Source: Leucoraja ocellata
Lineage: Eukaryota
Reading direction: 5' to 3'
Length of the DNA stretch: 64,000 nt
Assembly: GCA_036785375.1 (NCBI GenBank)
Contig: JAWMAR010000211.1
Location: 2,914,001-2,978,000 of the forward strand
Part shown: piece by piece, positions 1 to 64,000 of the stretch
Layout: each line of letters starts with the position of its first letter
How positions within the stretch are numbered: position 1 is the first letter of the stretch
Notes under the pieces: model-generated
Database searches by the model: none
What the model saw: the letters and a program-made list of their open reading frames with translations, nothing else
What the model was told of the DNA's origin: nothing
Program-made: the position numbers and the translations under genes

Positions 1-939
1 ACCTTCAACAAGGCAGACTCTGTGCTGTCTTGGGCCCTGAAACCTGATTGGAAACTTTCCAGGATGGTATTTTGGTGTAGGTAAGGCATTAGTTGATTTA
101 GAATTAGTTGATTTAGAAGATGGTTGTTTATTAAAATGTTTTATTAAGGCTACATACCTTGGTGTTTCTCATTTTCTAGTAGTGCAACTGAGAGCTAAAG
201 GACTGATTGATGGAAAAGGTATTCATGGGACAGTAAATAGAGTGTGTGACAGGCAACCCCAGGCCCCAGAATCAAAGCCCTCTTGTAATTACTGACCCCA
301 TCCCTTTGATCGGTGTTCATTTATTGATGACAGGTATCATTAATTCAGTTGTACCCCCACTGCAATCATCGCTGACATTCCTCAGAGTTCTCAACCCTGA
401 TATATCGCGGACATGTCTCCGTTCTCTGACACCCTCCATGATCACTGGGTCACTGACACTGCCGTGTAACCAATTTCCTTTGTGATCACAGATCCCTCCC
501 CTCACTGCTCAGCTGTCATCATTGAACCCTGTGATCACTGAAATGCCATTGTCCCTTAAACACCATCCCAAATACTCTTCCTGGACTCTTTGCACATTCA
601 CCAATAAGGGCTCCCACTGCATTAATTTGCCATTAACCTCTGTCCATCTGCAATCGCCCTTTGTCCTGACAAACTTCCCTGTGCCTCCACTCCAATCCTC
701 TTGCAAAGTGCAGGGTGTTCCTCAGATCCTCAGCTGCAGCCTCTTCGAGATTAATCTTCCCTCCTCAACAGAAGACTCAGACACTCCAACATCCTGGTTT
801 TGGGATGAAAAACTTCCAAAATAAGATGCAAATTCCTGACCCATTTCCCAACTTGGAAATCCCTTCATAGTAAAGCCGTGGGACACGGCTTTCCATGATG
901 AATTTCAATCAATCATGTCAACACCTTTGCAGTGGCTCC

Positions 940-1480
940 CTGTCCTCTCTCATATCGCCCCTCCCAGCATACGCAGAAGGTAGAGGATGTTTAATTGAGA
1001 TGATGCTCCATCGAGGCTAACCCTCACCTTCCCATCCATGCTGACTTCAACAATCTGCTCAACATGCTCTTGAAATCCTGCAAACCCTTCTGGACGTCCG
1101 TTAAATCCCTGGAAGAATTTGACTACAAGACTGAGTGGCGCGGAGCCTGGAAAGATGCCAACACCAACAACGGAGAGGACATCACAGAACCCACAGTGAA
1201 ACCACCGGGATTTGACCTTCATCGCAAGCAATGGCTAACCCTGAACAGAATCCGCACCCTCCATGCAAGAACAGCCCATCACCTGCATAAGTGGGGGATG
1301 ACAGCTTGCGACTGTGGACATCCAGACTAGACCATCCCACACATCGTGAATGACTGCTCACTGAGGCTTTTCCCTGGTGGCATCACTCAGTCATCCACCC
1401 AGTAACTGATGCTGTCCTGGCCTGGATGTCTGCCCTTGACCTACAACTTTAGGCTGTGCACGCCGTAATCAGAAGAAGAT
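940..1480 (+). mobile_element. 3' fragment of an Ingi/Vingi-like non-LTR retrotransposon
   Basis: ORF 1064-1330 reads PPGFDLHRKQWLTLNRIRT...HKWG..CDCG, continuing past a stop into TIPHIVNDC (CCHC-type C-terminus). Short GAA tail near 1470. Confidence 0.55.
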
Positions 1481-1552
1481 AGGCTTCATTAAATGTGGCT
1501 GAAATGTAACAGATTGCACCAAATAAAATAGATCATCAAATTTATTTTGAAG

Positions 1553-1780
1553 ATAGACGAAATGCTGGAGTACATCAGCAGGACAGGGGACAGGGCATCT
1601 CTGGGGAGAAGGAATGGGTGAGATTTCGGGTTGAGACCTTTCTTCTGACGGGAAGAATGGTCTCGACTCGAAACGTCACCCATTCCTTCTCACCATAGAT
1701 TCTCCCTGTCCTGTTAAGTTACTCCAGCATTTTGTGTCTATCTTTGGTGTAACCCAGCATTTGTAGTTCATTTCCTACAC
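1553..1780. mobile_element. Penelope-like pLTR fragments in inverted (palindromic) arrangement
   Basis: About 1553-1648 is the reverse complement of about 1652-1742 (gaagaatggtctcgactcgaaacgtcacc...ttactccagcattttgtgtcta). Confidence 0.75.
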
Positions 1781-2401
1781 ATCAAATTTGTTTTGCTATT
1801 TTGCTGTATTTTGCTATTCTTCATTTTGACCAGAAGATTGATAAAGACTGTTTACAATGGCACCTTGCACATAATTGTACAATGGCCTGTAGTATACCTC
1901 CACCCGTCCCTACTCACTTCACAAGGGCCCATCCTGCCAACCACTTCCTTCCCCATTCCTTGTGTTTTAAAAGGAAGGAACTAAAAGGAAAGTGCAGAAC
2001 AGAATCAAGCGTTGGCATCAGCAGCTACTAATACAGTTATCATTTCCTGCAGCTGAAAGTAATCCCTTGGTCCTGGAACTTTCAAAGCATTTACAAGGTG
2101 TGGGTTGGATTCACAATACATTCGGTAAAGATTCGGAAGAAAGTTCACCTATTAAATGGCCATACCACGCCTGATCTATTTTGCTCTCAGGTTCCTGTAT
2201 GCCATGCTCTAAAATGGGGCATCAAATGGTCAGATTCAGCAGAAACTTTTGCGGCAATAGAGTGGTTAAAATGTGGAACTCTTCACCAAACGAAATAGTT
2301 GATGCAGGAAGTACACAGATGTTTGAAGAGGAAGCTGGATAAACCGATGAGAGAGAAAGGCTACGTTGATTTGGTTAGAATTAAGTTTGGAAGGAGACGT
2401 A

Positions 2402-2695
2402 AGGGCCTGTCCCGCTTTCCCGAGTTATTCACGAATTCTCCCGAGTTTTTAAACTCGCAGAATGTTCGTAACAAGTCCGTAGGAGTCCGTGGATATATCG
2501 TAGCGGCTCGTTATGCCAGCCGTAGGTGCTCGCGGCTACTTTTTTACTCATGGACATTTTTCAACATGCTGAAAAAAAGTCCCGACTTACCTGATGCCCC
2601 GAGTACCTACGGCTGGCATAACGAGCTGCTACGACATATCCACGGACTCCTACGGCCCCCTACGGACTCGTTACGGACATTCTGCGAGTTTGAAA
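2402..2695. mobile_element. Truncated Harbinger-like MITE (one TIR)
   Basis: Begins agggcctgtccc, the same TIR as the elements at 27807 and 30482. CpG-rich interior. Confidence 0.55.
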
Positions 2696-3270
2696 ACATC
2701 GCACCTCCAATTTCTGAATCCTCTACACATTTAGTAAATAAACTATGCCTTTATTCCTTCTACCAAAATGCATGACCATACACTTTGCTGTACTGTATTC
2801 CATCTGCCACTTCTGTGCCCACTCTCCTAACCTGTCCAAGTCCTTCTGCAGAGTCCCTGCTTCCTCAACACCATTATCTCCTCCACCTGTCTTCGTATGA
2901 TCAGCAAACTTGGCCACAAAGCCATCAATCCGTCTGAAGAAGGGTTTTGGCCCAAAACGTTGCCTATTTCCTTCGCTCCATAGATGCTGCTGCACCCGCT
3001 GAGTTTCTCCAGCTTTTTTGTGTAACCATCAATTCCATCATCCTGATTATTAACATATAACGTGAAAAGTAGAGGACCCAACACCGACACCCTGCAGAAC
3101 ATCACGTCACAGGGGAGCCAACAGAAAAGGCTCTCTTTGTTCTCACTTTTTTTGCCTTCTGCTAGTCAGCCAATCTTCTATCCATGCTAGTACCTTGGCT
3201 GTAACACTGTGGGCTCCTATCTTGTCCTGCTATCTCATGTGCAGCATCTTATCAAAAGCCTCCTCTGGAC
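2696..3270 (-). mobile_element. CR1 (HER1-like) LINE RT fragment, interrupted by a Penelope piece at about 2932-3025
   Basis: Minus-strand peptides SVLGPLLFTLYVN and KFADHTK...LQKDLDRLGEWAQKWQMEY...KCMVMHFG. Confidence 0.85.
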
Positions 3271-3599
3271 TCATTGGGTTTGTTTTAGTTCTTCCTGACT
3301 CGTGGGAGTTCTCAGTATATTTGTATGAATCTTATTTGACTTCTACAAGCCAGTTAGTGCCTCCCTCTGTCATAACACTCATTACAGATCTGGGGTAGTT
3401 TTTGAGTTGACATTGTATTGTTGATTTATAAAACAATCTGTTGGAGCAACAACAAATTGGATTGCATCTGTTGGGGGGAAAAGAATGAATGATGTTTCAG
3501 GTGGACACCCTGCATCAGGTCTTCTTGATACTGGCTATTTTCCCTTTCCACACTTAGGCCTGATGCAAGACCTTGACCTGAAACATCGACAATCCAAGT

Positions 3600-4030
3600 G
3601 AAAGGTACTGATTGTGGATGATCAGCCATGATCACATTGAATGGTGGCGCTGGCTCGAAGGGCCGAATGGCTACACGTGCACCTATTTTCTTTGTTTCTA
3701 TGTTTCTGTGCTTGGATAGAGTGAATATAGAGAAGATGTTTCCACTAGTGGGAGAGTCTAGGACCAGAGTATATAGCCTCAGAATAAAAGGACCTTTAAG
3801 AAGGAGATGAGGTGGAATTTCTTTAGTCAAAGGGTGATGAATCTGTGGAATTCATTGCATCAGAAGGCTGTGGAGGTCAAGTCAGTGGATATTTTGAAGG
3901 CTGAGATAGATAGATTCTGGATTAGCACAGGTGTCAGAGGTTCTGGGAAGAAGGCAGGAGAATGGGGTTGAGAGGAAAAGATAGATCTGCCATGATTGAA
4001 TGATGTTGACTTGATGGGTTGAATGGCCTA
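3600..4030 (+). mobile_element. Two CR1 LINE 3' ends
   Basis: LDRVNIEKMFPLVGESRTR peptide and CR1 3'UTR gggccgaatggcct...ctatgtttct. Confidence 0.8.
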
Positions 4031-4276
4031 ATTCTGTTCCTATCACCTATGATCAATTAATTTTTTCTCCACAGGTGTTGATCGATCCACTGAGTTCCCC
4101 TCGCAGTTTATGTTTTGTTCTTGTTTCCAGCATCAGTAGTCTCTTGTGTCTCAGATCTTTGACTGCATGCCATTGGATGGCATTAGACACTATGAGGAAG
4201 CCTGTGACTGAAAACATAATAACTTAACTGGCAAAGATTCCTAAGAAATTATCAACCATCAGAAAATAGGAGCACA

Positions 4277-5036
4277 TTTTTTTTTTTTTGTTTATTTTAT
4301 TAGAAGTTAATATAGTACAAAACAGTACAGTGGAACCTAATTTTAGGTGCCAACTATGTAATACCGTAATCCATTCTATGTACAACCTCTAGTTTTATAT
4401 TATGAGAAGGAAGTAAGCAAGCCAAGAAAAAGAAAACAATAGAAAGAGGAAAAAGTAGAAAAATAGATGGTAGAGCGTAGAAAAACGTGAAGTGTGTATA
4501 CAAAAAATAAAAAAGGAAGAGAGAAAGTGGAAAGTAGAAATAGAAGAGAAGGCCCCTTAAAAGAGAATTTTTCAAATCTGTATTCGGAGATGTAGATCTA
4601 TCCGCGTCATGAACTGAAATCAGCAATCTTTACGGTACCGCTGCATCACATGATTCCAAAAAGTCGATGAAAGGAGACCAACTCCTTAAGAATTGGTCAT
4701 ATTTATCTATTAGTCGGAGTCTCATTTCTTCAAGGCGTACTATGTCCATCATATTCCTAATCCACATTTTAACAGTTGGTGTGGTTGTATTTTTCCAAAA
4801 TTTAAGTATCAATTTCTTTCCAATTATTAACCCATAATTAAAAAAAACATTTTGATCTTTATTTAAATTGGTATCTTCTCCTATTATTCCAAATATAATC
4901 CATTCCGTTTTGGGTTCTATTCTTGACTTGAAAAGCTTTGTAAATATATCAAATATATCACTCCAAAATTTATTCAACTTTGTACATCCTACAAATGAAT
5001 GTGTTATATTAGCGTTTTGAAACAAACATTTATCGC
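4277..5036 (-). mobile_element. L1-clade LINE 3' end (ORF2 C-terminus, 3'UTR, polyA)
   Basis: ORF 4630-5025 THSFVGCTKLNKFWSDIF...KKLILKFWKNTTTP..KMW; poly-T run at 4277-4289. Confidence 0.8.
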
Positions 5037-6036
5037 ATTTTTTTAATTGTTAGTCTGGACTATTTATATAGGTTAAGGCTGAGAATAAACAAAGGAAATT
5101 AAGGCCATGTGTGGCTGAAGCGTCCGAAACAAAGCATTATATAAAGGAGCATTTATAGAGACTATTACAATGCTCAACACTCAGGTGCTGGTGTGAGTGT
5201 TTCACACTGATTTTAATGGGCACTATGCAAGCTTGGTGATGTAAAAGCACCATTATCAATGAGGATTGAATAGATACAGTAAAATCCATCCACCAGACAA
5301 CATCTACCCCTGAGAATTTGCTTTTCGAAAAAAATTTTGAACAAGCGATTTCATTTTGGACACAGCTGGAGTTGTGACCTCAAAAATCCAAGAACCCAGC
5401 TGTGTGATTTTTATAGCAATGAGGCAGGATTGAAAAATAAATCTGCTTAATAGTCTGCACCTGCTGTTAGATCAGACGCTTCTTGCTATTCTTTAATTTA
5501 ATGTCGCTCATCATGTCCGGTGTTGTTCGATAGTAGTGGAAAAAATATTATTGAAATAAGCAGAATGCCAAAATGTTAGTCATTATGCTTAAAACAGTCA
5601 CCAGCCTTTGGGAGGTCTATTTTCCATGATTTGCCTGTGACCTATTCTATCAGTGATGTTATATAAAATTACATGCACTTTGGTTTCAATCAATTCCTGC
5701 TTTGTTTTATCCTCTGAAAATAAATAAGTGATGAAAGCTTTCGTAACTACAGGATGAAAAACATTTTCAATTCTGTGGAAGGAAAGTACTGCAGATTAAC
5801 ATAATCTGGGCACCATGTCTGTGATTGTATCATACTGCGATTGACATGAGGACATCATTGTTAAATCCATCTCTCTATAACATTATCCAAAAAATAGGAA
5901 GTCCGTCAAGACTATTTGGACCAAGCCTACACCTATTACTATCTTTGACTTAAAAAAAAAATCTTATTTCTTTTCACATGGAATAAGTTGTAGATTATAT
6001 TTCCAGAGCAACTGCATTAGTTGCTTGGAGGCTCGG

Positions 6037-6348
6037 GTGGCATGGTGACGCAGTGGTAGAGTTGCTGCCTTACAGGGCCAGGGACCCGGGTTCGATCCTG
6101 ACTATGGGTGCTGTCTGTACGGAGTTTACACGTTCTCCCCATGACCTGCGTGGGTTTTCTCCAGGTGCTCCACTTTCCTCCCACACTCCAAAGACGTACA
6201 GGCTTGTAATTGGCTTCGGTGAAGATTATCAATTGTGCCTAGTGTGTGTAGGATAGTGTTAATGTGCGGGGATCGCTGGTCGGCGTGGACTGGATAGGCT
6301 GAAGGGCCTGTTTCCGCCCTATATCTCTAAACTAAACTGAAAACTAAA
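6037..6348 (+). mobile_element. HE1-like tRNA-derived V-SINE
   Basis: A box tggtgacgcagtgg, B box ggttcgatcc, V-domain ttcctcccacactccaaagac, CR1-like tail ending (taaac)n. Confidence 0.85.
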
Positions 6349-6726
6349 TTTTTAAACATGACAAATTTAACATATTGTCCAAATAGCTAGAGATACACAA
6401 AACCATCGCAAATAACCAGACCTGCACATGGCGCTTGTTGATATAAAATAGTGATGCTGCTTAAATTAGAAATACATATATATTTGATCCAAATTTTACT
6501 ATAGCAGAAAAATTATAAACATTTTAAATTTATAAGCTTGGTTGAAATTCAGATTTAAGAGGCACTGGCGACTGAATGGGAACGTGGCATAAACCAGCCA
6601 GAAAATCATGATGTGATCCATGGACAATCATTGCAATGTGAGAGCATTGCCAAGTGTTTGCTTCCTGTTCTCTTATAAGTTAATGCATGTAGCCAGAACT
6701 AGCTACAACATTCATCAGATATCGAC

Positions 6727-7930
6727 AGTACAGAAACAAAGAGTAGGGATTAACGGGTCCCTTTCAGAATGGCAGGCAGTGACTGGTGAGGTACCGCAAG
6801 GCTTGGCGCTGGGACCGCAGCTATTTGCAATATATATTAAAGATTTAGATGAAGGGATTATAAGTAACATTAGCAAATTTGCAGATGACACAAAGCTGGG
6901 TGGCAGTGTGAACTGTGAGGAGGATGCAATGAGAATGCAGGGTGACTTGGACAGGTTGGGTGAGTGGGCAGATACATGGCAGATGCAGTTTAATGTGGAT
7001 AAATGTGAGGTTATCCACTTTGGTAGCAAAAACAGGAAGGAAGATTATTATCTAAATGGTGTCAAGTTGGGAAAAGGGGAAGTACAATGGGATCTGGGGG
7101 TCCTTGTTCATCAGTCAATGAAAGTAAGCATGCAGGTACAGCAGGTAGTGAAGAAAGCAAATGGCATGTTGGCCTTCATAACAAGAGGAGTTGAGTATAG
7201 GAGCAAAGAGATCTTTCTGCAGTTGTACAGAGCCCTAGTGAGACCACACCTGGAGTATTGTGTGCAGTTTTGGTCTCCAAATTTGAGGAAGGACATTCTT
7301 GCTACTGAGGGAGTGCAGCGTAGATTCACAAGCTGAATGGCGGGACTGTCTATGCTGAGAGAATGGAGCGGCTGGGCTTGTGTACTCTGGAATTTAGAAG
7401 GATGAGAGGTGATCTTATTGAAACATATAAGATTATTAATGATTTGGACTCGCTAGAGACAGTAAACATGTTCCCAAAGCTGGGGGAGTCCAGAACCAGG
7501 GGGCCACAGTTTAAGAATTAGGGGTAAGCCATTTAGAACGGAGATGAGGAAACAATTTGTGAGTCTGTGGGATTCTCTGCCTCAGAGGGTGGTGGAGGCC
7601 GGTTCTCTGGATACTTTCAAGAGAGAGCTCGATAGGGCTCCTGAAGATAGTGGAGTTAGGGGATATGGGGAGAAGGCAGGAACGGGGTACTGATTGGAAG
7701 AGAGTTGTGAGTGTGGGATTCTCTGCCCCAGAGGGCAGTGGAAGCCGGTTCTCTGGATACTTTCAAGAGAGAGCTAGATAGGGCGCTTGAAGATAGCGGA
7801 GTTAGGGGATATGGGGAGAAGGCAGGAACGGGGTACTGATTGTGGATGATCAGCCATGATCACATTGAATGGCGGTGCTGGCTTGAAGGGCCAAATGGCC
7901 TACTCCTGCATCTATTGTCTATTGTCTATT
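6727..7930 (+). mobile_element. CR1 LINE, 5'-truncated, with a tandem duplication of about 140 bp near the 3' end
   Basis: ORF 6620-7336 has VPQGLALGPQLF, KFADDTKLGG and RPHLEYCVQFWSP. About 7557-7695 is repeated at about 7705-7841. Confidence 0.92.
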
Positions 7931-7956
7931 GCTTCACTAGGGTGCCCGAGCTTTAG

Positions 7957-8110
7957 ACTAGTTCAGTTTAGTTTATTGTCACGTGTACCGAGGTACAGTG
8001 AAAAGCTTTTGTTGTGTGCTAACAAGTCAGCAGAAAGACAATACATGGTTACAATCGAACCATTTACAGTGTACAGATACATGATAAGGGAATAACGTTT
8101 AGTACAAGGT
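7957..8110 (-). repeat. LINE-derived 3' tail repeat (further copies near 21293-21440 and 30955-31200)
   Basis: Shared sequence tttagtttattgtcacgtgtaccgaggtacagtgaaaagcttttgttg. Confidence 0.6.
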
Positions 8111-8404
8111 AACCAAGAACTAAATATCACTAAGGACTGACAACCACCATGTGAAATGTAAGTGTGACAGTTTAAGGAGAGAATTGATTGTGACTATGGT
8201 AATTGTGGTCATGTGTATTGACCAGTTTACCTATTCAAGAATGGCATAAGGTGGGACAGACCAAACTCCATGGTATTCTGACATTGCTCTGAGAGTCTTG
8301 TGGAGGCCGTACTGAATGGGAGAGATATTAACCTTCAATCACACCGTAAAAATATTACATGAGGAATGTGTACAAAAACCTGGGACAGATTACTTTACAT
8401 TGTT

Positions 8405-8703
8405 TTGTTTAGTTTAGTTTAGAAATACAGCACAGAAGCAGGCCCTTCGGCCCACCAGGTCTGCGCCGACCAGCGGTGCCCACACATCCTTCACACACAA
8501 TTTATACATTTACCAAATAACCTACAAATCTACACGTCTTTGGAGTGTGGGAGGAAACTGAAGATCTCGGAGAAAACCCAGGCAGGTCACGGGGGGAGAA
8601 CGTACAAACTCCATACCGACAGCACCCGTAGTAGGGATCAAACACGGGTCTCTGGCGCTGCAAGTGCTGTAAGGCAGCAACTCTACCACTGCTCCACCGT
8701 GCA
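8405..8703 (-). mobile_element. HE1-like SINE
   Basis: Reverse complement of the SINE at 6037. Confidence 0.85.
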
Positions 8704-10193
8704 GCCGTATGTGTGTGTCATCAATTTAATGTCCAGTCTGGTTAACAAATGAACACCAGTTCATGGGTTATATCAGGAGTTGCCTGCAATGGCTGAATAA
8801 ACCTTGTATTGAGTACAGCTGTGTCCGCACCTTCTGAATGAAAAATGTTCGTTGTGACTAGCACGCTCCTGTATAAAGCTTTACCAAGGTAGCAGCAAGC
8901 CATGGCAGAGCAGGGATTGGAGGGGGAAGGCTGATTTTCCAATGCCAGGTTCATACTGAAACAGTGGGAGCAAGTGATTAAAGAGTGTAGTCAAAGGAGC
9001 AAAGCACTCAGGGCTAGAATGCAGAGTTGGGAATACAATGTAATAGCCTGACATGTGTGCTCAAGGTCAGTGAATAGATTAGAAAATCCCTGACAAATGT
9101 GTCAGAGTGATCACACTCTGCTCCATGATATAGATCTCCATTAGCTATTTCACAATGATCTGTATCAATCAGGGTCCTATTTAAAATCCTAGAGCCTGCC
9201 ACAAAGTCGCATACTTACCATCACTCAAACAATCATATCCATATCTCACAGTTTACGCACACTCCTTGTTTATTCAGCCACGGATAACATTTTGCACATA
9301 TCACACTGTAACAAATTCATTTACACTCTTCCCTTTTCTTGGAGCAATTGGTGCCACAGATATCATGCCAGCAACAGCATTCTGACAGCAGAGAAAAAAA
9401 CACTGTCCATAAGCTCAGTTTTCAAGACAAAGCTGTGCTGGCTGTTAGTGGGATGGACACCTCATGGTTTCACTGAGGACAGTGATATGCCAACATCTAA
9501 CCCTGTTGGTTGATTAAGTGCACACCATTCACTTTTGATCTGTCTTCACAATAATCAAACCTTTGTGTCCTTCTCGCAAAGACTCGACAACTTCCACCTG
9601 CCTGGAGCCTGGCTATGATAGAGGAACAAATCTAATTTCTCAACCCGGTTAGAAGCTGCCTGACTTGCTGACTTCCTCCAGCAGTTTGTTTTTTACCCCT
9701 CAAGATTCTAGCATCTACAGTTGCTTGTGTCTTTATTTCCCAGTCTATTGTTCAAACCCACCCTCTCAGATGCAGATACTCTATATAGTAGAGGTTCATA
9801 GAGTGACACGGCACAGAGACTGGCCTATTGACCATCTTGTCCATGCTGACCAGCAGGTACCTTTAGTCAGTATACAGTCTGTAGCCATCCATGCCTTGGC
9901 AATTGAAGTGCTCAATGATAGTTGCTTAGATGTGATCTCTAAACATGATGAGTTACTGGGTAGAAGTGACCACTGCCAGGGCATGTAGTAAGGTAGCTCA
10001 TGTATCAGCTCCCTGGAGGACAAGACTACCCTGAACAGGGCACTCTGCAGACAAAGACTAATAACAGGATGTTGCTATAATCTTCAGCTCTACCCTGGCT
10101 GTAATCAAACATAGTAAATATTCATAACCGCTGCGACTTGAAAGGACACTGGCAATGTGATCTTTTCTCTGGACTGAAATTGTAGATCTCAGG

Positions 10194-10379
10194 GGTGGCA
10201 CAGCGGTGCAGCAGTAGAGTTGTTGCCTTACAGCACTTGCAGTGCCGGAGACCCGGATTCGATCTTGACCATGGGTGCTGTCGGTACGGAGTTTGCACAT
10301 TCTCCCCGTAACCCGCGTGGGCTTTCTCTGAGATCTTCGGTTTCCTCCCACACTCCAAAGACATACAGGTATGCAGGTT
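10194..10379 (+). mobile_element. 5' half of an HE1-like SINE split by DIRS insertion (3' half at 15165-15285)
   Basis: SINE sequence stops at ...caggtt and resumes as tgatttggtattagtgtaaattgtcc...tatctctaaac after the DIRS. Confidence 0.88.
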
Positions 10380-10899
10380 AATAGTAAGATTAAACGAGAA
10401 CTTACTAGTTTGAAGTTTGATCTTGATTTTATGAGGAGTTGCGATGAGCGATTACGTGAAGAAGGGCTGTCCGTCTGCGTGCGCGTCAATCTTCAAAGCA
10501 GCGGTGTAAAATCACAGATAAAAAAAAAACCTAAGAATAGTAAGATTGTGAAGAAACTAGAACTTCCATATGACCTTGATAATATGAGGGTGGGGAGCGG
10601 TGGGCCCGTAATCGCTCATCATAACTCCTCATAAAATCAAGATCAAACTTCAAACTGGTAAGTTCTCGTTTAATCTTACTATTTTACTTCGGAGTCATGT
10701 GAGTGACTACGTGAAGATTTCAAAGCTCTGTGATTTCACGCCGGTTATGAATCCAGGCGTCACACACTCATTGGATTGACTATGGATGAGTGTAGTCCTT
10801 AAAGCATTCAGACATAACGTAGTTAATAACATTGATCATTTAAAGTGAAAAGAAATGTTTTAATAGTAACCCCTCCAATTCTGGGGGGAAACTAGGAAA

Positions 10900-11843
10900 C
10901 AGAACTTAAAACAGTATGTGCAAACACCCCCGGTCTGGTTATAGGCTTGTTGTAAAACCGGTGGAACATTTGTTCATTTGCCCATCCTGCAGCTGCTAGG
11001 ATGTCGTTGAGGAGCACGTCCATAGCTCTTGCTGCCGACGTAGATGCAGCCCTGGTGGAGTGAATTTAAAAATGTCAATGTTCACTCCCGCTTCCGCCAT
11101 TAACTTCTTTAACCATCTGGAGATGGTTTGAGTTGATACCTTATGATGAGGTTTTTTATGACTGATCAGGACAGATTGCTCAGAGCCTCTGAGGTTCCTC
11201 ATAAATCTCAGAAAATGATGTAAATGTGTTACCACACACAACCTTGGGTCCTCAGGATATACCATGAACTCTATCTTAATCCCTGGCATTCATGGCCTGC
11301 TCTGTTTTATCAAGTCCCTGATGACAAAAGTTATTTTGTTGACATTGGTGGTCATGTAGTCAAGTCGCAACGTGCAGAGTCTGGACTCTTTGTGCTGTTA
11401 CCAGCGCCATTAGCATGACCACCTTTAGAGTGAGTTTTGATAATGGTAAGGACATAGGCAGTGCCCACTGTCGAAGTAAAGTAAGCACCATGCTCACATC
11501 CCAGATGTCCGTGTACCTTGGCCTTGGTGGTGTAGAATTGTATATATCCTTCATACATTTGGTTATATGAGGGTGCGTTCCTATCGACCCGTGCCCTGCT
11601 TCTGGCACTATGGATTGCACTATAGCCTAATTTATGGTCATAGTACAGGGTGGATTGGAACTCGAGTATATCTGTGATCCGAACTGTGTCATATGAAATG
11701 TTGTTGGCCTTGCAGAACATTTCCCACTTCTTTATATGCGAGACGTACTGTTTTTTAGTACTGTCCTTCCATGCTGCTGTAATCACATCCACAGTTCGTT
11801 TGGACAGTCCAAGACCTTGGTATGGCCTCCTCAGAATTTGCAA
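10900..11843 (-). pseudogene. DIRS tyrosine recombinase (frameshifted)
   Basis: Peptides STKKQY...W..FC, WDVSMVL, LTLKVVMLMALVTAQRVQTLH, LCVV, ISHKKPHHKVSTQTISRWLK. Confidence 0.9.
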
Positions 11844-13770
11844 ACCAGTAAATTGATTTGGTCATGTAGTGGATGGTTGCTCCCCGTAACTGGGTGCACT
11901 AGGAGGTCCCTGCTCTTGGGTACAGCCATTAATGGCTGGGTTATTATTCCCATGATCTTCGGGAACCAGGCTTGTGTAGGCCAATCTGGCACTACCAAAA
12001 TGCCTGTGGCTTTGTCTTGCTTGATTTTTGTCAAGCATCGGCTGATGAGGCAAAATGGAGGAAATACATACATGAAAATTACTCCCTAATTGTGGGAGAA
12101 AGCATCCACTGCCACTTCTCCTGGATCCAGCTCCCAGGACACATATTTGGGTAACTGATGGTTTAATCTAGATGCAAACAGATCAATATCTGGAATGCCA
12201 AATCGTGTGGTTATTTCATTAAAAACTGCACGATTTACCATCCATTCTGTGTTGTCATTAAATATCCGTGACCTGGCATCTGCCACCGTGTTGTATCTAC
12301 CTGGTAGATAGACAGCTGTGACCCAAATATCCCTCTCGATACACCAGTGCCAGATAAGATTTGACAATCTGTCACAAGATACAGATTTAACACCACCCAT
12401 GTGATTGACATATGCCACCTCTGTAGTGTTATCAATCTGAATCTGAACATGCATATGTTGCATGTTGCTGCAAAAAGCCTTGAACTCATAATGTGCCCCC
12501 AACAATTCTAGGTAATTGATTCCATGTTGTTGATAGAATTACAGACTCCTGCTCATTCCATCTACCTCCGCAGCTGGTCACTGTGTCAGTTGCTCCCCAT
12601 CCTAACCCGCTTGCATCGGTTTGTAAGACCACCGATGGGGTTTCCAGCAAGATTTCCCTTGAGCTATGACATATGTTCATCATCCACCATTCTAATTCAA
12701 CAATGGCCTCAGCTGACAATCGCATTGGTTTGCCGTATTGACCAGCGTGGGATCTGAGTGCTCGTTCCTTTGGTTGTTGTAAATTTTGATAATGCAAAGG
12801 TCCGTAATGTACTGCTGGAAATGCAGCTACTAATTTGCCAATCACACTCGCCGTCTGCCTGATAGATGACTTATATTTGACTATAAGGTCATTGCAGGCT
12901 TTAATAAGATCTAGTTGTTTGCCCTTGGGCAACGTCACTAACATATGAACTGTGCTAATTGTGAACCCCAGGCAATCAATAACCTTGGTAGGTATCAATT
13001 TTGATTTAACTGGGTGGACGAGGAACCCAAGTCTTTCAAACATGGTTTTTGTTGCTATGACTGATGATTCTGCCAGTTCTTTGGTAGCCCCAAATTATAA
13101 AAATGTCATCCAAATACGCCATGACTAAGTGATTCTGAGATTGTAATAGACCCAGAATAGGTTTCAGTAGTTTTGTGAATAGTCTGGGGGCTGAAGTTAG
13201 CCCATTTGGCAGTGCCATTACTGACCCATCCAGTTAAACTTCAAATATCTCCTGTGCTCTTTGTGAATAGACACCGAATAGTATGCATCTGTAAGGTCGA
13301 TGCATGCCATATAACCATTTTTGGAAACCAACTGTATTGCTGTGCCAAAGTTATCCATTTTGAAATGTTTATATTGCACATATGTGTTGAGTTCCGTAAG
13401 ATCTAGAATGATACGACACCCTCCATCTTTTTTCTCTTTTGAGAAAATATTGGATATGAATTGGTGAGGTTCTGTATGTGACCTCTCAATTACATTTTTG
13501 TCAGATAATGTTAGAATTTCTTCTTGTATATCCATAGTTTCTTGTTGAGAGAAAACATATGTGCGATTAGGTGAATGTTGCGTGGGTGGTAATGAATCCA
13601 AATTAAACTGAATTTTGAACCCTTGTATACTGTGCAGTATAAACCGATCAGTTGTGACCCAACCCCATTCATTCAAGAAGTATTTCAACCTTCCTCCCAC
13701 TGGTACTTGAGGCCTGTCTAAGGTGTTCCCCAAGGAACTAGGTTGACTTATCTCCGATGTTACTAACGGT
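11831..13770 (-). pseudogene. DIRS pol: RT, RNase H and Dam-like methyltransferase domains (frameshifts and stop)
   Basis: RT motifs VGGRL, KKDGGCRIILDL, IDLTDAYY, LPNGLTSAPRLFTK, AYLDD. RNase H motifs TDASGLGWGA, IDNTT, LPGRYNTVAD. MT motifs DIDLFAS, DAF, YVFPPF, VPDWPTQAWF. Confidence 0.92.
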
Positions 13771-13789
13771 ATGGCGCTGGTTTCTTCTC

Positions 13790-14953
13790 GCGAGGCTTGG
13801 AGGGTTGAGCTGGTGGTTGCCCTTTCCGCATCCTCGCTGTGGGCTGGCTGGGGCCTGCCCCTAAAAAAGACCTTGATGCTTCTTGTGTCGGTCTTCCACT
13901 TGTGCTGGGCCCCCTGGGCGTGTATCGCCTGGAGCTGTAGGGTGCATCCTTTGCGACGGACCCTTTTGCGTGTTCTGGCCTTTGTTATGAGGCGGACAGT
14001 TTTTGCCTCGTCGTCCAGATCCCGCACCTGCCTTGGCAGATCTTCACAAAATAGATAGTTGGCTGGCTGGACATTGCTGGCCTTACATAGCACAGCACAT
14101 TTTGAGTTAATTGATGGTCTCATTGCGTTTTTACGCAGGCAATTAATCTCAAAATGGGCATTACACAGTAACGCCATGGTGTCTTGCTCTCTATCGCTGA
14201 GGAGTCTTCCATCCACTCCTCAAGCCACTAATTTGAGGACTTTCTGGAGTTTCATCTCCTGTGTCCTGACTGCTGGTCCAATCTGTCCCCAGATGGCATG
14301 GTTCACAGCTTGAACATTGAGGGAAGCACAGTTTGCAGGTGGGGGGGGGGGGGGGGTTGGGGGTACCTATTCATAGTTTCCTCCATGGCCAGTCCTTTTA
14401 ACTGGTGGGATGCCAAGTAATTTATATTACTAGCCAGGTCTTCACCCGGGGTGCACCCAATGGTGTAGTTATAGCGAACCTGGATGACTGAACTGAAGCG
14501 GCACTTCTGCCCCGCGTCCCTGGGAATGCTTCCCCACGGTGCTCCCATATTCAGAGTCAGGATATTGTCGTCCTGATGTACTTCCCCCTTCTATGGAGAA
14601 GACAATTTGCTGCCCCATGTAAGAGGCTGATGGCACGGCCTGCTGTGGAGACCCGTGCTGATACTGCTCCCTCCTACGGAGCAGATCATGTGTGAGAGTC
14701 GTGCACGGACGCTTCCCGATGATGGAGGGAATCCCTCCTCCCCTGACTCATCTGAGTCAACGGGTTTGGCAGACTTATGTGTGGCTTTGCGTCCTGCCGG
14801 GACCACCACGGTGCTCTCCTCCCGCACCAAGTCTTCTCCTGCCGGATCTGCTGCCGGCGGCAATGTCGGCGAAAGAGACAGTCGCCCGATACCCGGATTA
14901 CCGCGGTCTTCGGTAGCCGACTTCCCCACAGACCATCTCTTTACCTTCGACAT
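13790..14953 (-). pseudogene. DIRS gag-like ORF1 (frameshifted)
   Basis: MSKVKRW... followed by ALLCNAHFEINCLRKNAMRPSIN...YLFCEDL, in the DIRS gag position and with a typical LR...LFG-like signature. Confidence 0.7.
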
Positions 14954-15782
14954 CCCGGGTCTCCTGAAAACACAATTATTTTCGCAACCCGCAAAGACCG
15001 CAGATTAGTTTAAAAAACTTACCTGCCGCTTTTTAAACCTAACCGCTGGGAGGCCGCAATGCCTCTGCCAGTTGGTCGCTGTGCGTAGCTCTCAGACATA
15101 ATGACGCTCACGCAGACGGACGGCCCTTCTTCACGTAGTCACTCACGTGACTCCGAAGTAAAATTGATTTGGTATTAGTGTAAATTGTCCTTAGCGTGTG
15201 TAGGATAGTGTTAATGTGCGGGGATAGCAGGTCACTGCGGACTCGCTGGATTGAAGGTCCTGTTTCCGCACTGTATCTCTAAACTTCTTTTTTGCGTGTC
15301 CATCTTGTTACAAATGTTGGCCTCGCTGTCATCGTCCGTCCTGAAAAGGACACAAGCTTCCGGCGACAATCAGTGGAAGCCGTCACTTGTTGCAATAGAT
15401 GATGGTGGTAGCAGAATTAGCTCAGGATACTTCCAGTTTCCAGCCCCGCGACGTGGACGCTTCTGCTATGGGGCCACCTCTAAACTAAAAACTAAACTCT
15501 GTGGAGGAGGAGAGAGGGTGGGGTGGGGGTGAGTGGTGGGAGCATTGGTTGTGGGCAAATGTGGGGAAGCGGATGAATACATGGTCTGCTACGAGGTGAA
15601 AGGAAATGTTGATCAGTGGGTAAACACGGTGGAGCAGCTGGTAGTACTGCTGCCTCACAGCACCCGTGACGTGGCTTCAATCCAGACCTCCAGTGCTGCC
15701 CACGTGAGTTTACACATTGTCTCCGTTTTGTGCTGTGTGATTCTATGACCTCTATGCACTCTTGTCAGAGAAGCTTGTCAGG

Positions 15783-16094
15783 GCGGCAGGGTGGCGCAGC
15801 GGTAGAGTTGCTGCCTTACAGCACCAGGGACCCAGTTTTAATCCTGACTACGGGTGCTGCCTGTACGGAGTTTGTACATTCTCCCCGTGACCTGCATGGG
15901 TTTTCTCCTGGATTTCTGGCTTCCTCCCGCACTCCAAAGATGTACAGGATTGGAGGTTAATTGGCTTAGGAAAATGTAAAATTGTCCCTAGTGTGTGTAG
16001 GGTAGTGTTAATGTGCGGGGGTCGCTGGTCGGTACGGATTAGGAGGGCCGAAGGTCCTGTATCCACGCTGTATCTTTAAACTAAACTAATCTAA
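15783..16094 (+). mobile_element. HE1-like SINE (partial copy also at about 15625-15730)
   Basis: Same consensus as the SINE at 6037. Confidence 0.85.
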
Positions 16095-16824
16095 AGGTTT
16101 AGTGAGGCTTCAACTCTAGCATACAAATCTATGCTGTCAGGCTGATAGACAGCTGATGATACTGCCTCCATCAACTGGAGCTAAGGGTGGGATTGGTATA
16201 TACTAAGTCACATTACTGTCTCTGATAAAGACTGGGGAAATTATTTCCAGTGACCTGGACAATATTTACTCTCAGTCAACATTGCATGGTCATTATTTCA
16301 TTACTGTTTACTGCGAGAAGACTTACTGTTGTTGTGCGTCCTGTGCTGACTACATTTTAAAAGTCGAAGAAGCTTTGTGATGTTTAGAAAGGTGCAATAA
16401 AAATGCAAATCTTTATTTTGTTATCGTGGAGCTTGAGCTCCTTGGCATGATCTGTTTACTCGACATATATTTGGCAGCTTTTAGCTGTGCGGACGCTAAT
16501 GCCGTTAGCAATACGGCAGCTGTGAGATTCACGCCATACAAATCAGTCACCATATTGGTACTGAATTGGCACCAGAGTGCTAGAAAAACAAGGCTATAGA
16601 GCCAATTTTTGTAGCTAGCAGAGTAATGAGTTCCGGTTTATGTTGCAAAATGTTTGCATTTTGAAATTAATGACAAAAGCTTTGCTATCATTTAATTTAG
16701 CTTGGAAATGTAAGAGGTATAAATTAGATTTTTACCGCGTCTAATCCAAAACTTAACATTAACCTAACCAAAATTTGGTATTTTGCTCAGTATGATAGGA
16801 TTTGGGAAAGAGAATGGCCACTTA

Positions 16825-17339
16825 AGGGGCTATCCCACTTGGGCGACCTAATTGGTGAGTCCAGAAGAGTTTGAAAACCTCCTTCGACTATGTTGAAGAT
16901 GTCCTTTGACCTCCTTCGACTATGTTGAAGACTAGCTTCGACTAGCTACGACTAACTTCGGGAAAATTGGACACCAAATAGTGGGGAGTGAAGATGACCT
17001 CCTTCGATCTCCTTCGACTTCCCATCGACTATGATGAAGACTATCTACGACTACCTTTGACTACCCTCGATTACCTACGACTAACATGCCGACCTACTAC
17101 GACCTACTACAACTAAACCTACGAGTAAAAAAAGCATAAATTTTTACCATGGCGACCTTTTTTCACTCGCGGGCATTTTTTAACATTGTGAAAAAAACGT
17201 CGCGACCTAGCTGAGGCCTCGAGCACGCGGAGACCACTCTCGAGCATGAAGGAGAGTTACGAAGACCTCCTACGACCTCGTGTCGACCATGCTGCGAGCA
17301 TGAGTCGAGGGCAAACTCGCCAGAAGTGGGACAGGCCCT
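16825..17339. mobile_element. Harbinger-like MITE with internal (CGACTA/CGACCT)-rich tandem repeats
   Basis: TIRs aggggctatcccactt and aagtgggacaggccct; flanks tta and ttg. Confidence 0.7.
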
Positions 17340-17346
17340 TTGTCAC

Positions 17347-18018
17347 TAAGATAGGAATGAAAAGCTGGAGTAACTCAGCGGGACAGGCAGCATCTCTGGT
17401 GAGAAGGAATGGGTGAAATTTTGAGTCAACAATCTTTTCTCGAAGGGTCACCCATTCCTTCTCTCTCAAGATGCTGCCTGCCTCACTGAGTTACTCCAGC
17501 CTTTTGTGTCTATCTTCTGTTAAACCAGCATCTGCAGTTCCTTCATGCACATTTCATCACTTATTCTCTTGTGTAGCCTCCATTGTCCATTGTAGGCTGG
17601 GATGATAAATGACTTTACAATAAAGACTCTTTTTGACTGTGAATGTCATGGAGCTTCAAAACATTTAATTTCAAAGAGAAATCCTGTGGCATCCTGTGAT
17701 CCTGTGGCAGCAGTAGGCCGTTAATGCTGGTAAAGTCTCTCTCTGTACCAGATGAATCACAAACAAGAAGAGGGAGCCGGCCTTCCAATGTGACACTGAA
17801 CCCAGGGTCACGTTGATCAGCATGGTCTAAAGCCCCCATGTGCAGGAAGGATCTGCAGATGCTGGTTTACATCAAAAATAGACACAAAATGCTGGAGTAA
17901 CCCAGCGGTACTGGCAGCACATTCTTTCTATCCAGACATGCTGCCCGTCCCGCTGAGTTACTCCAGCATTTTGTGTCTATGTTCGGTGTAAACCTGCATC
18001 TTCAGTTCCTTCCTGCAC
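17347..18018. mobile_element. Two inverted Penelope-like pLTR pairs (about 17347-17550 and 17838-18018)
   Basis: gctggagtaactcagcgggacaggcagcatct paired with its reverse complement. Confidence 0.75.
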
Positions 18019-19184
18019 CTGAATCTGGTGGTACATACCTTCATGCTTTTATATCTGCTGCCATTCCGCCCATGCCTAATAAACAGTGACCTTTAACATC
18101 AAGAAGAACGAGAATGTCAGGGAGCAAGGCTAACTGCAGGTTCCTTTCAAATCATCCTGTTTTAATTTTTTTTCACCATTTCTTTATCATCATGAGATCT
18201 AAATCCTGGAATTCCCCACCCAACAGCATTCATTCTTGAAGCAGTGGGAGATCGTCTTTGTATTATTTGCACAGAATTTTACTCGAAACATTTTTCTTTA
18301 ATTCACTTATGGAATATGGGCATTGTCACTAATGTTGCTGCCACTTATCAGTCCTCGTCCAAACACTGGCCACTCATTGCTGGATGCAGGAATGGACTTA
18401 CATTGCTCAGGAGTCAGGAACGTAGCTGCACTCACCAACACGCAGAGGAAAGACAAAACAGCTAAAGATGATCAGGCCCAGCACATTCTCCCTATTAACT
18501 CCTGCAACTTTGTACTGAGACTAGCCCTTGCAATCCCTCTTCTTTGATTTTCCCTTTTAAAGTTAACTTCTACAATTACCAGTCAAAATATTTTTTTATG
18601 TTACTTGGTGTGAATATTTTCTTATGTTAATTACTTCATAATATCCAGCTGTTGCAAAGTGCCTCAAGACATTTTACTAACTAAAAGTCACAATATATAC
18701 AAATTAGAACTGCCGGTGATAATAATACATGTTAGAATAAGATTGAGAATTCCCATTGGAAAACTGATTTGGAAAACGTCACAAATTGGTTCAGTGTATT
18801 ACCATCAAGTTATTTTAAAGGTGATTTCAAATGTTCATATAAATTATAACTGCAGTTGACAGATATGAAGATTATTGAAATGTTGATTACTGAAATTCTA
18901 TTTGTCTGGAAAGTTAAGCTCCCAAGATTTGAGAAGTGAGGTTAAAAGATATTATTTGTGATGGATGGAGTGATAAAAATTCATCAGGTCCCAACCTGTT
19001 ATAGAACTGAACTTGATCTTGTTCTAGCTATGTGGTCTATTTCATAAAAATATGAATGTACTATCAAAATATCACTATGATATTTCACATCATTGTACTT
19101 GTGGATGGATTCTTAAAATGCATTCAAATTTTTTACATTCTTCGACTGATCTGAAATCCAAAGCTGACACTTGCACACATTTTA

Positions 19185-19615
19185 ATTTGGTTTAGTTTAG
19201 AGATACAGCATGAAAACAGGCCCTTCGGCCAACAGACCATCGATCCCCGCACACTAACAGTAGCCTACACACACTAGGGACAATTTTACATTCATACCAA
19301 GCTAATTAACCTACACACATGTACATCTTACAGGGAAGGTGGCAACTCAAGGACACAAAACCCTGTAAGGACCGCACACTATCCCCGCACACTAACACTA
19401 TACTACACCCACTAGGGATAATTTACAATTTTATCATAGCCAATTAACCTGCAAACCTATACGTCTTTGAAGTGTGGGAGGAAACCGGAGCTCCCGGAGA
19501 AAACCTACGCAGGTCACGGGGAGAATGTACAAACTCCGTACAGAAAGCACCCATGGTCAGGATCGTACCTGGGTCTCAGGCGCAGTAAGGCAGCAACTCT
19601 ACCGCTGCGCCACTG
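19185..19615 (-). mobile_element. HE1-like SINE with internal duplication
   Basis: atccccgcacactaaca...ctaggga..atttaca occurs twice (near 19243 and 19381). Confidence 0.8.
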
Positions 19616-19766
19616 TGGAGGAAAAATTAATTCAACAGATTTTATTGGATCAACACATAAATTTAACGTGATCATATTAGTTATAGTAAACTGCATATAG
19701 TGTCTGAGATTTAATATGTTGCAACATGGCAATGCTCATCAACCTGTATTGTTATTTGTTCTACAG

Positions 19767-19937
19767 GATACATTTGAGGTTTTGGCAGAAAACTGCGAGT
19801 TCGATGAAAACGCTGGCTCCTTTGTGGCATATTCACGGGCAACATCAATGTTAAAATCACTTCCTTATCCAATAACTGGAATGAATGACCTGGAGGGACT
19901 GCCTTGTCTTGGAGACCAAACAAGAGTTATAATTGAG
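19767..19937 (+). CDS. DNTT: TdT exon (equivalent to mammalian exon 4; 8-kDa domain), DTFEVLAENCEFDENAGSFVAYSRATSMLKSLPYPITGMNDLEGLPCLGDQTRVIIE
   Basis: Bounded by ttctacAG| and |GTacga; 171 bp. Peptide aligns by eye with human TdT DAFDILAENCEF...RAASVLKSLPF...EGIPCLG...IIE. Confidence 0.92.
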
Positions 19938-20157
19938 GTACGAAACATTGTAAAAAGCTCTACAAGTCATTGTTGTTGACGCTGCTAGAACAGAGATTGA
20001 ATATTACAAACCTCTTCAAGTCAACCACATAATCTGAAGAGGACTGTATCTTCATTTGTTAATATTGAATTCTGAAATGCTGAGCATGACTACTGATATC
20101 AATATTTTCTCAATGATTTAGTTTGATCATGTCGACGGGGCTGACATTAATATGTTG

Positions 20158-20283
20158 TCAGTTTGAAGAAGGGTCTCAACCCGAAACATCACCTATTCCT
20201 TCTCTCCAGAGATGCTGCCTGTTCCGTTGAGTTATTTTGTGTCTATGTTCGGTGTAAACCAGCATCTGCAGTTCCTTCCTGCA
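20158..20283 (+). mobile_element. Penelope-like pLTR fragment
   Basis: tgaagaagggtctcaacccgaaacatcacc...ccagcatctgcagttccttcc. Confidence 0.75.
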
Positions 20284-21747
20284 TAATGATATGTTATCCT
20301 TTCATTCATGCTCAGTGTGGATATCGTCATATTCTTTAACTTTTTAATGTATAACTTTCATACTCATCCTTTTGACATCCTAACCCTTTAACCAAAACAA
20401 ACTACTGTCAAATTCCAGCCCCACATTTCTCCTAACATCAATTACGTCAAATCCTCCACATATCAGACTGAAGATACACTGTTTGAGGAAACAGGTACAT
20501 AGCATTTCAAAAGTAGCCAAGTGAACACTTGAAATGGCATTGCATATGAAGCCATGGATCAAGTGCTGATAAATGGGACTACTATATATGGATGTTAGAT
20601 AGTCTGCATGGACATGCTGGGCTGAAGAGCCTGCTTCTGTGATATACCTCTATGATGTGTGGCACTTTACTTCCTCACACTACATTATTTAGTTAACCCT
20701 CTGCTATCACTTGGTACCCACTCCTCAATTCTTGGTTTTACCCCCTGTAAAGAAGTGTTGAAACACACAATGTCTTCACAACTAGTTTTATTACTAACAT
20801 TTATATTGATACACATTTGTGCCCTAGCTGTCCGTGGTCTGTCACTGGAGCTAGAGAGAGAGCTGGAGGTGGGGAGGTTACAATTATACTGAAGATAATG
20901 GGGAGTGGTTAGTAGTGGTGAGGTCACTATGTTAAAGGAACATGCACTGATCTACACCCCCTTTTTCTTGTAAGATCATCTGGCTTGCCATATGCACTGG
21001 ATCACACTTCTGGTCCATTTTGTGAAGAATACTGTGGTGCTTGAGTGCATCCATTTGTCTTTACGCTGTGAGAAAATGAAATTGGTGGTGTCTCATTCTA
21101 GTTCTATGTGACTAAACATGTGGACTGTTGCTACGGAGCCATGTCCACCCCTCAACGGGTACCAACTTCTTCCTCCCTTTGCTGCTGAAACTTGGGGATT
21201 AATGTCCAGTCATCCTTTCCCAAAGAATCGTTAGACATGAGAGGATGTAAGTGACGATGATGAGATTGAGAAATAGTAGGGAAGTTAACTCCATTCAGTT
21301 CAGTTTAGTTTATTGGCAAGTGTACCGAGGTACAGTGAAAAGCTTTTGTTGCGTGCAAACCAGTCTGCAGATAGACAATACAAGATTACAAACAAGCCAT
21401 TTACAGTGTAACATGATTACAAATGAGCCATTTACAGTGTACTAACTATCACCCATCACATTTGAGCACAATACAGGAGGAGAGGGAGATTGGCGAATGC
21501 CTGGATCCGATCACGTGCCATCTTTTTCATTGCCCATTGCCTTCAGTTTTAAGTTGCCCTCTCTGCCCCCCCCCCCCCCCCCGCTCCCCTTTCTCATGTC
21601 ACATTGGGCTTTTCTCCAGGGAAACATAACTCGAGAGCAATCTTTCAAATGCAGCAGAAAATACAAATGGTGTTTCAAAGGTTCGAAATTGCCAGCATAA
21701 TTATATGGCTTGCTATTGATTAAAATTGATTTAATGTGTTCATGCAG

Positions 21748-21819
21748 GAACTTCTGGAAGAAGGAGTTTGCTCCAGGGTTGAAAGTTTGTTATGCGATGA
21801 GAAGTATAAAGCAAGAAAG
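21748..21819 (+). CDS. DNTT: TdT exon (exon 5 equivalent), ELLEEGVCSRVESLLCDEKYKARK
   Basis: Bounded by catgcAG| and |GTaaat; 72 bp, phase 0/0. Matches TdT [24 protein letters not shown] and Pol mu ELLEHGVCEEVE. Confidence 0.9.
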
Positions 21820-22051
21820 GTAAATACTAGACAATGGGTGACAACACAAGGTTCAAATTGTTTACAGTGATTATAGAGAATGTACTGGGAAATATGAACA
21901 TGTTGCAGGGCAGCAACCCATTGTAGGTATCAGTGGAAAGGAATGTCATATTAGGTGGGCAACATAGGGGATGCTTAGAATGTCTAATAGGTGTTGGTAT
22001 GCACCGGAGGAATGTGCATAATGAATGTTAAGGATTGAAAGTGTAATGAAC

Positions 22052-25000
22052 AATAGTAAGATTAAACGAGAACTTACCAGTTTGAAGTTTGATCTGTATT
22101 TTATGAGTAGTTACGATGAGGGATTACGTGAAGAGCCCGCTCAGCACGCATGCGCGATATTCTTCAAAGCAGCGGTGTGGAATCACAGACAGACACAGTT
22201 CTTGAAATAAACATAGTAAAGAAAAGGAGACCTTAGTTATCATTGACCCATATTATTGAGGGTGGGAGCGGAGGGCACGTAATCCCTCATCGTAACTCCT
22301 CATAAAATACACATCAAACTTCAAACTGGTAAGTTCTCGTTTAATCTTACTATTTTACTTCGGAGTCACGTGAGTGACTACGTGAAGATTTTAAAGCTCT
22401 GTGATTTCAAACCGTGTAACAGTTCATACTTCACTCGCTGCCGAAGTCTTTCGAGGGAGGAAATATGTTATCGTAATCAACCATGAATCTGTTTGTAAAA
22501 ACAATAATGGTGTTATTAACAACAAGACCAAATGCTCCCTCCCCCGGGCTTAAATTATATATTTTTTTGCAGATTCTTTTTCTGCAAATGATACAGGTTC
22601 TTTCAGTGGTTTGTTATAAAAGTTTGGAACGTATACTCCCTAGACCACCCCGGTGTAGCCAGGATGTGGTCCATTGGCACGTCCATCCTCTTAGTCACTG
22701 ATGTGGATGCTGTCCTGGTGGAGTAAGATTTATACACGTTAATATGTACTCCAGCGACTCCCAGTACCTGCTTGAGCCACTTGAGAGTTTGGCTCATCAC
22801 CTGACCATAACGTTTCTTGTGGCTGACCCATAAGGCTTTTTCTCTCCCTCGAGAATTACTTATTGTGTCAATGTAGTTCAATAAGTGGGTCATGACACAT
22901 AACCGTGGTTCAGGTGGGTATGCCCGGAAATCCATGACTAGACCTGATGTTCCTGGTCTGCTCTGTTTGCCCAGTCCCTAATGGTAATGTAACATGGTGT
23001 ACTGGACCATATTGTCCAATCGTAGTGGATGGAGGAAACTGGACTCTTTGTGCTGAGACAAGGCCATCAGCATGTCCCTTCAGGGTGGGCTGTTCCAGGG
23101 TGAGGGACCTGGCTGGTGACCATCCCCTAAGGTACGTCAGGTCCACACTGACATCCCAGATTTGGGTGTACCTGGGTCTGGGGGATTAACCTCTCCTGAA
23201 TTTGATCACCAGCGGGAGTTACCCTATGGCCTGTGGTCCTGGCACCCGAGTTAAGTAGGCTGACAGAGCACTTCTGGCTGAATCCTTTTTTCCTGTCAGA
23301 ACTCCAGTACAGGTTTTTGTTGTAGTTGAATGTGTAGTTCCTGTGTTTGAGCAGTTTCTTCCCACTTCTTGATGTTCGTCAGGTATGTTCCCTAGTGGAC
23401 ATGTGACAGAATGCTGTCATCACGTTGATAGTGCTGTCTGATCCAGGCCGAGCAGTGGTCTTCCCAATTCTGCAATCCAGGCCCAGCAGTGGTCTTTTAA
23501 TGGCCATGTCCAGGACCACTGGGAACCATGACTGTGGGTTTAGTCCACTGTATTTTGCGTAGTACCCAACTGATGAGGCCCTAGTACCTATTGATGAGGT
23601 AGAAGAAGGGGAGAACATAGAGATTAGATCCCCCCCCCCCCCCCTCAATACGTGGGAATGTATCCATAGCCGCTGCCTTGAGTTTGGTTTCATGCGACAT
23701 ACATTGGTACGTGGTGCTTTAATTGGAATATAAGGAAGTTGATATCTGGTGACCATATTGCTTTGTAATCTCAGCAAATATTTTGGTTTAAATGTTCGTT
23801 TACAGTATTTAGCTCACCTGATAGGTAAGTTACTGATGGTTAAACATGTTTGACGACATACGGTTACCAATTGTTAAATAAATTGTCACATGATATCGAT
23901 TTTATTCCGCCCAAGTGGTTTGGTATATGTCACCACTGTGATGTTGTTAGTTTATAAACGAACATGCAAAACGGTGCACTACTGAGCAATATGCTTCACT
24001 AATGGAAAGTAATTTTATTATATAGCACGTTTAAAGTCAACTCGCATTGGCACCAAGTGCTAGCAAAGCTCAGTATCTATATTAGGACACACAAGAATGT
24101 TACTCAAGAAAAAAATGTGGAAAGCATACAAATACAATCCTCCTTCTCTGAAGAGCTTGAGGCTGCTACACAATTGCATTTACAAATGAATTCCATAATG
24201 ACACTGGCCACTTAAAACAACTTTGGATGTTTGCATACCATAGAAAAAGGTTAACAAACAAGAAAAAAATGGACATAACACATGTATAGAGTTTGACACA
24301 TACGTCCCCCCACAGCAGAATCAATCTCCACTGTGGAGAAGGCATCAGAAATGTTAAGTTCTCTTCCTATGAAAAACCCCGAGGTCAGGTCCATTTGTGG
24401 CCTTACAGCCAGTCCGATCAATATACTCAATAGAACATACTCAAAATTACTAACTAGGTTAATGCCCAGTGTCTAAGTGATGACAACTCCAGATAGCCCA
24501 TTTGCCACCATATTCTAGGTATGGAATATAGTTGAACACTAGTATCCAGCTCACTGGAAAGGTACAATGTTCAGTAGCTAGTAAAGCTGCTACTGATCAC
24601 AATACTCTATCACGTAGACGATAGGTGGTTGATGTGCCATAACTGATAGTATTAATGAATTCCAGATAGACAATGTTGTGGATGGGCTCAACGTAGATAT
24701 CTGGATATATGACAGAGCCCAGGCTAAATAAGTTAGTAGCTAATGCTGCTGATAGCTACATCCAAGGATAGTCTGTCATGAATATATAGGCATGCCATGA
24801 CGTAATATTCCTTAAAGTGTCAGGGCTGTTTTGATTCTGGATAGCTTCAGCTCATATTAGCCAAGTCTAGTCACATACATATGCGAGATGTGCAGTGAAT
24901 GAAAAATTGCAATATAACCATATAACCATATAACAATCACAGCACGGAAACAGGCCATCTCGACCCTTCTAGTCCGTGCCGAACACATAATCTCCCCTAG

Positions 25001-27532
25001 TCCCATATACCTGCGCTCAGACCATAACCCTCCATTCCCTTCCCATCCATATAACTATCCAATTTATTTTTAAATGATAAAAACGAACCTGCCTCCACCA
25101 CCTTCACTGGAAGCTCATTCCACACAGCTACCACTCTCTGAGTAAAGAAGTTCCCCCTCATGTTACCCCTAAACTTCAGTCCCTTAATTCTCATGTCATG
25201 CCCCCTTGTTTGAATCTTCCCTACTCTCAGTGGGAAAAGCTTTTCCACGTCAACTCTGTCTATCCCTCTCATCATTTTAAAAACCTCTATCAAGTCCCCC
25301 CTTAACCTTCTGCGCTCCAAAGAATAAAGCCCTAACTTGTTCAACCTTTCTCTGTAACTTAGTTGCTGAAACCCAGGCAACATTCTAGTAAATCTCCTCT
25401 GTACTCTCTCTATTTTGTTGACATCCTTCCTATAATTAGGCGACCAAAATTGTACACCATACTCCAGAATTGGCCTCACCAATGCCTTGTACAATTTTAA
25501 CATTACATCCCAACTTCTATACTCAATGCTCTGATTTATAAAGGCCAGCACACCAAAAGCTTTCTTTACCACCCTATCTACATGAGATTCCACTTTCAGG
25601 GAACTGTGCACAGTTATTCCCAGATCCCTCTGTTCACCTACATTCTTCAATTCCCCACCAATGCTTGCCATGGTTACCCCATCCAGGTAAATTGTGGTAT
25701 ACCCGAACCCTTATGAAGGGGTACTGAATAGTATGCATCTTTAAAGTCGATGTTTACCATAAAGTATCCTAGGAATCCATGGTAGCAGTTACAGATTCCA
25801 TAAGTGGGTATACCTGATGAATATTTCATGTGGTTTTAATCAATGATGGTGCGACATTCACCGTCTGTGGTTATTAGGGTACCCAAGGCTATATGGGATT
25901 TCTTATGACCCCTGGTATATTTCTCCAGAAGCTAGACCCTCAAGTTTATTAGAGGGAGGGTAGACCCCATGCTGTACTGGTGGCAAGATATTAATTCTAT
26001 TTGGAATATAACCACCAAGAGTGATAGCTTCCCAACCAGGTGTGATTCCCTCCCCTCTGTTAGTACAAACCCTTCACCTTTATGTGATGGTAGGAACCAT
26101 ACTTATCTGTCTTCACTGTTTCTTCGGTTTCTGGTTCCTTGTCTGTAGGGATGTTGTTTGTTGGGGGGTGGCGCATTTTCCATGGGGTCTGCTCTGGGCC
26201 CTGGCCTGAAAGGCTCACGGGATTGGCATGCAGGCCCCGAGTACTGCTGACTGGTTTAGTGTGGTGCTCATTCCAGACCCTGCCCTCTTGAGCCGAATAT
26301 TTTGGACACTTCATCCAGTTTTTTAGGCTTAGTTTGGTAAGTTAGCCAGATAGCAGGATCTGTGGCTGTGAGGTCGGCATTCTCACAGTCCTGTAAATTT
26401 CTTAAGTTGAGGGCAGGTTTTATGACTTCCTGAGAAGTTGCGGAGCATTGCGAGCAGTAGGGTCAGGTGTTTTGCCACACTACCCTGTCCCTCTGGGATG
26501 AGCATGCAAAAATGATAGCCGACATCAGGGATATCAAATTCATTTTGAGATATTTGGGTTTTTAAAAGCTATGCTCAATGTACCCCCCAATAACGGTGGG
26601 CACTTTGAGTAAATGCAATTTAGGGGAGGCGTGATGAAATCCAACACCTCATGACTACCTGTCTTGGAGAGGTTTTTTGAGAAGAACAGGTAGTAAGCTG
26701 GCCGCCAGTTGAGACTGAAAAGCCATCTCGCTAGTGGTGGAGCCACATAGCGGCCACACCCAGCAGCTCTTCCTGATCCTGTACCTCAGCATACTCCTCT
26801 TCAGCCAGTGACCCCTCTTCTTGACCAGCCCAGCTCTGGTCCCCATCGATCCCTCGACAAGGGAGATGGCCAGTGTGGAAACACTGGAGTGGGAGTGTTA
26901 AGCTCCCTTGGCGGACTTGCCCCTGCTCCTGAGGCAAGTCTTGCCGGAGTTTTTAGTTCCATGACCTTCCTCTGGCTTGGAGAAACAGATACTCTTGTTT
27001 CTTGTTTGAAGTGTTGATTCCATCTTCCATGTTTGTCTCCAGCCTGAGGTTGGTCCTGACCTTGCTGTTAGAGGCTGTCTGCTGTTTTTGGGCGGCATTT
27101 CAGCGGTTCTCGGGCGGCGAGTATCCTTGTCGGGAGTCTGCAGGGGTGCCGGCCGGTTTTTAAATTTTCCTCCAGTCCGCTGCTGTTGGTCAGAGCTGTT
27201 TTAGCGGACTGGGCATCAGCGCAGCACCCGTGTCTGTGGACCGCAGCGTGTGCGGTCCCGTTGCCGCCTCTCCCCCCTCCACTGTCGGCTCCTTTCCTGG
27301 AGTTGAACGGGGGCCGCTTCCCTCTGCTGCTTTGCTCCCCCTGGAGCAAAAACAAACGCAAAGTCGCTAGTTTAAACTGAAGGTAAATTCTTACCTAACG
27401 GTCCTTTCCTTCAGGCTTGTAGTGGGAGCTGCCCACTCCCGCTATGTCGCTGTTGCGTGCGTGACCGCAATGTCGCGCATGCGTGCTGAGCGGGCTCTTC
27501 ATGTAGTCACTCAAGTGACTCCGAAGTAAAAT
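22052..27532 (-). mobile_element. DIRS1-type element copy B (second family, heavily decayed pol), within the DNTT intron between 21819 and 28311
   Basis: ITRs at 27473-27505 and 22125-22157; ICR at 22276-22388. YR remnant (EPRLCVMTHL, SHKK, STRTASTS, DHILATPGWS) at about 22600-23450. AAT at both junctions. Confidence 0.92.
24913..25655 (-). mobile_element. CR1 LINE 3' part nested in DIRS copy B
   Basis: ORF 24997-25671 RDLGITV...RPILEYGVQFWSP...LERRRLRGDLIEVFK; (TATGGTTA)n tail. Confidence 0.92.
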
Positions 27533-27806
27533 GTTCTCCAAACAGTCCAAACAGTTACTCCAGCATTTTCAGGCTATCTTCTGATTAATGTTATGTAATG
27601 GGTAAAGTGGCAACGGAGGGTAAACATTTACAGCAAAATTAATACTTCTTATGTCTAATTTAATGAAGCTGATCACATGGTATATAAAACTATAGAAATT
27701 CTGAAATGTAATTTTGTGTGACCCAGAGTTAACATGTTAATAACCATTTATTTTCAGTTGGAATAAGCCTGCCTGGGAAAGTTTGTATATTTATTCTTAA
27801 GACTTA

Positions 27807-28194
27807 AGGGCCTGTCCCACGAGCATGCGACTGTATGCGGCGAGCGCGACCTAACGTGGTCGCTTGAGCCGTACAGCCTCGCAGGGCCGGTCCCACTTCG
27901 ATCGCCGGAGCCGTATGGAGTTGTGCGGAGCTGGTCCCGACAACGCACGGGCTACGAAAAACTGGCACTGTCCAAAAACTCCACGTGGCAACGGCCTGCC
28001 GGCCTGCAGCCGCGTTGAGGCCGTACCCACCGCCTCGACGGGTGTGCGCAGCGTCTCGACACCGTACACAGCATCTTGACAGCGTATGCCTTCGCTCGAA
28101 CTTCACGTCAACTCGTACGGGATCACTCGACCTCCGCGCGGCCCGGTTTGATTGCGCTCACCGCATGCAGTCGCATGCTCGTGGGACAGGCCCT
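27807..28194. mobile_element. Harbinger-like MITE, about 115 bp upstream of a DNTT exon
   Basis: TIRs of about 34 bp: agggcctgtcccacgagcatgcgactg and cagtcgcatgctcgtgggacaggccct. Confidence 0.75.
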
Positions 28195-28310
28195 TTGGTT
28201 ATTTTTGATATTTTGAAGCATTTATTAATATACTGTAAGAATGTATATAATGGAGCTATGAACCTTAACAGAGCAATTACCTCCAGTCAATGTAAATTAT
28301 TTTACTGCAG

Positions 28311-28434
28311 CTATTCACCAGTGTCTTTGGTGTTGGTGTGAAGACAGCTGACAAGTGGTATGGACTAGGCTTTCGGACTTTGGAGGAAATAAAAGCAGCA
28401 AAGGATATTACGTTTACCAAAATGCAGAGGGCAG
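28311..28434 (+). CDS. DNTT: TdT exon (exon 6 equivalent; HhH), LFTSVFGVGVKTADKWYGLGFRTLEEIKAAKDITFTKMQRA(G)
   Basis: Bounded by tttactgcAG| and |GTaata; 124 bp, phase 0/1. Carries TdT-type LFTSVFGVG and FT.MQ.AG. Confidence 0.94.
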
Positions 28435-28716
28435 GTAATATTTGGAATAGTGAATTGTACATATAATGTGCACAGTATTAACACAATGGGCAAAACCATA
28501 CTCGTCAATGATTATGTTTATTTCAATTCTCCCTTTGCTTCTTCCCTGCTTCTATATGGATTGTGATTAATATGTTGACACCAAGGCAAAGGTAAACTCA
28601 AATTTGTTGCAGTAGCATCTGTGTGTTGAGAATCGTGGCAGGTTGGTTTTGAATTTCCTTCCTAATCTTGATACAAGAATGTCATAAACTGATGCTATGA
28701 GTTTGCCTTTGTTTTC

Positions 28717-29290
28717 ATAGAAACATAGAAAATAGGTGCAGGAGGAGGCCATTTGGCCCATCGATTCATTGTGATCATGGTTGATCATCCACAATCAGTA
28801 ACTCATGCCTGCCTTCTCCCCATATCCCTTGATTCCACTAGCCCCTAGAGCTCTATTTAACTCTCTTTTAAATTCATTCAGTGAATTGGCCTCTACTGCC
28901 TTCTGTGGCAGAGAATTCCACAAATTCTGGGTGAAAACGTTTTTTTCACATCTCAGTTTTAAATGGCCTCCCATTTATTCTTAGGCTGTGGCCTCTGGTT
29001 CTGGGCTCCCCCAACATTGGAATTTTTTTCCTGCATCTAGCTTGTCCAGTCCTTTTATAATTTTATACATTTCTATAAGACTTCCTCTCATCCTTCTAAA
29101 TTCCAGTGAATACAAGCCCAGTCTTTCCAATCTTTCCTCATATGACAGTCCCGCCATCCCGGGAACTAACCTCGTGAACCCATGCTGCACTGCCTCAAAT
29201 AGCAAGGATGTCCTTCCTCAAATTAGGAGACCAAAACTGCACACAATACTCCAGATGTGGTCTCACTGGGGCCCTGTACAACTGCAAGAG
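28717..29290 (-). mobile_element. CR1 LINE 3' part (resumes at 29812-29840 after the Rex1 insertion)
   Basis: GLSYEERLERLGLYSLEFRRMRG peptide; (tatgtttc) tail. Confidence 0.88.
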
Positions 29291-29811
29291 TCCATCTGTC
29301 TCCTCAGATCATGGTGAACTTCTACCGCTGCACCATCGAGAGCATCCTTACCAACTGCATCACAGTATGGTATGGCAACTGCTCTGTCTCCGACCGGAAG
29401 GCATTGCAGAGGGTGGTGAAAATTGCCCAACGCATCACCGGTTCCTCGCTCCCCTCCATTGAGTCTGTCCAAAGCAAGCGCTGTCTGCGGAGGGCGCTCA
29501 GCATCGCCAAGGACTGCTCTCACCCCAACCATGGACTGTTTACCCTCCTACCATCTGGGAGGCGCTACAGGTCTCTCCGTTGCCGAACCAGCAGGTCGAG
29601 GAACAGCTTCTTTCCGGCGGCTGTCACTCTACTCAACAACGTACCTCGGTGACTGCCAATCACCACCCCCCCCCCCCCCCCCCGGACACTTATTATTATT
29701 TATTCAAATCGTTTGCTATGTCGCTCTTCAAGGGAGATGCTAAATGCATTTCGTTGTCTCTGTAGTGTACACTGACAATGACAATTAAAATTGAATCTGA
29801 ATCTGAATCTG
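29291..29811 (+). mobile_element. Rex1/Babar LINE 3' end inserted in CR1, possible 5-bp TSD aagag
   Basis: FYRCTIESILTNCITVWYG...HPNHGLFTLLPSGRRYRSL...NSFFP; (TGAATC)n tail. aagag at 29286-29290 and 29812-29816. Confidence 0.85.
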
Positions 29812-30481
29812 AAGAGGACCTCTTTACTCCTATATTCACATTTTCATAGAACATTGAACAGTATAGCACAGAAACAAGACCTTCGACCCCCAATGTCTGT
29901 GCCAAACATGTGCCTGTACCTGCATTCAATCCACATCCCTGCTTTCCTTGCACATCCATGTCCTTTGATCATCATCGGCCACCCTTCCCTAATAATGTTA
30001 GTGGAGTCTCAAACGTTGGCCTATTTTCTTCTCATCCATCTCTATGGCCTTTCACATTAGCAAAAACAGAAGAGCTGCTCGAGGAACCCAATGGATCTGA
30101 CAGCATTTCTGGAGGGAAATCAGAGCTGGTTGACATTGCTGGTTAAGATGCTTCATCTACACTGAAAAAGAAGAGGGGAGGTAGCCAATATAATGGTGTA
30201 TGGGAGGGGGAGGGCAAGAGCTAACACAATCAGGTGCAGAGGGAACGAAGGGTAAATATGTATTGTACCTATTCTAGCCACGTTCCAGCATCTGTATCTC
30301 TTGTGCCTTATTTCACCAGGACTGGCTTGCTGAAGTTGACATTAAGCTGACATTGGCAAGAACACATCAGAATTCTTTACGCGCTCTCCGCTTTTCTGCT
30401 CTAGAAAATCTTCCATGTAGACGTCGGGATTAATAGACTTAGTGAAATCAATAATGTGCTGGTGTATAAGTAGCAGTGTTA

Positions 30482-30790
30482 AGGGCCTGTCCCACTGTAC
30501 AAGTTTACCCAAGAGCTCTCCCGAGTTTAAAAATAAATCAAACTCATGGTAAGTACGTAGAATGTACGTAGCGGGTGCGTCGGAGCTCGGGACGCCTCTT
30601 AGCAGCTTGTAAGGCTAACGACTGGTACTCGGGAAACGAGGTAAGCTCGGGAAGATTTTTCAACAGTGCGGAGAGTGTCCACGAGAGTCCCCGAGTACCT
30701 ACGAACGGCTATTACCGTAATTCTCCGAGGTCTAATCAGAGGAAACTCGGGAGAACTCGTGAATTACCTCGTACAGTGGGACAGGGGGCT
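30482..30790. mobile_element. Harbinger-like MITE
   Basis: TIRs agggcctgtcccactgtac and gtacagtgggacagggggct. Confidence 0.7.
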
Positions 30791-31275
30791 TAACTGTGGG
30801 AGTGGGCTTGCTCTTGGTTTTTGGAATCTGGCTGTTGGCACCATTCGTCTGAGCTGGCCTCAAACAATGACACTTGCTCAGGGTTGAGATCGGTTTTAAC
30901 TTGTAATGAGCTCACACTAATGAGGCTTAACATCTTGTGCAAGATGGCAGCTTTCATTTTAGTTTACTTTATATTATCACATGCGCCGTCGGTACAGTGC
31001 ATAGTTTTTATTGCATGTGATTCAGTCACAGAAAAGACTGTATATGATTACAATCAAGCCACTACAGTGCACAGATAAAGGATAAAAGGTGCAAGATAAA
31101 GTACGATTAAAGATAGTTCAAAGATCTTCAATGAGGTAGATGGGAAGTCAAGACTGCACCAACTGGTGAGAGGACAGTTCAGTTGCTGATAACAGTTGTG
31201 AAGAAACTTTAAAATGGAATGAGATAGGATATTAAAAATGGAATGATATTAGACTATAACATGTTCCATGACTGA

Positions 31276-31605
31276 AAGCCCTGTCCCACGGTCCGAGTTC
31301 ATGCCAAGAGCTCTCCCGAGTTTGCCCTGATTCAAACTCGGAGATTTACGGTAATGGCCACTCATTGGTACTTGGGGCTCTCGTGGACATTTTTCAACAT
31401 GTTGAAAAATCTTCACTAGTCTTCCCGTGCTTACCTGCCGTTAGCGAATCTTCCCGAGTACCTGCCGTTAGCCTTACGAGCTGCTAAGAGATGTCCCCGA
31501 GCTCTGACGTACCCGCTATGTTCATTCTCCGTGCTTACCACGAGTTTGATTTTTTTTTAACTCGGGAGAGCTTTTGGAATGAACTCGTACCATGGGACAG
31601 GGCTT
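31276..31605. mobile_element. Harbinger-like MITE (same family, opposite orientation)
   Basis: TIRs aagccctgtcccacggt and accatgggacagggctt. Interior is the reverse complement of the 32081 copy. Confidence 0.72.
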
Positions 31606-32080
31606 TAAGGAACATAATATGATCTAGTTTGTCTGTATATAGCTCTTCATGTTTTTGTTCTGATATTAGCTTTAATTTGATATGTCGTGCCTTCAATTTC
31701 ACCAAACAAAAACACAGTCTTCTGATAGTTTAGTTGACTTTATTCATAGAAAGATCTGATAAAAACAAGAAAATATCACATAACTTTGCTCAATAATTAA
31801 CAATATACTCAATTTGTCATTTGTCATTCTTTGACCAAATCAAAAGCAAATCAATTGTTATAAATATTTAATTGGATATTCTGATGGAATATCATTATAA
31901 CAAGGCGTAATACTAATAATAAAAGAAAAAATAGCTATTGCCAGTAACTTCAAAGATGTCACCTCCAGACATCAGTCAGCGCCATATGATTTGTTACCTT
32001 CTCACCGATGTTCATAGTTCGACTAAAATGTTTCTTCTCAACTAAACTGCCTTCAATTGCAGACACCTAAAAGAGACTAA

Positions 32081-32378
32081 AAGCCCTGTCCCACTGTAAG
32101 AGTTAAAAAAAAAAATCAAACTCGTGGTAAGCACGTAGAATGTACGTAGCGGGTGCATTGGAGCTTGGGGACATCTCTTAGTGGCTCTTAACGCTAACGG
32201 CAGGTACTCGGGAAACGCGGTAAGCTCGGGAAGACTCGTGAAGATTTTTCAACATGTTGAAAAATGTCCACGAGAGCCCCGAGTACCGACGAGCGGCCAT
32301 TACCGTAAATCTCCGAGTTCGAATCAGGGCAAACTTGGGGAGAACTCTTGAATGAACTCGTACAGTAGGACAGGGCTT
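32081..32378. mobile_element. Harbinger-like MITE
   Basis: TIRs aagccctgtcccactgta and tacagtaggacagggctt. Confidence 0.72.
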
Positions 32379-32918
32379 TTATGACTTTAGTCATCGGCAA
32401 AGATCAACAATAGAAATTTGCAGATATTAGCCCAGGTCATGCTTGCTGTAGGAAATTATAAGTTTTTATTAAACAACTGAAGAAAAGGAGATAGCAATAG
32501 ATATAAACATATTCATATTATAATGTAGTGGAATATAACATTCGTTATTTGACTGATTTGGGCAACAAAATTCCAGCAACTGGAGGCGATACTCCTTGTC
32601 TATCAAACTGGCTGGAAATCAGCGGTGGCAGTTCCTTGGACAATCGGGGACTATTCCCCTTCATTTAAATCTCATGTTAAACAAAAGAGTTGAAGGAGAA
32701 TACTTATTACACGCTGAAATAATGTAGCCCACTTTGATGGAGTTGACCCAATTTCACCTATTTAAATAAATCATACCCCCATTGAGTGAGGAAATGTTGA
32801 CCTGATCTCCCTCATCATAACAGCACTCATCCATGCCCACCACCCTCATGCCCCTTACTTCACCAAAGACACCCTTTCTGGGTGTGGCCCATAGACCTTA
32901 AACACGGCCACACTGTAG

Positions 32919-33050
32919 AGTCTGAAGAAGGTTCTCGACCCGAAATGTCACCCGTTCCCTCTCTCCAGAGATGCTGCCTGTCACGCTGAATTACTCCGGC
33001 ATTTTGTGTGTATCTTCGGTGTAAACTAGCATCTACCGTTCCTTCCTACA
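32919..33050 (+). mobile_element. Penelope-like pLTR fragment
   Basis: agtctgaagaaggttctcgacccgaaatgtcacc... Confidence 0.75.
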
Positions 33051-33224
33051 TACTGTAGATGTAGCTCCAACATCTTTATTTATTGCAAGGCAATAATTGA
33101 ATCTGGACTTGAGAGAAAGAAAACCAACTGCAAGTTTGGTTTAATAGCTGGACAGCTATAATAATGGCTGACAATGTGGAAGTTATTGAACTGCCTAAAC
33201 TTAATAACCAGCCCCTTCCTGAAA

Positions 33225-33555
33225 TAATAATATAATAATAATAATTTTATTTATAAAGCACTTTAAACAACTGCAGTTGCCACAAAGTGCTGTACATGAG
33301 AACTCATGGACAAGAATTTATTACAAACCATTAAAAACAGTAAAACAAAGGACTATAAAACAGTAAAAAATTAAAAGACATTAAAAGCACTAAAACAGGA
33401 GCAATGTCTCAGCCAGTGTCGAAAGCCAGAGAATAAAAATCAGTGGATTTGAAGATGGATAGTGAGGGGGCCTGTCTGATGTGCAACAGCAAGGTGTTCC
33501 AGAGTGCCGGAGCAGCAACAGAAAAGGCTCTATCCCCTCTGAGCTTCCGCTTTGA
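33225..33555 (-). mobile_element. L2-clade LINE 3' end
   Basis: (TAA)n then tttatttataaagcacttt, and gtgttccagagtgccggagcagcaacagaaaaggc (reverse: AFSVAAPALWN). Confidence 0.7.
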
Positions 33556-34381
33556 GACCTTGGTTTACTGTTCTTTGTTGTCCATGGTTTTGCTGCTAAT
33601 GCACTGTGCTTAAAGAGGCTGGAGGAAAGATTGAACTCTTACTTGTAGATGTTACTGAAACTGGCATTTTACCTAAACAAATGAGGTGAGAGTTATATTC
33701 CAGTCTTTCCCATTCTGACAAAAAAGTCTTCAAACTGAGTATTTCGTGCATTTTCCTCGACTTCAGAATTTCAACAACTGCCATAGTTTGTATCTCACAG
33801 CTTCTGCATTGTTTCTCCTTGCTCTTCGCTATTCTCATTCATCTCCTTGTCTTTACATTTCCTCCAGACAGCCCAGCCACAATGAACAAGCCTTCACCTC
33901 CCTCTGTCTAGCTGTCTCTTGTTCTCCAAACTTTCACACCAATTCCCTTTGTTCTTTCCATTTCCTTTCCTTCATTCCTTTCTCTGCTCCATTCTCTCCT
34001 TCCTCTCCATGCTTGATTTCCAATTTCATTCTGTTCTGATGAAAGATCATTAACCTGTAACAAAGGTTACCTTAACTTTTATGACCTATCAAAGGTCATT
34101 ACCTCTCAAAGGCCCATTAAATTTCTCTTCCTGCAGATACTGTCAAAACGTCGGAGAATTTACAGCTTTTCTTTTTCAAGTCTGATGTGGCAAAGTTCAA
34201 TGTACTTTGGAAATATTTAACGAATCTTGCCTTTGTACTGCTGTAACCACAACATGAAACCTCTGCATTACCCGGTATATGGCCAGCAGATGTATGTGTT
34301 ATTGGCAGTGGCGTAATTCTCTGGAGACTGTTGCAACACTATGACCACCTTGAGATTTACCCAGGGATCCAAGCCCAAACC

Positions 34382-34650
34382 TAAAGGAGATGAGGAGACA
34401 TTTCTTTAGTCAGAGGGTGGTGAATCTGTGGAATTTTTTGCCATAGAAGGCTGCAGAGGCCAAGTCAATGGATATTATTAAGGCAGAGATAGATTGATTT
34501 TTGATTAGTACAGGTTTCAGAGATTATGGGGAGAAGGCAGGAGAATGGGGTTAGGAAGGAGAAATTAATCAGTCATAATTGAATGGCGGAGTAGATTTGA
34601 TGGGCCGAATGATCTAATTCTACTCCCATCACTTATGACCTTATGACCTT
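34382..34650 (+). mobile_element. CR1 LINE 3' end
   Basis: FFSQRVVNLWN-coding segment and (cttatgac) tail. Confidence 0.8.
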
Positions 34651-35039
34651 ATACTCTAAATCCTGCAGCTATATTCACTGAACTATGCTGTTTGGATGGG
34701 GCCTGTTGCAGTTCCCACTGATGTGTCCCATGAATTTGTGCATAATGTTATGGCGTTAAGGGAATCCGCATGAATATAGATTTCCGTACTTTTGAAAGAA
34801 CACTTCAGAAGCAAATGGTTAACAGCTGTACCTTGGTAGACGCGGCAATAAACTAAACTGAAACTGCACGTATTCTCATTTTGTTTCTCTCAAAACAGAA
34901 GGAAGCAATTTGGCACATCAAGTCAATGTCGACTCTCCGACCAACCCCATCAAACCCAGACCCTGCTTATTTTCCAATAACCCATTCTCTCTCTCCCATG
35001 CCAATTAATTCCATCCTGATTCGCCACCCACCTGCACTC

Positions 35040-35370
35040 AGGGGTAATTTACAGTAGCCAGTTAGTCTACACACTGGAACATCGTTGATTGAAAAAGGGT
35101 CTCGACCTTGAAACATCACCCATTCCTTCGCTCCAGAGATGCTGCCTGTCCCGCTGAGTTACTCCAGCTTTTTGTGTCTATTTTCGGTTTAAATCTGCAG
35201 TTCCTTCGTACACGGGACGTCTCTGGGTAGTGGGAGGACATTGGACCACTTGGTGGAAACCCACGCGGTCCCAGGGAGAACATGCAAACTCCACACAAAC
35301 AGCACCAGGATCAGGATTGAAGCCTGGTGGCAGGAGCTGTGAGGCATCTACAATTCCTGCTGCTCTAATA
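35040..35370 (-). mobile_element. Degenerate HE1-like SINE with a Penelope piece (about 35090-35210) inside
   Basis: gaaacccacgcggtcccagggagaacatgcaaactccacac. Confidence 0.6.
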
Positions 35371-35808
35371 CCTGTCGCCCTACTGCCCTCCCAGCTTCAG
35401 TCATGTCCTTGCCTGGAACTTCAGCACCAAGCCTCATGCAATGCCAGAATATATGGTGGGGGATGGGATCAGATAGCCAACTGCCCGACCAAACCGATCA
35501 TACCATAATTACCTCATCGTGTGTCATAAAGATTTACAGCACCTTTGACTGCAGGAGGCACTAGCATTGTTGCTGTGTTGATATATGCTATAGAGACTCT
35601 GCAGGTAATGCCCTCTCATTTAAAGTTAATGGCTTCGGTGTGAACTCACTGAGCTTTGCATGATATTGCATGTCCTTTGGCTTGACTCCATTATCTGAAG
35701 CATGGACCGACACTGCCATATTCATACAGTTCAGATTACATTCCCTGCATACTTACTTCTCTAAAGATGAAAAAGTTCCATTCAAAAATGGATAAATTAA
35801 ATTATATG

Positions 35809-36029
35809 TAGACATAAATGCTGGAGAAACTCAGCGGGTGAGGCAGCATCTATGTCTGAAGAACAGTTTCGACCCGAAACGTTGCCTATTTCCTTCGCTG
35901 AGTCTGAAGAAGGGTTTCAACCCAAAACGTTGCCTATTTCCTTTGCTCCATAGATGCTGCCTCACCCACTGAGTTTCTCCAGTATTTTTGTCTGCCTTCG
36001 ATTTTCCAGCATCTGCAGTTCCTTCTTGA
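35809..36029 (+). mobile_element. Short Penelope-like insertion with inverted 5' piece, two tandem hammerhead-like cores and a 15-bp TSD
   Basis: aaattaaattatatg at 35794-35808 and 36030-36044. CTGAAGA cores at 35856 and 35904. Confidence 0.82.
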
Positions 36030-36223
36030 AAATTAAATTATATGAATGGTTTACTGAAAAGGGTCCCTAACTGGAAATCTATTATTGGCATAAGACCTGG
36101 TACCACTCAGACTAATAAACTATGATGAATTTACTAGAAATTTCTGAATTTGTTGAAGTAAACAAGAATTCTTGAATCATAAATCAGTACCCATAAAGTT
36201 AACCTACCAACCTTATTATTTGT

Positions 36224-36491
36224 CCTGCCCCTTTTCCGGGGTTACGTCCGTGCCCGGGTGGGATTAGAAAGGGAATACGCCCTGTCTGTGGGCACCCTGA
36301 GGGAGTTCCGGGACCGCTGGGCTCCGCAGGGTGTTGAATGTATCCTCAATAAGGATTGTATCATAATTGTATAATAGTTTATTATGGATATATGTTTGTA
36401 TTGTATTTATGGTGGTGGGTTCTGGCTTGTTTTATTGTAGTGTAAATATTATTTTTTAATAATTGAATAAATATTTTGTTAAAAAAAAAAA
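36224..36491 (+). mobile_element. Tx1/L1-clade LINE 3' end with polyA and a 15-bp TSD
   Basis: aaccttattatttgt at 36209-36223 and 36492-36506. Nearly identical to the 3' end of the 52335-54939 element. Confidence 0.88.
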
Positions 36492-36525
36492 AACCTTATT
36501 ATTTGTGCTATTTATTTTTAGTGTG

Positions 36526-36810
36526 GGGGCACGGTGGTGCAGCAGTAGAGTTGCTGCCTTACAGCGCCAGAGACCTGGCTTGTCCGTTGTTTGTATGTTC
36601 TCCCAGTGACCTGCATGGGTTTTCCCCGAGAGCTCTAGTTTTCTCCCACACTTCAAAGACGTGCAGGTTTGTAGGTTAATTGGCTTGGGAATAATTGTAT
36701 ATTGTCCCTAGTGTGTGTAGGATAGCATTAATGTGATGGAATCGCTGGTCAGCATGGACTCGGTGGGCCGAAGAGCCTGTTTCCGTACTGTATGTCTGAA
36801 CTAAACTAAA
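36526..36810 (+). mobile_element. HE1-like SINE
   Basis: Matches the SINE consensus seen elsewhere in the window. Confidence 0.83.
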
Positions 36811-36957
36811 GTGTGAGAATCTGGCAGCTGGGATGGAATGATAAGCTATTTTGGATGCAAAACATAAAGATTTGTACTTTCTACTTTCTGCCTTAACTGT
36901 GGTTTAACTTCCAAGGTAGCTATGTATCAATGTGTAACAAAGCTATCTAATCCTCAG

Positions 36958-37090
36958 GGTTCTTGTACTATGAAGATATCCTACAAGCTGTAAGCAAAGC
37001 AGAAGCTGAAGCAGTGATTCAAATAATCGGAGATATTGTCAATCAATGTACTCATGATGCCAAGGTGACTTTAACAGGAGGATTCAGAAG
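36958..37090 (+). CDS. DNTT: TdT exon (exon 7 equivalent), (G)FLYYEDILQAVSKAEAEAVIQIIGDIVNQCTHDAKVTLTGGFR(R)
   Basis: Bounded by tcctcAG| and |GTgggt; 133 bp, phase 1/2. Carries FLYYED, AEAEAV and the Pol X TGGFRR motif. Confidence 0.94.
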
Positions 37091-37254
37091 GTGGGTAAAA
37101 TGGAGAGAATCTATCATGTTCTAACACATTATTTTAATATGTACTGTGGTTAAGAATGCTACTTCCAGCTGTTGAAAGTCATTTGTATGAAGATGGAACA
37201 AGGAAGCTGAGAGTCAATTGAAAGGCCAGTGTTTCTCATGTACTTGTGTTATCA

Positions 37255-37530
37255 CCTTCCCCACAGTCAACGATGGACCATTGTGGGCTCAAACTTGCCT
37301 TGGTCACCTGGCTGGCTTTGATTTGTTCTTTTCATATTTTTAATTCTTTTGTTCTTTGTACCTTTTCGTACCTCTAGTTTCCCTCTCCCCCGACCCTCAG
37401 TCTGAAGAAGGGTCTCGACCCGAAACGTCACCTTTTCCTTTTCTCCAGATATGCTGCCTGTCCCACTGAATTATTCCAGCATTTTGTGTCTATCTTTGGT
37501 ATAAACCAGCACCTGCAGTTCCTTCCTACC
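37255..37530 (+). mobile_element. Penelope-like pLTR with the cleanest hammerhead-like core (37402-37429)
   Basis: CTGAAGA-A-GGGTC-TC-GACCC-GAAA-CGTC. Confidence 0.78.
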
Positions 37531-38104
37531 CTGATTGATCATGTAGTTGCCTGTTTGTTGATGTGCATTCTGAAATAATGATTGCATTTTATTATTTTTC
37601 AAGTGTTTTAAGAGTATTATTTGTTCTGATTTGCTTCTTATTTTTGGAATGTATATTTGAATGCCACATTTTAATTTCAGCAGCTGGCTGTTTTGCATTC
37701 TTAGGAATAATTAGGAACCTCAGTGACACTGAGGACATTTCAGGTCATGTGTAAAGTCTGAACTAGGCAAAGGATATTAGCTGCTCTGATGTTTCTGGAC
37801 ATTCTGGGTGGTGGACTCATCCACCTATTGTGACCTGGAATTTGCTCTGATATTTCTGAGTCTTGGTGTCATCCATTAATGACCAGAGATTCTGGGTCAA
37901 ATCCAGGAATTTCCCATGTACATCTTTTGGATTGGAGCTACTTTGCAGTAAGATGTGATGCTTTTCATTGGTATCATGCTTGTACACTGTATGCAGACCC
38001 ATAACTACATAGCATTGTTGTCTTTCATAAATGGGCTAAATGTTCCTGTCCATATCATTTCAAAATTACTTTTCTTATTATCCACAACTGGATTATTTCC
38101 AAAA

Positions 38105-38640
38105 AACCCCACAAAGTGCTGGAGTAATTTAACAGGTCAGTCAGCATCCCCGGAGAACATGAGCAGAAGAAGGGTCCCGACCCGAAACATCACCTCTCCA
38201 TGTTCTCCAGAGATGCTGCCTGACCTGTTGAGTTACTCCAGTACTGTGTCTTTTTTTGTAAACCAACATCTGCCTACAAGCATCTGCTTCCATCTGTTTA
38301 TAAGAATGATCCCAAGAATGAGTAGGTTAACCTATGATGAGTGTTTGTCGGCATTGGGCCTGTACTCGCTTGGGTTTAGAAGAATGAGGGGGAACCTCAT
38401 TGAAACGTACAGAAAAGTGAAAGGCTTGGTTAGAGTGGATGTGGAGAGGATGTTTCCATTAGTGGAAGAGTTTAGGACTAGAGGTCATAGCTTCAGAATT
38501 AAAGGATGTTATTTTAGGAAGGAGATGAGGAGAAATTTATTTAGTGAGAGGGTGGTGAATGTGGAATTCTTTGCCGCAGAAGGCTGTGGAGGCCAAGTCA
38601 GTGGATTAACGCAGAGATAGATAGATTCTTGATTAGAACT
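38105..38640 (+). mobile_element. Inverted Penelope pair followed by a CR1 3' fragment
   Basis: LGLYSLGFRRMRGNLIETY peptide in ORF 37955-38620. Confidence 0.8.
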
Positions 38641-40324
38641 TCATTGTTATTGTACAATTTACAGTGTAACAGAGTTTTATGTTTTACACTGCGTAAATAA
38701 TCATAATCATAATCATAACAGTAATTTATTAGCCAAGTATGTTTTGCAACATACACAAGGAATTTGATTTGCCGTACAGTCACATCAATAAAGAGCAACA
38801 AGACAGCCAAATGCATTTTTAACATGAACATCCACCACAGCCGAACATCCACCACAAATGGAAAAAATATTCAGGCTTTCATAGCTTAAACTTTACATTA
38901 ATTAAAATACTTCAGCATTTAAATTCATCACATTTCATACATTAAATCATTCCCTTTACTTTTGAGCATATGTTGATTTATTTTTGAGAGGAGGTTTCCC
39001 ATGTTTTTAGTGAGCCCAGTATGTCAGGGTTGTAGATATAAGCAAAATGCATCAAGGTAAATAATGCAACACTTGGATATTGGATCATATTTCTAGTTTA
39101 TAATGGTGTGAATTACATAGTAGATTTATGTTAACACTACCATTTGGATCCAGCACCAAGCAGTGATATCATATAAAATGACCGGCACTGTTATTAATGC
39201 AGTTTATTGAAAGCTTCACTATTAATCATCAATAGTACAACATTTCACCTTCATTTACATTATACAATGAAAGGAGTTAAAAGGGTCATGCAGCGGCTGG
39301 TATTCCTGTTTCAACAGCTTCAGGGATCAGATGCAGACTGCAAGGAAATATCCCTGTAACTGTGTTTGGCTTTCTCTGGGTGCTCCGGTTTCATCCCATA
39401 TTCCAAAGGTTGATATATTTGGTTACTACGGATTATGTTTTGGTATAGATCAGTAAAAAAAGAGGTACTGATGGGGGTGTGGGATGGAATATGTTTCAAG
39501 GCTACAGGGAAATAAGGAAGGGAGGGGAGGTGGAGGATGGAACAGATTGACTTTCTCTGCTGAAAGCTAGCATGGACACAACAGGCTTTATGGCCTCATT
39601 TGTGTTGCAGCGAATACATTGAAAGTGTTGAAATATTAGCAGGTATCCCAGGGAATTCTGTCTAGACCAATGCGTCAGTGAAAGCAATCATGAACTGGTA
39701 GCACCAAATTAAATAACCTCATCCTTTTGAGAGGTGAGAAGATCTGTACCATGTAGGTAAGCATCAGAACATCTGCACAACACATTTTTAATGTACAAAG
39801 ACCAACAAAAGAGGAAGAGTCCCGATCCAGAATGTGACCTATCCATTTTCTCCAGAGATGTTGTCTGACCCATTGAGTTACTCCAACATTTTGTGTCTAT
39901 CCAACTAAAAAGGCGTTGTTTTGGTATGTGATATTGTTTTAAGTTCCGACCATCTTCACTCTCTTGGCTCACTGACCTGGACCTTTTCTTTCTCCTCCTT
40001 CTCTTCTTTCCCCATCACAAATCCTCCCTCTCCTAAGCACAAAGAGGAAGGATGTAAGTATAAAAGAAATATGAAATTGTATTCCAGAAAGAATCATTCC
40101 TTGGCTAGAAGATGTAAATAATTTACAATACCTTGATTTCTGTTCACAGCTTTTTCAGTAGTTTAGGACTTGTGATTCTATCATTTTAGCATCATGGGTA
40201 AATAACACGAGGCAGGGTCTTACACGATTAATACGATGAAGAATTTGCTGGTTAATTTACATCACTATTTCTATCATGGATTGTGTGTATTCTTCAAGAA
40301 CTGTAACTGAAACAACTAGATACT

Positions 40325-41020
40325 TAGAGACATAGAGAGATGCAGCGTGGAAACAGGCCCTTCGGCCCAACTTGCACACACCAGCCAACACGTCGCAGCT
40401 ACACTAGTCCAACCTTCCCGTGTTTGGTCCATATCCCTCCAAACTTGTCCTATCCATGTACCTCTCTAACTGTTTCTTAAATGTTGGGATAGTCCCAGCT
40501 GCAACTACCTCCTCTGGTAGCTTGTTCCACCCACTGAGTGAAAAAATTACCCCGCAGATTCCTATTAAATCATTTCCCCTTCACCGTAAACCTATGTCCT
40601 CTGGTCCTCGATTCATCTACTCTGGGCAAGAGACTCTGTGCATCTCCCTGATCTATTCCTCTCAACATATTATACACCTCCATAAGATCACCCCTCATCC
40701 TCCTGTGTTCCAAGAAATAGAGTCCCAGCCTACTCAACCTCTCCCTATAGCTCAGACCCTTTAGACCTGGCAACATCCTCGTACATTATCTCTGTACCCT
40801 TTCCAGTTTGACAACATCTTTCCTAGAACACGGTGCCCAGAAATGAACACTATACTCTAACCGCGGCCTCACCAACGTCTTATACAACTGCAACATGGCC
40901 TCCCAGCAGATGCTAGTTTAAACCGAAGATAGACACAAAATGCTGGAGTAACAGCGGGTCAGGCAACATCTCTGGCTTTAAAGAATGGGTGATATTTCGG
41001 GTCGAGACCCTTCTTCAGAC
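40325..41020 (-). mobile_element. CR1 3' part followed by a Penelope pLTR
   Basis: GLSYRERLSRLGLYFLEHRRMRGDL peptide; tttcgggtcgagacccttcttcagac. Confidence 0.82.
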
Positions 41021-42109
41021 CTTCCTGAATTTTACCGATTCTCATCAGTTTATTTTTCTCCTTCTTGCAAAGTTTTCAGCTCCAGCTGTTTAAGGCCGGA
41101 TCATATGGTAAAATAACTCCCTAAATTGAATGAGAATATCCTTAAAACATTTATGAGTAAAATTCCCTTTGACAATAAGAGTTTGTTGATGCTGCCTTCA
41201 AAATGGTGTGTGTGTGTGTGTGGGTGTGTGCACAGTTTTGCTGCTGATAGTATAATGTAGAACAACACCTATAGTGGGTCTGAAATGTAGTGGGGCACTG
41301 CTGACTAATGAGGCCTGGCAAAGGCTACAGGCACAGAACAACAGCATCTATGAAAAGACTCATGGAATTAGCAGGATCATTATTTTTCATGCCAGTGGGC
41401 ATTTTGGAGCAGTACCTCAGATGGCTGAGCTCACCAGCAGCACCTTAGCAAATAGCCTTCCAGAATCCTCATTATCTGCTGCATGCTGCAAAACTTTGTT
41501 ATCCCAAGACCTCAACTCAAGGCAATATCAGAATGGAAGTGCAGTGCAAGAGGATGCAGCTGCGGTTACACATAGGAAGCCAGGAGAATTAATGTACCAC
41601 CACTCAACCTGATGCATTCAATTTACTGTAAGTTCCCCTTTAAACAACAGTGTGCAACTCAGAAAGAGTAGGCAGGAAATCATAGTTCCCTTGGTGCATC
41701 CCCGTTTTGTCTCTAATACACAGAAGCATGCATACATATGTTACTCAACAGTGCTTCCTCCTCAGTATTTTGTAACATGTAATTCCCAATCTGTGGGCAG
41801 CCAGTGGAAAGAGTATGTGTGTTGTCATGCTTCAAGGTTTAAGTGAGAACTGGCTGTAATTCAAGAGGGAAATTAAATACTGAAAACATTGCTGCTGGAA
41901 CAAAGGAGTGAGCTTGTGTGTGAATTCTTGAAACGGGTTGGAGAATGGAACGTTTCTGTATTCGGAATATGTGAAACAATGGTATCTTTGGAGAGGAGGA
42001 GGAATCAACAGCAAAGTTTCCTACAGCAGCACAGTTATTCCCGGAGCTGAAAGCACCAGGATCCATTAGAAATGTGTAGGCAGGGTCTGCAGATGCTGGT
42101 TTAAACCGA

Positions 42110-42512
42110 ATATAACCATATAACCATATAACCATATAACAATTACAGCACGGAAACAGGCCATCTCAGCCCTACAAGTCCATGCCGAACAAACTTTTTT
42201 CCCCTTAGTCCCACCTGCCTGCACTCGTACCATAACCCTCCATTCCCTTCTCATCCATATGCCTATCCAATTTATTTTTAAATGATACTAATGAACCTGC
42301 CTCCACCACTGCCACTGGGAGCTCATTCCACACCGCCACCACTCTCTGCGTAAAGAAGTTCCCCCTCATATTACCCCTAAACTTCTGTCCCTTAATTCTG
42401 AAGTCATGTCCTCTTGTTTGAATCTTCCCTATTCTCAAAGGGAAAAGCTTGTCCACATCAACTCTGTCTATCCCTCTCATCATTTTAAAGACCTCTATCA
42501 GGTCCCCCCAGC
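42110..42512 (-). mobile_element. CR1 3' end, same subfamily as the 24913 copy, flanked by Penelope pieces
   Basis: (TAACCATA)n tail; RGIDRVDVDKLFPL peptide. Confidence 0.88.
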
Positions 42513-42727
42513 CTTCTGTATCCCTGCAATAAACACAAAAAGCTGGAGTAACTCAGCAGGACAGGCAGCATCTCTGGAGAGAAGGAAGGCATAGGTGACG
42601 TTTTGGGTCAAGACCCTTCTTTAGTCTGATGAAGGGCCTCAATCCTGCTCTCCAGAGATGCTGCCTGTCCCACTGAGTTACTCCAGCTTTTTCTGTCTAT
42701 CTTAGGATCCATTAGAAGCTGGGTCAG

Positions 42728-43405
42728 TGTCACAGTCTGCCCTCTCCTCATTCTCATCCACTTCACCTCCCAGTACTTTTCCACCGGTCCCACCTTCTCC
42801 TCACCTGCCTGCCTGCCACTCCCCTCTCATCAGCCCAACTCTCCTCACCTGTTGCACTCAGTTGCCTCTGATCACCTATTAACCCGGTATATAGACTCTC
42901 CTCACCGTTCACACAGTGCCAGATTGTTCTCAGCATTCATGCAAGACTCTCCAGCGATTTCCCGACTGCCTACACGGATTCGAACCTGCCTGCCACTGAC
43001 CATTCCGTCCTGTCGTCTTCCCGGATATCACCTCAGCCTTCTGTCCCCGACCATGGCCTTCGTCCCGTACCTCCTGGTTTCTGTCTGCCTCTCTCCTGGG
43101 CTGTTTGGTGTATCCCTGCAACGGCTCCTCGACTTCCTGCCTGGCTTCGACTCTCCTTTCATCTGTCCCTCGCTGGTTTGTTTGCATCGTGTGTTGGATC
43201 TCCTGGTTACCGGACCTTCCACTACCCCAACTACGTCTCCTGCCTGCCCCTCTTCGGAGCCCTCACTCAATCCTGAGCCTCTGTGTGAGTACGGTGTACC
43301 CATTCCTGTGTTACTACTCTGTGTTGCAGTATCGTAATTAAGTTCATTACCAATTATACCTGCCTGATTCTGTACTGCTATTGGGTCCAAGCTATACCCG
43401 TTACA
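42728..43405 (+). mobile_element. Solo LTR (Gypsy-like), 678 bp
   Basis: TGTCAC...GTTACA termini; 5-bp flanks gtcag/atcag (one mismatch); TATA-like gtatatag; ctgctattgggtcc near the 3' end. Confidence 0.7.
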
Positions 43406-44299
43406 ATCAGGAATGATAGGGATATGTTGCCTTGGCAACCAGTACAATTTCTAGCACCTCATAGACTGCCACAAAAAGTTTAATGAGGTCACAATATTGA
43501 CTAAAGTAAATGGAGACTCGGTTCTGTGTTCACAGCCTGAGTGACTGATCAGAGCATGATTCCGTCTCTTGCATGTTGTACTAATAACTGTCTGACAATC
43601 ATTTTGTATGATGTGTGTAACTGATATAAATTCACATCATAAACATTCACGTCTTGGCCAGCTAGAAACATCAGTGCAATGCATAGTAATTGCTAACTAA
43701 TTTTATGATTTATTCCAGAAAGGGAGAAAATTGAAATTATTTTGAATGTATTATCTGAGTCGCCATCTTTTTTTAAAATCTATTAATATGTGCAGAAGTC
43801 ACAGAACAGCTGTGGGGTGTGTAGATCCACAAAAGGTTGGAAAGTATAGTTCTGCATAAGCATCCCTCACATACACATGGACACACTCAACAGCAGACGT
43901 TCCAGTCATTAGAGACAAGCAACCATTTTGAGCCATGACGTACAGAAGAGTAGAATATATAGGGAGCAGTCAGCAGACTTTTCCAACAACAATGAACTAG
44001 CTTTTATGAGCAGTTTGTGGATGTTTCAGAACATTGTTATATCTGAAATTATATCAATAACATAATATATAATTCCAGGCACTCCAGTTATCTCCCACAA
44101 GCCAAGGATGTGTGGGTTTGTAGATTAATTGGCCTCTGTATATTGGCCTGATGTGTAGGGAGTGGATGAGAAAGTCTGATAACAGAGAAGTGTTAACCCT
44201 AACAGGTTGATCGATAGTGGATCTGGTGGGCCAAAGGACCTGTTTCCACGCTGTATCTCTAAAACTAAAAAAATAAAATTTCTATTGATTAAAAATAAT

Positions 44300-45500
44300 A
44301 ACACTGGAAGTCTGAAATAAAAATAGATCATGCTGGAAATACCCAGCATCTGAGGAGAGAAAAAACACAGTTAACCTTTCAAGTTGATGACCTTTTGAGT
44401 TGTGACAAAAGGTTTTCATTCTAAAATTCAAATTCCATTACTCACAGCACAATGTTACCTGACCCGCTGAGTATTTCCAGCACTGTCAACATTTACAAAA
44501 AACACATTGCTGGAGGAACGCAGCAGGTCAGGCAAGAAAATGGACAGACATTTTTTTGAGAATGAGAGGCAGGGGAAAGGGAAACGAGGGATATAGACGG
44601 TGATGTAGAGAAATATAGAACAAATAAATGAAATGTATACAAAAATGTAACAATGATAAAAGAACCAGGCCATTGTTGTTTGCTGTGTGCAAGGTGAGAA
44701 CGAGTACAGACAATGCAAACACATTCATTCCCAATCCCAATCCCACACTGACCTTTCTGTCCTAGGCCTCCTCCATGGTCCATTGCCAAATGAAAATTGG
44801 AGGAACAGCATGTTATATTTTTCGCTTGGGCAGCTTAGAGCCCAGTGGTATGATTCTTGATTTCTCTAACTTCAAGTAACCCTTGCATCCCCTCTCCCCA
44901 CCAAGGTTGTGCCAGCTTCAAAGTCGTCTTATTGCATCTCATTGGCAGAAAAGTCAGTGTGAGAATGGGAGGGGGTATTAAAGTTGGCAACTGATTGTCT
45001 GTACTTGTCTTCACCTAGTTACACAGCTAACAATGGCCTGTTTCCTTCGTCATCCTCACTTTTTTGCATATCTTTCAGTCATTTGTTCTATTTCTCTACA
45101 TCATCACCTATATCTCACGTTTCCCTTTGCCCTGACTCTCAGTCTGAAGAATGGTCTCAACCCAAAATGTCACCTTTTCCGTTTCTTCAGAGATGCTGTC
45201 TGACCCGCTGAGTTACTCCAGCTTTTTGTGTCTATTTTCCGTTTAAACCAGCATCTGCAGCTCCTTCCTACAGACGACGTTTTGAGTCGGACCCTTCTTC
45301 AGCCTGATAAAATAGAGGTAGAAAGATGTGTGGGGAGGGGTTGGGGGAATATCTGTCAAGTGCTAGGTGATGGGTGAATCCAGATAAGGAAAGGTAGATT
45401 GGTAGATGCATCACATGGGACAGAGGGACAGAGATGGTAACCAAGGCTGCAGGTGATAAGTAGAGAAGACACAAGGGTGCAGATAGTGGAATCTGACAAA
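44300..45500. mobile_element. Penelope-like element cluster with GIY-YIG endonuclease C-terminal remnant and inverted pLTR
   Basis: About 44795-44877 encodes KLEEQHVI/FRLGSLEPSGMILDFSNFK. About 44570-44720 is the reverse complement of about 44995-45130. Confidence 0.82.
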
Positions 45501-45719
45501 AAAAAGAACGATGATGACCGACATGTAGAACCAGAGGCACTTTTAATATTTGTATTGTATTTGAATCTGAATGTACAAAATAAGACTATTTATAAAAGAA
45601 AAATGTCAATTTCACAGTAACTTGATTAAGTTGAACAAATGTTTGGTCAATTGTGCCTGTGATGTTCTTGATTGCAGATAACACCATGTTATCTCATGAA
45701 TCCAGTGTGAGGAGGTGCA

Positions 45720-46090
45720 TTTGGCAGTAAATTCCAGTGCATACTCAATGCATCTAAAGGACTTGAAGGATGGGTGTTACGCCCTCTCATCTTCTGAGAA
45801 CATTCTACAGATGCACCACAGAAAAGATCCTATCGTGATGCATCATAGCATGGTTTGGTAACAGTTCTGCCCCACCCTACAAAAAATTGCAGAGATTTGT
45901 AGATGTTGGTTAGACCTTCACATAAACCAGCCTCCCCACCGTTAACTCCAGCTCCTTTTTTCACCTCGGCCATTCGCTCTTCTCCCATTTCCCATTGGGT
46001 AGAAGTTACAAAAAGTTGAAAGCACAAACATCTTCTTCCCCACTATTATCAGATTCCTGAACAGTCCTCCCATCAGCTGGGGTGTAGTCC
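45720..46090 (+). mobile_element. Degenerate Rex1/Babar 3' fragment
   Basis: acattctacagatgcaccacagaaaagatcc...gcatggtttggtaac, related to the 29291 copy. Confidence 0.6.
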
Positions 46091-47506
46091 CGATCTTCCA
46101 ACCTACCTAGTTGTTGACCTTGGACTTTTCCTCTGTAACTGTAATGCTTTAATTGCTGTGACCCCATATTCTACACTCTGGCATTTTCTTCCTTGCAGGA
46201 CCTGTTGTACTTGTGCTTGGTAGACAAAAAATGTAGACTAAAAATGCTGGAGAAACTCAGCGGATGAGGCAGCATCTATGGAGCGAAGAAATAGGCGACG
46301 TTTCGGGTCGAAACCCTTCTTCAGACTGATAGGGGGTGGTGGGGAGAAGGAAGGAAAAAGGAGGAGCCCGAGGGCTGGGGGATGGGAGGAGACACCCCGA
46401 GGGCTGAGGAAGGAGGAGACAGCAAGGGCTAACAAAATTGGGAGAATTCAATGCTTGGTTTGTGTGATGGTCTGGGCTGCATTCACAATTCATTGCAATT
46501 TCTTACGTTCTTGGCTGGAGCTGTTCCCAAACCAAGCTGCGATGCATCCTGATAAAATGGTTTCTATGGGGCATCTGTAAAGGCTGGTGAGAGTTGTTGG
46601 GGACATGCCGAACTTCCTAAGCCTTCAAACAAGTAGAGGCATTGATGTGCTTTCTTGGTCGCTGCTTCAATATGGATGGTCCACGAGAAGTTGCTGGTGA
46701 TATTGACTCCAAGGAATTTGAAGCTTTCGACCATCTCTACTTCATCTCTGTCAATGCAAACTGGGGCATGTGCACCGCTTCACTTCCTGAAGTCGATCGC
46801 TGTCTCCCTTGTCTTGCTGACATTGTGAGAAAGGTTGTTGTCTCGACACCAGGACACGAGGTTCTCGATCTCCTTCCTCTACTCCGTCTCATCATTATTT
46901 GATATCTGGCCCACAATGGTGGTGTCATTTGTGAATTTGTAGATTGCATTAGATTTGTACCTGGCTGCACAGTGATGGGTGTACAAGGAGTAAAGAAGGG
47001 AGCTGAGAAGGCATCCTTGCAGTGCACTAGTGGATTATTGTGGAGGATGATTTGTCATCTAACCTCACTGATTGGGGTCTGTTGGTTAGGAAGTCGAGGA
47101 TCCAGTTGCAGAGATGAGAGCTGACTCTAAGTCCCATGAGTTTGTTAATGAGTATGGTATAATGGTATTAAATGCAGAGCTGTAATCTGTGAATAAAGAG
47201 CTGTAGTCTCTGAAGTATGTGCCTCTCTTCTTCAGGTGTTCCAGGGATGAGTGTAGAGACAGGGCGAAGGCTTTGTCTGTGGACCTGTTGTGGTGGTAGG
47301 TGAACTGCAGTGGGTCATGGGCACTGGGTAGACTGGATTTAATGTGTTCCATAACCAGCCTCTCAAAACATTTCATGATGGTGGATGTCAAAGCCACTGG
47401 ACTGTCATTGTTTAGGCACGAGTTCTTGCTTTTCTTCGGCACTGGAATGATTGTGGTCTTCTTGAAGCAGGTGGGTACCTCCGAACGGAGTAGGGAGAAA
47501 TTAAAG

Positions 47507-48776
47507 TAGCAATGTAACAAAATTTTGAGATTTTAAAAATCAACTGCAATTTATCCCATCAGAGAATGCATTAAAAGAAGTTTAATTTGGCACCTAATTC
47601 ACTTTCATATCTTCAGTATTAAACAAGATATGGCCATTTTCATAATCTTGTTCCCTTTTGCTTTTCCCTTGACGTCGTACGTCACGCGTGAACTTCCCGC
47701 GGACTTCGCTTGAACTTCACATCGCTCGACCTCCGCGCGGCCCCCGCTTCTGGTTTGGTTGCGCTCGCCGCATGCAGGTGGGACCGGCCCTGTACGGTGA
47801 TCACTCGACCTCCGCGTGGCCCCCGCTTCCGGTTTGGTAGCGCTCGCCGCATGCAGGTGGGACCGGCCCTGTACGGTGATCACTCGACCTCCGCGCGGAC
47901 CCCGCTTCCGGTTTGGTAGCGCTCGCCGCATGCTGGTGGGACCGGCCCTGTACGGTGATCACTCGACCTCCGCGCGGACCCCGCTTCCGGTTTGGTTCAT
48001 GGGACAGGCCCTTAAGTATCCAAATAACAAACTAATCCCATTCACACAAGAATTCACAATATAACATGATTTTTAAATCTCACTGTCATGAACATATGCC
48101 AGATGGAAGGGATTTAATGTTTAATTCCCATAAACAAATCCAGAAACTTCCACTTTCAAAATAATCAAAATTATTATTTTTTGCACAATAAATGTGGCTC
48201 AAGCTGTTGAGTACATTTCGTATAAAAATATTGATTATGGATGGACTATTCACAAAATATTGATGATTTAGATGCTCTTATGACATGAATGTCCAATTAA
48301 AATAATTTTAATCATTTTGCATGATAAATAAACCGTATTGTATTGTTGTATTGAGTGGGTGTTTCTGGAACGTGATCGATTGGAATGTTGCGGTTGCGAT
48401 GAATTTGACCCCAATATCGGCAAGAAAGACACTGCCGGTTCGTATGGGGCCCAAATCGCATTTTCGCAACGTAAAATTAGATTAAAGCCACCCCAAGAAG
48501 CAAGATTATATGTAAAATAGACGACTTGCCCTTTCTTTTGTCCTCTTATTGCGATCCGTGACGCTGCAGGCGTTGAGGGCTTTTGAAGTCACGTTTTAAA
48601 CTATTAAATTCTACAACGATTAAAAAAAAAAACAGGGTAGTCCGATCGATTTTTCTTCATCGACTCGCAGCCCGAGAAAATCCCCCCCCCCCCCCCCCTC
48701 TAAAGGCACCAAAGTCATGCACACGGCCAGTGGCAGAACTGCAGTGCCGCTGAATGTAGGTTTTGTAACATCGCTA
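47507..48776. mobile_element. Non-autonomous hAT-like DNA transposon with 16-bp TIR and 7-bp TSD
   Basis: TIRs tagcaatgtaacaaaa and ttttgtaacatcgcta; attaaag at 47500-47506 and 48777-48783. Confidence 0.75.
47722..47995. repeat. 79-bp tandem repeat (about 3.4 units) derived from the end of a Harbinger-like MITE
   Basis: tcgacctccgcg at 47726, 47805, 47884 and 47963. TIR gggacaggccct ends at 48012. Confidence 0.9.
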
Positions 48777-48935
48777 ATTAAAGATGTCCGCCAATACTCC
48801 CACTAACTGGTCTGTGCAGCTGCTAAGCACACAACCAGAAACTCTGCCTGGGACAGTTGCTTTCCGTGGGTTTTCCCTCAGGAAGGTCAATCTAACCTTT
48901 GCTACAGTCACCCTGGGGAGAGGCCCACTGGAATC

Positions 48936-49895
48936 TGAAACGTAGAAAATAGGTGCAGGAGTAGGCCATTCGGCACTTCGAGCCTGCGCCGCCATTCAAT
49001 ATGATCATGGCTGATCATCCAACTCAGTATCCTGTACCTTCCTTCCCTCCATACCCCCTGATCCCTTTAGCCACAAGGGCCACATCTAACTCCCTCTTAA
49101 ATATAGCCAATGAACTGGCCTCAACTACCTCTGTGGAAGAGAATTCCAGAGATTCACCACTCTCTGTGTGAAAAATGTTTTCCTCATCTCGGTCCTAAAC
49201 GATTTCCCCCTTATCCTTAAACTGTGACCCCTTGTTCTGGATTTCCCCAAAATCGGGAACAATCTTCCTGCATCTAACCTGTCCAGCCCCTTAAGAATTT
49301 TGTAAGTTTCTATAAGATCCCCCCTCAATCTTCTAAATTATAGCGAGTACAAGCCGAGTCTATCCAGTCTTTCTTCATATGAAAGTCCTGACATCCCAGG
49401 AATCAGTCTGGTGAACCTTCTCTGTACTCCCTCTATGGCAAGAATGGTTTTCCTCAGATTAGGAGACCAAAACTGTACGCAATACTCCAGGTGTGGTCTC
49501 ACCAAGACCCTGTACAACTGCAGTAGAACCTCCCTGCTCCTATACTCAAATCCTTTTGCTATGAATGCTAACATACCATTCGCTTTCTTCACTGCATGCT
49601 GCACCTGCATGCCTACTTTTAATGACTGGTGTACCATGACACCCAGGTCTCGTTGCATCTCCCCTTTTGCTAATCGGCCACCATTCAGATAAAAGTCTAC
49701 TTTCCTGTGTTTGCCGCCAAAGTGGATAACCTCACATTTATCCACATTATACTGCATCTGCCATGCATTTGCCCACTCACCCAGCCTATCCAAGTTGCCT
49801 TGCAACCTCCAAGCATCCTCCTCACAGCTAACACTGCCCCCCAGCTGCGTGTCATCCACAAACATGGAGATGTTGCATTCAATTCCCTCGTCCAA
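48936..49895 (-). mobile_element. CR1 LINE 3' part
   Basis: ORF 49338-49916 FVDDTQLGG...RPHLEYCVQFWSP. Confidence 0.92.
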
Positions 49896-50807
49896 GTCGG
49901 GGCCAGGTGTCACCACCCTGTTGGCCTTCTGCTCAAAGCGAGCTTAGAAAGCATTCATTTCATCAGGGAGGGTTGCACCATCACCGATAATGTTGCCTGA
50001 CCTTGCTTTGCAGCCAGTTATAGTATTCGGACCTTGCGACATTCTCCATGTGTCCGAGTGATCGTACTGGGATTCAGGTCTGACCTGGTATTGTTTCTTG
50101 TCATCCTTGATGGCTTTGAGGAGATCATTGTGGGCCTTCTTGTACTTCTCGGGATCGTTTGACTTGTGTGCAGCGGACGTGGGCCTTGACTGGTGAATGT
50201 ACCTTGCGGTTCATATATTGTTTCCGGTTGGGGAACACTCGGATTGACTTTGTCGGACCACAGCCTTCCACGCACTTGCTGATGAAGACAGTCGCGGCAG
50301 TGGTGTAATCATTCTGGTTAGCTGCGGAATCCCTGAATATGAACCAGTCCACTGGCTCGAAGCAGTTGCGTAAGATGTCATTCATGTCCGTTGACCAGCA
50401 TTTCACAACTCTCTGTACCAGATCCTCCTGGTTCAATTATTGTTTGTAGGCAGGAAGTCTCGGCATTCCAATGATATGTTGTGACAGATGAATCGCCACC
50501 TATTCTCTGCCCCAGTATAATATAGTGACAGACCAGTGCCGGCCTGCATTGTACTCCTGTGTTGCACTGTTACAGACAGTCCACCATTCTGTGGCAGTTC
50601 ACTGGTCCACCAGTGCAGTAATCGAGAGATATACTATGGGTAGACAAAAATGCTGGAGAAACTCAGCGGGTGAGGCAAGATCCTTCGATTTTTCCAGCAA
50701 ATGCAGTTCATTCTTAAACAGAGATGTACCGTGATTATTTTGTGTCCAGTATTTTGGTGCTGTACAATGACAGACATTAGATGTATCCCGAGGACATGTC
50801 CCAGATC

Positions 50808-51290
50808 TAGAAACATAGAAAATAGGTAGAGGAGTAGGCCATTAGGCCCTTCGAGCCAGCACCACCATTCAATATGATCATGGCTGATCATCCAAAATCA
50901 GTACCCCGTTCCTGCTTTCTCCCCATATCCACTGATTTCATTAGCCCTAAGAGCTATATTTAACTATCTCTTGAAAACATACAGTCAATTGGCCTCCACT
51001 GCCTTCTGTGGCAGATAATTCCACAGATTCACAACTCTCTGGGTGAAAAAGTTTATCCTCATCTCGGTTCTAAATGGCCTACCCCTTATTCTTAAACTGT
51101 GACTCCCTGGTTCTGGAATCCTCCAACATGGGGAACATTTTTCCTGCATCTAGCCTCTCCAATCCCATAAGAATTTTAAATGTTTCTATAAGATCCCCTC
51201 TCATCTAAATTGCAATGAATATACTGTCAATATATATCAGTTCCGCCATCCCGGGAATTAACCTGGTGAACCTACGCTGCACTGCCTCCC
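50808..51290 (-). mobile_element. CR1 LINE 3' end
   Basis: agaaacatagaaaatagg tail and CR1 3' consensus. Confidence 0.85.
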
Positions 51291-51299
51291 TGGATTTGG

Positions 51300-51625
51300 C
51301 TGGACCTCAAGAAAATCGGCATTGTGAGGGCCCAAGGGACTCAATCCCAACATTGTGTGGGCCCAGGAAACCCAGACCTGGCATCAGATCACCCCTAAAA
51401 CCCAGTCTCAATGTTGTGTAGGACCTGGGGATTCATTTTCAATATTGGGTGGGCCTTAGGCACAAATTCAACATTGGGTGGGCTTTGGACTCCCAGTACC
51501 AGTATAGATAGGGCCTCGAGGACATGGACCCAACATTGGGTGTGAGCTGGGGAGCCAGTATGAATGTTGACCAGGGTCCAGCAATCCCAGCCAGGCAACC
51601 TGTCCAAATATTGGATGAGTCCTAG
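51300..51625. repeat. Degenerate tandem repeat of about 30 bp
   Basis: Recurring caacattgggtgggcc...gga near 51348, 51409, 51440, 51469 and 51531. Confidence 0.5.
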
Positions 51626-52300
51626 GTCTGAAGAAAGGTCTTGACCCGAAATGTCACCCATTCCTTCTCTCCAGAGATGCTGCCTGTCCCGCTGAGTTAC
51701 TCCAGCATTTTGTGTCTACCGATTTAAACCAGCATCTGCAGTTCTTTCCTACACAATGACTCTGAACTGCATCTGCCACAGTGACTCAAGCTCAGCTTGG
51801 GATTGGCACCTGGAACTCAGTCCTGATATCCGTTAGGCTCGGGAGTCTAATCGCAGCATAGTGAGGTAGTGGGGGACTGTGCAGAGGCAAATACTTCCCA
51901 TGATCTTTGAGCTGCTGTTCCCATCAAGCTCCTCCTATTCATCCCCTGGCAAGGGGCTTGGGGCGAACTAAATGACCATGGCACTGTGATCGCCTTGTGA
52001 ATTCCAAGTTCCATGGCTTCTTTTGCTTTGATGGGAAAATCACTTTACTGTATCAGTGTACTACTGGATGTCCACCTTTCCTTTGCCTATCTCAATTATC
52101 CATTCTACTGAAGACAGACCCAACATTTTGTAGTAACTCAGCGGGACAGCCAGCATCTCTGGAGAGAAGGGATGGGTGACATTTCTGAATTAGGGCCTCA
52201 ACCCAAATTTTACCCACTCCTTCTCTCCAATGATGCTGCCGGTCCCACTGGGTTACTCCAGCATTTTGTCTATATTTTTGGTGTAAACCAGCATCTGCTG
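51626..52300. mobile_element. Penelope-like pLTR (51626-51755) and inverted pair (about 52115-52300)
   Basis: Matches the Penelope consensus seen elsewhere in the window. Confidence 0.72.
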
Positions 52301-52334
52301 TTCAAAGTCATTGTTTACAAGGACAAGAGCACTT

Positions 52335-54939
52335 TTTTTTGGGGGGGGGATTTTTTAAAATCAAAAAATGTATTCAATGATTTAAAAAATAATATTTACA
52401 CCACAATAAAACAAGCCAGAGCCCACCACCATAATACAATACAAACATATATCCATAGTAAACTATTGTACAATGATGATACAATCCTTATTGAGGATAC
52501 ATTCTACATCCTGCGGAGCCCAGCGGTCCCGGAACTCCCTCAGGGTGCCCACAGGCAGGGCGTATTCCCTTTCTAATCCCACCCGGGCACAGACGTAACC
52601 CTGGAAAAGGGGCAGGCAGCTGGCCCGGGTAGAGCCCTCTACCGCCTGGCGCCGTGACTCGCGGATGGCCAGCTTGGCCAGGCCCAGGAGCAACCCAACC
52701 AGGACATCTTCAGCCCTACCCTCTCCCCTACGCACAGGGTGTCCAAAGATGAGGATGGTGGGTGAAAAATGCAGCCAGAAGGCAAGGAGCAGCCCCTTTA
52801 GGTATTGAAACAGTGGCTGCAGCCTCACACACTCCATGTACACGTGATACACAGACTCTTCCAGCCCGCAAACATGGCAGACGGCTGGCGAGTCTGTGAA
52901 CCGTGAGAGAAACAGGTTGCAGGGAACACCTCGGTGCAATACCCTCCACCCCAGGTCCCCAATGTAGAGGGGAGAATCCCTGTGTAGAGGGACCACCACT
53001 GGGGACCCCCCTCGCGACTGGAAGGCAACACCGACCGCCACTTGGTGTCCGGACGGTGGACCAGGGCGAGGAAATGCAGGGTTTGGAGGAGGAGCCCGTA
53101 CAGGACACGCCTCCCTGCGTCTCGGAGGGAGGTGAAGGGTGTCGAGGAAAGGCGGCTCAAATTGTGTGGGACCGGCTCCCGGGATGGATTACGGTGCCTG
53201 GGTCCGATGAGTACTTCCGGCTGAGTGGGGGCTTGCTCAACCACAAGTACTCCACACGTTTGAGCCCCCCCGACACCCAGTGGCGCAGGACAAGGACCGG
53301 CTGCTCTCACGCCCGGGCCGTCACCCTCCGCCGATGGAGGTGGGGCCCGGTCAACATCAACCAGACTCTGAACAAGTCCCTGTAGAAGCCGGGCATCCCC
53401 ATCAGTACCACATGGCTGACGCCCACCATCGGGATCCGCGTACCTCCTTGAAGGCAGCGGCTCCGTTGGAAAAAGTGCGTCGCCAGCATGTGCCACCTGG
53501 GAGGATGCCCTGAGTACAGGTATCTCTGCACGGTCCTGAGGCGGAGAGCCGCCAACTTGGTGCGAATGCACACCAGCGACTGACTGCCCTCCTCGATCGG
53601 GAGACTCGGGACCGCTGTAGATACCCAGTGCTTTCCGTTGACCCAGAAGAAGTCCACCAACTTCTTCTGGATGATCCCAGCAAAGGTGGCTGATGGGACC
53701 AATGTGGTCAATCTGTACCAGAGCATGGAGGCCACGAGTTGGTTAATGACCAACACCCTGCCCCGGTAGGAAAGCACTCTGAGGAGACCCGCCCAGCGTC
53801 CCAGCCGGGTGACGACTTTCACCTCCAGCTCCTGCCAGTTCGCCAGCCAGGCCTCCGCACCGGGACTCGGGTAGACTCCCAGGTAGAGGAGGTGCGTGGT
53901 ACTCCATGTGAAAGACCTCATCGCCTCCGGGAGGGAGTCCACCTGCCAGGGACCCACCAAGAGTCCAGAACATTTCCCCCAGTTGATCCTGGCAGAGGAG
54001 GCGGCCGAGAAGACTCGTTGGCACTCACGCATCCTCTGCAGGTCGACGGGGTCGGTGACCATGAGGAGCACGTCATCGGCATAGATCGAGAGGACCACCT
54101 CCATGTCCGGCTCGCGTAAAACCATGCCCGTCAACCTCCTCCGAAGCAGACTAAGGAATGTCTCCACGCAGATGGCGTATAGTTGGCCAGACATGGGGCA
54201 TCCCTGACGTACTCCTCTGTGGAAGGGAATGGGGGCCGTCAAGGATCCATTGAATTTCACGAGGCACTCTGCGGTGGCGTATAAAAGTTGGATCCGGGAC
54301 ACAAAGTGCGATCCGAACCCAAACGCCCGCAGAGTCCTCAACAGACACTCGTGATCCACCCTGTCAAAAGCCTTCTCCTGGTCGAGGGAGAGAAAGGCAG
54401 TGGGTACACCGGTCTCCTGAGCCAGGTAGACCAGGTCCCGGACCAGATGGATATTGGCCTGGATGGACCGGCCTGGGACCGTGTAAGACTAGTCGGGGTG
54501 GATCACTTGAGCCAGCATTGGGCCCAGGCAGTTTGCCATTGTCTTGGCAAAGACCTTGTCATCGGTACAGAGGAGGGAGACTGGGCGCCAGTTTTTTAGA
54601 CGGCGGAGATCGCCCTTCTTGGGCGGAAGGACCACGACAGCCCTTCGCCAAGACAGGGGTATCTCTCCGGTCGCCAGGCTCTCCCTCAGTACCATGGTGT
54701 AGTCCTCCCCGAGGATCCCCCAGAAACTGCGGAGCAACTCTGCTGTCAGTCCATCCAGGCCAGGGGATTTGCCCAGTTCATCCAGTGTCAGGGGGGCATC
54801 CAGATGCTCGGCACCCTCCGGGTCGACCGTGGCTAGACCTTCTGCACTCGTCCCCGCCGGAGCTATCTGGTGAGAACAAGGTCCCATAAAAGGAACGAAC
54901 TGCTGCGTTAATGTCCTCTGGTTCAGTGACGGAGGAGTC
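52335..54939 (-). mobile_element. Tx1/L1-clade LINE, 5'-truncated ORF2, with a 15-bp TSD
   Basis: Peptides KSPGLDGL, WRPVSLLCTD, RGVRQGCPMSG, YADDV, C..CG..ESVYHVYMEC. aggacaagagcactt at 52320-52334 and 54940-54954. Confidence 0.93.
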
Positions 54940-57900
54940 AGGACAAGAGCACTTGGTGGGTGATGCTATAACACTCATTCGATTGTCAAAATTGATGGGT
55001 TAGTAATCAATAGACTATAGACAATAGGTGCAAGTAGGCCATTTGGCCCTTCGATGTGATCATGGCTAATCATCCTCAATCAGTACCCCGTTCCTGCCTT
55101 CTCCCCATATCCCCTGACTCCGCTATCTTTAAGAGCCCTATCGACCACATACTGTATGAATAGGGTGGTGGTTTGCCATGTTCGTTCACCTGCATATACA
55201 CATCGCCATGTTAAACCAGACCATTGATAGTACATTAAGTGCTGGAGCAACTTGGTGGGTCAGGCACCAACTCTGGAGGACTGATACTGTAGGTGATGTT
55301 TTGGGCATGCACCTTCTTCAGTCTAAAAAAACGTTACTGACCGAAACCTTTACCTATCCATGTTCTCGAGAGAAGCTGCCTGAACTTCTGAGTTACTCCA
55401 GCACATTGTGTTTTTATTGTGTGCAAACCGCGACTGCCATTCCTTCTGTCTCAACTGATAGTACATTTCTGAAACTTGCCGGGAAAGCGCATTAGTAAAC
55501 TGGGTTCTTCAATGCGTTTCGGCCCGAAATGTTGCCTAATTTTTTCATTCCCTGCTGCACCCGCTGAATTTCTCCAGCATTTTTGTCTACCCTGTGTTCT
55601 TCAATAAACCTGTTCCCAGCTTATGATTTACCATTCCCCTTTAACAAGTTGAATATGTGTTTAAATGTACGAATAATCAAACAACCTATCATTTATTGAC
55701 TGCCATTCACACTCAGTGTGTACCAAAATACATTAAGAAATTATGCATTTCTGAATCTGATTTACTGGTGGAATGTAGAAACTACAGCAGCCAATTTACA
55801 GACTTCAAGTGCCCATAATTAACAGCTCATCCAAAAGATGAATGCAAACCCACAGTGCAGCACCAGAGTGTCAGCACATATCCTGCGCCTTTTGCTGGAG
55901 TGGGACGTCGATCATCATTTTTCTTCAGTCAGATGGGAAAATCGGACCCCAATGAGCCATGGCTGAAACTAAAGCGTTGCCAAATATGGAAATAAAGTGA
56001 CTTTGGGACATTATGTTGTGCTGGTGGAGATTTTCCAGTGTCTGCACTCAGGCAGGAGAGAATGCTGATCAAAATGCGTGAAGCATGTTTGTATGATTGT
56101 TCAGGAATTAGGGAAGAAAGACAAGATTCTGAGCAGCATGTTTCGGCAGAATCCGAATATCTCCAAGGTGGGACATACGGGTAATTAGTATTCTGAGGAA
56201 ATATCATCAACATAATTTAATCTAGCGGTAAAATGAGAAGAAACAGCAATTTGTGGTGTCTCTGGTTATTCATGCAATGTTTTGCAAAAACATAACAGAT
56301 GCTGGAGACAATAATCTACCTGTCTGAACATGGACACACAATTGCTGGAGTAACTCCCTGTCTAACTCCCTTTAATTATTAACTATTACAAGTAAGTAGA
56401 TTTGTTTGAATGATATTCCCAGTTGACATTAAGCATTGCAACACCAGACCCATGCCTGATTCACTTTAAACATCCCAGATATGTACAGTTTAAGGAAAAC
56501 TAGTTTTCAAAATATCAAAAATTGCAAGAATGGACATTCATAATGGAAGGGAAATGTAAAATTCATTATTATTCCAAAAGCAATTCTAATTACAAAATTG
56601 TTGGTTGAAACGTCTTTTTATTTTATCATGGAAATAAACATAACTCCTATGAATGTCAACAAACATCACAAACCACATTTGCATCCCATTAGAATGCAAA
56701 AGGATGCCTTCAGTGGGAAACTGAAAATCCATAATAACTCTGCCAGACTATCTGTATGAGGTCCACATGGGTTTCCTTTTTAATTAGAAGATACTATGAA
56801 ATTGTTTGGCTTCAGTCATAATCAAGAAATGATTACAACAGTTTCAACATATACGAGTACAGAAATACTACCATAATATGCTTCCACAATGACAACCTTA
56901 ATGAAAAGATAAATGTCAGTAATTGGCAATCTATCTAACATGCAAATGTCAAGTGTCAACCAAAGTTCTGCAATTAACAATAGAAAACAGTGCCAAAGAC
57001 TTAGCAGATCAGACAGCATTTGTGGAGAGAGAAGGAATGGTTCAGGTCTTTCGAAAGTTGATCAGAACTGGGAACTGTTGGAGCTGCAGAGTATTGCTTT
57101 TATTTTGATTTCTATCATCTGTAGTATTTTACTTCTGGTTTGAAACAACTTGTAAGACTTAAGAATGGTCATAAAACAGCTTTTTATAATTTTTGAATAT
57201 CGAAACTTTACAACAGAAAAATGATACCTAATTATACAAAGGTATTTAAAAACAAACTTTGATAAACCTGCATACCAAACACCCTTGCTCCTGTTCTGCA
57301 TATTTATGCCAACAAATACCTACTGAGCTTGGGTAGATTTTCAACACAAAATGCTAGAGTAGCTCAGGCAGCATCTCTGGAGAGAAAGAATGGGTGACGT
57401 TTTGAGTCTGCATGGGTAGATTTTAACGGTTATAGATCATTAGGTATATTGCGATCAGCATGTTTGTGCAGGATGCCAAAATAAAATTAATCGATCCAGC
57501 AAGAGTGAATAATTATGGTGGGAAACTTTTGCCACCATTGAAGATAATCTGGACAATTTGTGACAGCGATAGAATGTCATATAAAATACAGTGTCATATA
57601 TTGAAGATGTTTATCTGCTGACATTTAATATGCAAGGACATCAATCTTAAAGTAAGCCAGACATTTCAGTTCTTCCAGAAAACATATTCAATATTTATTG
57701 AAGAGTCATATGGCAGCAAAAAATGGAATTAATGAATGTAACTAGTTATCATAATATGCAAAAGTCATGAGCAGGACTACATAGCCTAGCATCATAGACA
57801 TCAGGATCAAATAGAATCTCTAGTAATTGCTATCTTTCTGGTTCTGTGAAAGAGACAACAGGGAATATGTTATGCTTTGCTGTCAAATCTGCAAGCAGGG

Positions 57901-58285
57901 CTGTAACTACAATTCCACTTTTGCCGCAAAAATGTGTTTGCTGTGTAAAAAAAATCCTGAGTTGCATATTGTGAAAGCACGTAATGAGGTCTAAAAATAC
58001 CTCATGGCAGTGTGGTGTTACAGAAGGAAAGTCGGTCGGATTTAAGGTTAAACCCAAGAATCTCTCGTAAGCAGCAGTTATGATCTCAGTGTTGCTGCCA
58101 GGGAAAGTGGCAGCAACACAGAGTACAGCCTCATAAGAAAGGAGAGACGGTCGGTCTAGTCTGAGAGCAATTTTATGGAGGTCGAGAGTTTATAATCCTG
58201 CTGGGATTTCAGTTGGAGGAAGACTTCTAGTTAGCAAAGGAGAAAGAGAGAAAAATGCTTTAAAAATATGAATGCTTATAAAACT

Positions 58286-58880
58286 AAGTTTAGTTTAGAG
58301 ATACAGTGTGGAAACAGGCCCTTCGGCCCACCGAGTCCGCACCGACCGCGATCCCCGCACATTAACACTACCCTACGTGCATTGGGGACAATTTACACTT
58401 ATACCAGGCCAATTAACCTACAAACCTGCACATCTTTGGAGGAAATCGAAGATAGAAACATAGAAACATAGAAATTAGGTGCAGGAGTAGAACATTCGGC
58501 CCTTCGAGCCTGCACCGCCATTCAATATGATCATGGCTGATCATCCAACTCAGTATCCCGTACCTGCCTTCTCTCCATACCCCCTGATCCCCTTAGCCAC
58601 AAGGGCCACATCTAACTCCCTCTTAAATATAGCCAATGAACTGGCCTCAACTACCCTCTGTGGCAGAGAGTTCCAGAGATTCACCACTCTCTGTGTGAAA
58701 AAAGTTCTTCTCATCTTGGTTTTAAAGGATTTCCCCCTTATTCTTAAGGTCCCGGGGAAAACCCACAAAGGTCGCAGGGAGGACGTATAAACTCTGTACA
58801 GACAGCACCCGTGGTCAGGATTGAACCCGTGTCTCTGGCGCCGTAAGGCAGTAGCTCTACTGCGACACCACCATACCGCC
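58286..58880 (-). mobile_element. HE1-like SINE interrupted by a CR1 3' end (about 58452-58748)
   Basis: SINE halves flank a CR1 piece carrying an (atagaaac)n tail. Confidence 0.82.
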
Positions 58881-59679
58881 CCAATCACTGTTATCAAAAT
58901 ACTTACTAACGATATGTTATAACAACTAGTTTTTCTTGTACACAACAGAAATATTCCTAATAGGGAATATTTAGTTTGTAAGGTAATATTTAGATGAACA
59001 AATAATAATACTGTTAAGCAAGCCAAATGCTTACTGAAGGCATTTGGAAAGTAAATGCCAGACAAATATGCCAGGTCTATTTAAATGTTCATAGACTTTT
59101 GCATTTTAATTACTTCTGAGAGCAATTTCATCCACACAATTGGATTTCAGTTTGATTCATAAAAAGTAAACGATGTACTGACCAGAAATGAAACCATTTG
59201 ACCTTTAGTAAGTCAAAACTAACTTCCAATGATTGGAATAGAAAAAAAACATGAAAAGATTCTATTAAGATTGAAAGCCTTTTCAGAGAACATAACATGA
59301 TGTTATGCGGAAAGAATTTTAAATATTTTAAAGGCAAGTTGTTGATAAAATATTTACCAAAACTGAACTTTGGAACTGTTGGAAAAGAAATTGCTGCAGA
59401 CAAGGAAGTAGTTTAATAATTTCAAAGGTTTGATAACGATAACAGTGATTCATAATAAATCACTGCAAAGCAGGGGCTAAATTGGAACTGCACCTTCAGA
59501 CTATTTAAAGAAAGCATTTTTTTTTTTTTCTGACCACGCTGAGTTGCAACTGTTCATTATTTTGACCCCACCTTCATCCGACAGCCTTTTTCTAAACAGG
59601 CTCTAATCTAACGTTTAAAATTGCTTCCATTACAAGAGTCCTTACTGGGAACCAAACACTGGTATAGCAACTGAAATTG

Positions 59680-59960
59680 GCAAACACAGGCCCTTTGGGC
59701 CAACTTGCCCACACTGGCCAACATGTCCCAGCTATGCTAGTCCTGCCTGCATTTGGTCCATATCCCTCCAAACCTGTCCTATCCATGTACTTGTCTAATT
59801 GTTTTTTAAACATTGGGATAGTCTCAGCCTCCTATCTCCTCTGGCAGCTTGTTCCATACACCCACCACCACTTTGTGCAAAAAATCTACCCCTCAGATTC
59901 TTATTAACTCTTTTCCCCTTTACCTTAAACCCATGTCTTCTGGTCTTCGATTCACCTAAA
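59680..59960 (-). mobile_element. CR1 3' end
   Basis: FKKQLDKYMDRTGLEGYGPNAG peptide. Confidence 0.8.
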
Positions 59961-60455
59961 TTCAAGTTCATAGAGTTATACCTGCAAAAACCAGCCACAC
60001 AACACCACTCGTACAGTCTCCATAGCCTGTTATGCCTTGGCAATTCAATTGCTCATTCAGATTATCTTGTCTTGAAGATAAACACAAAATGTAGCGTGAC
60101 TCAGCGGGACAGGCGGCATAGAATGAATGGGTGACGTTTCTGGTCGAAACACTTCCTCAGTGTTGGTTCATAACTTCACCAAGCCCTCAGGCAAAGCGGC
60201 TCAGATTGCAAGCACCCTCTCGATTAATGAGAAATCTTCTGCAGTTCCCCTCCAAACTGCTAATTCCTCACTAATGCCTTCTGGTTTTAGATACCAAAAC
60301 CATGAGGAACAGCCTCTCACTATCTTACCTTTGGGCCACAGAGTCCTACCTTAATCAGAGGAACATGACATGTCATCTCGTGCTGATTTGGTAGCACTCC
60401 AGCTTCTCAATCAGGAGATTGTGTTGAAGTGCCCACTCTGGACACTAGCCACAAA

Positions 60456-63400
60456 AATAGTAAAATTCAATGAGAACTTACCAGTTTGAAGTTTGATCTG
60501 TATTTTATGAGACATTACGATGAGGGATTACGTGAAGAACCCGTCCAGCACACATGTGCGGCATTCTTCAAAGCAGCAGTGTGGAATCATAGAAACACAC
60601 ACTAATTGAAATAAACATAGTAAAGACAAGGAGAACTAAGTTATCAGTTGATCTCTATAATTGAGGGTGGGAGCGGAGGGCACGTAATCCCTCATCGTAA
60701 GTCCTCATAAAATACAGATCAAACTTCAAACTGGTAAGTTCTCGTTTAATCTTACTATTTTACTTCGGAGTCACGTGAGTGACTACGTGAAGATTTTAAA
60801 GCTCTGTGATTTCAAACCATGTAACAGTTCATACTTCACTCGCTGCTGAAGTCATTCGAGGAAGGAAATATGTTATCGTAATCAACCATGAATCTGTTTG
60901 TAAAACAATAATGGTGGTATTAACAATAACAAGACCAAAATGCTCCCCCGGGCTTAAATTATATATTTTTGCAGATTCTAAAACTTTTTCTGCAAACGAT
61001 ACAGGTTCTGCCAGCGGCTTGTTATAAAAGTTTGGAATGTATACTCCCTAGACCACCCCGCTGTAGCCAGGATGTGGTCCATAGGCACGTCCATCCTCTT
61101 AGTCACCGATGTGGATGCTGCCCTGGTGGAGTAAGATTTATACACGTTAGTATTTACTCCAGCAACTCCCAGTACCTGCTTGAGCCACTAGAGATAGTTT
61201 GGCTCATCACCCGGCCATGAGGTTTCTTGTGGCTGACCCATAAGGCTTTTTCTCTCCCTCGGGGATTTCTTATTGTGTCGATGTAGTTCAATAAGTGAGT
61301 CATGACACATAACCGTGGTTCAGGTGGGTATGCCCGGAATTCCATGACTGGACCTGATGTTCCTGGTCTGCTCTGTTTGACCAGCCCCTGAATGGTAAAT
61401 GTGACATGGTCTGGTGTTATAACCATATTGTCCAATTGTAGTAGATGGAGGAACTCGATTCTTTGTGCTGAGATAAGGCCATCAGCATGACCGTCTTCAG
61501 GGTAGGCTGGCTGTTCCAGGGTGAGGGACCTGGCTGGTGACCATCCCCTAAGGTATGTCAGGACCACACTGACATCCCAGATTTGGGTGTCTGGGGAATT
61601 AGAGTTGAATATGCCTCTCCTGAATTTGATCACCAGTAGGTGGTACCCTATGGCCTGTTGTCCTGGTGCCTGAGTTAAGTAGGCTGACAGAGCACTTCTG
61701 GCTGTATTGATGGCGCAGTAGCTGAGTCCTTCATTGTGGTGAAGACCTGCCAGGAACTCCAGTACAGGTTTTGTTGTAGTTGAATATGTAATTCCTGTAT
61801 TTGAAAAAGTATCTTCCCACTTCTTGATGTTCGCCAAGTATGTTCCCTAGTGGATATGCGATGGGATGCTGTCATCGTGTCGATAGTGCTGTTTGACAAT
61901 CCAGGCCCAGCAGTGGTCTTCCCAATTCTGCAACCCAGGCCCAGCAGTGGTCTTTTCAAATCTGCAACCCAGTAGTTTAATTTATCGTGGCATGGGTGGC
62001 TTATGCCTGAAACTGGGTGAGTTGATAAGTCTGGGCTGCTGGGAAAATCATTAGGGTTTTGATGACCATGTCGAGGACCATGACTGTGGGTTTAGTCGGG
62101 TACTATCAAAATACTTGAAGCAGAGTCCATCTGTATTTTGTGTAGTACCCGACTGATGAGGCCGTAGTACCTGACTGATGAGGTAGAAAAGGGGAGAACA
62201 TAGAGATTAGATCCTCCCCCCAGTTCAGCGGGAATGTATTCATTGCCACTGCCTCAAAGTTTGGTTTCATGCGACATACATCAGTACGTGGTGATTTAAT
62301 TGAAGGAAATCGATATCTGGTGTTCCATATTGCTTTGTAATTTCAGCAAATACTTCAGTCTGAAGAAGGGTTTCTGCCCGAAACGTCACCTATTTCCTTC
62401 GCTCCATAGATGCTGCTGCACCCGCTGAGTTTCTCCAGCATTTTTGTGTACCTTTGGTTTAATATGTCTGTTTACAGTATTTAGCTCACCTGGTAGGTAA
62501 GTTACTGATGGTCAAATATGTTTGACGACATACGGTTACCAATTGTTAAATAAATTGTCACATGATATCGATTTTATTCCGCCCAAGTGGTTTGGTATAT
62601 GTCACTACTGTGATGTTGTTAATTTATAAATGAACATGCAAAATGGTGCACTACTGAACAATATGTTTTTGCCAATAGGACGTACTCAATATTTCCAACT
62701 AGGTTTTATGCCCAGTGTCTATAGTGATGACCACTCCAGATTAGTCCATTTGCCACCATGTTCTGGGTATGGGTTATTTTGTTTAAACACTAGCACCTTA
62801 GCTCTAATGGAAAGGTTCAAGTTAAGTAGCTGGTAATGCTGCTACTAATTCCCAATTACTCTTGCCACTTTGTTGAATGGTCGGTTGATTGTTACCATTA
62901 ATTGTTACAGGTTGTGCCATACGCTGACTCTCCTTATGGCAATGTTATAGATGAGTGGGTAGAGTTAATTGAATACCAGATAGTCAATAGTTGTGGATGG
63001 TGTCAACGTTGATTTATCTGGATAGTATGACAGAGCCCAGGCTAAATAAGTTTTAGTAGCTAATGCTGCTGATTTAGCTATTTCTGTGGATTTGTCTGTC
63101 GTTAATATCATAGAGACATGCCATGACGATATGTTCCTTAATAGTGTCAGGGCTAGTTTGAATATCTGGAAACAGTTTTGGCTCATATTAGCCATTGTCA
63201 ATAATTTATACTGCCATAGTTACCCCATCCAGGTAAATTGTGGTATCTCTGAAAATCTTTTATGAATGGCTACTGAATAGTATGCATCTTTTAAGTCGAT
63301 GTCTACCATAAAGTATCCTAGGAAATCCATGGTTAGCAGTTACAAGTTTCCATAAAATGTGTATACCTGGTGAAAATACTCAAGTGGTTAAGTCAATGAT

Positions 63401-64000
63401 GGTGCGACATTCACCATCTTTGGGTTTTTTGGTACCAAAGGTTCATATTAGGCTTCTTTAATAATAATACATTTTATTCATGGGCGCCTTTCAAGACTCT
63501 CAAGAACACCTTACAAAATTTAGTAAACAGAATACAAAACATGTAAGTGGAATGAAACAAAATAAAAAATAACGACACAAAAAAAAATAAAATAGTAAAG
63601 ACATCAACAATACACAATTCAAAGACACAATTCAAAGACACAATTCAAAGAGAGAGCAGCGACAGCTAATCATGCCATATATACTTTATGACCCCTTGTA
63701 TATCTTCTCCAGTTAGCTAGTCCCTCATGTACTTTTTTAGTGGGAGGGTAGACCCCTTTGGGGTGCACGCTGAACTGGTGGTAAGTTTCTTAATTCAATT
63801 TTTATCCTTGAATACTTGGTATATAACTACCAAGTGTGATAGTTTTTCATGTTTCCAACCCAGGTGTGATTTCCCCCCCCCCCCCCCCCCCCCCCCCCTA
63901 TTAGTACAAACCTTTCACCTTTTATGTGATGGTAGGAACCATACTTATCTGTCTTCACTGTTGTTTAGTGGTGTGTTCATTTCTTCGGTTTCTGGTTCCT
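60456..64000 (-). mobile_element. DIRS1-type element copy C (same family as copy B; 5' part beyond the window), with a Penelope insertion (about 62355-62455) and an L2-like tail insertion (about 63458-63680)
   Basis: Terminus AATAGTAA at 60456; ICR at 60681-60793; YR reading frame 61154-61837; high similarity to 22052-26130. Confidence 0.92.

Follow-up and report, generated by a model that had tools for sequence, protein, structure and literature searches.

Two insertions of a coding-dead, probably trans-mobilized DIRS1-type lineage in Leucoraja ocellata

The 64,000-nucleotide stretch of Leucoraja ocellata contig JAWMAR010000211.1 analysed here (the window) contains three DIRS1-type copies, A, B and C, all on the minus strand. 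Copies B and C are independent DIRS1-type insertions. We consider it probable, at roughly three chances in four, that they are two insertions of a wholly non-autonomous, coding-dead and eroding DIRS1 lineage that was mobilized in trans. Disabling changes common to the two copies are found in RT, RNase H, the pol/YR junction and the tyrosine recombinase (YR), which argues that the lineage was already dead before either insertion, or that the dead state passed from one copy to the other; lesion sharing is scored here in two copies.

ATT-bounded insertions and their architecture

Homology between copies B and C stops exactly at the ATT end, and the flanks differ from the first base outside ATT. 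The 1-kb outer flanks align with a score of 20, compared with a mean of 21 for shuffled sequence. The initial annotation had likewise held that the flanks differ and that the pair is no simple segmental duplication. ATT, with no longer duplication, is present at both ends of A and B and at the single visible end of C, and is the commonest end trinucleotide among the DIRS1-like elements described in PMC3266345. Inverted terminal repeats (ITRs) are present in copy B, and likewise in A, and the ICR is complementary to both ends at a 3-bp junction, as expected of DIRS1-like elements. Remnants of RT, RNase H and the methyltransferase domain (MT), followed by YR, lie on one strand and are collinear with P0056 (RVT_1) and P0049 (PF00589 above cut-off). 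Open pol and YR frames with catalytic residues are absent from B and C, and from A as well; a Pfam search of 13 window frames, the copy C open frame among them, gave no family above cut-off.

Table 1. Coordinates of the DIRS1-type copies and their parts in the window
Feature	Coordinates	Strand	Remarks
Copy A	10380..15164	-	DIRS1-type, of another family; mild decay; ATT at either end; inside SINE
Copy B	22052..27532	-	full-length DIRS1-type element; ATT at either end
B right terminus	22052..22161	-	extension + right ITR; inverted arms
B ICR	22276..22388	-	complements of both ends joined across 3-bp junction
B YR remnant	22582..23481	-	8 frameshifts, 3 stops; HSTR to YSTR
B MT remnant	23500..23783	-	broken, part deleted
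B RNase H remnant	23784..23996	-	stop, Asp>Asn, +1, NW*; 38-nt deletion immediately downstream
B insertion	23997..24427	none	430 bp, not in copy C
B RT remnant, 3' part	24428..24863	-	full of small indels relative to copy C
B nested repeat	24864..25665	none	237-codon open frame at 25000-25710
B RT remnant, 5' part	25666..26098	-	DFKDAYYSV motif
B gag-region remnant	26100..27450	-	longest stop-free frame 108 codons
B left terminus / left ITR	27469..27532	-	
Copy C	60456..64000	-	same lineage as copy B; 5' part beyond window end
C ICR	60681..60797	-	
C YR remnant	60966..61939	-	7 frameshifts; HSTR to YSTR; -1 before catalytic Tyr
C open frame	61154..61846	-	not a functional YR; stops short of HxxR and Tyr
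C SINE-like repeat	62355..62452	none	short, high-copy; at RNase H/MT deletion junction
C RNase H remnant	62455..62668	-	low-indel island common to copy B
C RT remnant	62673..63940	-	many frameshifts and stops; insertion at about 63461-63686

The termini and ICR had been described as near-perfect, and for copy B this holds. Its ICR matches the 3' end at 97% over 79 nt (arms 22052-22130 and 22276-22354) and the 5' end at 95% over 37 nt, with ATT at the junction, and its ITR arms (22117-22161 and 27469-27513, 45 nt) are 91% identical. The ends of B are young, with 2/79 and 2/37 mismatches to their own ICR. Copy C does not fit the description, as its 3' end differs from its own ICR at 6 of 81 positions; the copy C figure covers the 3' end only, because the 5' end lies beyond the window. 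Copy C therefore looks older than copy B. On the element strand the copy B target reads gaac-ATT-gttc, with 4-bp inverted arms around the core (window 22048-22054 and 27530-27536). This symmetry may be chance, since the copy A target does not have it.

The interior of copy B is heavily interrupted. Its RT 3' part differs from copy C by 28 indels in 432 columns, and the 430-bp insertion has no match elsewhere in the window or to the retrieved proteins. The nested 237-codon frame, which we take to resemble the end of a CR1-type LINE, gave no Pfam match. The gag region of copy B has no match among the retrieved proteins; that of copy A does match homologues. Elsewhere in the window, six stretches match their own reverse complement at 68-83% (1550-1744, 2445-2697, 17348-17516, 17837-18021, 42529-42700 and 52107-52276), several of them related to one repeat family, as MITE-like or head-to-head repeats. 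A tandem repeat with a period of about 79 bp and 94-96% identity lies at 47721-47996 and is related to 28115-28170.

Copy A belongs to a separate family. Its YR is 47-50% identical to those of B and C, and it resembles P0058 of Amblyraja radiata (64-73%); a search with its gag/RT frame returned distant relatives only. Over the outer 79 nt, A and B are 92% identical. Because A and B/C share ends and ICR (window 10380-10738 against 22052-22409) while their YRs are about 50% identical, the end sequence is kept across DIRS families of this genome. Copy A is itself broken, with three frameshifts and one stop in pol and the same numbers in YR. An intact element of the A type had been suggested as the partner of B and C. 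These lesions and the YR divergence show that copy A is not that partner, and we rejected it as their helper on the same grounds. The SINE that copy A splits is presumably HE1-type. Its halves (window 10193-10379 and 15165-15285) match adjoining parts of other copies, for example at 15781-16082, which fixes the copy A target site, with ATT at the joint.

Lesions common to copies B and C

The RNase H regions of B (23784-23996) and C (62455-62668) are nearly identical, as first noted, differing by 11 transitions and one indel in 213 columns. The motif in both is HV(R/H)L*.NNIT: it contains a stop, and Asn replaces an Asp that is invariant in 40/40 intact pol proteins. Both have the reported +1 shift, which leaves 48 nt before GGIK where intact relatives have 47, and the NW* stop is the same in the two. 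A 3-nt loss, a second stop and an upstream +1 are further lesions common to this domain. A deletion directly follows the last RNase H motif; it removes 38 nt from B and about 36 from C, whose junction is occupied by a 98-bp repeat. Both copies have multiple breaks in RT and in MT. Of these, two in RT and one in MT are strictly common, while the others adjoin B/C indels and so are not classed as common or private; all pol disruption counts are lower bounds, since the aligner loses track in RT. At the pol/YR junction, B and C have in common a 34-bp tandem duplication.

For YR, the frameshifts and stops in Table 1 were counted against intact P0049. Strictly common -1 frameshifts fall at P0049 residues 12, 41, 166 and 314, the last directly preceding the catalytic Tyr316. 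A fifth shift lies at residue 261, where the intact sequence has 9 nt, C has 8 and B has 6, with a further 2-nt loss in B. In both copies HSTR has become YSTR (His280 to Tyr). Position 280 is His in 30 of 38 intact YRs, Gly in six, a gap in two and Tyr in none, R170 and K198 are invariant in 38/38, and Y316 is Tyr in 34/38. We take these sites to be the catalytic R-K-H-R-W-Y positions of tyrosine recombinases, an assignment with which conservation among the 38 intact YRs agrees. The HSTR motif is variable among the elements covered in PMC3266345, so it is the shared frameshifts, and not the His-to-Tyr change, that carry the argument. As judged from its reading frame, the recombinase of the common source of B and C is dead.

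This result bears on a different model, in which a pol-dead master element supplied its own YR and was paired with an A-type element, as its complement or its parasite. That model was built on a YR region said to be far less decayed than pol, with a 227-codon open frame at 61154-61837. The frame exists, closed by a stop, and copy C is indeed stop-free over about 230 codons. However, because the frame crosses a +4/-1 pair, the helix preceding the first catalytic Arg is read out of frame (TLEQPAYPEDGHADGLISAQR). The open frame also departs from the YR frame at a common -1 near 61189, before HSTR and the catalytic Tyr. It is open only through a 4-bp duplication at 61505 that offsets a common -1 at 61473. 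This duplication is missing from 88%, 84% and 74% of the depth in three public runs and is thus close to private to copy C, which makes the frame an accident.

Disruption rates differ between the copies. Per 100 aligned codons, copy C has 2.2 disruptions in YR and 5.3 in pol, which favours the YR-supplying master, but in copy B the rates are alike (3.8 and 4.1), the pol values being lower bounds. In any functional sense, YR is not the better preserved region; it is as broken as pol in these two copies. Nor does a B-C comparison point to purifying selection on YR. Synonymous changes make up 23 of 66 substitutions (0.30 expected, p=0.25), and the whole-YR pN/pS of 0.59 (0.35-0.99) is compatible with the neutral simulation (0.72, 0.44-1.29). 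The catalytic half has a weak synonymous excess (15/34, p=0.042, one of six uncorrected tests), which becomes 9/26 (p=0.26) without CpG-type sites. A BLAST protein search, in a database poor in vertebrate repeats, found no intact B/C-type YR above 64% identity, and a PDB sequence search with P0049 gave one chance match. An earlier stage of the lineage may have had a dead pol and a live YR. With at least four common frameshifts plus His280 to Tyr in YR, and with copy A broken and of another family, a source that still supplied its own recombinase to such a pair is the most improbable of the explanations we considered.

Uneven decay, the RNase H island and related sequence in public runs

The non-autonomous lineage that we favour is decaying unevenly. 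Indels between B and C, per 100 aligned bases, number 0.3 in the ends and ICR, 0.5 in RNase H and 1.6-2.9 in YR, and rise to 3.0 in the 3' UTR, 4.0 in MT, 4.2-6.5 in RT and 5.1 at the RT start/gag end (heterogeneity p=9e-6, for nine blocks drawn after the alignment had been seen). Substitutions are also heterogeneous along the element (p=0.003). Five other repeat pairs in the window have 0.35-2.25 indels per 100 aligned bases. Outside RNase H, 64 of 79 coding indels are gaps in B (unpolarised), although the ends of B are the younger. Such a pattern, with young ends around an eroded interior, is expected if a dead element is copied repeatedly.

The RNase H island itself (210 bp) has 5.2% substitutions and one indel, where the rates of the other coding blocks predict 8.3 indels (post hoc P=0.002). 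Its divergence is about what post-insertion decay from one source gives. Possible readings are a segment that recombinant sub-lineages came to share recently, a tract of gene conversion, and a cis-signal. The last of these, in which the island is kept free of indels as a cis-acting signal for mobilization in trans (packaging, priming or second-strand site) in addition to the termini and ICR, seems to us doubtful. RNA folding of the island gave z-scores of -0.61 for C and -1.55 for B, which leaves a structured signal unsupported, and comparison of the island with the ends in copy B revealed no notable complementarity. If it were true, the dead lineage would act as a naturally occurring deletion scan for what DIRS elements require in cis. 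According to PMC7192593, the primer of DIRS-1 reverse transcription is unknown, and a cis-signal in the island would matter the more.

Related sequence is present in 20 listed public runs from four organisms, each holding part of the copy C sequence (at best 0.56 of sampled words). Four of 24 listed runs were compared over 60540-63450 at 85% likeness, and the figures from that comparison are among the 40 of 439 substitutions, 12 of 83 indels and 15 of 153 joints listed. Depth in these runs is not copy number; it includes sister families, and the loci are unplaced. In run X1, depth over YR is 1e5-8e5 against 62-119 for most of the listed lone pieces, so sequence related to YR is very abundant. 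Contigs that skip the copy C SINE and have the exact copy B junction letters, and hence carry the 38-nt deletion, have depths of 2738 in X1 and 853 in X7, compared with 62-119 and 19-64 for most listed lone pieces. Two more variant junction contigs reach 1246 (X1) and 719 (X7). This multi-copy depth of a pol-breaking junction supports amplification after death, as far as such contigs can indicate it.

Other lesions recur as well. Contigs that lack one base at 61806, the B-type YR -1, account for 61%, 30% and 94% of the local depth of X1, X3 and X7 (shares based on 1-2 contigs per run), and the same state is found in 6 of 7 RNA reads. At the -1 before Tyr, one X7 contig with a depth of 49 aligns gap-free; as it is possibly an orthologue, this is weak support. 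Multi-copy internal deletions recur in 2-3 organisms, that from 61994 to 62142 in three. None of the YR lesion sites common to B and C is among the 12 of 83 indels listed. This would fit fixation, but we gave it no weight, as the listing has no stated ranking and gaps near contig ends may be clipped. Of the 40 listed substitutions, 5 are unscorable in B, 30 are private to C and 5 have B and C together against the majority. The B/C letter at 60868 makes up no more than 0.1% of depth. At 62602, within the RNase H island, 92-100% of depth carries an intact-like Ala. B and C are thus a small branch, and most of the related sequence may come from less damaged relatives.

Depth over the ICR (60638-60833) is roughly 10-20 times the YR depth in all three DNA runs; the termini of all families fall there, and end-only miniature derivatives could contribute. 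In RNA run X22, 61618-62303 (MT/YR start) has a strong first-mate-minus excess while the SINE stretch is balanced, and 97% of reads over that interval run on into unlike sequence. As to expression, no RNA run is found among the listed runs with copy C sequence. The ICR-junction pattern had 0 matches in metagenome contigs and viral contigs.

These data allow a second explanation to be weighed, namely that intact copies inserted separately 38 kb apart and that ectopic gene conversion later spread dead sequence within the element bounds. No dead master would then have to be mobilized in trans. The close spacing of B and C, the rare alleles found in these two alone (60868 and 62602), an 88-column perfect run in RNase H and the uneven substitution divergence along the element would all be accounted for in this way. 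Yet the common lesions extend over some 3 kb, beginning in RT and reaching the end of YR, and in two organisms the depth of the B-type deletion junction is tens of times that of lone pieces. Moreover, the 5.2% divergence of RNase H is close to the sum of terminus-versus-ICR decay (roughly 1.7% + 3.7%), not lower. Conversion may have added short tracts; that it produced the shared dead state is unlikely.

Still less likely is a segmental duplication of one dead copy, which the ATT-bounded homology opposes, or an assembly or polishing artefact behind the likeness or the indels. Many indels are of 1-2 nt and often in homopolymers, and the incomplete coverage of copy C words by even the best public runs leans the same way. 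Against an artefact, the nested 237-codon frame in B is free of indels, which argues against local assembly noise, its 400-bp pair elsewhere has 0.75 indels per 100 bp, and independent short-read contigs reproduce the copy B junction letters.

Mobilization in trans and known systems

Together, the common pol lesions and the ATT-bounded homology support the initial proposal as far as a pol-dead source, inserted independently and amplified in trans. We hypothesize that a dead source copy would be transcribed, and that intact relatives would provide RT/RNase H, gag and YR in trans, the B/C-type element giving no enzyme. The termini and ICR, restored in each cycle, would be all that end-repair and junction formation need, and YR would insert the circle at an ATT. 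Over repeated rounds, small indels would wear away the interior, no longer of use, in sub-lineages whose ends remain intact.

The closest open-frame relatives of B and C are P0040 (LOC129695449, Leucoraja erinacea) and the Logan proteins P0056 and P0001/P0049. Their frames are open, unlike those of B and C, P0040 being a single gene model that ends before HSTR. YR residues 326-562 of P0040 are 72% identical to copy C and 67% to copy B. The helper would most likely be an intact member of the P0040 clade; the A family, at 50%, is a less likely candidate, although the ends common to A and B/C allow cross-mobilization by it. In the experiments described in PMC7192593, the ICR proved essential and the RT of DIRS-1 acted in trans, whereas no complete retrotransposition in trans was obtained with a truncated DIRS-1, a failure blamed there on marker splicing. 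Non-autonomous DIRS-order elements and a trans-acting DIRS-1 RT are thus already published. The B/C lineage would back, from genomic data, the laboratory finding that DIRS proteins work in trans, and is otherwise a modest addition, one more non-autonomous retroelement lineage.

Copy B has the layout of the DIRS1-like elements with ATT ends described in PMC3266345, with ITRs, an ICR split at a 3-bp junction, a right extension, and RT-RH-MT followed by YR. Unlike the elements described there, B and C have every reading frame killed by common lesions; the word 'autonomous' does not occur in the main text of that paper. A literature search, mostly of open-access papers and with Repbase outside its scope, found no described full-length ITR/ICR DIRS1 element with an eroded interior in skates or cartilaginous fish. 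Among Xenopus DIRS-like Repbase families, interrupted ORFs or incomplete repeats are counted in 36/75 of X. tropicalis and 13/20 of X. laevis (PMC9210276). These degenerate families have broken ORFs like B and C, and the main passages of that paper do not address trans-amplification of lesions.

The nearest functional parallels are TOC1 of Chlamydomonas, given in PMC9940879 as a non-autonomous DIRS retrotransposon, and SIRE, given in PMC6681497 as a truncated non-autonomous derivative of VIPER. Like B and C, both are YR-retrotransposon derivatives without working proteins that depend on autonomous copies. They differ in having split direct repeats (PAT and VIPER types; PMC3266345, PMC6681497), whereas B and C have ITRs and an ICR and are full-length, with an eroded yet recognisable gag-pol-YR interior. 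Outside this group, TR-GAG elements, which keep one ORF (PMC4350172), are the published analogue of a YR-keeping element; B and C keep none. LTR elements differ in superfamily and integration chemistry, but those described in PMC8969392 as non-autonomous, with an interior made non-coding by mutation, resemble B and C in keeping their ends while the interior decays.
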